Source of the DNA: Microthyrium microscopicum
Taxonomy: Eukaryota
Length of the DNA: 64,000 bases
NCBI GenBank assembly: GCA_010405405.1
Contig: MU004240.1
Span: 510,316 to 574,315 of the forward strand
Reading direction: 5' to 3'
The notes under the pieces were generated by a model, which was not told where the DNA came from, ran no database searches, and was given only the letters and a program-made list of their open reading frames with translations. Positions 1 through 64,000 of this stretch are shown here, piece after piece. How positions within the stretch are numbered: position 1 is the stretch's first letter; every line of letters starts with the position of its first letter. Both the position numbers and the translations under genes were made by a program.

Positions 1-954
1 CTTATTAATTAGTATTAGCTTTAGTTAAAGTTTTAAGAAATAATATTTTTTTAATAAAGTATAATTAAATATTAATTAAAAAATAAAATTATAAATATAA
101 TACTATTTAAAGTATTAAAATACTAAAATAGAACTATTTATTCTAACTTATATAAATCTAACTTATTATTTTTAACTTTATAATCTTAATATAATAAGTA
201 GTTAAGCTCTAATATAAATAGTTATATTTTTTAATTATTTATTATTAGCTTTAATTAAAAATACTAATTCTATTTTAAAAGCTAAGACTTTTAATTTATA
301 AGCTATATTATAGATTTATACTACTCTTATTAATTATAAGTCTTTAACTTATTACTATAAGTTTCTTTTATATAGTTAGACTAATAAAATAGAAATATAA
401 TAATTTCTTTTATAACTTTTTAAGCTACTTTCTTACTTTATAGACTCTTTTTTTATATTTTAAATATTTATTTATTAAGAGATTATTCTAAGAATATATT
501 AATATAAATAGCTTAGTCTAAATCTAAGCTCCTAGTTATTTAAGAAAAAGAGTATATATAAATAGTATTAGTAGTAAGTAATAATTAAGCTTAAGAAAAA
601 TTATTTTATAGATATAATAAAACCTTTATTATAACTTAAATATAATATTAATAATAGGCTAGTATTAGTAGAATTAACTTAGTAGCTTAAAAAACTTCTA
701 ATATAATATAAATAAATATTTCTTTAAAATATAAAATATTAATAATTTATTAATTATATATTTTTTTCTTTACTACTAATATTATTATTTATAAGAAATA
801 TTAGTAAAAAAAATAACTTAAATAATAATATCTATTTAATAATACTAGAAATATATATAGAATAAAAATAAAAAGTTATAAAATAAGTAGTAAGAGTTTT
901 ATAGCTTATTTTTATTAGTAAAGAAAAAATAAATAAAAAGAAGGTAAAAAAGTA

Positions 955-1470
955 AAGTTATAAGTAGATATAAAAAGAGTAATAAAGTAAAATATAGTAA
1001 GTAAAGAGAAATATAAAGTTATAAATAAATTAAAAGAAAAAGATAAAGAAGAGTATAGTATATAAAAAGAAGTATAAAGTTATAAATAAGTTAAAAAAGA
1101 AGAATAAAGAAGAGTATAGTAAATAAAGAGAAGTATAAGATTATAAGTAAGTTAAAAGAAGAAAATAAAGAAGAGTATAATAAATAAAGAAGAGTATAAA
1201 ATTATAAATAGATTAGAAGAGAGTAATAAAAAAGAATATAGTATATAAAGAGAAGTATAAAGTTATAAGTAGATTAAAAGAAAAGGATAAAAAAGAGTAT
1301 AGTATATAAAGAAGAGTATAAGATTATAAATAGATTAGAAAAAAAGAATAAAAGAAAGTATAGTAAATAAAAAAGAGTATAAGGTTATAAATAGGTTAGA
1401 AGAAGATAATAAAGAAAAGTATAGTATATAAAGAGAAGTATAAAGTTATAAGTAGATTAAAAGAAAAGGA
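955..1470 (+). repeat. 61-bp tandem repeat, about 8.5 copies
   Basis: A unit starting (a/g)(a/g)(g/a)ttataa recurs at 955, 1016, 1077, 1138, 1199, 1260, 1321, 1382 and 1443. Copies differ mainly by A/G changes. Confidence 0.9.
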
Positions 1471-2527
1471 TAAGGTTATAGATAAATAAAAAGAAGATAA
1501 TAAAGATAAGCGTAGAAATTATAAAGAATTTAAGATTAAAAAAGAAATTTTAAGAAGTAAGTAAATAAAGTTAAGAAGAATATAGTTACGTTAAAATAAT
1601 AAAATAAGCTAGAATAATATAATAAAAGTTAATAAAGTATAAATTATATAGTAACTAATTAAAAAGAGTAAATAACTTAATAAAGTAAGCTATAAAATAA
1701 TTTATAGCTTATAATAAATAAAAATATTTAGAATATTAGCCTTTAACTTAGTAGAACTTAGTTTAAACTAATAAAAGAAAGATACTATAATAAATAAATA
1801 TTTTAGAAAGTAGAAGCTATAATAGACTTTCTAAATTCTAATTAATATTTTTATAACTTTCTAAAACTTAGCTTTAATAGTAGCTTAATACTAGTATAAA
1901 GTTTAGTACGCCTTAATTATAAAATACTAGTCTTAATAAGTTTTATTATTTCTAACTCTTTATAATAGATTATTTATATATTATTACTAAATATAGTTAT
2001 ATTCTAAGATTATAATTCTAAACTCTTTAAGTCTATATAACCTTTTAATTTTTATAAGTTTATTTAAGTTATAATACTAATTTTACTCTTTATTTTAAAT
2101 TTTACTTATTATTATTTTTTTATTTTCTTTTTTTTACTAAATTTTTAATAGTATTTATATTTATCTTGCTACTCTTTTAAGTAGTAAATCTTACGAATAA
2201 ATTATAGTAAAAGTTATCTTATTATATTAAGTAAACTCTTACTACTATAATTATATACTTTTATATAATAAACTTTAAAGAATTTATTATAAATATTTCT
2301 AGTTAGTATAAATAATATAAACTTAAATTACTATAATAATAATAATACTACTTATACTTTTTACTATTAATATTTATACTTATTTACTTTTTAAGACTAT
2401 AATTCTAAAACTTTCTATATAAAAGTACTACGTAATTTATAAGTAGCTAATTATTATTTTTTAGTAAATACTTTAGTAATAATATTTCTTAAATAGCTAC
2501 TAATAATAATTATAATTTTTTCTAGTA

Positions 2528-4454
2528 ATATTTTAGAATTTGACCTTCTTTAGCTCCTACACGGCTCGTTTCGCACTACTTCATCGATTTAATTTAAATA
2601 AACTATTGGAATCTCTTTGCTAAGGCTTAGGGATTACACTTATAAATTTTTAGCTAGACGCCTGCACGCGCTGTGGTGTTGTTGCGGTTAAAACGAAATA
2701 GTACAACTAAATGACTATAATATAGAAGAATGAGAATTAGATTATAAGAGCTATGAGAGCTTACTTAATAGTAGTAGCCCTTTAGAACTGCTTAGCATAG
2801 TTAACGTAGTAGGGATGTCCCTATCTAGACTATAAAAAGGTATATAAAAAGGATTAGAAATGATTATCTTAAAATAAGACCTCTATAATACTATAGAGGA
2901 GCTTATTAAGCTAAAGGACTTCGTCTTTAACCTAGAGGAAGAGCCTCTAGCGGCTAAATACCCTATCCCTGAACCTACCTCTCTTAAAACTATACTTAAT
3001 TGACTTGATAAAATTAAAGTGGCGGTTTGATGTTGTCCTACTATACTAGCTCTGAAGCTATATTCCTAAGTAGTAGTTACCTTCTATACTAAACTATACG
3101 TGAGTAAACTAAAAGGTCGTTCTATTGTCCTATGACTTAAGGTAGGATAATATATAGGGACCCTTCTAGAGGTTCTTAAGGAGCTTAAAAAGATATTTGT
3201 AGGTACTATAGGCGTATGCTCCTTATAGAGTAGTAATTTTTAAGTCGTTTTTAGAGATGCTGAATAGAAGGATTAGGCCTAGTTCCTATTTATTAAAGGG
3301 GCGTAGGTGCTCTAGTAGGACTATCCTATTAAAGTAGCTAGCGTTTCTCTTAAAAGTATTAGTGATAGGGTTTATTATAATAAAGGAGTAGATAATTATA
3401 ACTTAGGGTTTATTAAGGCTCTAAATAAAGATAACTAGCATATTCTTGCTATTACTAGGGTAAGCTAGATATATAGCAATAAAATAATAATCTTAGGGAA
3501 AAAGAGATTGTTCTTTATTATATACCTCTTTACGAAGGGTCTCTAGGAGATTACTATAACTTAAGGGCTAATAATTAAAGGCGTATAGTATAGTTATAAA
3601 TTCTAGGCTATGATACTAGTAAGTACTTAGTGCTACTAGTATAGTACCTAGGGATATATATAGTCTTCCTATTTAGTAGAAGCTTGCTATAGACACTATA
3701 TAGGTAAGTATAATATATAGGATTATAAAATAAAAGGTAAAAGTAAATAGTACTTAAATTGTGGTTATAAATATAACTATTAGGATAAATCCTGTAGTAT
3801 CTATAAGAGTATTGCTTTGGTAGTAGACGCCCTCTAGGCGACCTTATTTAAACGTACTATTAACCTATAAAATAATTTAGCTTGATAGGAACGTGGTAAT
3901 ATAAACATAATACTAAAGGATAAATAAATACTTATTACTATACTAAAAGCTACTTTTGTAAAAGGCTCTAGAAGGCCTCTAGCCTTAGCTATAGTAGGAA
4001 TAGCTCTAGGATAGTGGTCTCTTAGCTTTATGCCTACTTGCTAAATAATAGGCCTATTAGGCGCTGCTATACCTATGGCGGCGTTAGGAGGGAAGATAGC
4101 TATAGCTATATTGGCTAGTGTCTATAAGGTGGCTGAAGTAGCTCTAGCGACTTAAGTAGAGTTTGAAGAAGTAGATAAAGAGGTTTAGATAGAGATAGAG
4201 TTAAATAGGTAGGAAGGAGATTAAATGAAGTGGAAGTATTTCTAGATTAGTCTATTAATGACTATAAGGTGAATAATTTATAATGGATAAAGGGACGCTA
4301 GAGCGCTTATGGCGCCCTACTAGGGCAAACAGTGTAGTTTTATTCCCCTAAGGGTTTCTACTATAAATAGTCGGTATAGTCTATATACGCCTATTAGAGT
4401 AGCGTGTTTGGACCCCTTACGAGGTCCAAACGAACTAGACAATAAAGAGATTTA
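2528..4454 (+). mobile_element. Non-LTR (LINE-type) retroelement carrying only a gag-like ORF1, flanked by a 17-bp TSD
   Basis: Direct repeat tataattttttctagta at 2511-2527 and 4455-4471. The interior has higher GC than the flanks. One degenerate frame has three CCHC knuckles. A 3' hairpin gtttggacc-N8-ggtccaaac lies at ~4405-4430. There is no room for endonuclease/RT. Confidence 0.85.
2698..4224 (+). pseudogene. RIP-inactivated LINE ORF1 (gag-like nucleic-acid-binding protein)
   Basis: Reversing C>T/G>A changes gives Cx2Cx4Hx4C (3631-3672), Cx2Cx3Hx4C and Cx2Cx3Hx6C in one frame, the triple knuckle of Tad1/I/Jockey-type ORF1. An upstream YSQVV-like motif is present. The start is inferred as ATG>ATA. 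Confidence 0.75.
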
Positions 4455-6485
4455 TATAATTTTTTCTAGTAGTATAACTTTTATAACTAAAAATAATTAA
4501 AGTAAGAAGTATTCTAGTTATTTATTCTTAGTCTTATAATTATTTTTAGACTAAAATATTCTCTACTATTTAATTATTATTTAGATATAAAGATATAAGT
4601 AAGTTAATTTAGATAATATTTTTTATTATTATAATAAGAAAAATATAATAAAGATTAATTAGTATATTATCTTTTTAAATTAAGTATAGAGATTAATAAG
4701 CTATTAAGATATTCTTACTTTAAGGTTTAAATATTATATTAAGTAATATAATAAAGTTAATAGTAGAAATAATTTTTAGATTTAGTATATTTTATATAGC
4801 GTATTATAACTACTTAGATAGAATTAGTATTATTTTTTAGTAGATATACTAGTTAAGAAAGATAAGATAGCTAACTACTAGTAATAACTAGATTAAGTAT
4901 AGATTATATAAAGAAATAACTTTATAAATCTCTAGTTTATAGAATTACTTTTAAAGAAAAAAGACTAAGCTAAGTAATTCTAAGAAAAGCTAAAAAATAT
5001 AATAGATTAAAAAAGAGTTTAATAGTATAATAATATAAGAAGTTAGGAAGAGAAACGTATTATATTAGTTACTTCCTAAATTACTAAATTAATTAAATTA
5101 ACGTAATTAAAAAGTAGATAATTAGAATATAAAGTATAATTAATTAATATTAAAAAAGAAAGAAGAATAAATAAAAGTTTTTATAAATAGTATTATAAAA
5201 TAATATAAATAGTACTAAATTTCTAATTAATACTTTTTTAACTTACTAATTTTATTTCTTTAGAATCCTAAGTTTTTTTAATAAAGTTAATACTATCTTA
5301 AATTATATCTTTCTTTACTTCTACCTTTAATTCCTTTATATCTAGAACTAGCTTAATAACTTTCTTCTTATTATTATAACTTACTATTTAAGATAAGGAT
5401 ACTACTATTAATAGTACTATTCTAAACTCTTCTATTAATATATTACCTTTTAGCCTATTAGTACCTACTCTTTCTATTTCTAATATAATACTTAGAGTAT
5501 TAAAGAAATCTAGTAATTAAGAAAAAAAGATATATTTATAGAATAAGGATACTAATAACTATTTTTAGACTTAATAATAAATTATATTTTAGTTTACTAT
5601 TAACTAAGAAAGGCTAATTTCTATATAAATAGATCCTTATTAATATAATAGGAAAAAAAGCCCTATTTAGAATAATATATAAGTAGACGCCTTTAAGTCT
5701 ACTAACTAGCCTTATTATTACTATATTTATTATTATAAGTTTCTTAAATACTACTACTTCTATAAAGATAATACTAGTATCTTTTTTATTAAGTAAGAAT
5801 TACTTAATAAGTATATTACTTTCTAAGATTATAATAATATTATTATAGCTAAAGGTAATAAAGATTAGATTATACTTAATTAAATAAAATTAACTATAAC
5901 TTTAGTATATTTAATTTCTACTATACTATATTATTATTAATTATAATATTTATAAATATATAATATAAAGCTTAAGGCTACTTATAGCTTTAATAAGTAT
6001 AAGATTACGCTATAAGATTTTTTTACTTTATAAGTATATTTAATTATAACTAAGGATTTTCCTCTTAGTATATTTAAATTATAATTTATATAGTAAGTTA
6101 TTAACTACTATATACTACTAAGTATTTAACCTTAATTTACTTTATAAAAAACTTTTACTTTAGAAGTTATAAGATAAGTTATAATTAATTTTATAAAGTT
6201 AAGAGAAGAGTTTATTTAGCTAAGTAATAATATATATATTAGTATTTAGCTAAATAAGTAGTCTTTAAATTTTACTTATAAAAAGTACTTAGCTATTATT
6301 AAATAATAGATTACTTTATAATAAGAATAAAAAAAGTAGTTTTTTAGCTTTTCTTCTACTATTAAAAAGTCTATAAGTAAGGCTTATACTAAATTTATAA
6401 GTAATATATTTAATTAATATAGTATTATTAAGAAGGTTTACTTTATTATAATTAATAATACTAATAATAATAAGATAATAGTACT

Positions 6486-6845
6486 TATTAGGAATCGAAC
6501 CTAATAGACTCTTTAAGACAGGCATTATAGCCTAAGTGCCTTAGCCTAATAGCTATTAAAAGCTAGTAGAGCTACTTCTTTAGCTTTAATATATTCTATA
6601 GTTAAAAGAACTAATAAGTTCCTAACTATTATGATTAATAGCTAAGCGTACCTCTAAGGTACCTTAGCTTATAGATAGACTACTCTAGCTTAGAAAGGAA
6701 CCTTAAAGGTTCCTAGGCAATAAGATAGAAGCTAAGGAATCCTTTTATAGTTCCTTAGTAATTACTCCTATCTCTATTTCTATATACTTAATCTATTAAG
6801 TATCTTATAACCTTCTTACCTACTCTATAACCCTAATCTCTAATA
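6486..6845 (+). repeat. 5' LTR
   Basis: Same length as and colinear with 14862-15221; termini TA...TA are RIP-mutated TG...CA. Confidence 0.95.
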
Positions 6846-9800
6846 TTATAATTACTTCTTATTAATAAAGTGCTTATAAAGCTTTTTCTTTAAAATACTA
6901 TAATTAGTTATAAGTAATAAATTAATAAAACCTAAGGGTAAGACTTCTAGAGCAAAACTAGCTAGACTAAATCTAGTTATACTAGATATAGCTATACTAA
7001 TCCTAATAGGACTAAGTAGCTTTATAAGTAACCCTACTAATATAAAATAAGCTTATCTAGAATTAGTAATAAATATAAAAAAGACGTTAGAATAGCTATA
7101 AGCTAAAATATAGCAAATATATAATATACTTAAGATTAAATAACTTAAAGTAATAAAAGTAGCTTATAAATATAGAGAACTCTACTTAGTTAAATAAATT
7201 AATAAATAGGATTAATATAACGCTAGCTTAGCTATTTTAGCTTATATTAAATATAATAGCTTTAAATTAGCTTATAATAGTAATAAACTATAGATATATA
7301 AAGCTAAAAGTCTATAAGAGTATAAGGATTAAGTCTTTAATATAACTAACATACTTACTATAAAGAAATATAAGAAGGACCTATACCTAGTAGTTCTCTA
7401 AGCCTATAATTACCTTAATAAGGAGGTTATATAACTAACCTAGGATAATTATGTTAATTTCTAAACCTAGCTAGCTAAACTAGACTAATACGAACCTATA
7501 TAGGCCCTTATAAAATAATAAGCCCTTAAACTCTTTAATCTACCTATTAAGAGGCGTTATAAGGCCTTTTAGAGCCTCTTAACTACTATAATAAGGGAAA
7601 AGACTCCCTAAGAATACTTTAATAAGCTTATGCTTCTCTTTTATAAATATAAAATTAATAACGTATTAATTTACTTATTATTCTTTAGTAATAGACTATC
7701 TACTTACCTTAGAAATAATATAATCTTTAACCTAGACTATATAGTTAAGATAGCTAAAGAAGCCTTATCTTAATATATTTTAAAGTACTTAAGACCTATT
7801 AATAACTAAAAGATACTAACTACTTCTAAGAAAGATACTAGAGATAATAAATCCTCTAAATAGCGTTTAATGTCTATAAATCTAGAGGATAAGACTTAAT
7901 AAGGTTCTTAGAGAGATAAGTTAAAGAAGTCTAAACTAAGTCCTTTTAATAAGGCTTTAAAGCTAAATAAACTAAAGAGCAACGTAATGCCTAAAGTTAA
8001 ATAGCTATTCCTTAGTAACCTTAGTAAAAATAAGTACTAGAACTATACTAAGGTAGGCTATATAGCCTATAACTACCCTAACCTAAAGCTAAAGAGAATT
8101 AAGGAAAAAGACTAAGCTATAAGGTAGCTAACTAGGATCTTATAGCTTCTATTATAAATAATCTAGTCCTTAATCTCCTTAGCAACTTCTATAAGGTTAT
8201 TATTACTTAAGTCTTAGAAGTAGTAAGGAATAAGAGGATTCTAGATAAGGAAGTATACTAATTAAAGAAATTATACTAAATTATTTTATAAGGAACTACT
8301 TAGAATTAAGTAAGCTAAGATTATATGCTATAAAGTATAATAATAAATAATAAAGCCTATTTTAATATTATAAACTACGCCTTAGCTAAGAAGCTTTAAT
8401 TAAAGATATATTATTTTCTAAAAGAGTTAGCTAAGTACCTAAATAATATGCCTATAGCTATCTATAGAGTAGTAACTACTAAAGTTATAATAGTTAACTC
8501 TAATAAGATCCTAAAGACTAATAAGGTATTATTTTATATTATAGACTTACTATACTATATAATTATTATAAAGATATCTTAGCTTAAGGACTAGAACCTT
8601 TTACTAGACTTTAAGGCTAAGACTTTATCCTTTATTTATTTAGAAGATAACTACTATAGTAAGATTAGCTTTATCTTCCTAAAAGAACTACTCTAATTAA
8701 GTTAAGATAAATTTACTTAGCTCTTTAAGTATTTAGTAGGTTTATTAAACTACGTTAGCCTATAAGACTTACTATATTATTATAAGGAGCTTATAGAGGC
8801 CTTTAGTAAAGATAAAGTATAGGATTTAGTAAAATATAGTCTATAGGACCTAGCTATTAACCTTAAGCTAAGTATAACTATACCCTATTAACTTATTTAT
8901 AGCCTATTAGAAGTAAAACTAGTTATTCTATATAAATATCTTAAGAGAGATCTTAAGAGGAGATTTATTTATAAATCTTAGTCTCTTACTAAAGCCCTAA
9001 TTATCTTTATAAAGAAGAAGGATAGTACCTTACGTCTATACGTAAACTATAGAAGCTTAAATAATATTACGATTAAGGACTATTATGCTCTACTACTAAT
9101 TAAAGAGTTATTAGACTAACTATTAAGAGCTAAGCTCTTTATAAGCCTAGACCTTTATAAAGTATATTATTATATTTATATTTATACTAGTAATAAGTAG
9201 AAGATAGTATTCTAAACTAAATATAAGTCTTTTAAGTACTAAGTAATACTTTTTAGGCTTATTAATGCTCCTACTACCTTTTAAGCATATATTAACTAAG
9301 CCCTATATAGCTTTATTAACGTAACTTATATTATCTACCTTAATAATATCCTTATCTTCTTTAAGAATAAAGAAGATTATATTAAATATATAAAGGAGGT
9401 ACTTAAAAGACTTATTAAGTTTAAGTTATATACTAAGCTATTAAAGTATAACTTTTATATAAACTAAATTAAGTACCTTAGGTACGTTATAATCCTAAAT
9501 AGTACTATAGTAGAATTAGAATAAATTATAATAGTTATAGATTAGCTAACGCTACGCAATATATACTAAGTAAGAGAGTTTATTAGCTTTATAAACTACT
9601 ATTAATGTTTTATTATTAACTTCTTCTATATTACTTTCCTATTAAACTCTTTAACTAAGAAGCTTCTAAGGTAGGCCTTAAAAGGCTAATAGCTACGTAA
9701 TAAGAAATTAGTTCCTATTAACCTCTTTCTTAAAGCTATTTAATTCTTTAACGACCTAAAGGCTATCTTTACGTACGTACTAATCCTTACTTACTATAAT

Positions 9801-11959
9801 CCTATATTAGAGACCTATTTAGAGATAGACGCCTCTAGGTAAGCAATCTATAGCATTTTAAGCTAAAAATAAACTAAGCTAAGCTAAGAAGGCTAATAGC
9901 AACCTATAGCGTTCTACTTAAGGAAGCTATTAAGACTTAAGAGTTACTATAAGACTCTATAATAGGAGTTCCTAGCTATTATTAACTCTATAAGAGTCTT
10001 TTATAAGTATCTATATAGTATTCTAAAGTTCTTAGTCCTAACAAATTATATAAACCTTTATTTACTTAATACATTTTAAAACGTCTCTACTATATATATA
10101 AGATAGGTAAATTTCCTTACTAAGTTTAAGTTTAATATTAAGCACTATCTAAGGAAGATAAACCTTATAGATAGACTTTTATAGAGACTAAACTACGTCT
10201 CTTTAGGTAATATAGAATAGAAAAGAACTATAGATGCCTTATTAAACCTTATCTAAGATAAACTATAACTATCTAAGGCCCCTAAGCCTAATAAAAACCT
10301 AGTTAGGTTTATTAACGCTTTAATTATATCTATTAGTACCTTATTATAGTACTTAAGAAATAATTCTTAAGAAGTAGATATTATAGCTACGTTAGATATA
10401 CTTAATAGCTCTTCTACTAAGCTAATAAAAGATAAATAAACCTATTTATAAATAAAGGTTACTATAAAGAATAGTAGAGTCTAAATCTTCTAACGTTTCT
10501 ATAATAACCCCTTAGAAAGAGGCTATAAAGGCTAATATAAGACGTTAAAAAAGATTCAACGCTATTATACTTAGAATAATATTAATAAGAATATCTAAGA
10601 GTACTACGTAGCCTATTTAGAGTATAAATAAAATATATCTATTAAATAAGGCTAAAATAGGCTCCTTTTATCCCTACTAATGCTAATAGCTTCCTAGAAA
10701 GATATTATAATTAACTTTATTACTAACTTACTCCTAAGCGTCTTTTAAGGATAGCTATATAACTCTATTATAGTAGTTATCTATAAGCTAACTAAAATAG
10801 CTTATTACGTACCTTATTATAAAGATATAGACGCAAATAATCTTACTAAGCTCTTCTTACGTAAGGTAATATAACTCTATAACGTACTAAATATAATTAT
10901 ATCTAATAGAAGCCCTATATTTATTTCTAAGTTTTAAAATATATTCCTCTACTACTTAGGAATCTAATAAAAGCTATTTACTATATTCTAACCCTAGATA
11001 AATAAGTAAATAGAGTATTAAAACTAAGAGATTAAGCACTATTTATGTATTTACTATAGCTAAGAGTAAGATAATTAAGCTAAAAAGCTTAATCCTACTA
11101 AGTTTATATATAATAATAGTATATATAGCTTAACTAGTATTACTCTATTTATAGTATATATAAATAGATACCTATACGTATTAGAAGTACTTAAAGAGTA
11201 CTTAATAAATACTACTCCTAACGTAAAGAAACTAGTAAAATATATTCTATCTTTCTAAAAAGCCCTTTAGGCCTATTTAGAGAATATTTAAACCTTATAA
11301 GCTAAATACTATAATAAAGGCTATAAGGATGTTACTTTAAAAATAAATAACTAAGTTCTACTTAATATAAAGAATATTAGAATAGCTAAGTCTAAAAAGA
11401 AACTAGATATTAAGTATATAAGCCTCTTTAAAGTAATAGAGGTTATTAACTATAATATATACTATATTAACCTACTTAAGGACGCTCTAATTTATAACGT
11501 CTTCTATATCTCTTTATTATAATAATATATACCTAATATACGCTTCCTATAGTAAATAGTCTTACCTTAGGAAACCTTAGACCCTAAAGAGACTAATTAC
11601 TATAAGGTTAAAGACATAATTAGATATAAGGTTAATAAAGATAATACCTATTACTATAAAGTAAAGTAAAAAAACTACTTTATATTTAAAGTAAGCTAGG
11701 AACCTACTAGTAACTTTTTCTTAGTTACGTTAAAGCGCTACTAAAAGAAGTTAAAGAAAAAAGGTATTTTCCTAGCTAAATTAGCTCTAATAAAAGTAAT
11801 TAAATATAACTTAAAATAACTTAACTTAGATAAACCCTATTTAGAGCCTAAGAAGCTAAGGAAATATCTAAAGAAGCCTTTAGCGCCTACTAAATCTATA
11901 CTAGTTAAGAAAGGATTAAGTAGACTAAAATAATTATAATAAGACTTAAGATAAGCCTC

Positions 11960-14152
11960 TTTTTATAGGAAAGATAAGCATAAAAGCGTAGTTACCCTAT
12001 AGCGTATATAGACGTATAATAACAATTTACCTTACTTATAATAGAAATAAGCCTATTTAGATAAAACTAAATAGTACCTAGATAATACTATTATAATACC
12101 TTAGAATAAATAGGTTTCTATAGATATATATATAAATATAGTCTAAATAAAAAAGACTTAGAGAAAATTTAGAACTAGATATAGAACTAATTTTAAACCT
12201 AAACTTAAAACTATTAGTATTACTTTAGCTTTACTTATTAACCCTTAAAGAGGTACCCTTTAAATACCTTAAAATAATAATTTTAGGTTTATAGAAATAT
12301 ATCCCTAAGTACTATCTAGGTTTATAAGAGAGGACTTAGAAATTTAAGAAAGTATTTTATTAAAAGAAACTATCTTATATTATTTATATAAATTAGTTTA
12401 AATAGAACCTAATAGCTACTAAGTACTAATAAATAGCTTATAATAAACCTAAAATATAACTAACCTTACCTATTAGATACTAGACGTATTAACCTAATGC
12501 TAGATATATTTACTAAATACTATATCTACTCTTTAAACTCTTTAGACTTTTTAGACTCTAAATCATTATCCTTAGAATTAATTTAACCTATTATAACTAA
12601 ATAGTAACAAAGAACTACCTACTTATTTATTCTAAGCTTATACTTATTAATCTAGCTCTAAAGGGTTATAAACTAACCTATATTAGAAGCCTTCTCCTTC
12701 TTTTTAATACTATTAGCCTACTAAGAAGTAAGTATCTTTATAATGTTAGTAAGATTACTAATTTAACGTAATAAAGTACCTATAACCTAGAATAAAGTTA
12801 GTTAAAATCTAAGTAATACAATTAAAGTACTTATATCCTCCTAGCTACTATTTATAAGTAGTTTAAATCTATAATAATAGGCATAGAGGTTATTATAGTG
12901 CTTAATATAAGTAGTACTAATAATAGCTCTAAGTAAAGCTACTTTAGAGTAATAAGTAGCCTTCTTAGTTATAAGAACCTTCTTACTATTTCTATAATAT
13001 ACTAGTATTATATAGATACTATTATATTTACCCTTAGTAATACTAGAATACAAAGGGAACATATTATTTATAGTATTAATATAGATATACCTATTTATAT
13101 TAATTTAAACTTAAGTATAATAAAAGGGTTTACTTACGTCTAGATAGCTTTTATAATATCTTTATTAGTAACGTAAACTACCTTTTTAATATAAAGAAGC
13201 TAACCTATATTATATTTACTTAGATTACTATTATAAGTTTACTAGCAAAGCATATAGACCTTTATTACGTTATAACGCTTCTAAAAAAAGTCCTTAGTAA
13301 TATCCTTCTTATAAGGGATAACCTAAGAAATAATTAGTAATGATTAGATTTAAATTAAATTAATTAGGAATAACTTACCTTAAGATACTACTAATAAGAC
13401 TTTATAGTCTTATAGGTTATATAGTAGTAACTATCTTAGACTTTAAAGGCTAATATATAGTCCTTAGAAGCTATATAATACTAATTCTTTAGATTAGTAT
13501 ATAAAAAGGTCTTAGCGTATACTTTAATATATTACTAATATAGATTAAGTATAAGAAACTATTTAATAATTAACTTAGCTTTATTTTTATATAGAATAGA
13601 CTTATCTACGTTAGATAGTTCTATCTTATTGTTATTAGAGTTATATAAAAGACGTTTACTATCTAACTAACTATGATTAATTAATGTATTATAGATAAAG
13701 AAGGTCTAGTATAATTTAAACTAAGCTTAAGCCTTATTAGTACGTATAATACTATTATTACGCATTTACTTTATATTAGGCTAAGAAAATTTAGATTTAC
13801 TATTATAATTATGCTTAGGAGCCTTTCTCTTCTTCTTAGCCTAGGTAATATCCTTTTTAATCTTTTTAGATTTAGAAGGCTCTAAAGAAGAGTAGCCTAA
13901 ACTTAATGGTTTAATATAATTATTATTAGTATTAATTTAGGTGCTATTAATGAATTTAACCTTATTAGTTGCCTTTTTAGTGCTATTAATGTTAGTAGAA
14001 TTAGCTAGTTTTATAATGCTAGTAATTAAAGTCTTTAGCGAAGTAATAATATCCTTAGAGACCTTAGGGGTATCCTTAAAGACCTTAGAGGCATTAGATA
14101 GAGATAAACTAGGTCTATTTAAAGCCTTATTAGCTTCTACTTTGTCCTTTAT
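11960..14152 (-). pseudogene. Extra intron-containing antisense gene between pol and the 3' LTR (acidic N-terminus, basic NLS-like patch, Cys/His motifs)
   Basis: A minus-strand frame from 14152 de-RIPs to MEDKVEADEASDGP...SDASEVFEDTPEVSED and contains KKKRKAP. GTAAGT...TAG introns lie at 13378-13323 and 13137-13091. The 3' end is approximate. Confidence 0.6.
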
Positions 14153-14861
14153 AGTAGCTATTAAAGAGAATAAGTATAAAAAGGTATAAAGTATACTAAG
14201 TAGATTTATAAGAAAGCTATTAATAAAATATTAGGACTATTAGCTAAGACTTATTCTTATACTACGACCCTATTTATAAAGGTTAGCTTTACTTAGTTAG
14301 CTAGGGTTTACTTAAGTATATACTTTAATTCTATAAAAGTAAGATAAAAAAGAATTAAAAGAAGTATATAATTATAAGATTAAATATACTTTATTTAATA
14401 CCTTCCTATTTAATTAGGTTAGTAAAGGGTAAATACTTACTTTATTAAGTACTTCCTATTAAGGAAAGCTTTAATATTAATCCTTATTATAAGTAAAGAT
14501 TCTAAGGAGGGAAGTTATCCTTAGTAGGTAATAACCTATAGATTAAGTAAGCTTAAGGTAATAGCCTAAGGAAACTTAAAAATACTTAAGTCCTTAATAG
14601 ACTTAGATAAACCTAAATAAGTACCTAATAGTAACATTTAGCTTTATAAATTATTATTTAAGAGGTACCCTTTTAAGTAACGTTTAAAACTAATAATAGG
14701 TTTACTAAGATTTATTAAGATTATTATCTAGCTAGCTAGATAGTAGCTAAGTAGTTTATACTATTATAATATAATATACCTTAAAATATATTAGTACTAT
14801 TAGAACGTAGTTAATCCTTTAGAGACCTATAAGGACGTTTAGGTCTTTATTAGGAGAATAA

Positions 14862-15221
14862 TATTAAGAATTAAACCTAATAAATTCTTTAAGATAGGCA
14901 TTATAGCCTAAGTACCTTAGCTTAATAGCTATTAGAAGCTAATAGAGCTACTTCTTTAGCTTTAATATATTCTATAGTTAAGAGAACTAATAGGTTCCTA
15001 ACTATTATAATTAGTAGTTAAGCGTACCTCTAAGGTACCTTAGCTTATAGATAGACTACTCTAGCTTAGAAAGAAACCTTAGAGGTTCTTAAGTAATAAG
15101 ATAGAGGCTAAGGAATCTCCTTATAGTTCCTTAGTAATTACTTCTATCCCTATTTCTATATACCTAATCTATTAAGTATCTTATAACCTTCTTACCTACT
15201 TTATAACCCTAATCTCTAATA
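14862..15221 (+). repeat. 3' LTR
   Basis: Copy of 6486-6845, preceded by a purine-rich PPT-like tract (aggagaataa). Confidence 0.95.
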
Positions 15222-16285
15222 GTACCTATATTAAATATATATTAATACTTTAAGTATACTATAAGTATTATTTAAATTCCTTATATATCTTATATTATTT
15301 AACTAGTATAAAGCGCTTTATTTTTCTATCTTAGCTATAAGTCTATAAATAAAGAAATTAAATAGGTATTTATTAAAGAAGATATTTTAAAGGAAAGAAA
15401 ACTTATTATAAAATATAGCTTAGTTACTCTTACTTTATATAAAGTAAGTTAGTTTTTATTTTTAGTAAGTTAAAAAAGTATTAATTAGAATAGCTAATAT
15501 AATCTAGGCTTATAATATTACTAAGTATATTAGCTTCTCTAAATTATATTTTTTTAGGTTCTTTACTTACTTAGCTAGTTTTTACTTTAATAAATTCTAA
15601 ATATTTAATCTATATTTTATTAATAAATATTAAAATAACCTTAATCTTTATAGTAACCTTTAGCTAATCTAAGATATTAAAATACGCTAAGACTTAATAA
15701 TAATAATAAAACTTTACTTTTAAATTATTAAAATATTTCTTATATACTTCCTTATTATTAAAGCTTATAAAGCTAAAAAAAAAAAGATTAGTAATAGGTA
15801 AGGATTCTTATACTATTTAATATAGAATAAGCTAATATTAAGTATTTAGTTTAGCTTATTACTTTATTTAACGCTATAACTTAAATTCTTAATAAATCTA
15901 AGGCTCTATCTATTTATAAAGTCCTCTTATACTTTTAAAAGCTTTTCTAATATATTAATAATAAGGAGGCTATTCTAAGTAAATATATACTAGTAGGTAC
16001 TTAACTATATTAGTAAAGTAGACTTTAGTCTAGTCTAAAAGAGGCTTAAAAGAAACTATAAGTATACTTTAACTTAATATAAACTAATATCTAACTATAG
16101 TATATTTATACTTTTAGTTAGTTATTATCTCCTTATATAATTAAGTCTACTTTTATTAACCCTTCTAGTAGTAGAAAGACTACCTTAATTTAAATAGTTT
16201 ATTTTAGTATAACGTAATAATTAAAAACTTTTATAAAGTTTAGCTTAAGAAGTATAGTAATTTAAATACTTAATCTAATAATATA

Positions 16286-16455
16286 NNNNNNNNNNNNNNN
16301 NNNNNNNNNNNNNNNNNNNNNNNNNNNNNNNNNNNNNNNNNNNNNNNNNNNNNNNNNNNNNNNNNNNNNNNNNNNNNNNNNNNNNNNNNNNNNNNNNNNN
16401 NNNNNNNNNNNNNNNNNNNNNNNNNNNNNNNNNNNNNNNNNNNNNNNNNNNNNNN
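16286..16455. other. Assembly gap (170 N)
   Basis: Run of N. Confidence 1.
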
Positions 16456-17516
16456 TTATACTATTATAAGATATACTTTATTAATATAATAATAATAAGT
16501 TTACTAAATTAATAGCTAATATTTTAGACTATTAAGGTAGTTCTAATAAGATTAAAGTAAAGGTTAGTATATATAAAAAATATATTAATATAATTATAAA
16601 ATAACTTATAAATACCTTACTTAATTATATTTATTTTAGTAATCTTAATACTCTATACTATTAGATATTTAATTATATAACTTATTATAAAGATTTAGAT
16701 AGATTACTTATTATTTTTAATAGAGAAGATAATTTAAATAATTTAAGTAAGGATAATAATATTTTAGATAAAAATATAGATAAGGTTAGTAAAGATAGTT
16801 TTAATAATAAAAATAATACTAGTTTTAGATTTATTAAAAAAAAAGAAAACCTTAAAGGTACTAATACTAGTAAATCTATAGGCTTAGAGACTTCTTCTAG
16901 ATTCTATAATATAGATTTAGATAGTAGTAAGAATAATAATAAGGCAAAAGATAGTAATATATAAGACTCTTTTTATAAATAACTACTTAAAGATATTAGT
17001 AAGCTTTTACTTATAATAGTTACTAGTAAAAGAGTTTATAAACTAATATTTAAGTCTACTTTCTAGTAGAAATTAAAAAATAAGTAAAAGTAACTACTAA
17101 TAAGTATAGTCTTTAGTAAAGCTAGTAAGAAGAAGAAGGTTTAAATTAATTATTAGGATTTTAATAGTAGTAGCTAGTTAATATATAATTTAATTTATAT
17201 ACTATATTAAATATTCTAATTAATACTTTTCTAACTTTTTAATTTATATACTAGATTATTCTTATCTACTTAGCTTTTATTAACTATATTAAGTATAGTA
17301 ATTCTTTCTTTATAACCTAAATAGGTTATATATTAAATAAACCTTACCTAATAAGTTTTTAATTTAGGTCTTTTAGGTTCCTTAAGTCTAATCTATAATA
17401 ATTTTATCTTACTTAGGTTAAGTATAGGTTTTATAATATATTTTTAAAACTTAACCTAATGCTAAGAACTTATATATATTAAGTTAACCCTAATAGGTTA
17501 CCTAACCTATGCCCTA
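16456..17516 (+). mobile_element. Probable 3' end of a RIP-mutated hAT-like DNA transposon
   Basis: The terminus reads tagggcataggttagg on the minus strand (CAGGG-type end after de-RIP). Many subterminal aacct/aggtt motifs occur in both orientations at 17310-17516. Upstream is an acidic, KKKK-ending coding-like remnant. The partner end was not found. Confidence 0.4.
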
Positions 17517-18433
17517 GCATAGTTATTACTTAGCACGTTTACAAAAGATAGTAGAGTATAAACCGTTGTTACAGAGCAAACGTCAAGCTTACATAACCGT
17601 ATAATAACCGCTAGCTAACCGTTCTCTGGGCCCAGAGACCGCCGCAAATGGTGAAGAGATCAGCCTGCCAGGCATCCATTTGGAAAAGCCAGATTACACT
17701 CTACATTCAAGTCTCAATGAAGTTGACACGAAGCTAAAAAATGACTCTGATTATCCGCAAGACTAAATCAGCTCGCTTCAATTGATTAGACTGTCTTTTG
17801 TGTTTAAAAAACTGTTAGTCCCTTTCAGGGGCATTGTTTACAAGTTTTGCGTGGTATCACCTCCACGGGTTTAAGTGTCTAGTAAACCGTGGATAAGATG
17901 CGCGGTCCGAAGTTTACAGCCGGATTTTAGAATTATAGCTCATTTTGTTGGCTCGTGGTCAGGTCATGCAGTGATAACCAAATGTGGACGCGCTTATCCC
18001 ACCTGATGGCCTGTAAGTTGCAATCTTATCACTCCTGCATGATGATGCTCAAATCTGCTTGGCTTGAGGCTGGGACTAGTATGGTTGGTACAATCAGAAT
18101 TTAAACGAATATGCAGTAGTGCCATAATCAAGATTGGCGATTCGACCGTTGCGAAGTGAGGCTGAAAGGCTGAAACTACATTGCGCAGCGGACGGAGTAG
18201 AGCGATAGGGTAGTTGCAACTTCCTCGTGAGGGGCGGTCAAAATGCTTGTTAATTGCTTATTGGGATATTTTGGTATTGATTTTTTCTTTGAGTTGAGCG
18301 CTATAATACATTGTACATCCGCGCTGAAAGTTTCTTTGCGACTACAAGCAATTTGAAAACCTCCTCGCCAATTTCGAAGATATGACATATAATTGCTAGG
18401 TGAACTGCAAACTCTAAGCTATTAACCGCTTCC

Positions 18434-20229
18434 ATGCTTACTCTCGAAGCCACTAAGCTGGTCATCACTGCTTCAACTCTTAGTTTACTCTATGTCTTCA
18501 CTTTGGTGGTCTACCGTCTCTACTTTCATCCTCTTTGCAAGTTTCCAGGTCCAAAACTCGCCGCAGCTACACAATTCTACGAGCTCTACTATGATATAAT
18601 AGGCAAAGGCGGAATGTTCATATGGGAAATCGAGCGCATGCATGAGATATACGGTACTACGACTAATTGAATTCAGGGCACAGTCACTGAGTAACTGCAG
18701 GCCCAATTGTGCGTATCAACCCGGATGAACTTCATGTAAAGGATCCCGATTTCTACGACGACATATACGCAGGTGGAAACAAGAAGCGAGACAAGTATGC
18801 TGCTTGGGTACACATGGCTGGCGCCGCCGAGTCTGCATTTTCCACCGTTGACCATGATGTCCATCGCCTAAGGCGCGTTGCCTTGAACCCGTTTTTCTCA
18901 AAACGTTCGGTCTTTCGCCTAGAGCCTCGAATTCAAGATAAAGTTGATAAACTTTGCAATCGATTGGAAAGTTTTGCCAACACAGACCGTGTCCTGGAAC
19001 TGGACATCGCATACGCAGCTTTGACACTAGATGTTATTACAGAATATGCGTACGGTTCGTCGTACAATTACCTTGACGATCCGGATTTCAAGCCAGAATG
19101 GAAAGAGTGCATGAACACAGTCTTTGAGCAGGCGGCTTTCAGGCGCGCTACACCTTGGATGACACGTATTGTACAAACCTTTCCTGACGAATTCATTCTG
19201 AAGATGATGCCGGCGTTAGCGGTTCTCATCAAATGGCAACAAGACATCAAAACACAAGTCAAGTCAATTCTAGACGCAAAGCAAGAGACTTCAGATGACG
19301 CCGATAATCCCAATACCATCTTCCACGCGCTGCGAGACAGCGATTCACTTCCAATCGAAGAGAAAAGTTTCAAGCGTCTTACAGATGAGGCAGAGATTCT
19401 TGTCGCAGCAGGAAGTGAGACCACTGCTAGAACTCTTTCGTATACAAGCTTCTATCTGATCAACACTTCGAGCGTGCTGGATCGACTGAGGGCTGAGCTG
19501 AGAATAATCATGCCTGACAAAACCTCAAAGCCAACATGGAGCAAGTTGGAGCAATCGGAGTATCTGGTAAGTTCCAAAATGAGTCGGCATCACGAATGAC
19601 TCCCATCAAAGGCGGTGGAAGCCCTGATGGTGGACATAAAAGGCAATTTTCATTGCCTCGACCCTATCGTCGTGAAATGTTTGCTGACTTGGCCAGTGTG
19701 CAGTTGTGTCAGAAGGTCTTCGGATATCTTGCGGGATAACAACTCGATTGCCCCGTCTCGCGAGGGAAAGCATAATTTACAAGGACTGGGTTGTTCCTCC
19801 AGGCGTACGTATTTGATTCTTCATTCGAATGGGTTTACTCACACGCTGTATCATAGACTCCAATCAGTCAGACCACGTACTTCATCTCTATGGATCCAGA
19901 GATCTTTCCAGAACCAGAGAAGTTCAAACCTGAGCGCTGGCTTAACAAGGAAAAGCGCCTGGATCGATATTTGACATCTTTCAGTAAAGGAAGTAGAGGC
20001 TGCGTGGGAATCAAGTGCGTGCTACGTCCATGACATTGATGAGTCTGCTGACAGCTATAGTTTGGCCTATGCGGAATTATTCCTGACAATCGCCTATGTA
20101 TTTCGGCACTTTGATTTCGAGCTCTGGGAGACCACAATCGAAGATGTCAAGATTGACCGAGATTTGTTCGTTCCCGCTTCAAAACCTGGCTCGAAGGGAG
20201 TGCGGTTGTTGGTCAAATCTGTGGACTAA
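18434..20229 (+). CDS. Cytochrome P450, trichodiene-oxygenase (CYP58 clan)-like; 5 exons
   Basis: N-terminal TM plus [29 protein letters not shown] (I-helix); EGLR; FKPERW; heme motif [12 protein letters not shown]. Exons 18434-18652, 18701-19566, 19704-~19804, 19857-20014, 20061-20229. Confidence 0.92.
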
Positions 20230-20317
20230 TGTTCTATCCTCAAGATCGCGTTGCTAGATTAGGCTCTTGGGGCAATAATACGTTGAAAGCTGGGTAATAT
20301 TAATACATGGTTTGGTT

Positions 20318-21273
20318 TTATGCTCTGCTTGTACGTTCGGAGTAAAAGAGCCCAGATGGTTCCAAGATGACTCGTCTCGCGACCTGTACAGCAGCAGGTT
20401 CTCCTCTCTCAAGGGCAATCGCCCCTATTATAGCATATAGACTTTGAGTGACTACTGGAACGTATCCAGACTTGTATAAATCTTCAGACTGCAAGGACGT
20501 TAGAGATGTTCACGCGGAATATTGAATTTAAACTGACCACTCGTGGTTTCCAGCGAACGACCTCGCCAATGCCCAACTTGACTGCCGCGCGGAAAAGTCT
20601 ATCGGATTTTAATGTTTCCTTCTTCATTCTCTCCGTCAATCCCTCGACGCCTCCTAAATGCGGATCTTTGAAGGGTTGCCGTAAGGGGTCCGACTCTATA
20701 TCGCCTTTCCTGGAAGACGCGGAGAGTTTCTCTAGCGGGTTGGGCGAATTCATGAGACCTATCGAGCACTGCAACTCCACAATCCTTTTCCCTATTTGAT
20801 CATTAGTATATTGCAGACTGCAATGTGTCACACGACAATATACCAAAATAGCTTAAACGATCATTGAATCCCCGTCGTCCCTGGTCGAAACTTTTATGTG
20901 TGACTGCCAGCCATCTCGTCTCTTCTGTGAGTGACCTCCACCCTCCTTTCCCTAGTAGCTTATCGTACACTTTGTTGAGGACTTCTGGATCTTCGTTGAC
21001 AGGATGTGGGCGTTGGTTTGCAGGTATACGGACTTGGAATGGCATCTTCATCTGACGAGGGGTTTGGCGCCATCGCGGGACTTCATGGGAGTCTGTGGAA
21101 GTCTCTAGGGGTAGTGATATTTGTACTTGTGATGATAGGGAACTGGAAAACTGTCTCAGAGTATTGTTGGATCTGGAAAGAGCTGCGCAATGGCGTTTGG
21201 AGGCGATGCGACTGGACGAGTAGAGTAGGGAGGTAGGATGGGAGAGCCGTTGAACGGCGGTCTTGGGATCCAT
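20318..21273 (-). CDS. MRPL15: Mitochondrial large ribosomal subunit protein mL57/MrpL15 (RNase III-like domain); 3 exons
   Basis: Motifs WLAVTHKSFDQGRRGFNDRLSYFGKRIV, VVRWKPR and a last exon SLYAIIGAIALERG that the ORF track misses. Introns at 20843-20792 and ~20537-20489. Confidence 0.88.
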
Positions 21274-21972
21274 TATGAATTCATTGAGAAGAGTCAAAGA
21301 ATTGCTAAGCCGAGTAAGGGTGGAGTAGTGTCAGATGAAGGCTACACAAGTATTGATGCGATGTAGTTTGGTGATGATGATATTGTCTTCAACTTTTTTT
21401 CAGACTGTCCATATATCAAAGGCCCGTGCACCATGACCATTGGTCGAGCCACGATGCTCCATTTTCACTTCCTTCCTCTTTCGGACGTATTTACTCCCAA
21501 TGCGCAACAAATTTTGAGATTTCCAGAACCTAAGTATGCTGCACGACTTTTTGTTGCTGGTAATGCTCGAAATATATTGAGGAAGGAATCTGGATGTATC
21601 GCCAAAGTTGGGCAACAAAATTGTTGAACAAGCAACATAACTCACACTATCATCAACACTACTGGCTACTACGGACCTTGTAATATAAGCTAACTTACCT
21701 GTACAATGTTCACCACCGTATTAGACGGTAGGTATCATAGTCACCAAGACTGCAGAACCCAATGTTTTTCTCTGTTGTATCCAAGACTTTATGAGTACAA
21801 CTCAAATCACTAGAGTATTGGTAAGTAGTCACAGCCAAAAGCCTGAAGGAATCAGGGGAGCATCTCAATTCAGATATTACAGCTACCACTACTTGTGGGC
21901 CTCTACCGAAGGGTATATTGAATCAAACATTAAGCTAATGATCGCTAACAATGCACTCAGACAACATGACGC

Positions 21973-24704
21973 TTAGAACATCACAACAGCAAAGATAGTC
22001 GTAATCATCATGGACCAACCCAGCCCACCAGACATAGACTTGGAAGCACCGTTTGTCTTGTCGCTGGCTGGTGCTTTTGTGCCTGGCTTAGAGCCGCCAT
22101 CAACACAGGTAAAATTTCCACTGGCCACCTTTGACCATGTTGAAGTCACATGGTTGATATCGTCCGCGGTATAAAACAGTCGACAGTCAGCAGATTTGGT
22201 TCGAAATTGTAACGGCACGTCCGAATCGCCGAGGAGATTATCCTTAAAGTTCAATTGTGCATCGCCAGTCCAGATGTTCATCTGAGGAGTGTTCAAAAGG
22301 GCCTTGAGAGCGTTGAGTTGATCACGATTCAAGTACGCGGCTCCTTTTTGATAGAGGGAGGCGACAACATTGGCAACGTTCAGGAGGTTAGAAAGGGTTT
22401 CCACTTGAGAACCCTGCGTGCCTCCAATGACATTCATTTTGTTTTTATTGGGCTGTCCGCCAAATGAAACAGTTGAAACATTGCCTTCATTTATAAGCAA
22501 GTTGGATAGGAGACCGCAGCTTGAAGAGCAGGCACCATCAGTTATCAAAGTGATGTTCTTCGAATCAAAAGCCTGGGGTAGAAGATTAGTGTTGTTTCCA
22601 TATCCACTGATGACAATGGAGCCAGTGGCGAGGTCGTAGGCCATGCTTTTCAAATCCGGGGCGAAGAAATTGGTATAATTGTCTCCATTCATGACCTGTG
22701 GCCCGTAGAAATCTCTCCAGCTGCTATAAGGATTACCGTCAGTTGATTTTAGGTTGTTGGCTGCATTAAACACAGAAGCATCGGCTGCCTCCAAAATCAG
22801 TGTTTGTTCAGGGGCATCGTCGCCAAGGTTAGTGATCTCATTGATGTCATCCATGGTCAGGGCGTCCAGTGTTGAAAGAACAGTACCGTAAGCATCCATT
22901 GCTGGGTGAGCACGTAGACGATGACGAGAATATGCTGGCTGATTGGGAAACAGCTGCTTAAACGTGTCATAAGCGGTACTGATAACACCGCCCGGATTAC
23001 CTCGGACGTCGATGAGGAGCTTTTTCTTACCGCTATCTCTACATGCTTGCAGGAATTTAGAGACAGTGGCTTGGAAAGGAATGTCGGCACCAGCCGCTTC
23101 GCCTGTGAATTGGAAGATATCCAAAACCGCAGTGTCTGGCTTATCAGTGAGAAAATAACCGGCCACGGAGAAGTCAGTGGAGATTGCAACCGGTGATGGA
23201 AATCCTAAAGCACTGAGAAGTGATAGTGTTGCCGAAGCAGATGCACCTTCACTGCTGGTAGCTGTAGCTGTTGGAATCAGGCTTTTTGATAATGGAATGC
23301 TTGAGGTTAGAGGCGGTGAGGTTGCGTCGAGTGCTGGGTTTGCTTTGCGTGGGCTTGCATGCCGTTTCTTGAGTTTGGAAGATGTTGTTGGGCTTCCAAT
23401 CAGATAAGCTTTGTAAATATCCTTGCCACTGGTGATACCTGTGAGGTCAATGTTTGCAGCAGCCTTGTTTGGTAAAGTTGTCGAAGAGCCATTGGCAAAA
23501 GTATACGTCGAGTTGTCGTTGTAGTAATTTAAAGTCTTGATGGCGAAAGAACCGAATGCAGATGAAATAAATGTGGCCGGGTTGTAAAACAGCGAGTTAT
23601 AAAGCGCATCCTTGTCTTGGAGACCTTGCATTTATTAGTATAATCATAAGGCATCAGATCCGAATGTGCATGGTAGAATCCCATAAGTTGCTATGGCCGC
23701 CATCGAGTGCTATGACAGCCATCGAATGCGACCATATTATCTGGCAAAGTCGATTTGAAGCCATCAATCGTATTGCTTATCATGGCGATCTCATCAACAG
23801 TACGTGAAATGTGTTGGTAGGTATGGGAAAACTTACCATCTGGTATAGTCATCAAGAAATCGACAACATCCTGGCTGTCAATCTTCGTAATGGGTGAAGG
23901 CGCGAAACCAGTTGAGTTGATATCGCTTCTAAAGAAGACTTGTGGAACGTCGTTACCATTAGGCGAAATGGAAACAAGTGGTTGCCGTTCGATCAGAAAA
24001 GAACCAATCAGGTATGGAACAACAGACAAATGTCCATCGAAACTCTTTTGTATCAAATTGAAAACGTCCATTTCCATCGTAAACTCTCTGGAGTAAAAGT
24101 TGGCCTTGATTTTGGTAAGAATATCATTGAGGCCTCCAATGATGTCAACAGCAGGCATCGGATATCCAGAAGGAGGAGACTTGAGATATCCTAAAGTCGA
24201 TTGAAATTGCATGAACGTTATGATGTATTGTACCAATTCCGCGGCATCAGCATTGACTAGAATTTGTTAGTATAAACATACGATCGTAGTCAACACCACG
24301 GTAAAATCAAGGTCTTTTTTGGTGGTTCAACCATAGAGCACCCATGGCATCGCGAGCGATCCATAGCACTTAGCTAAGAACGCATCACCTAGTAACCATT
24401 GAGTGCAATGGGGTATACGATTGTTGTCGCTGGAAAGGATGTAGCTTAGAACTGTGATTTGGCACGGGGGAATCTTACCAATTGGTACATCCTGAAGGCA
24501 TGCTAACACCTGTGACGGCTTAAGAATCTTCTTCTTAGTCTTTTGAGCAGCAGCATCAGCCGCGATAATTGCGCAAGGGTTGCTCGAGGAGCCAGAGACT
24601 GCAATGGAAGTCGTGGTCGCTGCTGTTGTCGTCGTTGCTGGTAATGCTATTACACCAGAAAGGCAGGCGCCAACAAGGCCTAGGAAGCTAATTGTGTTCT
24701 TCAT
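21973..24704 (-). CDS. Secreted S41-family peptidase with GPI-like C-terminal signal; 3 exons
   Basis: Signal peptide; FQSTLGYLK, DGHL, LLIDVRGNPGG, ITDGACSSSC and SFGGQP motifs; hydrophobic C-terminus. Introns at 24478-24257 and 23836-23625 keep the frame. Confidence 0.88.
23625..23836 (-). mobile_element. Introner-like intron (212 nt), S41 gene intron 2
   Basis: Donor gtaagttttccc; tandem 19-bp cores gatggctgtcatagcactc / gatggcggccatagcaact; branch region tatactaat; AAG acceptor. Confidence 0.5.
24257..24478 (-). mobile_element. Introner-like intron (222 nt), S41 gene intron 1
   Basis: Aligns end to end with the intron at 62873-63092 in an unrelated gene. Confidence 0.8.
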
Positions 24705-26011
24705 GATCGTGAAAATGGCTTTTTAACAGACACAACCCACGTTTTGCGATCGACCAAGAGCAAAGATTCCCATCCAAAGTGTGAAAAGGTTCCAGACAAA
24801 TATCCGCCTCGACGAAAGCCCAAGCCGTTGTCTTATACTGAACCCAATCCATCGTGATTTTGGTGGAGGCCAAGAAGAAAAAACGCCACACTTACTTGCA
24901 GCAGTTGCTGCGGTTTGTTGACTGCTTTAGAAGCCCCCAAAGGGAAAGAAATAAGCCGCCATCTAGGCCTCTTTCCTTTTTCGCGTAACAATGCTGGGAA
25001 TTTGAGCAGCCAAAGGATTACGACCTGGCCGATGGCCCCTGAGCGCTTGGGAGAGCGAATAATGTCTCCATCATACATTGTGGCATGAAACAAACAACAG
25101 GAGGTGGAAGATGAAGGTTAAAGCGAAAGCTGCGCCTACCAGTACCTGATCAGATCTAGCCAGAAGTAGCTAGCTCTCGAATAAAAATAAACCACGCGAT
25201 GCTTCGTCGAATTCAAGATTTGAAGCTACAGCAGGCCAAGCTTGCCAAGCGTGGCCCCCAAGCAAGCGAGCCACAATTGTGTTTCTTTCGTTGGCCGAAA
25301 ACGCGCCATAGACTCGACGTCCTGCAAAACTATTCGGCTTCAGTGACAACCTTGGAAGCGTAACATCAGAAACTTCAGATACCAATATAAGATGGATGTG
25401 CTGGGCTTTGGGAGCATGACGGTGTGTTCAAACTTCAAATCTATGCACGGATTCTCAATCGGCAACGAGTTGAAAAGTGAGAACACACTACTATTTAATG
25501 GTCCAGCAGTCCAACAGAATTTAGTCTGCGATGACTACAATTCATTGATTCAGAGCGGACCCAATCGACTCATCGAGGCAGCGAGGCAGCGAGGCCGTAA
25601 GCAAACGCGCTTACACAAACTTTCAAAGTGCTTAGTGGCTTGACACATGTGCAGGTTCATTTCAGCTTCTTTACCGTACCCTGGCTTTGCCTGGAAATGA
25701 AGGCTTAATCCTCAGGATTCTTTAAAGTGAGGTATCCTCACCCCCATTCAGACCATCAATGCTCGGTAACACCAATCATTGACGAGATCAATGGCACTCC
25801 CATGAGTTCCACCAACGGGGCTGGCTATCTCCAAGCTTTTGTATAGAACATGCCATATCACCCATCAAATGCGATAATCATGGACATCTCTACGCCCGTC
25901 ATGGCTGAGATAGATTCTTGAGTATCAGCGAGAGAAGCAGAAGAACTTTCACATACTGATCTACCTCTCTATACTGAGAATTTTACTTCATTCCTCGGCT
26001 TGCTGAACATT

Positions 26012-26750
26012 TTAGAGTTTTGCGTTTCCCATAAGGACATCCTTTAGCAGTTTCAACGCTTCTCCTGCAAAGAGGAGCATATTCTCAGCCCGGTCACTAG
26101 ACCCAGTGTTCAATTCTCTTCCGTAGGTTCCCTCCTCACTTGCCACGGCAAGTGCGACAAAGCCCCTACATCAGCAAAAGTATGTTAGTATTGCTTGCAA
26201 TCAAGCTCTCATGCTCAAAAAATTGACGTACGGTTGTCTGTTAGGAGAACTTCCGATCCCAGTGGGTCCAGCGTAGCCACTCTCCCCCAAAGTGTAGCTT
26301 GACTTCATCTGGGCTCTAACATGTTTGGCCATCTGGCCAACGTTGTCTTTTGTTGGGCCTTTGTACGTTGCGACATCTGCCTCCGTCCAGCCGCTATAGG
26401 CGATCCGAGATTGAAGGCTATACAGCTATGCTGGTATGTCAGATGTCTACCGAACTTTAAAGCTGAATGCTAACTACCAAGGATTACATACAGTAAGACC
26501 TCCGCGATGATAGGCGCTCGCACCTGTAATGGCTAGCAAAGATGCGGAAATGATACCTCCCGCAGCCTGGAAAAGACATGTCAGCATCATAGTGAAGTAT
26601 TGAGACTATGAACAACTTAGGTAGAGTGGGACCAGAACGTACGCTCTCAACAACTGATACAGTAGCACCCTTTTCTTTGAGCAGCTTTGCTACGTCCTCT
26701 GCAAGTCGTTGAAGCGGAACTGAAAGAAATGTTTTCGATGTTGTGTCCAT
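26012..26750 (-). CDS. CinA C-terminal/PncC-like protein; 4 exons
   Basis: TVSVVES|AAGGIISASLLAITGASAY..GG, GESGYAGPTG, GFVALAVA and DRAENMLLFAGEAL, joined across GT-AG introns. Confidence 0.85.
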
Positions 26751-27043
26751 GGTTATATTAGGTAAGTCGCTGTATCACCAGAGTCAATCGTTGAACATTC
26801 AAATTGTCCTGGTAATGACCATAAACATAGTGCATACAGCGTCTCTGTTCCCCCAAGCAAGAAACCCAAGCTGTCGGACTATTTTCGCCCCTCAAGTGCA
26901 GGTGGATATGATGGTTGTCGAGAACCGGAGCTAGCGGAAGCTGTGCCTGCCTGATAGACAATTTGAACTGACGAGGAAGCATGTCCCGACCCTTTGATTT
27001 GTCAGCCCTGAGACAACCACACATCATTATACTGTCTTACCTA

Positions 27044-27684
27044 CCATAGCGTGGGAGGGGGGGTAGAGCAAATGATGTTGAATAGTTTCAAGATAGACAT
27101 TTTGGTAACATGAAGTTCAAAATAGTGGCTTAGGAGGCTAGAATGTCTCGAATTAAGATTATTTTTTAACGATGTCTAGCTAGAAGGTGTCTTAGTAGCT
27201 AGGAAGGATCACGATAGGAGATAAAGAAGGAGCAAAAGTCATTATAGGTAGGAATAAGCAAGGGAAGCTTTGGATAGTCTATATATACCAAAAGTGCATA
27301 TTTGCATAATTAGTATTCGTAAACCTAGTAGAACTTTGACTGCTAAATCTTGCTCATAAATAGAATACGAGCCTAACCTAATTCGTAGAGTAAATTACCG
27401 TAATATAAAAAATCCTAGAATGAAGTTTGTTGTCCTTATTTCTACTAAGTAAATTATAACTTAATGCTCTGAAAATTGCCTAAATAGGCTGTTTTTTTTT
27501 AATATCTTATAAAGCTATGACATTATCTTGACATGATTTTTTATAAAAATCCTATTAACTCTTAGTCATAATATCAGAATCTGGTATGAATTCCTTAGGG
27601 GATACAGTGGAGAGAACCCTTTTATAAAATAGTAGAGATATAATAGTAGACATTATTTGCTCTACCCCCCGTTACACGCTATAG
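27044..27684. mobile_element. 641-bp MITE / non-autonomous Tc1-mariner-type element
   Basis: 35-bp terminal inverted repeats (27044-27078 vs 27650-27684; 30/35 matches). TA flanks both sides. The interior is AT-rich and non-coding. Confidence 0.8.
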
Positions 27685-27773
27685 TATTCATAGTCCTTAT
27701 TTGAGGTCCGCAACGACTCCCGCTCTTAAGGTCCGCACCATGTCTAATTCCAAATATTCCAGTCAGTACAGCC

Positions 27774-28856
27774 ATGCCAATTCCACGACGGTCTTGCAAA
27801 GCATGCTTCATGGGGAAACGGAAGTGCGATCTCGGACGTCCACATTGCGGAAGATGCCTCAGAAACTCTCAATCCTGCGATTACCCTTCTTCACCAGAAG
27901 ATGATACGTGCGAGTTCAGCAACAATGGCTCAGATGACTTCCTGGTTGCACAGCACTATCTGCAAGGCTTTGGAGACAACAATACAGCTTTGCAATTCAC
28001 TTTGGACAAGATCAGTCCTTTAAGTGACGAAATACTATATCCAGCTTTACCAAATATGGTTGGCAACCTCGGCGAGTTGCAGCCTGTCTCGGGTATCACA
28101 CAGAGTTATCAATGGGTCGTTGAACAACTAAAAAGCTACCCAGCAGCGTTCGCTCAAACTGCTGCCACAGTCTTCATACACTCCACTTCATACTGCAGTG
28201 AAGTTCCACGAGACATACGGGCAGCGTTTGGCATCTGCGCTGCATCCGTCTCCATGGACGAAAAAACTGAATCCATGATTTATCGAGCAATAGATGCAGA
28301 AGCTTCAGATCTGCTTAGATCAAGGTCTGATACCACCCTTAAAGAGGATCTGGCCAATATACAAGCTATGGTTTTATACCAATCTATCCGGTTATTCCAA
28401 GGCGATTTAAAACAGAGAGTTCTAGTACAACAGCAAGAAGTCCAGCTGGAATCAAAAGCTTTGAAGCTTCTTCAGCGCGCGAAGCTCGAACTAGAGTTTG
28501 TTCAACCAAGCTGGGAACGCTGGATACTGACGGAAAGCATTCGACGCGTTGTGGCGGTTCTATACATGTTATATGCCATGAACTCTGTTTTCGAGGAAAA
28601 TATCTGTCGCAATCTACCAACGCTGACATTCCTGCCTGTTTCAAGCAATTCGTCTTTCTGGCAGTCTGAAGCGAACTATCTGCAAAACCACGATGGCGAA
28701 GAAACTGTGAAATATGGTGACTTTTCAGAAATTTGGCTCGTCTCCCCTCACAGAAAGCTTGATCCGTTTGAGAAGCTGCTTCTGGTAGCCTGTAAAGGAA
28801 TTGAACCAGTTGAAGCACTGAGCTCTCTCGCGTTTGTAGAATCACAGACTGCATGA
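27774..28856 (+). CDS. Zn(II)2Cys6 fungal transcription factor
   Basis: CKAC-x6-CDLGRPHC-x2-C-x6-C binuclear cluster; C-terminal WERWILTESIRR motif; intronless 360 aa. Confidence 0.92.
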   Translation: MPIPRRSCKACFMGKRKCDLGRPHCGRCLRNSQSCDYPSSPEDDTCEFSNNGSDDFLVAQHYLQGFGDNNTALQFTLDKISPLSDEILYPALPNMVGNLGELQPVSGITQSYQWVVEQLKSYPAAFAQTAATVFIHSTSYCSEVPRDIRAAFGICAASVSMDEKTESMIYRAIDAEASDLLRSRSDTTLKEDLANIQAMVLYQSIRLFQGDLKQRVLVQQQEVQLESKALKLLQRAKLELEFVQPSWERWILTESIRRVVAVLYMLYAMNSVFEENICRNLPTLTFLPVSSNSSFWQSEANYLQNHDGEETVKYGDFSEIWLVSPHRKLDPFEKLLLVACKGIEPVEALSSLAFVESQTA

Positions 28857-29306
28857 TTCGGTTTGTTCTCATGCCTTGTAATATTGCGTAGCACACGATT
28901 ATGGGTCAGATCATCAATTGAAATGGCGCTGTCCCATCAGCTTCGCTGGCACCTCATCTGCTATCGCCCGTAAAAAGCTACTTCATCATGAATTTGTTCG
29001 CTCTTGTTGTGACCTCATGATCCCTGTCGGCACGCCTGGCTGCGGGCATCATGTAGGCTATAATCTGAGGCCCGCACCTTGCCATCTCGTGGATATTCTC
29101 AACGGCTCAGTGGTACCTTCAATTCAGAGCAACATTCCTTTCATTGAAGCCTTTTAGTACCTAGGTACCTAGGTAGTATTCAGCTCAGTCCAGCAGTCAT
29201 TAGACCTGGAGTATAAAAACTTTGCTACGCCTTGAGAATCAAGATGATATTTCAGTTTCGACCAATTTTTCTCTATTTGCACCTTAAGCCAGACTAAGTT
29301 TGCACA

Positions 29307-30540
29307 ATGGTTCCAGCAACAACTCGATAGTGGACGTTGGCAGTGAAGCCTACGGGCATGCCGGTTCTATCTGGCCTAAATGCAACTTTCCGACTGGATA
29401 CGAAAACACTTCCACAGCTAGAAGACGATCAGGTATTAATCAAAGTCCTGTACCTATCCAACGACCCAGCGCAGCGAATATGGATCGATCCTCAAATCGA
29501 ACCCGACCGTCTCTACACTGAGCCCGTTGAAGTGGGAGACACCATGCGCGTTTACGGCGCCATTGCGCAGATCCTCAAATCTCCATCACAGGATTTACTC
29601 GTCGGGACGCTTGTATCTTGCACAGCAGGCTGGTACGAGTACGCTGTCATTCCAGCCAAGGACTGTGCTCTTCTGAAGTCTATTGATGGCCTATCACCCA
29701 CTCACCACATGGGCGTCTTTGGCACTCCCGGTGTCACAGCATACTATGGAATGACTGATATCGTAGATGCTAAGCCGAGCGATACTGTCGTCATAAGCGG
29801 AGCAGCAGGGGCCGTGGGCTCAGTTGCTGTACAGCTTGCGAAGAATGTTTTGAAATGCAAAAAGGTGATCGGTATCGCAGGTACCGATTCGAAGTGTAGA
29901 TGGGTGGAATCCCTAGGAGCAGACCTCTGTCTCAACTACAAGAGTACCACATTTAAGGAAGATCTGATCAAGGCGACGCATGGATTTGTTGAGGTATACT
30001 TTGACAACACGGGAGGGGAAATTCTGGATTTGGTGAGCTTTCTTTTTTTCAGATTTATCATACGTGCTGCAGCAGTCGATTACTCACTAAAGTCCTCGAT
30101 GTACCGGTTTGGGCAGGATTTCAGCAGAGTATCGGCTTCTCATCACTGTCCTGGCTAATCCCCCCTTCAACGATTTCATACTAATAGATCAGATGCTCAC
30201 ACGAGTAAAAAGAGACGGCAGAGTGGCTGCTTGCGGCGCCATTGCCGACTATAATGCGACCATGCCATCCGGGATCAAAACTTGGTATCATGTAATCGCA
30301 ATGAGGCTTCGGATTTGCGGTTTTGTGGTAACGGACGCCATTCCGTCGGGCAGGTACTCAAAGATCACTGACGAACTAATTCGAGGTTTCAAGGAGGGAA
30401 AGATCAGAGCAGCCGAGCATGGACAGACCATAATTTCCGCAAATTTCGAGGATATTCCAAAGACTTGGATGATGCTGTTCCGCGGCACCGGCACTGGTAA
30501 ATTGATCACTGAGCTTGCCAAACCCGACTTTACTCAATAG
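29307..30540 (+). pseudogene. NADP-dependent MDR oxidoreductase (prostaglandin/alkenal reductase-like) with in-frame stop at codon 8
   Basis: Reads MVPATTR*WTLAVKPTG. Motifs YLSNDPAQR, SGAAGAVGS, YFDNTGGEILD, CGAIADYN and GKLI are present. Intron at 30032-30192. TAG at 29328-29330. Confidence 0.8.
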
Positions 30541-33392
30541 CTGGTGAGAAAATCTCATTGAGCATAGCAAACTCCGGGTTGGCAAAAGGACTGGTAATCT
30601 TCCATTCAGTGCGATTTTGGTTGTCTGCTATGTTTGTTACTGAGTCTTCTTCCTCGCTTTGCTTGGCTCCCCATCGAGGGCCCTGGGAACTAAAATAGCT
30701 TTCCATCAAAAAGTTCGATGGGAGACATCTTGGGTCAACCGTCATGGGAGGCCGAGTAAAGTCAAGGGGTTCTCGCTTTCTGTCTGGGTGCTTACTTGAA
30801 AGTGTTAATGTGGCAGATATTGGATAAAAATCTTTGTTACACGGAAATGTTTGTTAGCTTAATCACAATCTTTATTGTCAAACTATTGGATCTTCATCTC
30901 GTTTCGCCCACTTCTGGTTCACTGAACATATGCCATTCAATAGCTTTGCATTATATAGTACACTATTAGCATTGCAAAACTTGAGCTATCATGCGACAAT
31001 GATACTTGATACCACATCAGTTAGCAACTGGCTTGGAGGGCTGACTTGGTCAACATAAAACACCTTCTACCTTCATTGTTGACAGCAAGCAAGTGGAGTG
31101 GAAAATCATATGCAACCACTTCGGTCCCAATTACAGACCTTGACGCAGGAACAAGCCATTTTGCCAAGAGAGTTTAGACAAGTTGATGATGCAAACCAGG
31201 GAAACATAAAGTATGCCAAGTATACCTCGGACAATTGTATGATAATCCTGACCTGTTGAGTCTCAAAATCATCTCAATACAGCATTGCCTCTAGGGGAGG
31301 AGACGAATTGAGTAGTCCATGGGAGCGACCAGCCTGGCCATGACAACGCGTCGATATTGACTTTAATCAAGGCCTAGAACTTTACTCAATTCCAGGTTCT
31401 TGGCAGAGCTTACCGATTTCTTGGCAGAGTCGTACCGAATTTTGGATCCTCATATATGGAGGAGCTTTGACAGGCTGGCGGGATTGGTGCTATTGACTGA
31501 GGTCGAATATCCGACGGTAGTTGGTGTACGGAATATATCAAGTCCGCCAGCTCATGTGACAAGCTTTGACAAATGCATTGTCAGGACAAACCAAAGTTTT
31601 GTTTAGCGTAACCAAAAGCTGCGATTTGCGATTGAAGATTGGTATGGAGGGTTGTGCTCCGTGTCAAAGAAATGGTCAGTTGCGGTTTTCATGGCCAGCT
31701 ACCTGGTTGAGAAGGAGTCCGAGGGCTCATATACGAAGCACCGTCGTCCCATGGGGGAAGAAATATATCCTCCAATCAATGGGGCAGAAAACAGTTTGAG
31801 ATGCCCGATTTGGAAACATAGTTAAATTGAGGCCTAGGCCATGCCCATGTATGTATCAAGACATCCTTGTCATGCAACTTATTCTCAAGATAACGTCAAA
31901 TCTAGAAGCGAAAGACGAAGATAAGCATCAAATCCCAAGTTTTTGCTAAGAAATCTTGGCCAGTCTTAGCTATGGCTTGGATTTGGTTAAGCTTCATTGC
32001 CGTGAGACCCGAGCATAATGCCAAGTTGTGATTGATCTCAGGGAATACTTGGACTTCAGCTCTTGAAGTAACTACAACTTGTGATATCAAAGAGCTGTGA
32101 GCCCCCCACTTTCATGGCTAGAACATCACACAAGGAAACGATCGCGCTATAATATAAAATGAATTAAATAGCGAGCAAATTGAAACTCAATAACAAAGCG
32201 GTGCTTGAGAGCTGAAGGACATAGTGTCAACGTCAGCGTTTTTCCAACGAGTAAGATCGATCCAATTTATGTATTGCGACATGGACCAGGAATTTGTTCT
32301 CCAGATCGACGAATGAGGCCCTCCGTAGATTGTCTTCATGGTTTCGGGAAAAGGCAAAGAATGGGCGAACTGATTGACCATCCGCAAGAACTGCAATGTC
32401 TAACCACCTCCTATACTGCATCACTGAATGTTCTGCTCCCCATCAAGCGCGCTAATCTCCATATAATCCGCTGGGATGTAGTGATGTTGCCACCCAACTG
32501 AATGAGGCTTTATTGTGGTTGAGGAAGTTAATGTTCTTGATATAAATGATATTCAAATGATCGGTATATTTGATTCTCTCAAGGGCTTGATCCGGATTCC
32601 GGTACCTGTCTGTGCAATTCTTTTTCAAAACAAGGAGCATTACTTAAAATAGTATGTCAAAGCAAAATATGGCTCTCACATGGTACACTCCAGGCATATT
32701 TCAATCTAAGCGGAGCATCTGTATGATATTTCTCACGGAGACGGAATATTTCTGCATCGCATGATGCCCAATGAAATGGTTCGAGCTGTCATTTGAGCAT
32801 CCAGCTTTACCAACGGACAATTCTCTTAGCGTGCCCCAATTTCCAGATACCGGGGGAGTTTTGAACATGCATAGTATGGTTCATCATGAAGCAGCCTTAT
32901 GGCCAACTAATGAAAATATTCAGAGTTCTCTCCCATCGAAGTCGATGGCTAACAACGTACCTTATATCAAGAATACACCTATCATCTCACTAAAAATTAT
33001 AGATATCATATAGCGTAGCGAACGCTGTGCGAAAGAATAATGTCCAAAAGAGCAGCATCGATGGTAGCGAACGTAGTCGATGAGAGCACGCCCCATCTGG
33101 TTTGGCATGCATGGTTGGACTGGGATTGAATTAGCAACCCAATATCAGGTTGCATGGTGGCAACCAAAACCTATAGTTTTAATAATAATAGAATTTGGCA
33201 TATCCGGAGCAGCCAGTTTGAGAGGTCATACCAGCCTTGAAGACTTGTTACGAGAATTTGCTGTGACCAGCCGTGTATATAAAGACACCTTCTTCTCCTC
33301 CAAGCACTTATTCTTCATCAGCCAGCTCATTCAATTCAATTCATACAGTCACTACCAAGTTCTTAACTTACCTTTCACTTTCTACATTCAAA

Positions 33393-34391
33393 ATGCTTTT
33401 CACCCAGACCATCCTCGCTGTTATCAGCTTCGGCGCTGTCGCCATGGCCCAGAACCGTGGTGAAATCGTACGATCACTACACACTTACACCTTCTGATAA
33501 TGTTTTACTAATGCATCTGTAGCGCCAGGGACATCAAGAAATCCGTCAGGCAAGCTTGTTTTTTCTGATCTGATGGCAATGTTATACTAACAAAGCTCAG
33601 GGTAGAAATGATATCAGACAGGGTCGGCAGTAAGTTTTAGTCGCTGCGTGTGGTTGTTGCGCTATATCACAAATTGGTCAAACCCGACCAGAATGATATT
33701 TTAGCTCATCAACCGCCAACACTGCACAATCAAGCGATTAGAGGCTAACAAACACGCAGAGATATCCGCCAGGTACTACTTTCCGAGCATCTTCGTCAAC
33801 GCCAGGGCACTCGATGGTTCCCATCGTTTGCCCTGTGTCCTGTCACCAAAATATGAGAACAACTCTTCGAAGAATCTTATACTTACCTCTTACAGGGACA
33901 TTACGATATCAACCACGGTGAATACCGCCAAGTAAGTCACAAATTAACATTCAATGTGATTATGAACTAACAAATTTCAGGGACGCCAAGGTACGACTCT
34001 GCCGTTTTGAAACCTTCATCAGTTCCGGCGTTGTTTGATATTCTGTCAAATGCCTCCTAAGCGATGCTGGGACCCTCAAACCAATCCTGAGTGTACACTA
34101 ACGACGTCGTAGATCTCCGCCAGGGACATCAGGACATCAGACAAGTAACTAGGACCTCTCCTTCGACTAAGTTATATGCTAATTAACTCTAGGGACGCCA
34201 AGACGTACGCCAGGGTCGCCAGGAAGTTCATGAGTACGAATTTCCCAATCAGAGTGCTGTTGTTGACTGATGAGATGCCATTGAATGGCATTTCGGCACA
34301 TCGGCAGCAACATCTCAGTCATGAGCCCACACTAACAATCTTCAGTGGCCGAAACCAAGGCAACTACAACAACAACGGACGTCATTACTAG
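33393..34391 (+). CDS. Small secreted heptad-repeat protein (102 aa) encoded by 9 micro-exons
   Basis: Exons 33393-33467, 33523-33549, 33601-33629, 33760-33772, 33896-33931, 33981-33990, 34113-34144, 34193-34233 and 34346-34391 total 309 nt and splice to one open frame. TATA-like TATATAAA lies at ~33276. Confidence 0.85.
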
Positions 34392-35302
34392 AAACTTCCT
34401 TGGGAATGATGGCTTCGGTCTAGAGAGTGCACTGGGGCACTAAACAAAAACTTCACTTCGTCTTGGTATCTACCTTTTATATTTTGAATACAAACCTTTT
34501 GATCCTTAAACCGTTCTTACCTTCATTGGCATTGGATAAGTAATATATTGGGTGCTTTGTGTTGACGTTGATTGAATATTTTTTGATAGAGCCAGAACAA
34601 CCACAGAGACACAAGCTCGCCACAACAAGCTCAAGGGGCAGGGCTCAAAATATACTCTCCTACAGTCCTTTGAAGCATTACATGACCGGTAGCAAAATAA
34701 TTGGGCCAATTCCGTTCAGAATGAAAGGTCGTCGTGTACTGCGCTCTAGTTCAGGGGCTTTGTTTACTTTTAGTGATGGATCACTATCAGGCTCCAACTA
34801 GTATATTCTATTCTGTATGCATAATTCAAAAAGATTATGATGTTCAACAAGATCAACTTCGAAGATTCAGTTACTCTTTCATAAAGTTCGGGGAGGTATG
34901 TCGCTATTTTTGGCAAAAACGATATTTTCAGATCTCATGTGACGTAAGAGACCTTGTACCAATGGTAGCACAGATTAAGTAACTCCATAACTAACTTTAT
35001 GTCGGAGAGGTTATCGAGGTGCTAGCTCTTAAGCTGGTAACAAATTGCTAGGGCATAATTCACTGATGTTGTCGAGAAATGTTGCAGTGATGCTGTCTGA
35101 ATAAAGAAGGTAATTAGGGGATTTGACAATACATGGTGATTAGTGGTAATCTGAAAGTACGATTTTTGCTGTGGAAAGCATTACCAAACTATGGCATAGA
35201 TTATGATTTGACACGGTACCCATCTTAAAAGGTTATCTGCTTACAAAATGTCGAACAATTCAGAGTTTGAACTTATTCCGTAGATAGGACGATGTGGCCT
35301 TT

Positions 35303-35925
35303 GCACTCGATGGCTCCCATCGCATCACATGGCTCCCATCTGACCTGAATAAAATATGAGCAAAAAGCAATTGAGCTTCCTCTTGTTATTCAAGCTTAGG
35401 GAAACTATTGCCATCGCATCCGATGGCTTCCAGAACATTCAATGGCTCCCATAGCATGATATGGAACCCACCCCATTTTTCATAGTATTAAGCAAAATCT
35501 CAAAAGCTGGTATACTCTCTATAATGTCAGTATCGGCATCAGGCTCAAACCCCCATCCCATTATACATGTATGTCGCCCATATTACTTGGTCAAACCTTG
35601 AGCAGATTTTGGCAGAAAAGAGAGATTTGCACTTCAGTGGCTACCTACTATCTGACTCAATAATTCGTGCAGCACATTGTGGATTTTTTGACCCAAAAAG
35701 TCCTACAAGTTTTTTATTCTACCAGATAGAACGTTGGAAGCACATTCATCCAGATTTCAATAACAGAAGTCATCTTTCGGCGCATTTGATGGCTCCCATC
35801 GCATCTGATAGTGCACATCGAGGGTAATTGAAATCTGCAGAAATCCTCCGTCTGCTTCTCATTATCTTTTTGATCATGCTCCCATCGCACTCGGTGATCT
35901 CCACAGCAGGCTATGGATTCTGTCA
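35303..35925 (+). repeat. Clusters of a 19-bp unit (gcactcgatggctcccatc consensus)
   Basis: Tandem pairs or triples at 35303-35340, 35416-35472, 35782-35819 and ~35868-35924. The core CGATGG-ctc-CCATCG is self-complementary. Confidence 0.75.
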
Positions 35926-37131
35926 GTGGAAATGTCCTCAGGGGGCTTTAGAAAATGTTCGCTATTAGCATATATTTCCCCAAAAAGAGTCCCTTCTGAT
36001 GAGCGAAATGAACTTCTTAACCCCCGAAAATCTAATCATGCCTGCTATAATGTAACTTGTTCGTGAGACAGGACTGAGTTACAAAAGTTTAAATAAGGCA
36101 CGGGAATTTAAGCTTTCAGCGTTTGCTGCCAAGTGGCAGTGCGTAGTGATGGACAACAATGAAGCTACCTACTATTTCGATTGATAGGCTCTAGCCACCT
36201 TATTGTCTGAAAGTTTACAACTCAGAGTATGCCATTATACTAGGATGTGTCTTAGCTAGGTACCTCCCTAGGTAGGTACTTAAGGTAGAGTTGTTGACAT
36301 AGTTATAGCATCACTGGCTGTTTTTATGCTGAAGTTTGAAAGTTGAATTAGGCCTTTGCCAACATATTTTCAACAGCACTCTTCTCAACTGAAAATGCCA
36401 TTCTTCAGGCGATTTGCGTTCGCTCTCAATCTGTCCATCCATAATTGAGCAGGTCCAGCTCTATGACCGGCGAAAACCGCCACGGAGTAAGAGTGGTCAT
36501 CTGCAAACACGATCCACACCCATACTGCCGGGTTACTTTTACTAAATCATGCCTAGAAGTTTTGCTGGTTATCCGGGAGTATCTCGTGTCAGAGAGCATG
36601 GGTTCAGCACCAGGGCCCATGGACCCTGGCATGGTTTGTTGGTGATACCTAGATATATCGGATATATTATGTACGTCATTGCATGACCAAAAGCGGGAAG
36701 ATGCATGGATTGTGGCTGGATTTCCACAGATCTACCTCCTCGTGATTGATATTTTGTTGTCTTTGCAAACAAGACCAAGCAAGATATCAGTAGTAGAACC
36801 AAACAAAGCAAGTGTAATAAGGTACGGTAGTAAGATACTTGCTTGGCAGTCAAGGCAAGAGCGCAACAAGTCCATCCAGTCGTAGTTGCCCCCTCCACCA
36901 TTTGCTCCTGCCTGCCCCACTCACACCAACCCCTTCGCAGCTTCCCACATGCTGTCATTGTTCCAAGCTTCCTTCCATCCTCTTATCCCAGCTCCACCCT
37001 ATCAATTCTGCTCTAACTTCATCTCTACGTTTTATTCAACTTTGCTATCGCCACTTTACATCCTGATCTTTCTGTATCGACCATTCTGCAAAACCCGACT
37101 CCGCGCAAACGGAACCACAAACACCACAACA

Positions 37132-37941
37132 ATGACCTCTACCGAACAACCACTGCACTCCCCACCCAGCGCAGGAAGCCCTCCTAAGCGGCCCAAGGGT
37201 GCGTCCCTTTTTATTCCATCCCATCAGCATCTAACAAGCCATAGGTATCTTAAAGAACCGCTCAACGTCGAACACGAATGCCTTCCCCCCAACCCCAGAT
37301 CCCACCGATGCCGAACGCCAACTAGTCCTCGAAAACACTCTCCGTAACGCCGGCGACGCCGCCCGCCGACCCTCCTCCACCCGCGGCTCCACTTCACGTC
37401 GCGCATCGCACGCTTCTGATGGCGAAAATAGCCCACGCCTCAAATGGGACGAGGCGAACCTCTACCTCGCAGAGCAAGAGCGTGAAGCGGCGGGTGAACG
37501 GATGAAGATTGACGAGCCGAAGACTCCATTCGCGAAACAATATGACCCGGATGTAGATGACGTGGAAGTTGATGCGGAGGGATTAGTTGTGGACGAGATG
37601 GACGCAAAACAACTTAAAAAGCCGCGGGGAGGTAATAGGATGGAGGACATTCCGGCCTTTGAATTGGGGGAGCCGGAGGTGGATGTGGAGCAGCATGTGA
37701 GTACGCCGGAGAGTGAGAAGAGGGTTATGGTGGAAGAGGGAATGGGCGGTACGGAAGAGCCGACCGGACCAGCCGGTGAAGATGAGGTTGAAAAGCATCG
37801 GAAGTTTGAGGAGATGCGTAAGAAACATTATGAGATGAAGGATGTTAGGGGATTACTCGGGTAAGTTATTTCACGCGGAGTTGTTATGATGGTACTAATT
37901 ATTGCGATAGACACCCGGAGTTTGTTGATGAGGACGAGTAG
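37132..37941 (+). CDS. GLC8: Protein phosphatase 1 inhibitor-2 (Glc8); 3 exons
   Basis: KGILKN, LKWDEANL, MKIDEPKTPF and FEEMRKKHYEM motifs; introns at 37199-37244 and 37861-37910. Confidence 0.92.
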
Positions 37942-38209
37942 TCGCATGTTTTCTTGATTTCGGCTCGCCTCAATGCACTTTACGGAAAGATTGATATGGC
38001 GCTCGCGCGCTATCTTTACAACATGTTGGTGTAGTAGGCGTCTTACTACGGGGCGGTATACCCTTTGCATGTCACTAGGCTTTTCAACTGTCAAAATATG
38101 AACGGAGATCAGGACTGGTGTCGGAGTTGGATACCTCGAAGTATTAGCATAATAACGAATGAATCACAACTCGAATACATCCACGCCATCTTGTTCATTG
38201 ATCTAGCTA

Positions 38210-39706
38210 TCAACCCGACTCCTCAATCTTGTCCCCAGGTACGTCCACAGCTGTCTCCATAACAACATCCTGCTGTTCGACTGCCTCCGCCAACTCAGCA
38301 CCCAGACCACCACCTACCTCAGCGCCTGCCACTGCTACTCGATCCAAGTTCCCATAGCCCTTCCCATTCCTCTTCTTCTCTCCTGGCCCACTCCGATACT
38401 GATATCCCCTTATTCTTGGTCCCGCGCCTGTCTTGGCCGGCAACTCAGCCTCATAAAGCTCGTTAAATGCAATGACATCCGCCTCCCAGGTGCCCGCTTT
38501 GATACTGGCGCGGATGCCAGCAAAGAAGCGGTGCATTATAGCGTGGTTGTGTAATTGCAAAAATGTCCAACCGAGCATTTCTTTGGCGCTTAGTAAATGC
38601 TGCATATATGCGCGTGTGCATGTATCGCATGCGTGGCAGTCGCAGTTCGGTGAGAGGGGTTCTAGCGAGGTGTTGTGGATGGGCAGTGCGAGATCAATTG
38701 CTAATGGTTCTGGCGTGGTACTGTTGGATGACGGTGAGGGCGGTGGGAAGCTGAATGATAGCGCCAGTCCTGCATCGCTAGCCTCGCCGATGAAGGGGAT
38801 GGTGAAGATGTCAATACCGGCGTTGATGTGTGATAGTATGGTGTGTGGAGAGGATGGTGGAAAGAGTGAGAAGCGTGGGAGGCTGGCTAGGGAGTCTGGA
38901 ATGCCGGGGAGGGCGATTGGATCATAGATTGCTAAACCCGATATATTACTGTGGTTGGTGAGATCAGAGAGGTAGAGTTGCTGTTGCTCGGGTGCGATGG
39001 GTAGGATAGGCGCGAAGATTGGTGGGAAGGGGGTGTCCGTTTCGGCATCGGTTTGGGCTCTGAGGGTGCGGTCAAGCCATGTGCTGCTTCGGTCAAGTAT
39101 TTTCTCGGTGCGTTTAATGCTGCGTGTTGTGGTGTATACTACATCGGCCGGTGCGATGAAGATATCGGGCTGAAGAACGGTTGCGGCTTCTATATAGTCG
39201 TCCACTTTTTCATGGCGGAAGCCAACGGAAGTGTAGATGGTGAATGCCTCATTCGAGTTGGTCAGCGGCGCATCGACGGGTATCGGTCGTCGAAGGCCAA
39301 GTATGAGCAGCGTATCGTCGGGCTGGGTGGTGAATCGACGTAGCCGCGATAGATTTGGTAACGGAGGAATGTTATATATCGGTGGCGTCTGCTTCGGTGC
39401 TTTATCGAGGACTATTTGACATAGAATTAGTTGGGTTGTCGCATTGTGAAGAGATTTCATGACTGCCAACTTACAGTCCTCAATAGGTAGATATACACCA
39501 GGTATATGCGTGTGCTTTGCCTGAACGTCTGGCGCGATGTGTGGTATGATTCCTCGCGATGTGGTAGCCACAAAGCCTGGGGTCAATATCGCTTTTCGTT
39601 GAGGAACAGATAATCGACCTATTCTGGGTGTAGCACGCGCCGCTGCACTTAGGATGGTGAATGAAAGCATCTCGACAGGAAGCTCGGATAGACGAGATGT
39701 ATCCAT
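38210..39706 (-). CDS. QTRT2: Queuine tRNA-ribosyltransferase accessory subunit
   Basis: RIGRL..TPGFVATTSRG.IPH, TSVGFR, Zn site CDCHAC and YMQHLLSAKEMLGWTFLQLHN; probable in-frame intron ~39474-39415. Confidence 0.88.
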   Translation of the reverse strand: MDTSRLSELPVEMLSFTILSAAARATPRIGRLSVPQRKAILTPGFVATTSRGIIPHIAPDVQAKHTHIPGVYLPIEDCKLAVMKSLHNATTQLILCQIVLDKAPKQTPPIYNIPPLPNLSRLRRFTTQPDDTLLILGLRRPIPVDAPLTNSNEAFTIYTSVGFRHEKVDDYIEAATVLQPDIFIAPADVVYTTTRSIKRTEKILDRSSTWLDRTLRAQTDAETDTPFPPIFAPILPIAPEQQQLYLSDLTNHSNISGLAIYDPIALPGIPDSLASLPRFSLFPPSSPHTILSHINAGIDIFTIPFIGEASDAGLALSFSFPPPSPSSNSTTPEPLAIDLALPIHNTSLEPLSPNCDCHACDTCTRAYMQHLLSAKEMLGWTFLQLHNHAIMHRFFAGIRASIKAGTWEADVIAFNELYEAELPAKTGAGPRIRGYQYRSGPGEKKRNGKGYGNLDRVAVAGAEVGGGLGAELAEAVEQQDVVMETAVDVPGDKIEESG

Positions 39707-40317
39707 GACTTATCGGCCACGAAGACATCAACTATGTGGTGCGTAAAATTTCGAAAAATCGCGAAGTTGAGATGGAGTTGAGTTGAAAAAGCACTATGGC
39801 TGCGGGCCGTCCCGTAGCTAGCGTCTGCTTCCGTGTTAGGAAGGTACCTCTGTATGTACACATGTCTTGACGGTGCAATGCCACAAACCTCCAGATAAAA
39901 GTTGGTTATCTGCAGAGGCATGGCCAGAAAGTGATCAGGAACTTTTCAAGAGGAAGTTCTCCGATATATGATCTAATTGTTAGGAACTAAATACCGGTAG
40001 CACTTTCAATATACCTAACATGCGTTATCACCATTCAATGTGTAACTTGTAAGCAAAATAACAAGTACAATAGATTTTCAAATCGTCCCATATTCTGAAT
40101 AATCGAGGTAGAAAACTCATACTGATGTATGGGCCAGAACACCGTTCGTAGATGCAAACCCAGTCTATGAAAGGCAACATACTCTATGCAAATGGTCTAC
40201 AAATGCTCCCAGGTTCAAAACAAGATGAATCGGATCCGGAAAAAAAAGCCAGAGATATCGTGTCAAGAAGCGCACCCAACTCGGGAACATATATAATTCT
40301 CATCGGATTCTAAGTAG

Positions 40318-41697
40318 CTACTTTCTTGCTCGTCTCATGAGCTCCGCAGCTCCTCTCGCTGGGGCATATATCACATCCCAATAGTCTAGCGGAGGATCTC
40401 CTAGAAAAGGCGCTCCCTCATGTATCGCATTTCTCAATGCTTCCAGGAAGAAACGCTCTAGAATTTTGTCTCCATGCATGATTACCAAAGTTGGCTTCAC
40501 CTGTCAGTCGTTAGTTACACGTTTAGACCGTATCAAACGCTAAAAAGAGCGAGATAAAACTATAATATCCAGGCCAGCTCCACACGCTAAATCGGCGGTT
40601 TCTGACCTCATGATATCGCATCGCACTTCTTGGCTACCATCGAGTACGATGGAAGCCAGGTGATGCGGAAAAGGCTATCAAGGTTTCGACTAATCTCAAG
40701 GACACAGGTCGCAAACAGGAAAATCTTACATCGTCTTTTCCTCTTTGCTCAACGACCCTTTTCATCTCAGCTTCCACGTCTTTCCAAAACTGGCGGGATT
40801 CTGGCGCGTCATTGCTCGGATCGGCCGGTCTCGCATCAAACCCGAGATCGAAGTTTTCGAAATGTTTGTCTTCCTCGCCGTCTTGCGCAGAGCGTTTTCG
40901 AGTCAAGGATGTAGTCAAGGCGTTTCCAGAATAATGCACTGTATATACATCATATTCTTCCATCTCTTGTTCTTCACGACGACACTGCTCCTCCCAGTCC
41001 CAACTTTTGCACAGGCCATGACCATATCCAGCAAAAACTGCTTGGGTTTCATAGACAATAGGATTTTTTCGATCTGGCCAGGGAAAATATGCTATGTTGG
41101 CTTGTGAACACGCCTCTATCAGATGGTCTTCGGTCAATCCTTTCAAGTGAGGAGCAATGACTGCGATTTCTGTCGGTCGGAACCCAAGGTATGTTTCAAC
41201 TTGCAACAAAAGCAAGCTAATCATCTTTGCAAACGGTGCAATATCTAGGCTTTTTGGTGAAATATTGGCCCGAATCTGATTTGATAATGTTTTCTGCCCA
41301 ACGCTTAGCTTTGTTAGTAATCATATGGCAGGCATTGGAGATTAGACTTTTACTGTGTATAAGGTGCTGGTTGAATTGACAACTGAGCCATTGCTTCTTT
41401 ATATTCTGCTGGTGCTTCTGCTCCCGTAAACCAATGGTCCTCTTCATTTGGGTAAGTCACCCAGATTGCACTTGTTAGGTTTTAGTTTGATTGTCAGAAT
41501 GACTTGGAACTCGCATACCCATAAGAAGTGGACAAGTCGACTGCAACATGGACCTTTTCGTAGACAAAGCTGCTCCTCTCTGATCGAGGATCCGGAACAT
41601 TCTTAAGCGCGGCACCTTCCACGCCTGTTACTATCTGAAGTGCTACCCAGCTCGTGCTCATAAGCCGAGACACAACAAATGCCCAGCTGAACCGCAT
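40318..41697 (-). CDS. Hypothetical fungal protein; 4 exons
   Basis: Exons join in frame (AVDLSTSYG|AIWV..., AVFAGYGHGLC, ...GKDD|VKPTLVIMHGD, YAPARGAAEL). Hydrophobic N-terminus. Function not recognised. Confidence 0.65.
40501..40729 (-). mobile_element. Introner-like intron (229 nt)
   Basis: Shares the donor region (gtaagatt), the core ccatcgagtacga and the 3' region with the introns at 62873-63092 and 24257-24478. Confidence 0.65.
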
Positions 41698-42201
41698 GAG
41701 GGCCGACTTAAGCAGTTGAGAAACAGGTAGATGTCAATCACTAGAAGAAATCTACAACCCAGATAGAAAGAAAGTCTAGAAGCCGAGTAAATTTCTAAAC
41801 CAAAGCGATGATAAATAGCATATATTGTATTTAGGAATACAAAATTAAAAGTTATTTTCGGTTCCAAATCAAATTGAAGATGCAACTGAAAATGAATCAG
41901 AAAATATCTCTTCCAGGATTAGGTTTGATAATTGCGGCACAGTAACAAAGTACCCAGGTACCCAAGGGCCTCCTGAATCCTACAAAGGCAAGGATATATT
42001 CTTGAATCAAAACCAGGATCTCAAGTTTTCAACCCGTAGGGTTAAAATCAGGCGGACTCCCAGCACATACGATGTCTACCATCGCAGTCCATGAATGGAA
42101 CACGTCCAATTTCCAGCGTTTTCTGTTAAACCGGAAACTCACAATTATTTTGGCAACGTGATAAAACTTGAAGAAGAATCGATCTCAATAGGGATTTACT
42201 A

Positions 42202-43524
42202 CTACACCATTATCCTTCTCCTTGGATTGTTCTCATTGCCATACAGCTTCGGAGGTGGCTTTTGTCCTCTCATCAGTGCTCCTGGTGTCTCAGTGTACAT
42301 AGGACTCTCCTTTGGCTGTGCATACCCAATGAATGGGCCTGGGTTGTCTGGGTTGATTGTCGAACACTTCACTGTTGATGGATCTGCACCCTCCTCCCAG
42401 AAACAGCCACCAAGGCCTTTCATGCCCTTCTTAAGATCACTGGCAACGGCATGCTTGATAGCTTGTCCTTTCTCTTCTTTGAAGCGGGCATAGGCTTCAC
42501 CACGCTCGCCACTTAGAGCACCAGTGTTTGCTACAACAGGGACTGGACCTTGAGGCGGGTTATGTTCACCCTTGTACACTGCTGGACCCGGTGGAACCTA
42601 TTAAGATAGTCAGTGATTGTCATCAACGCGAGGGGGAGACTTGCGTATCGCTTTGGTCCGTAATGGACGTTGACGAGAAGGCCGGGATCGCGCCATCCGT
42701 ATGCTCCGGGGAACTTCTCACCAGGAGGGGAATCGGTTCCCGAGCCGGTCACTTGTACCTCTGTAGGATAACGCGTCAGCTATTATTCTTATTTATACTT
42801 TTGATGTTAATGACTTTACTCACTAACGCAGTTTGGATATGGCTGAGCTCCAATTTGTCCTTGAACAGTCTTCTCTTGCCATGCAAAGTGCAAGCCAATT
42901 ATTTCATGTCGTACAACATAAGTTCCGGGTTTGATATTGCTTGGAATGGTTACAGTTCTAGTGTTGTTATTGTCAATGAGATTGTGAGTACCCCGTCGGT
43001 CGGTTTTGGCATCATAGGTATCTTGGTCAATCTTGAAAAACTCGACCTGATTCACAGATATGTTTTCTGATGGCATGAATCCCATGTACTGCGGATGATA
43101 AGCCACATGCCGTGATTTTGCTACCTGAATACGAAACTCACTGTCAAGACTGGACCTTTATGACTTGCGAACCACTCTGTCCATTCAAAGGTGATGTTTG
43201 AACCCGCACGTGCCGGAGCTGTCAAGGCTGGAGAGACAAGAGGATTGAATCGACATGCAATGTCAGGCGAGTTGACATTATCAACTGGAGCAGTGCCATT
43301 GACGCGGGACTTTGAGTATCCCCACATGATGCGTTGGACGCCACCTGGGAAGTCATGGTCTACGCGGGTATCGAAAGCAGGATACCTGAGAAGGTCATTA
43401 GCACCAAAAATTCTATTAATCGTATAATTTGAGAAACCTACGTAGTGCCATCAACAGTTATTTTTTCAAGAAGGCCATGGCCAGCAGCGAGGGCTGCCGA
43501 TCCCAAAATTAGAAAGGAGTGCAT
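42202..43524 (-). CDS. AA9 lytic polysaccharide monooxygenase with C-terminal extension; multi-exon
   Basis: Signal peptide followed by His1 (AAG|HG); [42 protein letters not shown] and PGPAVY. Confidence 0.92.
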
Positions 43525-44432
43525 ATTTGTCTCTCCTCTCTCAACGAATTTGTTAGATCAAGTCGAATGCTTCTAGGAAAAAGGCAACGAAGCTTTCCAT
43601 TTAAGAGGTAGGGCACTCGTATACCGAGGTCGTCCAATGCGGGTTGTGATTGAGATTGGTGTACTACTACCTTATATCCATGGCTAAAGCAAGGTGAGTT
43701 TATGGCATTACTTTATGATCGATCGGTCTCAACTTGTTGAAATCGCCGAATGTACAGAGCAATTCGTTGAAGAAAACAGAAGTAAGTGGGGATGCTGAAT
43801 AGTAGTTAATATAATAGTTAAGCACTCACTTCGAAATAGGTACCTTTATGCTGATACTCGTCTGGAGTAGAGTGTGAGATAAATTGGGAAGCACGTACTA
43901 AAATGGTCTGTCAGCTTCCGTCTCCCATATACTTGGACAATAAATGGTAGTGAATAGCCCTTTTAGGCCGCTGATCTTATCAGCTTTCTGCACCTTTTTG
44001 CCAAGATCCATACACCAAAGATATCTACAAAAATAAATGGCGCGCTCCCATCGATTGCGGTACCCACCATCGCGCCTTACTCAAGAGTGTACACTGTAAT
44101 TGCCGTCGTATTCGGTATCCTTGATGTTGGCACGCCGCGTATTTGGTCCATTGGTTAACATCGGTTGATTCATTTCTCATCCCCTTCATCTCGCTTCGCA
44201 TCCTGACTACAATGCACAAAGTGACTGGCAAACAGCAATCAGCTTCGCTGGCTACCATCGGCTGCTCTATTTTTCATTAAACTCTTTACCACCTCTGCAT
44301 ACCTTATAACGGAAATTCTCGATCAATGGGAAATATGGCGTACGCTTCCTGATAATGGGCAATATCGATATCGTAGTTGGTGGGAGAACAGCGTTTATTG
44401 GTCTACTGGTAGCGGGCCACTATTGACACCGG

Positions 44433-44975
44433 TTATAGTTCGTTCCTGCTCCATCCTCCAAGCTCAAAAACGCGGCCTGCCTCCTTCAATGCCGATTGAT
44501 CGGGCATGCCTATATCACAATCCGCGTCAGATACAGCGCTGCAGTATTTGGAAATGGCCATGACTTACACAAGAGGCATCTTTCCTCACAGTTAGATTCG
44601 CCCTTCTTTCCGCCTCTGCAGGAGCAAGTGATCTTGTTTCCAGCAGCAGTGCATGTTGCTGTCTGCTCCGTAGCCTCGCAGAACTCTTTGCAGTCAGATT
44701 CATCTTCCTTATCACAGGCGGATCTAGGAGAGAACGATAGAGCTGTTTTACTGATTAGAAGCATGTTCCTTAAGCCTGATCGTGTTTCTTACGCCTCATG
44801 TTGCGAGCCGATGCATCGTGTTCAATTGCGATGGACATCTCTCCAGGAGCTGCGGATATGTGAGTGATCGGTTGCCAACCATCTTCCCTCGTCTCTTACC
44901 GTTACGCTCGAGAGTCATGGCTGATGTCAAGGCGAACAACGCCGGAAGGGCAACGGCTAGCTTGAGGAGCATCAT
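44433..44975 (-). CDS. Small secreted cysteine-rich prepropeptide, CS-alpha-beta defensin-like; 4 exons
   Basis: Signal MMLLKLAVALPALFALTSA, a pro-region ending in PR, then C-x7-C-x3-C-x8-C-x8-C-x-C plus C-x3-C-x2-C. Three GTAAG..AG introns keep the frame. The last exon is inferred. Confidence 0.7.
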
Positions 44976-46013
44976 ATTGTGAGATCTGTGTATGGGTAGG
45001 AGTTGTTGTTTTGTAGATTCTGATTGTCGCCTCGCTGTCGTGTCTGCATAGAGTCTTTAAAGATCAGAGGTGACGTCCTTGACTATCGGACATGAGACGC
45101 GGGGGCACGTGAGCTGATCCTTTAGCGTGAGAAAGGCAATAAGGCACGTTGATTGGTGCAGCATCACGTGTGCACCCATGCATGTTTCAACTCAGTTCAG
45201 TTTCAAGTCTGCCAAGAACAACAATAACATCACCTTCTACTATTCACAATTACGCTTTCATTCTTCGGGGGTCTACCTATATACCTTTGTCCATATCTTC
45301 TCGGAATTGGAATAGCACTCCACGCTGTGAGGCTATGACACGTAGAACATCTGGCGTCGCGGCTTCGCTTGCTGCATGAAACAACATCAAATCCTCATTG
45401 AAACATACCGTCACCCAAGAACTTTTCTTGGATCTGATCTCGAGTCACTTAAGGATGCAGTGTGCATCTGACGAAGTTCTACAAATTTACAGCGTAGGGC
45501 CTATTTTGAAATAAGCTAATGTGGAACACTACAATATTGAAAATCTGACGACTTGCAAGCTCTTGAGGTTTACAATCGAGTTTTATGACAACCATCAAGT
45601 GCGAAGAGAGCCATCAAATGCGAAGGAAATGTTCATCCAGTGAGTAGACCTTAAGGTACATGAAGGCTCTTGATAGTGACCGGCCAGGGCGGCCACTTGA
45701 GCAAAACTAAAAGTAAGACAACAGCCACCCTGGATGCTATAGGCCGTCATTTGTGTTAGCAGCCTGAATTCAACTTGATTTAAGCCTAAGTACATCTGAT
45801 CGTGCCTCATTTTTGGTCTTGATCTGCATGACATCAAAGTGCTTGAACAGGCAACCATTTGTATCAACTTCATTCACAACTCCATTGCATCCCTCTCCTT
45901 ATTGGACTCATATCATCGCACAAGTAATTCACTTCCACCGATAATAAGGTATGGACCAAAAGTAGCCCATACAATTGCCTGGAACAGATACGGGAGTGAA
46001 AATTCACTAAGCC

Positions 46014-48182
46014 ATGGAATCAAACGATTGCACTATCTGTCAACAGATCTGGCTTCGATTTACCGACCCCACTTCTACACATGAAGTAAACTTTGGGTCT
46101 TTCGCAGAAGCAAGTTCAACAACCTGCCTTGATCATGGTCCCCTTACTCGAGAATTCATCGCCTATTGTCAGCCTTCAAGCCATTCCCGTATCCAAGCAT
46201 CTACAGATATAGGCATCCGAAAAGGTTACCCAGGACATAGCGTAACCTTATACCAATCAATCTCGAAAGCAGGCTTGTACTGGGGTCTGTCTCTTGTGAA
46301 CCGAGACAGTGACGCTCAACACCACTCCATACAACCAGGAACGGGGCGAATCCTAGACCCGGATTTTGTTGATCTCGATATCGTGAATACGTGGAAGAAG
46401 GACTGTCTCAGAACTCACGGTGCCAAATGTGTGAATCCAATGAAAATATGGAAGACCCAGCCAGCATGGCTGGTAGATGTTGAGAAGAAGTGCATTGTTC
46501 CTGGCGCTGATTGTGGGCCGTTTGTTGCACTGAGTTATAGAAGCGGAAAAGATCATGAGCTTGCGTTAGACTCATCAGTCATGGCAGAGCTACTGGCCCC
46601 TGCTGCTATAGACAACACAGATCTTGGTCCATATATCAGTCCTATCATCCGCCGGGCGATCTTGTTGACGGCTGCACTTGGAGAACGTTACCTTTGGGTG
46701 GACGCGCTATGTATAGTCCACGGCGATTTTGCGTCGACAACAGAGCAAATCAACCTCATGGGCGCCATATATGCGAATGCCAATCTCACAATCATAGCTG
46801 CGGATGGGGATTCTCAAACTGGGCTTGCGGGTCTTGAGATCTCGTCTTCACGTGCACTCGAACAACGCATCATTCCATTTGGGGAGGAAACTATCACAGT
46901 TCGGAATACAAACATATTTTCGCTGGGGCAGGGTACACCATACTACGAACGTGCCTGGACATACCAAGAATACAAGCTGTCCCCACGAAAACTAATCTTC
47001 AACAAGAAAGAAGCACATTGGGAATGTCAATGCAGCGTCTTCCACGAAGAACTTATCGCCGGGACTGAAGTAGACAAATACATTGACCCTCGACTTTCAG
47101 TAATACTTGCAGGGTTTCCAGATATAGAGTCTCTAGACCACATTATAACAAATTATAATGACCGTAACTTGACCTATGACGAGGATGTTGTGGCTGGAAT
47201 ATCGGGTTTATTGTCTGTAGCCAGCAGATCATTCGAAGGAGGATTCCTGTACGGAATCGCGGAGTGCATGTTTGAACGGGGCTTGTGCTGGAAGCCATAC
47301 TGGAATCACACGAACCTGAGACGGAGAATTGCATCAAACCGATATGATGATAGTCAACTTCCTTCAGCTCCCGTTATACCGTCTTGGTCTTGGGTAGCAT
47401 ACCAAGGACTAGTACGATTCGGATGTGAAGCTGTGAGGATCAACGACAGGAAGAGTTGGACATCAGAAACAATACCGATTACCGAGTGGTACACCAGTGA
47501 TTCTTTGAAGAGCTCTTCACGGCGAAAGATTGAAACGACTTGGTTCAACAATGTGTCTTCATTCAAAGATCCTACTACACCTCTGCCAAAAGGCTGGACT
47601 CGCCACGACAGTTCAGATGAGGAGCCGCCAAAACAACCACGATTATGGCCTGATGGATGCCACGACCAAGTTTTTCGACACCAAAACATGCCTGATGACG
47701 ATTGTCCACTCTGGTATTACCCTTTTCCAGTATCAGATATTGACGAGTCGACCCCGCCGCGTTTGACAGAGCAAACGGCATATCTATTCGCTAAAACGAA
47801 GAAAGCCTGTGTATGGGCTTGCCGTCCAGATCATCATAGCAAGAAGGATAATCTTATCGATATCTATGGAGAATCGGGGGATAAGATCGGTACTCTGCAT
47901 CTGCAAAACGAGGAGCAATTGCAACAATTTACATCCACAGACGGCACTGAAAACCCAAGAGTTTCTATCGAGGTTGTTGCAATTTCCATTACTCGTCGTT
48001 ATTTGCTAACGTGGGACGACGATCTTCGTCAGTTTCGGCATCCTCAGAATACTAAAGAAATGTATGATGTGCTTTGGGTGACATGGAATGACGGAGTCGC
48101 GTATCGACAAGCGTGCGGAACAGTCCAGAAAAAGGAGTGGGAGATATTGGACTTGGAGATCATGAATTTGATACTGGGCTAA
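46014..48182 (+). CDS. HET-domain (heterokaryon incompatibility) protein
   Basis: WLVDV, FVALSY, LGERYLWVDALCI, MGAIYANANLTIIAADG, RAWTYQE and PSWSW; intronless 722 aa. Confidence 0.92.
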   Translation: MESNDCTICQQIWLRFTDPTSTHEVNFGSFAEASSTTCLDHGPLTREFIAYCQPSSHSRIQASTDIGIRKGYPGHSVTLYQSISKAGLYWGLSLVNRDSDAQHHSIQPGTGRILDPDFVDLDIVNTWKKDCLRTHGAKCVNPMKIWKTQPAWLVDVEKKCIVPGADCGPFVALSYRSGKDHELALDSSVMAELLAPAAIDNTDLGPYISPIIRRAILLTAALGERYLWVDALCIVHGDFASTTEQINLMGAIYANANLTIIAADGDSQTGLAGLEISSSRALEQRIIPFGEETITVRNTNIFSLGQGTPYYERAWTYQEYKLSPRKLIFNKKEAHWECQCSVFHEELIAGTEVDKYIDPRLSVILAGFPDIESLDHIITNYNDRNLTYDEDVVAGISGLLSVASRSFEGGFLYGIAECMFERGLCWKPYWNHTNLRRRIASNRYDDSQLPSAPVIPSWSWVAYQGLVRFGCEAVRINDRKSWTSETIPITEWYTSDSLKSSSRRKIETTWFNNVSSFKDPTTPLPKGWTRHDSSDEEPPKQPRLWPDGCHDQVFRHQNMPDDDCPLWYYPFPVSDIDESTPPRLTEQTAYLFAKTKKACVWACRPDHHSKKDNLIDIYGESGDKIGTLHLQNEEQLQQFTSTDGTENPRVSIEVVAISITRRYLLTWDDDLRQFRHPQNTKEMYDVLWVTWNDGVAYRQACGTVQKKEWEILDLEIMNLILG

Positions 48183-49099
48183 GTGGGTTCCATCATGAGA
48201 GAAGAGATCGGAAGTTTCCATCATTACATCAGCACCCTGAAACTGGCACAAGTTTAGCGGACAAATGGCCGACACAATAGCTGGTGTGTCCCCATGACTC
48301 ACATGGTTCTCATCTGCCACGCATTGTTGTCAAGTGCTCATTGTGGGTCATAGGGAGTCCATAGGAGGCTACCCGAGAAACAAGAAACGCATACAACATA
48401 ATGCAATTTGTATTGGTTCTCAAGTCCGTTGAAACTGCAACGTAATACCAACCCGCGATATTGAATCAACGAGGTTTGTTCCACAAAGTAATAGGCAGCC
48501 TTCTTCTGTCATACGTTGGTGTTACACCAGTCAATAGGTAGAATCGATACTGACGCCCTGCTGCTGAATAGCATAATCGTGTGGTGTTGAAATCAGCCAG
48601 CCGTTTGAAATGATATCCTGATCTACTACGATGTCTACCATGTTCTACGCAATTTCTCGAATGCTGTATTTACCATCAACTACTTAGAAAGAGCCAGCAC
48701 ACTACTAAAGGCACAGGTTCGAGCACTCTTTCTTGATGAAGCATTGTACCGGACATTGTAGTTCAGGGGAGAAATGCTCAAATGGCTCACTTGCTTTGAG
48801 CTCCAGGTATCATCCTCATTCGAGAAAACTGCTCTCAGTCATTTCTTGCTCCGTGGTTTCCTGGCTTGTCGTATTGGTTCCCAGTCGATTCCATGCATCA
48901 CAACGTGGTACCGAATCCTTGATCTTGCGACCAGCACGTCGGTGTCAATTAGAATCCGAATTCTTTGGTTGGCTCACTTTGTACTTACAGGGTACCGACT
49001 TGCTTGCTATTTACATCGAGTATCAATGCTTTGAATTGGTATCCGGCCTTCTAGAAGTGTTGAATATCACCTTTTCTGCATTCTCCTGAGCACAAATTA

Positions 49100-51306
49100 A
49101 TGAAAATGGTCAAAAAGGCAGTGGCATATGCACCGCTCTCACCCAAACCCAGCCGATTGTATGTGTCTAGGAGCAAATAGTGAGAGATAGTTGGAACTGC
49201 TAACTCCATCTCAGGTTGACTCTATGGTGGTGGGAATTGCTTACCTGGGTACTTGGGACCTCAGCCACCGGAGCTATCTTTGCAATTTTGATATTTTACA
49301 GCGACAAAGCACAAGATCAATGGCGCTCGAACCTCAGCATGAATGCTATACTATCCGCTCTCTCCCAGCTAGCTCAGTCGGCATTAACAGTATCAGTCAC
49401 GGTGGGCATCGCCCAACAAAAGTGCGCATGGTTTAGTAAACAGAGGAAAATCAAAGATCTCAATCTTTTGGATGACGCGACTAGAGGGCCGGAAGGAAAT
49501 CTACGTTTTCTCATCAATCTCCCTTCAAGATATGGCTCCAAGGTCTGGGAATGGTCAAGTTTTCTCGCATCCATTGGCGCCGTCATTGTCCTGCTGATGC
49601 TCACTTTTCAGAGCTTTGTTCAGCAGGCGCTTCAAATCGAGCAACGCGACGTAACGGATGCTACTCCAGCGTATATTCCTGCTTTGACTAGCTTCGATAT
49701 CTTTGATGGGGATGGATATGGCCCCACGGGTACGTAATTATGGCATGAGCCTACTTCTGATCGTTCATGCCGACTAAATTGTTCCAGACTGCGTTTATGC
49801 TGGAAGCGGTGGTACAAATTGCAAGGGAGATATAACCCCGATCATGGAATCAGCTATAGAGAATGGATTCAAAGGTCGCGACGTTAAGATTGCCAGTCCC
49901 CCTGGACAGTGCTCCACTTCAAACTGCAGATGGGACTCCTATCAAACCCTTGGCTTCTGCTCATCCATCCAGGATATTTCAAACGACGTTAACAATTGGA
50001 CAGTGATTGCCCCTTCTTATCTTTATGCTGGGTATGACAAGGAAAACAAGATCAAACGCGTAGGTGACGATAATGGACGAAATAACACTGTTTGGTTCAC
50101 ATCCGTTTCTCCGGGAGGTATTGGGTATCTCAATGAAACGGATGCTCCCAACAGTTTATTATTCGAAGTTTACTTGATCTATACAAACCATCTCGAATTT
50201 ACGGCCTCTCCTCCATTAGTGCTCGCAGCAAAAGGCACAGTCTCCCTATGCGTACGCACACACCAAACCACCATTTCCAATGGTATCATGAACACAGAAG
50301 CGGTGGGCCCAGGTCAAATACTCGATCTCTGGAAAGCGACAGGGCTATGTGGTCAGGCGTCCGGCAATCCGACGCGGTATTGTGCCTCAGAGTTGGGTAT
50401 TCAGAATCTTCGAGGATACATATCTGGAGCCGACTTTAAAGGGAGCGCGAATTTGAAAAACCAGATGGCTGGCGACGATTATTACGGCGGCAGAGGTCGA
50501 ACCATGTTTTCAGGTAAGCCATTCTGTTGCACTCAAGTCTTGAAATATCGTGGGAGAACTCGGTGTTACCGATTTTGTCAAGTCGGTTCCATCTTGACTG
50601 ATCGTCCAACCCAAGAAAATCTAAGCTCCGAATTGCGCGAGATACTGCTATCACATTTCAAAGCTCCCATTGAATGCGATGGCTCCCATGGCTCAGCATG
50701 GCAATTTAGCATGGAAAGATGAATAAGATATTCAGGGCGTGTTAGCTTTGGACTTTGATCTCGCAATAACATGCTAACACATTTTAGATCTGTATCCACA
50801 AGGAGGGACGCAGCTCACAGAGAAAGATTTGGCAGATGTCAAAGGTTTCGAGAAGCGCATGGAAAACATTGCCATCGAAATGACCAACTCGTAAGTAAAG
50901 TACCTTCCACCGAAACGTTCGGCTTGTTCGACAGCATTCTGAGCTCACTCAAAGTATCATGATCCGCGCTCAACAGAATAAGACCACAATCCACACTCAA
51001 CTCGCTAGAGGAATCGCACTGAGAACGGAGTCGTACTATAAGGTTGAGCTTTACTGGCTTGCAATGCCTGCATTTGTTTGGCTTCTATGCACGATTCTGT
51101 TTTGCTCAACACTTGTACAAGCTTCCCGTGGGTTGTCTCCGATTTGGAAGTTCTCACCGTTAGTGCTTTTGGATTGTGAGGATGGGACATCTGGGTCGCT
51201 GAATGATGTTGCGGCAAACCATAAGGAGACCTATGCTCAGGTGAAGCCGTGTAAGAAGGCTGCGGGAGCTTGGAGATTGGAAAGAGAGACGCGCACAATT
51301 CTGTAG
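49100..51306 (+). CDS. DUF3176-like membrane protein; 5 exons
   Basis: WWWELL, IAQQKCAWF, DDATRGPEG, FQSFVQQ, CSTSNCRWDSYQTLGFCS, NIAIEMTN and PIWKFSPL; GT-AG introns restore the frame. Confidence 0.75.
50514..50787 (+). mobile_element. Introner-like intron (274 nt)
   Basis: The 5' end resembles intron 40729-40501. It contains gaatgcgatggctcccatg and shares a 3' gtgttagctt with intron 63092-62873. Confidence 0.55.
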
Positions 51307-51502
51307 ATAATATGCCGAAAGGACAATAAAGTAACGGCGATGCAGAAGGTAGACAATTCAATCGATGTTGACTCCAGATCCACGCTAAGCCAAATTGGGA
51401 CCCGTTCAACGCGACCGCCTTCTTGCCTCGACTTTCGGGATGCAACTTGTAAACATTGCCAACACACCGCGGATTCGAAACCAGCCAAATTGCGCAGTGA
51501 AG

Positions 51503-52297
51503 ATGTCTCATCTCCGTGGCATCTTCATCGTCATCGAAGGGCTGGACAAAGCAGGCAAATCAACACAATGCGCTCGTCTAGTGGCCAATATCAGAGACAA
51601 ACTGAACAAACCGGTCGTACAAATGCGTTTCCCAGGTACATTCATCCTGCGTGTACCCGCGCTACAGAACGCTCATTGATTGCAGATCGAACAACCCCAA
51701 CCGGCAAAATGATTAACGATTATCTGAAAGGTGATACGGAAGTGGACGATCATACCATACATCTCCTCTTCAGCGCCAATAGATGGGAAGCTGCGTATGT
51801 TAATCCAGCAGTCCATTCTCATGAAGGTCGTGTTGATTTTTGTGTGCAGACCTCGCATTCGGGAACTGCTTCTTAATGGCACTTCTGTGGTGGTTGATCG
51901 ATACTACTGGTCGGGCATAGTCTACTCTCTCGCAAAAGAGCGCGATGATCTCACTTTCAAATGGGCACGAGGTTGCGATATTGGTCTTCCGATGCCAGAT
52001 CGTTGCTTCTTCCTTGACCTCGATCCAACGCTTGCTAGACAGCGTGGCGGCGGATATGGCGAGGAGCGCTATGAGAAAGAGGCGGTGCAGTTAAAAGTAC
52101 GGGAGAAGTTTGAGTTTGTCTTTAAGAAAGAAGATCATTACCATGTCACTCCTTTAAATGCAAACATGCCGGTCGAGCAAATGGAGAAGATGTTGTTGAA
52201 ATGGGCTGAAAGTTATTTCCAGCAAGCCACTTTGAGTGGTTGGAAGATAGACAGCGTCGCCCCTCTATTTCAGGAGCCGAGACAGGAAGAAGAATAG
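51503..52297 (+). CDS. CDC8: Thymidylate kinase; 3 exons
   Basis: FIVIEGLDKAGKST P-loop, RFPDRTT, HLLFSANRWE, VVDRY.WSG..YS and GEERYE. Confidence 0.93.
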
Positions 52298-52432
52298 GGA
52301 TGTAAGTTCCATGGCGACACACCCCTTTTGATGATTGAAGTTAAAGCATGTATGACTAGCAAAAGTATCAGGACTGGGAGGGACCGAAGGCTATATCGCT
52401 GAGATGGGTTTGAAGCGAGGATCGAACGTAGT

Positions 52433-53731
52433 TTATATGATATCAACGTTATCCCAATCACTGTCCGGTATGACTATCTTCTGAGAAGCCGTCCATTTCG
52501 ACCGTTTCACCTGTCCTGATGGAGGAACAGGGTCACTGCTCAGTATACCGTCTATCGACAGGAACTCGTCATCAGGAGTCTTGTCCTCGTTTCCGTCATC
52601 GTCTGCTTCATGATCATTATCGTTGTCATCGTCTCCGTCGTTATGCATTTCGTCGTAAAGCCAGTCATCGTCAGATTCCTCGCTTTCAGGATCTGCTTCA
52701 TCGGCAACCAATGCGCCAGCCTTTCGTCTAGGAGGCTTCAAGATCTTTGATATCTTAGCCGGAGCGTGAAGTCGTAATGAGAGCTCTTTCGCGAGCGTTA
52801 TCCAATCAGTCTCATGTTCACAGCTCGGACAATTGCCCGTCAACGGCATAATATGCTGCTCCGCTCCCTTCGCCTGCCGTCCCCGAAAATGACCAGCCAG
52901 GCACGCCGGATGCGACACGGCCTCACAATTCTCATGCGGACAAATCATCCCATCCGCCGTTCCCATAGTTTTCCGACAAACCGCACAATTCGCCGCTTCA
53001 TCTTTCATCCTCAACGTCTTCTCAATATGCGGTTTCAGGCGACTATACCCAATATCCAGCGTCACCAACGCCGGCGGCATCACCAACTCCGCCGTGGCAT
53101 CCTCACCCGCAACCGCCTTCTCCTTCCCTCTCTTAACAGCAGTCCCCATCTCCGCCAACGGATCCAACAGCACATCCACACCCTCCCTAACCCTCCCCAC
53201 CGCCCTACCACACCACAACTCCCACTCCCTAAACGCCACCCCCTCCAAAAACCGCACACTCAACGGCCACCTCTCAAAGCTCCTACAAGTCAGTAGCGCA
53301 TGTAAATCCCCCAACGCCGCCCTAACACTCCTCGCCACCCCCCTCTTTCCCCTCCCACCGTTCCCCTTCCCCTCACCTTTCCCACCAACACCTCCCAAAC
53401 CCCCACTATCCCCTTGCCCTTCCCCATCGTCTCTGCCTATTCGTCTACTCTTATAAGCATGCTGCCAAGCCCACTCAAACTGCAACGCCGCCAAACTACT
53501 CGGAAACCCATGCACCAGCACAACCATTCTCCACGGCCGATAATTCGCCCTCGCAGTGCGGACTGCGCCGCCGGGTAGGAGGCCGTTGTGTTGGCGCCAG
53601 CGGCGGGGTGGATGCGGGGTGGAGCCGATGTAGGGAGAGGCGGAGGGTTTGGTGGTGGAGCGTAGGAGGTAGCAGGCGTAGAAGGGGGGGATTGGGGGCA
53701 TGGGGGTTGAGTAGGGGTGGGAGGATTCCAT
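52433..53731 (-). CDS. SLX1: Structure-specific endonuclease subunit Slx1
   Basis: GIY-YIG domain (FYACYLLRS..YIGST..RRWRQHNG, ALQFEWAWQ) plus a C-terminal RING-like Cys/His array and an acidic tail. Confidence 0.93.
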   Translation of the reverse strand: MESSHPYSTPMPPIPPFYACYLLRSTTKPSASPYIGSTPHPPRRWRQHNGLLPGGAVRTARANYRPWRMVVLVHGFPSSLAALQFEWAWQHAYKSRRIGRDDGEGQGDSGGLGGVGGKGEGKGNGGRGKRGVARSVRAALGDLHALLTCRSFERWPLSVRFLEGVAFREWELWCGRAVGRVREGVDVLLDPLAEMGTAVKRGKEKAVAGEDATAELVMPPALVTLDIGYSRLKPHIEKTLRMKDEAANCAVCRKTMGTADGMICPHENCEAVSHPACLAGHFRGRQAKGAEQHIMPLTGNCPSCEHETDWITLAKELSLRLHAPAKISKILKPPRRKAGALVADEADPESEESDDDWLYDEMHNDGDDDNDNDHEADDDGNEDKTPDDEFLSIDGILSSDPVPPSGQVKRSKWTASQKIVIPDSDWDNVDII

Positions 53732-55929
53732 TCAGGAGGATGTGAGAGAGGAATTGCTGTTATTTGATGGAACAATGGGTGAGTTATTGGTACATGGTTT
53801 GAATTTCGGAAGTTCAAGGTTGCGAAGGAGGATTATTTGGGGTTGGTTGCGGGTTGGAGTTTGAAGGTGGCGATTGAGTTGATGGATGGTTGTAAACAGT
53901 GATTGACGCGAGGCGCGATGGCGGGAATTGACCAATCAGAGGGTAGGAGCGACTGGGAGCCATTGATTTGGATGAGTTCAGTTAAGCCAGAGACCAAATG
54001 GATAAGTAGAAAACGCTTTTCAGCCTGAAATGACCTTTCCGAAACAATCCCTAGGTTCGGTTATTGAAGTTTCTCAAAGGGTTGGTTCTCCGGAAGAATG
54101 CTGCCTAGTCGTCCTTGAGTATTCGCGTTTCAATTATTACCAATTTTTCGACGACCAACCCGGAATTGCATGTTTTTGAAAAAGTTTCAGGAGCAATATT
54201 AGCGACGAATCATTGGAACATAAATTGTTGTTATAAGACGGGTCATTTTTTTCATTCCCTGTTGATTCAGTGATAGAATCAGCAATGCATCAGGCATGTG
54301 TACAAATCTCAGTATAGGGCCAGCAACAAAGCACTCGTTCGATAGAACGGCACCCGTTCAAAACGATACTACTCAAGATTACCTTGTATATTTGATGGAG
54401 GTGAATCAACATGGCCTCTATTTGTGAATAATAGTTGGGGACGTATGGCAAGAAGGTGATCCAAAGGATGATAGGCGCTTGAAATGAAGCTACGGTACGA
54501 ACTTCAAGACCGATGGATATAATCTCCGTATGTTAGTCGCCTTAATGTCAGATTTGGTCAATGTCAAAGTAGACATGAAGTTAGAGGTGGCCAATGAGAT
54601 CAAGTGGCTACGGAGGTAGAGGTTGAATTTCTCGATGTCCAACCACATGTCGTGATCTGATTCGATGAATGCATATAGTCTCATAGCACTCGGCGATTGC
54701 CTTAGAATGCATTTCTGAGCGAGTGCTTTGGTCGCTAGCGCACTTGATGGTCGCGGCCAATGCTAAAGGCTCGTGTTCATTAGCACAAGCATGCTTGACA
54801 TCTGGCATGGAGAGTGACGAATAAGTGCGAAAAGAGATGTTGAGATTGGTCTCATAAGAGCAGATTTTGAAGATAGAGTGCAGTATATTTAAAAACTAGT
54901 TGATTTTATGATTGTTAATGGGATGAAGTTGGAGACAAGATGTCGTTAAATTTAACAACAACGTTTTTGGTAAAGGGAAGGAGCTGCCGATCGCCAAGTC
55001 AACCAATAGGAGCAATGAAACAACCCAACATTTTCGGTGGATGCTAACAGGCGCGATTTGATGCAACCTCTGGAAATAGGGTTGCGATCCGCCTAATTTT
55101 TAAGACTATCAATTTGCGCAACCACATTTTATGCATCCTCTGGCATCATTGAGGATCGAGTAGAAGTTATGCAAATCCAAACTATTCTGAGAGTATAGTA
55201 TATCGACAAATGACTCGAAGGTAGCATGGAGTGTTTGCTTCCTTTGCAGGACTGAGAAGACAGGTAGTAGAATAGGCTAAACCACTTCGGGGCAAGACAG
55301 GGCAAAAGGCAGCAGGTGCGAACCAGTCCCAGCACAGAGCACTCCACAGTCCGCTGCATCGCCCTTTCCCTTTCTGCTGGCTGCCTCTTGCTGTCTGTGT
55401 CCATCATCCATCCATCTCCCCATTGCTCCTTCCACCTAAACCTCCTACACCTACACCTCCACCTCAATCCGCCTACTCCCAGTCTTCGAGGCTCCTCCCT
55501 ACATCTCCTATATCGCCTGATATACCTCCAAATAAACATCTTGCCGCCATATACCGATACCTTGGTGCTAAGCTGTACATTTCACTTCCCAGCCCCTCTC
55601 CATAGCGAACATCAAGGGTACCATCTCTCCCTAGCCTGGCCACACTCACCCACCCTTTCTCGCCTCTTCATCCTTCCGAATCGCTGCGATATTATGTCCA
55701 GCCATTCAATCGAGGATCTTTAGCTCAATCGCCGTCTACTCAGCCTCTTTTACCATTCCATATACTCCGCAATCATCCATTGCGGTTTTCCCGGCCTTGC
55801 CAAAGAAATACTTGATATCTGACCTGCGCTGGTCTTTATCCTTATATTGGTGCCTACAAAGGCTGCCATTTCTAATAGATCGCTTTTCCATCTATTATAC
55901 AATCGATAACCCCTACACAACTCGCCAGC

Positions 55930-58900
55930 ATGAATAATCAGCCTCTTGTCGTTCGAATGGCGAGTGCCACACCGTCTGCTTCTGCTTCTGCTACGGCTTC
56001 ACAACCACCTCCTCCACGAGCGAGAATGGCTAGTGCTACTGCACCTCCATCGGCTGCGCCTATATCCAGCTCAATACCACTTAGTGCGCGCAAATCTGCC
56101 GTTTTGGACATGAATACTGTTGAGCGGAGAGGTCAAACTGCGCCGCTATCGTCTTCTACAGCAAAACCCAAGGCATCAAGACCACATGACCTTCAAGAAG
56201 CGCCGACTTTCCGTCCTACAGAAGAAGAATTCAAAAATGGACCAATAGAATATATTCAAAAGATTGCAGAAGAAGGTCGAAAATATGGAATAGTCAAGAT
56301 TATTCCTCCCGAGGGATGGAAACCACCATTTGTGGTTGACTCAGAAGTATGACAACAAGTCCAATTGTTTTTCAGCTTTGCTAATTATATCAGAAATTCC
56401 ACTTTCGTACTCGAAAACAAGAACTGAATCAAACTGATGGTGGTATGTGGTTTTTCTCATCGTTTCCTCTTCCATGCTAACATCAACAGGCACTCGAGCC
56501 AACCTCAACTATCTCGATAATCTTGCCAAATTTCACAAACAGCGAAGTGGAACAGCCTTGAACAGATTTCCCAGTGTCGACAAGCGTCCATTAGACTTGT
56601 ACAAGCTTAAGAAATTCGTTGAAGACAAGGGTGGTTTTGATGCTGTTTGTAAAGGCAAAAGATGGGCCGAAATTGGTCGAGACTTGGGTTATAGTGGAAA
56701 GATCATGTCATCACTTTCGACTTCATTGAAAAACTCGTACTCAAAATGGCTTCAGCCATACGAAGATTGGCTCAAAGAAAACAAACCAGCTGTACTTCAA
56801 GCTCAACACGAACGAGAAAACGGAACCCCATATACCCCAAGTCCTGGTCCCAACTCTACACATCATACTCCTCTACCAGCACCCAGCGCTGAACCCGCGA
56901 TGAAGGCTTCGCAGATTCTGAATGCCCAATTGAATGAATCATCAGCACCTCTACCTCCGGCGCCAATTGTCGCGCCAATCGTTCCTCCACCAATACAGGC
57001 TCCGTCGGGTTTTACTGCTGTGAATACTGGATTTACAGCCGTCAATGCTCCTCCCCCTTCAGGATTTGCTGCCATCAATGCGCCAATTGTAGCGCCTCCA
57101 GCTCCAGAGTATCCAACTCCTCATTCAAATGGACATAGCCCTATGCCTTCAGTAAACGGAACTCCCATGATTATTGATCCTTCAAATCCTCCAATCAATG
57201 GTCTGAAGCGTCAAAATTCGGTAGACTCGGAAAGCTTGGCCAATGGGGATGAGTCGGGTCGTAGAAGCAAGCGGGCTAAAAAGGGCGACTCTGCTCCAAC
57301 CGTCACAGGATCACAAATGATGCAACCTCGATTAGCTGCTCAATCATTCGCGATCCCTCGCGATCGAAGCAACGACAAACCAGGTGACTGCGATGTATGT
57401 GGCAAAGGGGATGAGGCTGGTGCATCACTGGTTTGCGATAGTTGTGATATGACATTCCACAAGGCTTGTCTTGATCAGCCACCAAAAACTGCAGCCCCTG
57501 AAGGTGATTGGCATTGCCCACGTTGTCTTGTAGGAACACAAGAGTACGGTTTTGAAGAAGGTGGAACATATTCTTTGAAGCAATTTCAAGAAAAGGCGCA
57601 GAATTTCAAGGCTCGTCACTTTGCCAAGAAGAATGGTGGAAATCCAGATGAAAAGCAAGATGTTTCGGAAGATGAAGTGGAACGTGAATTCTGGCGCCTT
57701 ACTGAGAGCCTTACAGAAACAGTTGAAGTCGAATATGGTGCTGACATTCACTCAACGACTCACGGAAGTGGATTCCCCACAATCGAACGCCAGCCATTTG
57801 ATTCATACTCAATGGATCCTTGGAATTTGAACGTCATGCCTCTTGATAAAGATTCACTTTTCCGATACATCAAGACCGATATTTCAGGAATGACAGTTCC
57901 ATGGCTCTATGTAGGCATGTGCTTCTCCACCTTCTGCTGGCATAACGAGGATCATTGGACCTATTCTGCAAATTATCAACACTTTGGTGAAACCAAGACC
58001 TGGTACGGTATTCCTAGTGGAAGTGCCGAACGATTCGAGGCAGCCATGAAGGAAACGGTTCCAGAATTATTTGAACAACAACCAGATCTACTCTATCAAC
58101 TCGTCACTCTTCTTCAACCTGATAAGCTTCGGAAAGCTGGTGTCGAAGCCTATGCTCTAGATCAACATGCTGGAGAGTTTGTCATCACTTTCCCTCAAGC
58201 GTACCATGCTGGCTTCAATCATGGTTTCAACTTCAACGAAGCTGTCAACTTTGCCCCCTCTGACTGGGAACCATTCGGATCAAAGGCCATTGAACGCTTG
58301 CAAGAATTCAAGCGCCCGCCAGTCTTTTCGCATGAGGAGTTACTCTTTGCAGCTGCAGAACCTTTGCTTTCTTCATCAACCAAAGATCACTCGATTACGA
58401 CAGCAAAATGGCTCGCTCCTGCTTTGCAACGTATCATATCAAAAGAACTGAAAGAACGAAACGAGTTTGAGCAGAAACTAGAGAGCACTGAAAATGAGCT
58501 CATCGAACGACGAAAATCGCAGAATCTTTCTGATCAAGGACGCCCACTCGATAATCCTGATGGCCCTACTGACAACAACTGGCCTTCTCCTGCATCTGAT
58601 TTCCCTTACACAAGAGATGAGAAAATTGTCGCAGATGAAGAAATGGTTTGCATACTTTGCAAGCGATACGCCTACTGTTCTCGATTCATCTGCCATAACA
58701 GCAAGAAAATTCTCTGTCTGTCTCACTGCTGGAGTTATGATTGTTGTAACACATCACAAACTGATCGATTATCTCTTGCCGATTACAAACACGAGGTCTA
58801 TATTCGCGAGTCACGGGAAGATCTTCAGAAAATCATAACAAAGGTGACTGATATCTCCAAGACTCCAGAGGCTTGGGAAGAGAAGCTCGACGCCTTGCTG

Positions 58901-61330
58901 GAAGATGAACCTCGTCCGGCGCTGAAGACGCTTAGATCCATTGTGACCGAAGGTGAAAAAATTGATGCGTCGTGGCCACTACAACGTCTTGTCGAGCTAA
59001 AAGAGTTTGTAGCTCGCTGTAATGCGTGGGTCGAGGAGGCTACAGCTTTTACAGCTCGCAAAACTGCTGGACGACGAAAAAGCGAGATGAGATCACGCGG
59101 GTCCATCTCGGAGAAGAAGGCTGAAACTTCGGAGAGCAAGAAGGATGCTCTGCGAAATCCAGAGAACATCAAGAAGCTCCTCAAATCTGCTGCGGACCTT
59201 GGCTTCGAATGTCCGGAACTGGAAAAACTTCATGAACGCTGGGACCGAATCAAGGATTTCCGCAAAAAGGCTCGTACGGCTCTGGATCGCCCTCATATTA
59301 CAGCCAGTGAACTCACCGAAGTCATCGATGAAGGCAAGGATATTGATATGGATCTGCCTGAAATGAAAACCCTGGACATCCGAGTACGAACAGTTCAATG
59401 GTTTGCTAATGCCAAGGATTACACTGACAAAATGAGCCAAGGCAGCCCTCTAAGCCTAGACGAGCTAGTGGAATTTATCGAGGCTGGCAAAGTCCTGGAA
59501 ATTCGGGAAGGCAACGATTTCATGGTCTACTTTAACCAACAAAAAACCCAAGGTGACTTTTGGGAATCCAAGGCCAAGGAAATCATGTCCATGGAAGCCG
59601 TTAACTTTCATCAGCTCGACGCCCTCTATAAGCAAGCTTCTCAGCTACCCGTATCACGAAACACTCTCTCTGCCATCGACGAAATGCTTAAGAAACAACG
59701 CGAGGCCCAGGAACGGATCATGATTTTATACGAGCGCACAAAGAGCCTAGAATTCCGGGACCGGCCGAACTACAAGGAGGTACGAGATACTATGGAGGGG
59801 TTGGCAGAGATGAACAGCAAGCCTCCAGGAACACTGGATCTGGAGCGGGAACAAAAGCGCCACGAAGACTGGATGCGTCGCGGAAAGAAACTTTTTGGAA
59901 AAGCTAATGCGCCTCTTCACATTTTGCTTCAGCACATGCAATTTGTGCAGGAACGAAATGCTGCATGCCTTGATTTGTCTGATAAACCTAGAATGCCAGT
60001 GGAACCTGCTTCTCGTGAACAAACTCCAGACGAACCAGCTTTTGAAGAAGCACATGGATCTAGTCGCGATGTTTTCTGCATTTGTCGCAAACCAGAATCT
60101 GGTATGATGATTGAATGCGAAATGTGCCACGAATGGTATCACGGACGTTGCCTCAAAATTGCTCGTGGCAAAGTCAAGGAAGATGATAAGTACACTTGTC
60201 CTATTTGCGACTATCGCGTCAAAATTCCTCGTGATGCGGCTCGACCCAAACTCGAGGAACTTTTGCAATGGCAAGATGAAATCTATAATCTACCTTTCCA
60301 GCCAGAGGAAGAATATGTCTTGGAGGAAATCATCAATGTCGCTCAAGAATTCAGGATCGCCATCGGATACCTCATCAATCCTGTCACTAGCACTCCAGAT
60401 GATCTTCCTGTTCAGCGGTTCTTCCTTCGCAAGATTGAAGGCGCAGATGTTCTCCTTACGGACGAGACCAATTTCCTACGCCAAGCAGTCCATCGTTGCG
60501 CTCCAGTTGCTCCAGAACCACCAAGAATGATTGAGGTATCTTTGTCTACTCGCAAGCCACGACCTACCAAGGCCCAGAAACTTATGAGCAAGATGGGTGT
60601 CCAAAGCATCGATGATCTTCCCGAAAATCTACGACCAAAAGCGCCAAAGAATCGCAAACATCCTTACCCAGATGGCCATCGCTCTGGAAAAGGCTCTATC
60701 CCTGCCAATCCTTCATCAAATGCCAAACCAGGCGAGTCTATATCGGTACCTACGACCTACGCTGCGAGTCGAATCACGTCGTCAGCTCACAAAAACTCTC
60801 CTTCCTTATCTCACTCAGCACGAGGATCGACATCAACAGCAAACTCCAACAACGGCAATGACGGTACACCCACCTTTGCCTTTGACACACCTCCCATGCG
60901 AGAGCAGAACCACACTCCAGTCACCAATTCCGCTCCCTTCGTCACAAATCCCGCCTCGCCGCTCTTCGACACCTACGGCCCTCCTTCCGGTGAGCCATCT
61001 CGAGCGCCATTCGCGAACCCTGGTACATTTCGGGCAGGCAACTCTATTGATCCGCAACTCGATAATCTCTTTGCGCATCCGAGTGGGTTGCATAGTGGTC
61101 TTCATAACACGACTTCACCTGAGCATGACCATTTAGATCCCAGTCTCATGACAACTGCCGGCGCAATGGCTAGCTCCATATCTGGCTCTATGGCTGGCGC
61201 AGCTAAGGACGCGTCTGAGAGCATGGACGACCATCTATTTGGCTCGTTGACTAATGGCGGCGAGGACTATGATATGTTCAATGGGCGCGATACGGATATG
61301 GAGGATGCTGATGATCGAGGGCGCTACTAG
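55930..61330 (+). CDS. KDM5: JARID1/KDM5-family H3K4 demethylase (Lid2/KdmB-like); 3 exons
   Basis: JmjN (APTFRPTEEEF), ARID, PHD, JmjC (FCWHNED...YHAGFNHG), C5HC2 finger, PLU-1 and a second PHD. Introns at 56347-56393 and 56443-56489. Confidence 0.95.
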
Positions 61331-61819
61331 GATCAGTGTTGATGAGAGATGATTATATGGCATGGTGGATTGCGCTGATATGATCATAATTCTTCATCCA
61401 TCATCGGGCATTTACAGGGCGGTTCATTGTGATGCAGCGATTGGCGGTAGTGTATTGATGGTTGTAACTACCAGATATATGTTTACCGTGCCAACGCTTC
61501 ATCATTGGGTGCGGAAATTATCTTTTATATTGCATGTTTTTCTTTGCATTTTCATGGTTGGGGGATGGGTATACCACTTGATCAATATTGTACTTTAGAA
61601 TGACTTCTTTAATATGTCTGAGTCAACTCTCATGCTTTTGTCAGCAACGGAAAAAACGGGGGTGGGAAGGGAGAAAACCGTGTTATTCAGTTTTCGGATG
61701 TTGTGTGTGTGATTTACTGTCACTGTATTGTACTGCTTGTTGCAAGGGAGAGCAGATAAAGTTCAATGAGAAATATCTAATCATGCTGTTCACATCCACT
61801 ACTTCCTTCCATGTTGTAT

Positions 61820-64000
61820 TCATCTGTATACTCGTCCTGCGATTGGCACACCAACAGCTCCGGAACTAAAGCCACAGTGTCCAGCACCGCTTATGCTATC
61901 TTCGCTCAGTACTCCCCATCTAACCTTGCCATATGGTCCCTCTTCATCTTCGTCTAGCAAGTCCCTCTTCTCGCCCTCTTCTCCTTTACGCGCGGCATGA
62001 CACGCTGCTGCTATGCCAGCGCTACAACTACCAACCATCGGCATTCCGCCGTCCACTCGTCTCATGCCTACAGCTACTACGGCAGCTGCACCGACCAGTC
62101 CTACAACTAGCACGGCTACGAGTCCAATTGGCGCATATCCTGTACCCAACTCATCGAACGCCCGAAACCGTCCACCAAATCGGTCAAAAGCTTCTACGTA
62201 TACGAGGAAAAGCGCTTGACTTGCCAACCAATGAAGCAGCGCCGCACTACCTAGCAATGGGATCGCCGTGCGCAGTGGCAACGCTAGGAGATAAGATGTT
62301 CGCTGAGCGCCATGCGCGTCCGCAGAAACCCTCAATCCCTTCGGCGTGGTAGCGAACCGTGACCAGGAAGACGCAAGATGGAAATTCGTTAGCAGAGATG
62401 TCGTGAACAGATGGACGATGCTGAGAATAAGTTGCGGTGTATTAGTTAGCAGGACGTTTAGCAGGAGTCCACGGGCGCCGGATTGGGGAAGGGCGGTGGG
62501 GAGGATGGTGCGGTCGTCGATTGTTCCTAGGCCTAGAGCGAGGAGGGCGCGGGGCGTGGAGGAGTCGAGGGCGTGGAGGTCGCGGAGGGAGAGGATTAGG
62601 AGGACTAGCAGGCTGATGAGTGTTGTGAGGACGAGGGTGGTGGTTGTGTAGAGGCGGCGTGGGCTGGCGGATTGGTAGCGGCGGAGGGGGGTGAGGGAGT
62701 AGGTTTGGTGGAGACTGTGGAGAGTAGACCAGATGGGCTGGGCGGTTATGGTACTTGCTGGGAGGAGACACATGTTAATGGTATGGGGGTCGGGTGTGGT
62801 CATGAAGCTGGCGATGGCATCGCCGAGGGTTAGGAGTGGAGGGGCTTTGACGAGAGCGACGGCGACGTAGGCCTGGAATCTGTTAGTATAGAATTAGATC
62901 GAAGCTAACACTATGAAAAGATCAAATGGTCTTTTCGTAGTGAGATCGTCGAATACCGATCACTTTCGATGCGATCCATAGCACTCGGTTAGGAACGCAT
63001 TCTATGGTAGCCATCGAGTACGAAGAGAGGCATGACTGTTTTTATTCCGACGAATGTCGTTAACGAGTGGGGTTTGGGCCGGGGAATGTTACCATTATGA
63101 CAGTTTTCACCAGGTTTAGGACAATGACGGTAACGCAGATATGTAGACTCGTTTGCAAACGGCAGCGTTCGGGGACGATTTCAGATAAACAGTGCTTTAC
63201 GCGCGCACCAAAGGGGGTCCAATTGTTCTTGATTCTGTCAATGTTGCCAGAGCATTTAAGCGTGCCGACGGATGGGAGTTGTGCGCAGACCCAGTTGGCG
63301 AGCGGATGGTATTCGAGCGTGATTCCTAATGGACTGGAGATGTATGGCTTGTAGCGGTGAGTGGCATTGAGCAAGTGTTGTTCCTCTACGATTAAGAGGG
63401 CGCCTCGCTTGGTTGGATATGCGTTGCTATATGCGGTGATACAGTCCTGGGGGTTGAGATATTCTAGGACGTTGTAGGCTGCGAGGAATCGGAAGCGTTC
63501 AGCAAGGGTTTCGGCGTCGGATTGGAGACGAAGTTTTTCGGATCGTGTTCCGTTTTCGCGCAGGTCGTCGTCAATTGTGTTTAAATCGAATTGTATAGGC
63601 GTAGTGGAATTGAGAAATTGACCGTCGGAAGAGAGGATGTCGTAATCACGTAGAGCTAATGAAGTGAACACTGCCGAGTTGTAACTGAGAAATATTAGCC
63701 AGATTATCTGTAGTAGATATTTGTTGACTTTATACAAGAGATGAAGTGGAAGAGATGAAGCCCCTAGAAGTATCCATAGAAAAGCCCGCTTACGACATAT
63801 ATATCGCAAGTTCTTGAGGCTGATATTGCCAATTGAAAGCCACTGGTTCTTGGAATGAGCTATATCAACATCATGTCGAGTAGGTGCAGACAATATCTGC
63901 ATAACGTAGCTACTGGCTCCCAATAGTACTGTACTCAGCAGATTGATTAGGAGATGCAGACCGAGACTGATGTTTTTCGTTTTCTTGCAACTTCCCTCGA
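61820..64000 (-). CDS. DUF6536-like multi-pass membrane protein, 5' end beyond the window
   Basis: LHLLINLLST.LLGASSY.MQILSAPTR, SSLPLHLL, LLTLGDAIASF, NTPQLILS, KGLRVS, QRTSYLLALP, HWLASQ and GSCSAGIAAACH. Confidence 0.8.
62873..63092 (-). mobile_element. Introner-like intron (220 nt)
   Basis: Colinear with intron 24257-24478 from donor to acceptor; splicing gives KTVIM|AYVAV in frame. Confidence 0.8.

Follow-up and report, generated by a model that had tools for sequence, protein, structure and literature searches.

Can introns that lie in unrelated genes be copies of one and the same element? This question is raised by a stretch of 64,000 nucleotides of contig MU004240.1 (the window) of Microthyrium microscopicum, a Dothideomycete of the order Microthyriales, in which a preliminary description had listed five introns, here called A to E, as members of an introner-like family (Table 1). 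Introner-like elements (ILEs) are the best documented source of new fungal introns, and they are recognised only while their copies are nearly identical. Work by van der Burgt et al. in 2012 is said to have described the ILEs of Dothideomycetes. The claim that such elements are known from this class of fungi agrees with the excerpts of two later studies that describe ILEs in Dothideomycetes (PMC4457414; PMC3609843).

Table 1. Introns, copies and core-motif sites discussed in the text (positions are those of the window)
Feature	Positions	Strand	Description
Intron A	24257..24478	-	222 nt, phase 1, first intron of the S41/CPAF-like peptidase gene; full-length member
Intron E	62873..63092	-	220 nt, phase 0, DUF6536 gene; full-length member
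Copy H	54622..54872	+	between SLX1 (-) and KDM5-like gene (+); full-length, decayed
Intron B	23625..23836	-	212 nt, phase 1, second intron of the same S41 gene as A; diverged, two core units
Intron C	40501..40729	-	229 nt, phase 0, hypothetical-protein gene; diverged member
Putative intron D	50514..50787	+	274 nt, phase 1, downstream of DUF3176 exon; weakest listed member
Putative intron F	33773..33895	+	123 nt, putative boundaries; one core unit (GCACTCGATGGTTCCCATCG)
Core-unit array	35289..35471	+	19-nt period, no recognised gene; repeat families D9, D12
Second core-unit group	35726..35919	+	same gene-free stretch as 35289..35471; E = 1.6e-4 to 4e-3
Core-only fragment	45569..45628	-	two or three units, upstream of HET gene; E = 2.3e-6 to 1e-3 by profile

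Global alignment of introns A and E from donor to acceptor revealed 142 identical positions among 220 aligned columns (64.5%), with identity spread evenly along the length (59, 66 and 68% over successive thirds) and a K2P distance of 0.50. None of 200 dinucleotide shuffles equalled the score of this alignment (z = 15.9), and the pair was also recovered by blastn (E = 1e-8, 69.5% identity across 151 nt), being the only one among the window introns to pass the BLAST threshold. After trimming of the donor (6 nt) and of the terminal 16 nt, and with 400 random window segments as the null, the global score stood at z ~12 and was equalled by 0/400 segments. The ends taken by themselves (40 nt adjoining the donor and 40 nt 5' of the branch point, each against 1000 random 40-mers) outscored 1000/1000 at both sides of the intron. 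At the donor the homology comes as close as 6 nt, at the other end it reaches the branch point, and nothing is left over that could be an unrelated older intron. It stops at the exons, as flanks of 100 nt per side were no more alike than shuffles, and the Pfam domains of the two host genes (S41/PDZ_CPAF_rel in one, DUF6536 in the other) show no relationship. A 15-mer common to the two introns (24356-24370 in A, 62971-62985 in E) lies 99 and 98 nt, respectively, from the acceptor ends of the introns (24257 and 62873), and a profile of the remaining members recovered held-out A at E = 8.7e-7 and held-out E at 2.3e-6. The coordinates, quoted strings and 15-mer distances of the preliminary description were all correct, and its central claim, of an alignment that runs from splice site to splice site between unrelated exons, was upheld; the refuting outcome that it had named, scores no better than those of shuffled introns, did not occur. 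On the evidence of their sequences, A and E are homologous whole introns in unrelated genes and are introner-like.

Introns A and B are spliced in an assembled contig (X5) that we presume to be RNA; this label is a guess, and none of the sequencing runs is on record as RNA. X5 is identical to the window in every matched letter, runs directly from 24256 to 24479 and omits the 222 nt of A (CT..AC on the plus strand) as well as the 212 nt of B, while DNA contigs retain both introns, so that the RNA check of junctions that had been called for, as run for A and B, found both of them missing from the presumed transcript. The comparison with X5 spanned one 20-kb stretch, without cover at ~31.8-35.1 kb (F) and 39.8-41.8 kb (C); D, E and H lie outside this stretch. 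Protein comparisons support the junctions of introns C and E. For C, a database protein that is 100% identical (P0001) reads ..GKDD/VKPTL.. through the junction (slash), and a homologue (P0002) aligns over it free of gaps. For E, tblastn placed residues 90-367 of the homologue P0005 at 63998-63093 and residues 368-718 at 62872-61823, and a further homologue (P0021) likewise abuts at the intron boundaries; the Pfam domain DUF6536 falls in the exon upstream. Putative intron D is defined by signals only: it has a canonical GTAAG...CTAAC-7 nt-AG arrangement with frames open on both sides, and no homologues of the exon upstream of it were found among longer or similar-length proteins. As a side observation on the DUF6536 gene, seven short representatives of its homologues begin with a methionine whose position is precisely that of the last exon 1 residue in this gene, and this methionine is also conserved internally in longer DUF6536 homologues.

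The five listed introns are also set apart by their length and by the position of the branch point. Their lengths of 212-274 nt compare with 46-66 nt for five short RNA-confirmed introns, much as had been claimed for them; one unrelated intron of 160 nt (ADH) is also present in the window. The spacing from CTAAY to AG is exactly 7 nt in 5/5 listed introns, versus one of the four short RNA-confirmed introns that have a CTAAY (7, 9, 12 and 16 nt); the fifth short intron is without this motif.

Searching the window by nhmmer with a profile of A and E retrieved an additional copy, H, between two genes (E = 1e-4, profile positions 7-128). The three-way alignment of A, E and H extends to the 3' end, and H has both end regions and the core; a score equal to that of its 5' 40 nt against E was reached by 5/1000 random segments. 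Copy H contains an insertion of ~45 nt and its splice signals are decayed, with a donor that reads GTTGAA and the CTAAC branch point missing, and it was not retrieved by the five-member profile that was built without it. By alignment, H is a third full-length copy that lies outside any recognised gene, and it strengthens the introner-like reading.

The remaining introns appear to be weaker relatives, which share with the pair mainly a palindromic core of ~19 nt. In the trimmed global test, scores were equalled by 0/400 random segments for A-B and E-C, by 2/400 for A-C, 7/400 for E-D, 20/400 for A-D and 24/400 for E-B, and putative intron F gave 0/400 against A and 1/400 against E. The unrelated ADH intron, used as a control, was at the null in the trimmed (196/400 and 251/400) and end-only tests. 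The 3' 40 nt of C against E were equalled by 0/1000 random 40-mers and those of B against A by 5/1000; neither end-only test of D was significant (77/1000 and 95/1000). Leave-one-out profiles retrieved B (E = 0.017) and C (E = 0.0037) solely via the core motif, and these two may hold an insert within an older intron. When D was held out, its 3' half (50667-50784) aligned to profile positions 87-219 and kept the register of the acceptor (E = 8.5e-4). The claim that B, C and D share ends or core with the pair is therefore borne out for the core and the 3' ends of B and C and for the register of the 3' half of D, but not by the end-only tests of D.

The core motif itself is a palindrome (CGATGGCTCCCATCG) that occurs 19 times in the window versus 0.59 expected matches, a count that 0/100 shuffles equalled. 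The middle third of the element is made of inverted copies of this ~19-nt unit (..GCACTCGATGG / CCATCG..). Units were also found in DNA without recognised genes, as two groups at about 35 kb and as single units at 45.6k, 42.07k and 32.9k. The first of these groups resembles the core of B, C and D, with an nhmmer E of 4e-12 to the corresponding part of the profile, and extra DNA contigs of the source sample map to it; other contigs of this sample have only short stretches in common with the window at motif sites. Given its arrays and lone units outside introns, the core may be able to move or expand by itself. Scanning metagenomes for GCAYTYGATGGCTCCCATCG retrieved two loci (L001 and L002), which we took to be chance matches and not relatives, as neither is like the window beyond the motif and neither fits the A+E profile.

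The ends of the copies were examined for traces of transposition. No TIR was found in 6/6 copies when the first 30 nt were compared with the reverse complement of the last 30 nt (local scores 3-6), and no direct repeat of at least 4 nt flanks the boundaries in 5/6 copies. The sequence TAGAG, which stands on both sides of H, was rejected as a TSD because chance alone would yield ~0.3 5-mer matches of this kind over the offsets that were compared; the preliminary description had likewise seen no consistent TSD or TIR. No coding capacity was found in the family copies. The introns had also been proposed for folding, and this check yielded a mixed outcome: a central hairpin with 27 pairs is predicted for both A and E, and at 6 of these pairs both bases differ between the introns (in two sequences only), but the predicted folds are not unusually stable, with z values against 200 dinucleotide shuffles of -0.84 (A), -0.95 (E), -1.5 (B), -1.6 (D) and -2.3 (C). 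A small RNA hosted by the introns (a snoRNA or the like) was considered and rejected, since no Rfam family reached its gathering score anywhere in the window or E <= 1 within 23500-24600, and the tRNA scan found no tRNA-like gene.

Several lines of evidence point to old copies and to a family that is hard to recognise. The best pair within the window is only 64.5% identical, and no near-identical copies of A were found in the DNA contigs of the source, which at a likeness of at least 80% give single-contig depth. Dataset S1 of Gozashti et al. (PNAS 2025, PMC12130899) records 0 introner families for Microthyrium microscopicum GCA_010405405.1. Their screen called for at least four introns from different paralogy groups, clustered at a BLAST e < 1e-5 and with similarity reaching both boundaries, and in the window A/E alone reaches such a value (blastn E = 1e-8). 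These figures agree with the great age that had been ascribed to the family. The suggestion that it may be undescribed also stands within the literature on Microthyrium introns and introners, in which we found nothing on Microthyrium introners, nothing on this topic in the titles and abstracts of papers on Microthyrium microscopicum introns, and nothing on the motif strings. The window was picked because it holds these introns, and its density of about five copies in 46 kb is not to be extrapolated to a large family across the genome, as the preliminary description had done.

We estimate a probability of roughly 70% that A, E and H descend from one introner-like element of ~220 nt, of which B, C and D would be more remote copies; all would be old and diverged, and together they would form a degenerate family of a known kind. 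The ends of such an element would carry its own splice signals, namely a donor GTAAG or GTAAC followed by ATTYYCC and, on the 3' side, a TACTAAC-type branch point with the acceptor exactly 7 nt beyond it. Because the element would bring these signals along, an insertion in a transcribed gene would be spliced out by the spliceosome and do little harm, and the inverted core units in its middle third could pair as a hairpin. Selection would have kept the splice signals in the genic copies (A and E; more distantly B, C and D), while the non-genic H would have lost them. We infer that the introns arose by insertion, that is, by intron gain. The balance tips slightly towards copying by way of RNA, as has been proposed for ILEs under the names of reverse splicing or 'spliceosomal retrohoming', a mode favoured by the lack of TIR and TSD; insertion at the DNA level, which copy H and the core-only fragments keep possible, is less likely. 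A far broader reading strikes us as rather unlikely, namely that the core with its hairpin serves an as yet unrecognised superfamily of ILEs as the module for mobility or recognition, and that an ancient burst of this superfamily seeded at least a tenth of Microthyrium introns. Such a burst would be invisible to BLAST-based introner screens but traceable by profiles, and the non-genic copies would reveal the appearance of the element when selection for splicing is absent.

The behaviour of the core could also mean that a small palindromic repeat, a 19-nt unit with its arrays, has spread in non-coding DNA and landed in pre-existing introns, so that the long introns would each be an old intron plus an insert. 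Arrays and single units do occur where no gene is recognised, the core of B, C and D finds a match (E = 4e-12) in the array at 35.3 kb, held-out B and C were retrieved through the core only, and other source-sample contigs share only short stretches at motif sites. We nevertheless hold this to be improbable, given that the A/E homology runs nearly from donor to branch point and leaves no older-intron remainder, that copy H holds both end regions besides the core, and that likeness outside the core extends to the 3' ends of C (0/1000 against E) and B (5/1000 against A).

A single or low-copy duplication, in which one intron was copied once from one of the two genes to the other, for instance by reverse splicing, with the likeness of B, C, D and H being a coincidence of the common motif, is more doubtful still. 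It would resemble the 'low-copy introns' of Collemare et al., and duplicated introns of this sort in unrelated genes are reported for most fungi surveyed in the excerpts of PMC3609843; A/E is moreover the sole pair above the BLAST threshold (E = 1e-8), and the published screen, which needs at least four members, gives 0 families here. Against this stand the third copy H, which was found at E = 1e-4 by a profile of A and E only, and the match of held-out D in register with the acceptor; the low-copy introns described in those excerpts are, in addition, near-identical and of ordinary length, whereas the present ones share 64.5% identity and are about four times as long as ordinary introns. Hardly any weight is left for chance, shared splice-signal constraints or base composition as the source of the likeness. 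Introns do have donor, branch-point and acceptor motifs in common, and the tests of D were marginal (7/400, 20/400, 77/1000 and 95/1000), but the A-E score without these signals (z ~12, 0/400), the unrelated long ADH intron scoring at the null, and 19 motif matches versus 0.59 expected all speak against it, and for A and E the sequence comparisons have already refuted it.

Among known systems, the family most resembles ILEs, which occur in the same class of fungi, have canonical spliceosomal signals, show whole-intron homology between unrelated genes and are longer than regular introns. The whole-intron homology of ILEs that stops at the exons is found here for A/E, in part for B and C, and weakly for D. 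To our knowledge, ILEs, too, are without TIR or TSD. The closest case is that of the 'highly degenerated ILEs' reported for Septoria musiva in the excerpts of Collemare et al. (PMC3609843, PMC4457414), and ILEs, like the family here, decay until they are hard to recognise. The presence of A and B in one S41 gene recalls ILE genes with two members, as excerpts of Collemare 2015 (PMC4457414) mention four genes with two gained ILEs each. ILEs differ, however, in having tens to hundreds of near-identical copies per genome (here 64.5% for the best pair and none of at least 80% for A) and in folds more stable than expected, whereas the predicted stability is not significant here; also unlike ILEs, the present family has a full-length copy and core-only arrays outside genes and a defined 19-nt palindromic core. 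Microthyriales are absent from the ILE host species named in the excerpts of PMC3609843 and PMC4457414, and the family is set beside ILEs by description and not by sequence.

The likeness to transposon-derived introners (PMC12130899) lies in element ends that coincide with intron ends, in similarity that stops at the exons, and in copies both in and outside genes; these introners and MITEs differ by the TIR, TSD and coding capacity that were not found here. The same study places Microthyrium among the genera without a horizontally shared ascomycete introner. In the Hypoxylaceae, sister stwintrons and the canonical introns related to them, as described in excerpts of PMC8469720 and PMC9024468, are also similar introns with internal symmetry in unrelated ascomycete genes. 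According to these excerpts they are nested twin introns with terminal symmetry and belong to Sordariomycetes, whereas the ends of the introns described here are not inverted repeats.

Even at ~65% identity the family can thus still be traced, and this in a genome where systematic screening recorded no introners; a copy outside genes and a defined motif at the core accompany it. At present this represents a modest extension of known biology. If many copies were to exist genome-wide, past bursts of intron gain in Dothideomycetes would be commoner than BLAST-based screens show, and the family would allow the decay of such introns into ordinary ones to be studied.

The introns that interrupt the S41/CPAF-like peptidase gene (intron A) and the DUF6536 gene (intron E) can be aligned over their full length, donor to acceptor, with gaps in two columns and identical bases in 142 of 220 (64.5%; K2P distance 0.50). 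Identity is evenly spread over the intron (59, 66 and 68% by thirds), and the global score exceeds 200 dinucleotide shuffles by 15.9 standard deviations. With the donor (6 nt) and the final 16 nt trimmed, the score was matched by none of 400 random window segments, and the 40 nt adjoining the donor and the 40 nt preceding the branch point each scored above all of 1000 random 40-mers. The exons, examined over 100 nt on each side, showed no likeness beyond that of shuffles, and the two host proteins are, by Pfam, unrelated. Since the likeness reaches both ends and the exon flanks are unlike, the homology is, on sequence comparison, that of the complete intron, ending at the exon borders. The preliminary description had claimed just such an alignment between unrelated exons; its coordinates and quoted strings for the five long introns were all correct, and the comparison with shuffled sequence bears the claim out.

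Coordinates of family introns, related copies and core-motif features, with the two host genes
Feature	Position	Strand	Length	Setting or evidence
Intron A	24257-24478	minus	222 nt	S41/CPAF-like peptidase gene
Intron B	23625-23836	minus	212 nt	S41/CPAF-like peptidase gene
Intron C	40501-40729
Putative intron D	50514-50787
Intron E	62873-63092	minus		DUF6536 gene
Copy H	54622-54872	plus		between SLX1 and KDM5-like gene; A+E profile, E = 1e-4
Core array	35289-35471			19-nt period; DNA without recognised gene
Core array	35726-35919			19-nt period; DNA without recognised gene
Core fragment	45569-45628
Single core units	near 32.9, 33.8 and 42.07 kb
S41/CPAF-like peptidase gene	21973-24722	minus		Pfam
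DUF6536 protein gene	61820-63998	minus		Pfam

Splicing of introns A and B is observed in a contig of run X5 that has no differing letter from the window: it joins 24256 to 24479 and 23622 to 23835, skipping both introns (CT..AC borders, plus strand), and the same stretches are uninterrupted in DNA contigs of the source sample. X5 behaves as spliced RNA, since it also leaves out five short canonical introns (46-66 nt) and, in the alcohol dehydrogenase gene, a 160-nt one. As had been noted from the sequence, family introns are longer than most (212 and 222 nt for B and A versus 46-66 nt for the five short RNA-skipped introns). The junction of intron C is read across as GKDD|VKPTL by a database entry that matches one exon at 100% identity and is named as a hypothetical protein of Microthyrium microscopicum; a 41%-identical homologue crosses the junction without a gap. 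For intron E, full-length DUF6536 homologues match the window in two parts that adjoin one another in the protein; in the homologue P0005, residues 90-367 reach down to 63093 and residues 368-718 resume at 62872, the intron borders. Putative intron D carries canonical signals and is bordered by open frames on either side; neither a homologue nor RNA supporting its splicing was found.

One X5 contig, of 4213 nt, covers 22500-25596 in the pieces listed. Joints of equal depth across 22500-26231 include minus-strand-type ones (CT..AC) at 23.6, 24.3 and 26.2 kb and one of the plus-strand type (GT..AG) at 25597-25654, which could reflect a chimeric assembly or overlap between neighbouring transcripts. 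Intron E is immediately preceded by a Met codon that is conserved in homologues, and seven database representatives start exactly there, perhaps because their gene calls are truncated, perhaps because a true shorter form without the DUF6536 domain exists.

Introns B, C and D are, by sequence, more distant relatives than A, E and copy H, a further full-length copy. Their clearest common feature is a core unit of ~19 nt on the palindrome CGATGG..CCATCG. Trimmed global scores were reached by 0/400 random segments for A-B and E-C, 2/400 for A-C, 7/400 for E-D, 20/400 for A-D and 24/400 for E-B. The unrelated, RNA-skipped dehydrogenase intron (30033-30192), our long-intron control, scored at the null here and in every other test. 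Leave-one-out profiles recovered intron A at E = 8.7e-7, intron E at 2.3e-6 and D at 8.5e-4, the last by a match of its 3' half that keeps register with the acceptor; B (E = 0.017) and C (E = 0.0037) matched only via the core. Outside the core and canonical signals, the 3' end of C resembles that of intron E (0/1000 random segments) and the 3' end of B that of A (5/1000), and the ends of D show no significant likeness. The CTAAY-to-AG spacing is exactly 7 nt in all five listed introns; in the short RNA-confirmed introns, CTAAY occurs in four of five, at 7, 9, 12 and 16 nt, and is missing from the other.

Copy H was traced to its 3' end in a three-way alignment with A and E, beyond an insertion of ~45 nt. 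Outside the core and canonical signals, 5/1000 random segments reach the score of its 5' end against E; a five-member profile leaving H out did not recover it. It has GTTGAA at the donor and has lost the branch point, the look that would be expected of a copy without splicing selection.

The core is not confined to introns. Allowing up to 3 mismatches, the 15-mer CGATGGCTCCCATCG has 19 matches in the window (0.59 expected; 0/100 shuffles reach this count), and contigs from other places, in the source sample and two other runs, match the window only at short core stretches. In A and E, inverted core copies are predicted to pair into a central hairpin; of its 27 pairs, 6 differ on both sides between these two sequences. 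At 33630-34010, where neither a Pfam match nor RNA cover was seen, canonical-looking introns alternate with a series of apparent exons, ~13-40 nt long, of which several end in ..ccgccag or ..ccaag; putative intron F, in this series, contains a core unit.

The AT-rich block at 1-18000 (15-27% GC) holds none of the 19 core matches. It carries a tandem array of 61-nt period (~831-1562) and a 300-nt repeat pair (6486-6785 and 14862-15161, 91% identical), and looks like RIP-degraded repeats adjoining the gene-dense part. The latter, at ~46% GC, encodes a typical Pezizomycotina set by Pfam on long open frames (besides the two host genes, P450, Zn2Cys6 factor, alcohol dehydrogenase, IPP-2, queuine tRNA-ribosyltransferase, HET, DUF3176, thymidylate kinase, SLX1 and KDM5-like demethylase). 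Directly upstream of the Zn2Cys6 gene is a 645-bp MITE-like element (27042-27686) with 37-nt, 86% complementary TIRs and TA at each outer end; it lacks the core motif, is partly covered by RNA contigs, and gathers up to 7 (X1) and 10 (X2) contigs of the source sample at >=80% likeness.

How might such introns have spread? The element ends coincide with the splice sites; donor, branch point and acceptor would all be brought along, and a copy landing in a transcribed gene would be excised by the spliceosome. TIRs were found in none of six copies, and five of six showed no flanking direct repeat, in agreement with the earlier remark that no consistent TSD or TIR is visible; TAGAG flanking H was rejected as a TSD, being at chance level. 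This double absence fits the RNA-mediated route proposed for introner-like elements (ILEs) in the available portions of PMC3609843. Copy H lies outside recognised genes and core arrays stand free, so DNA-level insertion is also a possible route; either way of copying is one that we infer. Inside the elements, neither a known RNA family nor a tRNA-like gene was found. Folding of the introns, put forward in the preliminary description as a check, gave predicted structures of no unusual stability (z −0.84 to −2.3).

At >=80% likeness, DNA contig depth over A in the source sample equals its single carrying contig, so no close copy of A is seen, which is not proof of absence as the filter may drop records. 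Because the window was flagged for these introns, their density here does not extrapolate. The screen of Gozashti et al. gives this assembly (GCA_010405405.1) 0 introner families, and requires clusters (BLAST e < 1e-5) in which 4 or more introns of different paralogy groups are similar up to both boundaries (PMC12130899, as far as the accessible text goes). We found no literature linking Microthyrium with introners or containing the core motif strings.

In the sections available of PMC3609843 and PMC4457414, ILEs are roughly double the length of ordinary introns, have predicted structures that are stable, and decay fast, and in Septoria musiva are reported only in highly degenerated form. The present family resembles them in fungal class (Microthyrium microscopicum belongs to the Dothideomycetes, order Microthyriales), whole-intron homology, length and decay; unlike them, as far as testable, it shows neither near-identical, numerous copies nor clear structural stability. 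On these shared traits and differences, and set against published ILEs by description, we regard it as an introner-like family in degenerate form, within a known kind, not a new one.

Follow-up and report, generated by a model that had tools for sequence, protein, structure and literature searches.

Fungal Kex2-processed repeat proteins (KEPs) and ustiloxin-type RiPP precursors have been described as small secreted proteins made of tandem near-identical units (PMC6339444, PMC7329392, PMC9769878), and the cores of KEPs are reported to be flanked by KEX2 (dibasic) cleavage sites (PMC9769878). Schistosome micro-exon genes (MEGs) likewise encode secreted products, with the coding sequence mostly in very small exons; as these genes are presented in PMC4350168, the exons are symmetrical (multiples of 3), which allows variation by exon skipping, and the class appears to be restricted to platyhelminths. 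Micro-exons of ≤15 nt are reported to be widely mis-annotated in plants (PMC8831610), and introner-like elements, described as longer than the regular fungal introns of 50-55 bp, have been documented in Dothideomycetes (PMC4457414).

We analysed a 64-kb stretch of DNA from Microthyrium microscopicum (Dothideomycetes), referred to below as the window. The best overall explanation of the locus at 33393-34391 (+), to which we give a probability of about 0.75, is a real coding gene with nine exons, eight spliceosomal introns, and a secreted heptad-repeat product. The tandem near-identical units of KEPs are found here (8 full heptads plus degenerate units), but the Kex2 dibasic sites that define KEPs are missing from the window protein and from that of a homologue on an environmental contig (L021). 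The window gene resembles the MEGs, as these are characterised in PMC4350168, in that very small exons make up most of its coding region. It differs in that only two of its seven internal exons have lengths divisible by three (exons 2 and 5, of 27 and 36 nt) and in that it has no sequence relation to them. Literature searches for a secreted tandem-repeat micro-exon gene in fungi gave no such gene among the matches listed, and the five-letter motif RQGRQ appeared in 3 papers, all unrelated.

The precursor genes of ustiloxin-type (dikaritin) RiPPs cluster with genes for modifying enzymes, for example DUF3328/UstYa or tyrosinase. The 64-kb window contains 61 ORFs of ≥110 aa, and a Pfam scan of 33 of them, which could miss short or intron-rich genes, gave no match to DUF3328/UstYa, tyrosinase, or similar enzymes. 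The genes nearest to the locus are those for a Zn2Cys6 factor, a zinc-type dehydrogenase, IPP-2, and TGT.

Gene model and reading frame

The nine exons listed in Table 1 splice to 309 nt, or 102 codons plus TAG, and the eight introns amount to one per 39 nt of coding sequence. The start codon in exon 1 is the first ATG of its frame. The seven internal exons measure 10-41 nt, and two exons of the gene are ≤15 nt and four are ≤30 nt in length. This structure had been proposed in a first-pass annotation of the DNA, and its coordinates, exon lengths, phases, and reading frame all checked, with the homologue backing the frame. The repeat register, which had been taken as a strong argument for the model, indeed holds across the phase 0, 1, and 2 junctions. 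Combinations of GT/GC..AG introns that are compatible with the nine given exon lengths number 36; the 12 listed are all open, and among these the heptad pattern is unbroken only in the combination first proposed. We infer splicing at the eight junctions from their signals and from comparison with the homologue. Short introns in fungi are recognised by intron definition, and exons of 10 and 13 nt would therefore be no hindrance to splicing.

Contigs of one sequencing run that fall on positions 27000-40000 showed 0 mismatches to the window in the pieces listed. These contigs also include spliced neighbours at 27761-30791 and 36249-39727; positions 32208-35245 are uncovered, which carries no weight either way.

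Table 1. Features of the locus and its flanks, in window coordinates
Feature	Position (strand)	Length (nt)	Intron phase	Description
Promoter and 5' leader	33270..33392 (+)			Conserved; TATA box TATATAAA at 33276-33283; TTCAAA before ATG
Exon 1	33393..33467 (+)	75		Start codon; 19-codon signal-peptide-like segment at 33393-33449; degenerate first repeat unit
Intron 1	33468..33522 (+)	55	0	GTACGA..ACTAAT..TAG; not in L021
Exon 2	33523..33549 (+)	27		Skipped in deposited model; heptad matched within uninterrupted L021 exon 2
Intron 2	33550..33600 (+)	51	0	GC donor CAG|GCAAGC; ACTAAC branch; not in L021
Exon 3	33601..33629 (+)	29		Common to deposited model
Intron 3	33630..33759 (+)	130	2	GTAAGT..GCTAAC..CAG; strong RNA structure; not in L021
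Exon 4	33760..33772 (+)	13		Micro-exon; extended to 33825 in deposited model
Intron 4	33773..33895 (+)	123	0	GTACTA donor; without CTAAC-type branch
Hairpin copy of motif	33813-33829	17		Copy (3 mismatches) of dispersed 17-nt motif; inside intron 4
Exon 5	33896..33931 (+)	36		End of block 1 and 5-residue unit N-H-G-E-Y
Intron 5	33932..33980 (+)	49	0	GTAAGT..ACTAAC..CAG
Exon 6	33981..33990 (+)	10		Micro-exon; common to deposited model; codons within uninterrupted L021 exon 4
Intron 6	33991..34112 (+)	122	1	GTACGA..ACTAAC..TAG; not in L021
Exon 7	34113..34144 (+)	32
Intron 7	34145..34192 (+)	48	0	GTAACT..GCTAAT..TAG; not in L021
Exon 8	34193..34233 (+)	41
Intron 8	34234..34345 (+)	112	2	GTACGA..ACTAAC..CAG; coding in deposited model; not in L021
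Exon 9	34346..34391 (+)	46		N/G/Y-rich tail ending in Tyr; stop TAG at 34389-34391
3'-UTR block	34487..34502 (+)			AATACAAACCTTTTGA; conserved in alignment with L021 3' flank

A collinear homologue on an environmental contig

A metagenome search with a degenerate two-heptad DNA pattern gave 50 loci, of which 48 were single chance matches and only two, L021 and L012, carried an array of the same repeats. These two contigs count as one homologue, because they are 100% identical over 1485 nt, and the comparative case is therefore made with one independent homologue. The L021 gene contains four exons, three introns, and 94 codons, and is collinear with the window gene unit for unit, both products starting with a putative signal peptide and ending in a C-terminal Tyr, with two sets of four heptads on either side of a 5-residue unit in between. 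They differ in that one L021 intron interrupts the putative signal peptide, which is encoded without interruption in the window gene, and in the length of the tail, which is 6 residues in L021 compared to 16 in the window protein. L021 is uninterrupted across window junctions 1, 2, 3, 6, 7, and 8. Its intron B occupies the same within-repeat position (Q|G) as window intron 4, and its intron C (51 nt) is 1 nt off window intron 5.

The residue is kept in 67 of 92 aligned codons (73%), and differences between the two genes at the three codon positions number 20/6/50, with pS of 0.654, pN of 0.173, and dN/dS of ~0.13. Conservation extends beyond the coding sequence to the TATA box, the 5' leader, and one 3'-UTR block; in the alignment of the 5' region with the L021 upstream sequence, column identity averages 75%, and long blocks are free of any change (blastn, 73% over 158 nt). 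In a tblastx comparison of L021 with the 64-kb window, the gene itself was the sole match. Judged from this sequence comparison, we conclude that 33393-34391 (+) is a genuine nuclear protein-coding gene on which purifying selection is acting.

The comparison reaches less far for individual repeats. In a permutation test of unit-by-unit repeat orthology, the observed identity was reached in 3260 of 20000 cases, which is not significant, and position-specific architecture is therefore supported only to the level of the 4 + 5-mer + 4 layout. Repeat identity within the gene (14.4/21 nt) is no higher than that between the species (13.6-14.3/21), which implies that the repeat units are not being homogenised and speaks for a protein that works intact, against a precursor.

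The deposited protein model is mis-spliced

The first-pass annotation had called this gene hidden, and this proved incorrect: GenBank KAF2665451.1 (UniProt A0A6A6U1H1; hypothetical protein BT63DRAFT_459027 of Microthyrium microscopicum, 148 aa) already models 33393-34391, the 10-nt exon included, in garbled form. The companion expectation that gene finders would miss the gene fails insofar as this model exists and holds insofar as the model is mis-spliced. KAF2665451.1 maps to seven exons, with the same start and stop as the nine-exon model and with 12 of the 16 splice sites and exons 1, 3, 5, 6 (10 nt), and 7 in common. It departs from the nine-exon model by skipping exon 2, by using a weak GTTTGC donor at 33826, and by retaining intron 8. 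The extension of exon 4 to 33825 causes KAF2665451.1 to lose the repeat frame, and exons 5-8 are out of that frame because of the skipping of exon 2, the extension of exon 4, and the retention of intron 8. As a result, about 95 of its 148 residues are foreign to the conserved protein. The ESM Atlas model of KAF2665451.1 has a pTM of 0.20 and a pLDDT of 0.52.

It is very improbable that the 148-residue product, which is the output of a gene predictor, is nevertheless correct, or that the repeat frame is accidental and only a remnant, decaying or non-coding, is left at the locus. In the deposited frame, intron 8 and a portion of intron 4 are read as coding, and L021 has no counterpart to either. 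In addition, the dN/dS of 0.13 and the third-position-biased change are found in the nine-exon frame alone, and the intact frame, start, stop, and promoter are kept in both species. Thus, as far as signals and comparison can tell, the public 148-residue model is mis-spliced.

A probably secreted protein of contiguous heptads

The product has 102 residues, with a 19-residue hydrophobic N-terminus ending in A-M-A and an 83-residue mature part of ~10.0 kDa (pI 10.7; GRAVY -2.23) that uses 11 residue types and contains 13 Gly, 16 Arg, and no Lys. The N-terminal segment has a GRAVY of 1.87 over its 19 residues and is conserved in L021, which supports its earlier description as signal-peptide-like; the description of a Cys-free heptad-repeat product is supported as well. 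Signal-peptide cleavage follows an A-x-A rule, and from the hydrophobicity and this motif, we predict with good confidence that the N-terminus is a cleaved signal peptide and that the protein is exported. The window protein contains 0 Cys and 0 KR, RR, KK, or RK, as had been noted for Cys, KR, and RR, and the four dipeptides also number 0 in the L021 protein.

The heptad reads R-Q-G-[RH]-Q-[DE]-[IVL]. A degenerate first unit precedes two blocks of four heptads, which are separated by a unit of 5 residues (N-[HN]-G-[EQ]-Y), and the protein closes with a short G/N/Y tail whose last residue is Tyr. In both species, each block keeps an exact 7-residue period through its four units, and the heptads are contiguous, without a spacer between conserved cores. 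Over the 16 heptads, Gly at position 3, a basic residue at position 4, D/E at position 6, and I/V/L at position 7 are each conserved in 16/16, Q2 in 15/16, and R1 in 14/16, with His instead of Arg at position 4 in half of the units. Pairwise comparison of the 8 full heptads gives 49/15/120 differences by codon position, and Arg in the repeats is encoded by CGC, CGT, CGG, and AGA.

We found no described family to which the protein would belong. The earlier remark that the family was not recognised is borne out by the lack of a Pfam match, whether to the deposited model or to pieces of L021, and of an annotated eukaryotic relative, with the deposited model and short exon pieces as queries. The exon-1 ORF matched KAF2665451.1 alone in a protein search, and residues 1-40 of KAF2665451.1 had KAF2665451.1 itself as sole candidate. 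A phmmer search with KAF2665451.1 against 1.84 billion representatives returned the query and an unrelated repeat protein (P0002), and a profile of the right-frame exon pieces, for which 451 candidates were scored, gave 3 matches, none clearly a eukaryotic relative. With the deposited model as query, a metagenome search gave 209 pattern matches, none confirmed, and the ESM Atlas gave no usable feature match and structure matches to trivial single helices. This apparent lack of relatives is weaker than it sounds, because the large protein searches used the garbled model or short exon pieces.

Two verrucomicrobial PG_binding_1 proteins with signal peptides (P0003 and P0005) resemble the window protein in having ~7 gap-free copies of a nearly identical heptad, R-E-G-R-Q-D-I, with 13 of 27 residues identical to the L021 piece (database E-values of 0.015 and 0.49). 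They differ in being bacterial and 336-346 residues long, and their heptads form a linker-like region ahead of a W/G-rich stretch and a peptidoglycan-binding domain. We consider this likeness most likely to be convergence. The only PDB sequence matches, which were weak (E 0.15-1.4), were to designed Gly-containing coiled coils in the same Gly/Ile register. In common with the design CC-Type2-(GgLaId)4 (PDB 7bim, 7a1t, and 7bat), the window protein has a 7-residue period and a single Gly in each heptad, with Ile placed four residues beyond the Gly and preceded by an acidic residue. By contrast, the design is synthetic, so that no homology is implied, and it has three or four core residues per heptad compared to one here, the window protein having Arg/His and Arg where the design has Leu and Ala.

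Structure and possible functions

As to function, we think a helical repeat protein that stays intact a better candidate than a precursor of peptides. Tentatively, and at less than even odds, we propose that the protein works intact as an extracellular helical repeat rod. With Ile/Val assigned to position a, Gly would occupy d, Arg/His e, and Asp/Glu g, which would give a narrow Ile stripe flanked by acid at g and base at e, the helix-pairing pattern of classical coiled coils. Two arms of four heptads each would be separated by the 5-residue unit, and the rod, being polycationic, would bind to itself or to anionic polymers of the wall or matrix. AlphaFold2, run without an alignment on a 31-residue piece of L021 exon 4, predicts a helix over residues 2-28 (mean pLDDT 85.9; at least 84 in 4 of 5 models); the method tends to make short peptides helical, and the prediction covers one short fragment of the homologue. 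The predicted two-copy complex of this piece had a score of 0.06, which counts neither for nor against pairing. Classical coiled coils combine a 7-residue period with hydrophobic residues at both a and d; the period is present here, but each heptad has one hydrophobic position (I/V/L, 16/16), and the other core position is Gly (16/16). That each heptad has one Gly and only one hydrophobic residue speaks against a stable coiled coil of the classical type, and in solution the chain may be disordered.

A disordered secreted polycation, whose charge and hydrophilicity would coat or cross-bridge anionic wall or matrix polymers or hold water, would make sense in a fungus that lives on leaf surfaces and has to cope with drying, and is consistent with the GRAVY of -2.23, the 13 Gly in 83 residues, the one hydrophobic residue per heptad, and the 11 residue types. 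The low ESM Atlas confidence points the same way, though it was obtained for the garbled deposited model. We nonetheless regard this alternative as unlikely, since the exact 7-residue period and the strict conservation of all seven positions exceed the needs of charge and composition, and AlphaFold2 gives a confident helix for the four-heptad piece. Less likely again would be a beta-sheet fibre or amyloid-like matrix protein in which the N/Q/G/Y tail is a prion-like end. Ionic self-complementary peptides with alternating faces form sheets, and in an extended chain, the six-residue stretch from one Gly of the heptad consensus to the next would present charged (R, D, R) and neutral (Q, I, Q) faces by turns; the tail of the window protein is also rich in N, G, and Y. 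However, this tail is unconserved, with 6 residues in the homologue versus 16, and AlphaFold2 gives helix, not strand.

The first-pass annotation had raised a pheromone- or RiPP-like precursor, like an amyloid or surface fibre, as no more than a possibility, and we consider it improbable that cleavage at single Arg or R-x-x-R sites releases short peptides from the protein, whether in a pheromone-, RiPP-, or KEP-like manner. R-Q-G-R does fit the minimal R-x-x-R convertase motif. Likewise, a putative signal peptide followed by tandem near-identical short units is the arrangement described for KEPs (PMC6339444, PMC9769878), but neither protein contains a single KR, RR, KK, or RK, and position 4 is His rather than Arg in half of the units. 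Moreover, the whole heptad is conserved, with no contrast between spacer and core, and cutting after every Arg would give mixed pieces of 3 to 12 residues. With no match to DUF3328, tyrosinase, or similar enzymes in the 33 of 61 window ORFs scanned, the precursor proposal is left unsupported.

Splice signals and the origin of the introns

A CTAAC/CTAAT branch lies 10-11 nt upstream of the acceptor in seven of the eight introns. The donors are GTACGA in three introns and GTAAGT in two, with one each of GTAACT, GTACTA, and the GC donor of intron 2 (CAG|GCAAGC). Seven sites of the form CT[AG]A[CT]-N3-12-YAG occur on the + strand of the locus, and all seven are acceptors of the model, intron 4 being the one intron without such a site; the - strand of the locus has one. 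Averaged over the window, these branch-plus-acceptor sites occur at 1.19 per kb, and on the + strand their density peaks at the locus (Poisson 2.3e-4); on the - strand, an AT-rich block has up to 9 sites per kb from composition alone. The proto-splice site CAR|GG, which is supplied by every repeat, holds four of the eight introns.

Because the homologue L021 has only three introns, the extreme intron load would be, on this comparison, lineage-specific. Four of the introns span 112-130 nt and the other four 48-55 nt, and it is a long one, intron 4, that has a within-repeat position in common with L021. Introner-like elements are present in a genome as multiple copies of similar sequence and have unusually stable predicted RNA structure. 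The RNA folding z-scores of the long introns were -4.41 (intron 3), -3.43 (intron 4), -1.74 (intron 6), and -2.34 (intron 8). Elsewhere in the 64-kb window, the introns have no copy except for a 63-nt match at 70% between intron 4 and positions 35303-35365. Among 55 intron pairs compared to shuffled controls, the best core z-score was 4.15; the alignments share splice signals alone, and the shuffled-control scores yield no convincing pair for intron-intron homology.

Taken jointly, the protein and its introns may represent a new secreted fungal family, with a minimal-core Gly-heptad helical assembly, that underwent a lineage-specific burst of intron gain, a combination that we hold to be doubtful. 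In such a burst, as many as six introns would have been gained within ~250 nt of coding sequence, aimed at the CAR|GG sites supplied by the repeats, and introner-like elements would possibly have been the vehicle.

Implications

About two-thirds of the public protein record for this gene is wrong, and a correct model was recoverable from repeat logic and one homologue. The 16 Arg, spaced 3-4 residues apart, would make the protein invisible to tryptic proteomics, and families of this kind may be systematically overlooked. As a 10-kDa, 11-letter, Cys-free basic protein in which the Gly-containing heptad is preserved perfectly, the product is a tractable object for the study of heptads with one hydrophobic residue. 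Two collinear orthologues with 8 versus 3 introns in ~300 nt of coding sequence provide a compact natural case for intron gain and loss, which bears on repeated proto-splice sites in Dothideomycetes. If a burst of intron gain did take place, this would be among the most intron-dense ascomycete genes known, with working exons of 10 and 13 nt.

Gene model and splice signals

The exons, lengths and splice positions of the nine-exon model proposed in the first-pass annotation were reproduced at 33393-34391 (309 nt, 102 codons plus TAG). In a scripted scan of intron combinations, with these exon lengths fixed, GT or GC donors and AG acceptors, 36 combinations fit; all 12 of those listed are open, and among these 12 the seven-residue pattern is unbroken in the first-pass combination only. 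The claim that the repeat register holds across phase 0, 1 and 2 junctions was borne out by the phases, which are 0,0,2,0,0,1,0,2 in order. The DNA of the repeats has drifted and the peptide has been kept: the 28 pairs among the eight full heptads show 49/15/120 differences at codon positions 1/2/3, and heptad Arg codons are CGC, CGT, CGG and AGA.

The donors are GTACGA (three), GTAAGT (two), GTAACT and GTACTA (one each), and a sole GC donor in the strong context CAG/GCAAGC. CTAAC or CTAAT is present in 7 of the 8 introns, with the branch A 10-11 nt upstream of the acceptor, and is absent from intron 4. All seven plus-strand branch-plus-acceptor signals at the locus are acceptors of the model (one signal lies on the minus strand), and the locus is the plus-strand maximum of the window (mean 1.19 per kb; Poisson 2.3e-4). 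These signals are support separate from the reading-frame argument; an AT-rich block elsewhere in the window reaches 9 per kb on the minus strand from composition alone, so that the signal count alone is no proof of the model.

Coordinates of the nine-exon gene and of other features (window positions)
Feature	Position	Strand	Source
Exon 1	33393-33467	+	nine-exon model
Exon 2	33523-33549	+	nine-exon model
Exon 3	33601-33629	+	nine-exon model
Exon 4	33760-33772	+	nine-exon model
Exon 5	33896-33931	+	nine-exon model
Exon 6	33981-33990	+	nine-exon model
Exon 7	34113-34144	+	nine-exon model
Exon 8	34193-34233	+	nine-exon model
Exon 9	34346-34391	+	nine-exon model
IPP-2 gene introns	37198-37243, 37860-37909	+	RNA contig 36249-39727
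Queuine tRNA-ribosyltransferase gene intron	39412-39474	-	RNA contig 36249-39727
17-nt motif GATGGCTCCCATCGCAT	30713, 33813, 35309, 35441, 35788, 42071, 45599, 50678, 62999		at most 3 mismatches
HET-domain (heterokaryon incompatibility) ORF	46011-48179		domain scan
KDM5/JARID-type histone demethylase gene (JmjN, ARID, PHD, JmjC, PLU-1)	55879-61327		domain scan

The deposited model

With the exon-1 frame as query, one database protein was retrieved, the 148-residue hypothetical protein BT63DRAFT_459027 of Microthyrium microscopicum (KAF2665451.1, A0A6A6U1H1), which seven exons of the window sequence reproduce exactly. The match places the window in this species or in a strain nearly identical to it. 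It has 12 of 16 splice sites in common with the nine-exon model, including both sides of the 10-nt exon. However, it skips exon 2, extends exon 4 to a poor GTTTGC donor at 33826 and retains intron 8, which places exons 5-8 out of the repeat frame. Thus, the gene is not hidden, as had been supposed, because its locus is already annotated, but its public product is largely wrong. Pervasive mis-annotation has been reported for plant microexons of at most 15 nt (PMC8831610).

A homologue on environmental contigs

Searches with the deposited model against protein databases and metagenomes gave no relative. Because the searches for relatives rest on a mis-spliced 148-residue query, short coding pieces and one DNA pattern, this is a limited negative for the nine-exon gene. 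The pattern, a degenerate match to two consecutive heptads, occurs in the window in exons 2 and 7 only (0 matches expected). Applied to metagenome contigs, it returned 50 loci, of which 48 have one match each, in an unrelated frame and due to chance. The other two, on contigs L021 and L012, carry an array of the same heptads; they show 100% identity over 1485 nt and are therefore counted as one homologue.

The L021 gene has four exons and 94 codons and is collinear with the window protein: the two share a similar kind of N-terminus and the same first unit, then two blocks of four heptads separated by a five-residue unit (N-[HN]-G-[EQ]-Y), and a Tyr at the end. The residue is kept at 67 of 92 aligned codons, with 20/6/50 differences at codon positions 1/2/3, pS of 0.654 (near saturation), pN of 0.173 and dN/dS of ~0.13. 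L021 coding is uninterrupted at the positions of window introns 1, 2, 3, 6, 7 and 8, which bears out exon 2 and its GC donor, the two micro-exons and the excision of intron 8. By this sequence comparison, the homologue settles the predicted reading frame. A TATA box, 5'-leader blocks and the ATG context are kept upstream (75% column identity), as is a 16-nt block of the 3' UTR; translated comparison of L021 with the window gave no match beyond the gene.

When the heptads of the two species are pooled (16 in all), the kind of residue never varies at four positions: Gly at 3, a basic residue at 4, Asp/Glu at 6 and Ile/Val/Leu at 7. Of these heptads, 14 retain Arg1 and 15 retain Gln2. Heptad identity within the gene (14.4 of 21 nt) does not exceed that between species, which implies old units that have not been homogenised. 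A one-to-one orthology of the units has no significant support, the observed identity being reached in 3260 of 20000 permutations.

A profile of right-frame exon pieces matched P0004, a 141-residue ORF with a 14-residue stretch 86% identical to the fungal heptads. This ORF, which outside that stretch resembles read-through of non-coding sequence, may be a third homologue. The profile also matches two verrucomicrobial proteins, P0003 (346 aa) and P0005 (336 aa), which have a signal peptide and about seven gap-free R-E-G-R-Q-D-I heptads, nearly as in the fungal protein, and after them a region rich in Trp and Gly and a PG_binding_1 domain. Convergence probably explains the likeness of the heptads.

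Intron load

Eight introns in 309 nt of coding sequence amount to one per 39 nt and to 69% of the gene span; neighbouring genes, judged from RNA contigs, contain between one and three introns apiece over some 3 kb. Since the L021 homologue has three introns, most of the load is lineage-specific, and gain cannot be told from loss by comparing the sequences of two taxa. L021 intron A lies within the signal-peptide segment, where the window gene has none; intron B lies between Gln and Gly in phase 0, the within-repeat position of window introns 2, 4, 5 and 7; and intron C is 1 nt away from window intron 5. Four introns lie exactly at CAR/GG, where a Gln codon meets a Gly codon; every repeat provides this proto-splice site.

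Four introns are 112-130 nt long and the remaining four 48-55 nt, and two of the longer group are much more stable as folded RNA than their shuffled versions (z-scores -4.41 and -3.43). Long, fast-decaying introner-like elements are documented in Dothideomycetes (PMC4457414), the class to which Microthyrium microscopicum (Microthyriales) belongs, and are a lead for the source of the extra introns. Against this lead, alignments with shuffled controls revealed no intron-to-intron similarity beyond splice signals, and no further copies of the gene's introns were found within the 64-kb window.

A schistosome-type micro-exon gene was ruled out, since just 2 of the 7 internal exons are symmetrical and such genes are apparently confined to flatworms (PMC4350168).

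Transcripts and surroundings

RNA-derived contigs of the same strain, from X1, the sole run listed for the species, cover the flanking genes, spliced and with 0 mismatches in the pieces listed. They do not cover 32208-35245, which counts neither for nor against expression; we infer that the nine-exon gene is spliced. A low-depth contig (depth 3.4) at 30907-31413 lies in a 5-kb upstream gap with no other contig. It skips 166 nt with CT..AC ends, corresponding to a minus-strand GT..AG intron, and may be an unannotated minus-strand transcript. A single contig at 36249-39727 spans the convergent IPP-2 phosphatase-inhibitor (+) and queuine tRNA-ribosyltransferase (-) genes, so that their 3' ends overlap or abut.

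A dispersed motif, GATGGCTCCCATCGCAT, forms a small hairpin (CGATGG..CCATCG) and has 9 matches in the window against 0.07 expected; three of the copies form a cluster downstream of the gene (35297-35818), and intron 4 contains another. At 35305-35328 the match to X1 contigs is limited to ~24 nt flanked by unrelated sequence on either side, which indicates that the motif is also in other transcripts. Window 1-18000 is AT-rich (GC 0.15-0.27 compared to 0.42-0.53 elsewhere), has no ORF of at least 110 aa and resembles a decayed repeat or a RIP-type isochore beside the gene-bearing part. The HET-domain ORF and the KDM5/JARID-type gene are ordinary neighbours.

Predicted protein and its possible roles

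Cleavable signal peptides follow the -3/-1 rule. The product begins with a hydrophobic stretch of 19 residues (GRAVY 1.87) whose last three are A-M-A (A-I-A in L021), and by these features the stretch can be read as such a peptide. The predicted mature part (83 residues, 10.0 kDa, pI 10.67, GRAVY -2.23) has only 11 residue types (Q16, R16, G13, N8, D7, I6, H6, E4, Y4, V2, L1) and lacks Cys, Lys, Ser, Thr, Pro and Ala; scans of it found no N-glycosylation sequon and no KR, RR, KK or RK. The residue counts thus agree with the earlier report of no Cys and no KR/RR sites. For the longest available coding stretch without an intron, a 31-residue piece of L021 exon 4, AlphaFold2 predicts a single helix spanning residues 2-28 (mean pLDDT 85.9). 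Placing Ile at a of a helical wheel puts Gly at d, Arg/His at e and Asp/Glu at g, with Arg and Gln elsewhere; this arrangement has the acid-g/base-e pattern of paired helices but lacks half of the usual core. The only solved structures matched by sequence are designed coiled coils that carry a single Gly in each heptad; the matches are weak (E 0.15-1.4), share the Gly/Ile register and show only that such helices can exist.

We tentatively favor, at a probability of about 0.35, a product that would act intact as a helical repeat rod, and that may pair with itself or bind anionic wall or matrix polymers. A mature protein that is instead a disordered polycation seems unlikely, and one forming a sheet-type fibre more doubtful still. 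Least probable is a precursor of short peptides, and no support was found for the RiPP- or pheromone-like role that the first-pass annotation offered as a possibility: the dibasic cleavage sites that define Kex2-processed repeat proteins (KEPs; PMC9769878) are absent, and the enzyme context is missing, with neither DUF3328 nor tyrosinase hit in the 33 ORFs scanned out of the window's 61 of at least 110 aa.

We found no description of the product or of its heptad motif in the literature. We regard the nine-exon product as a new family of a familiar type, the small tandem-repeat proteins that fungi secrete; its gene structure is unusual.
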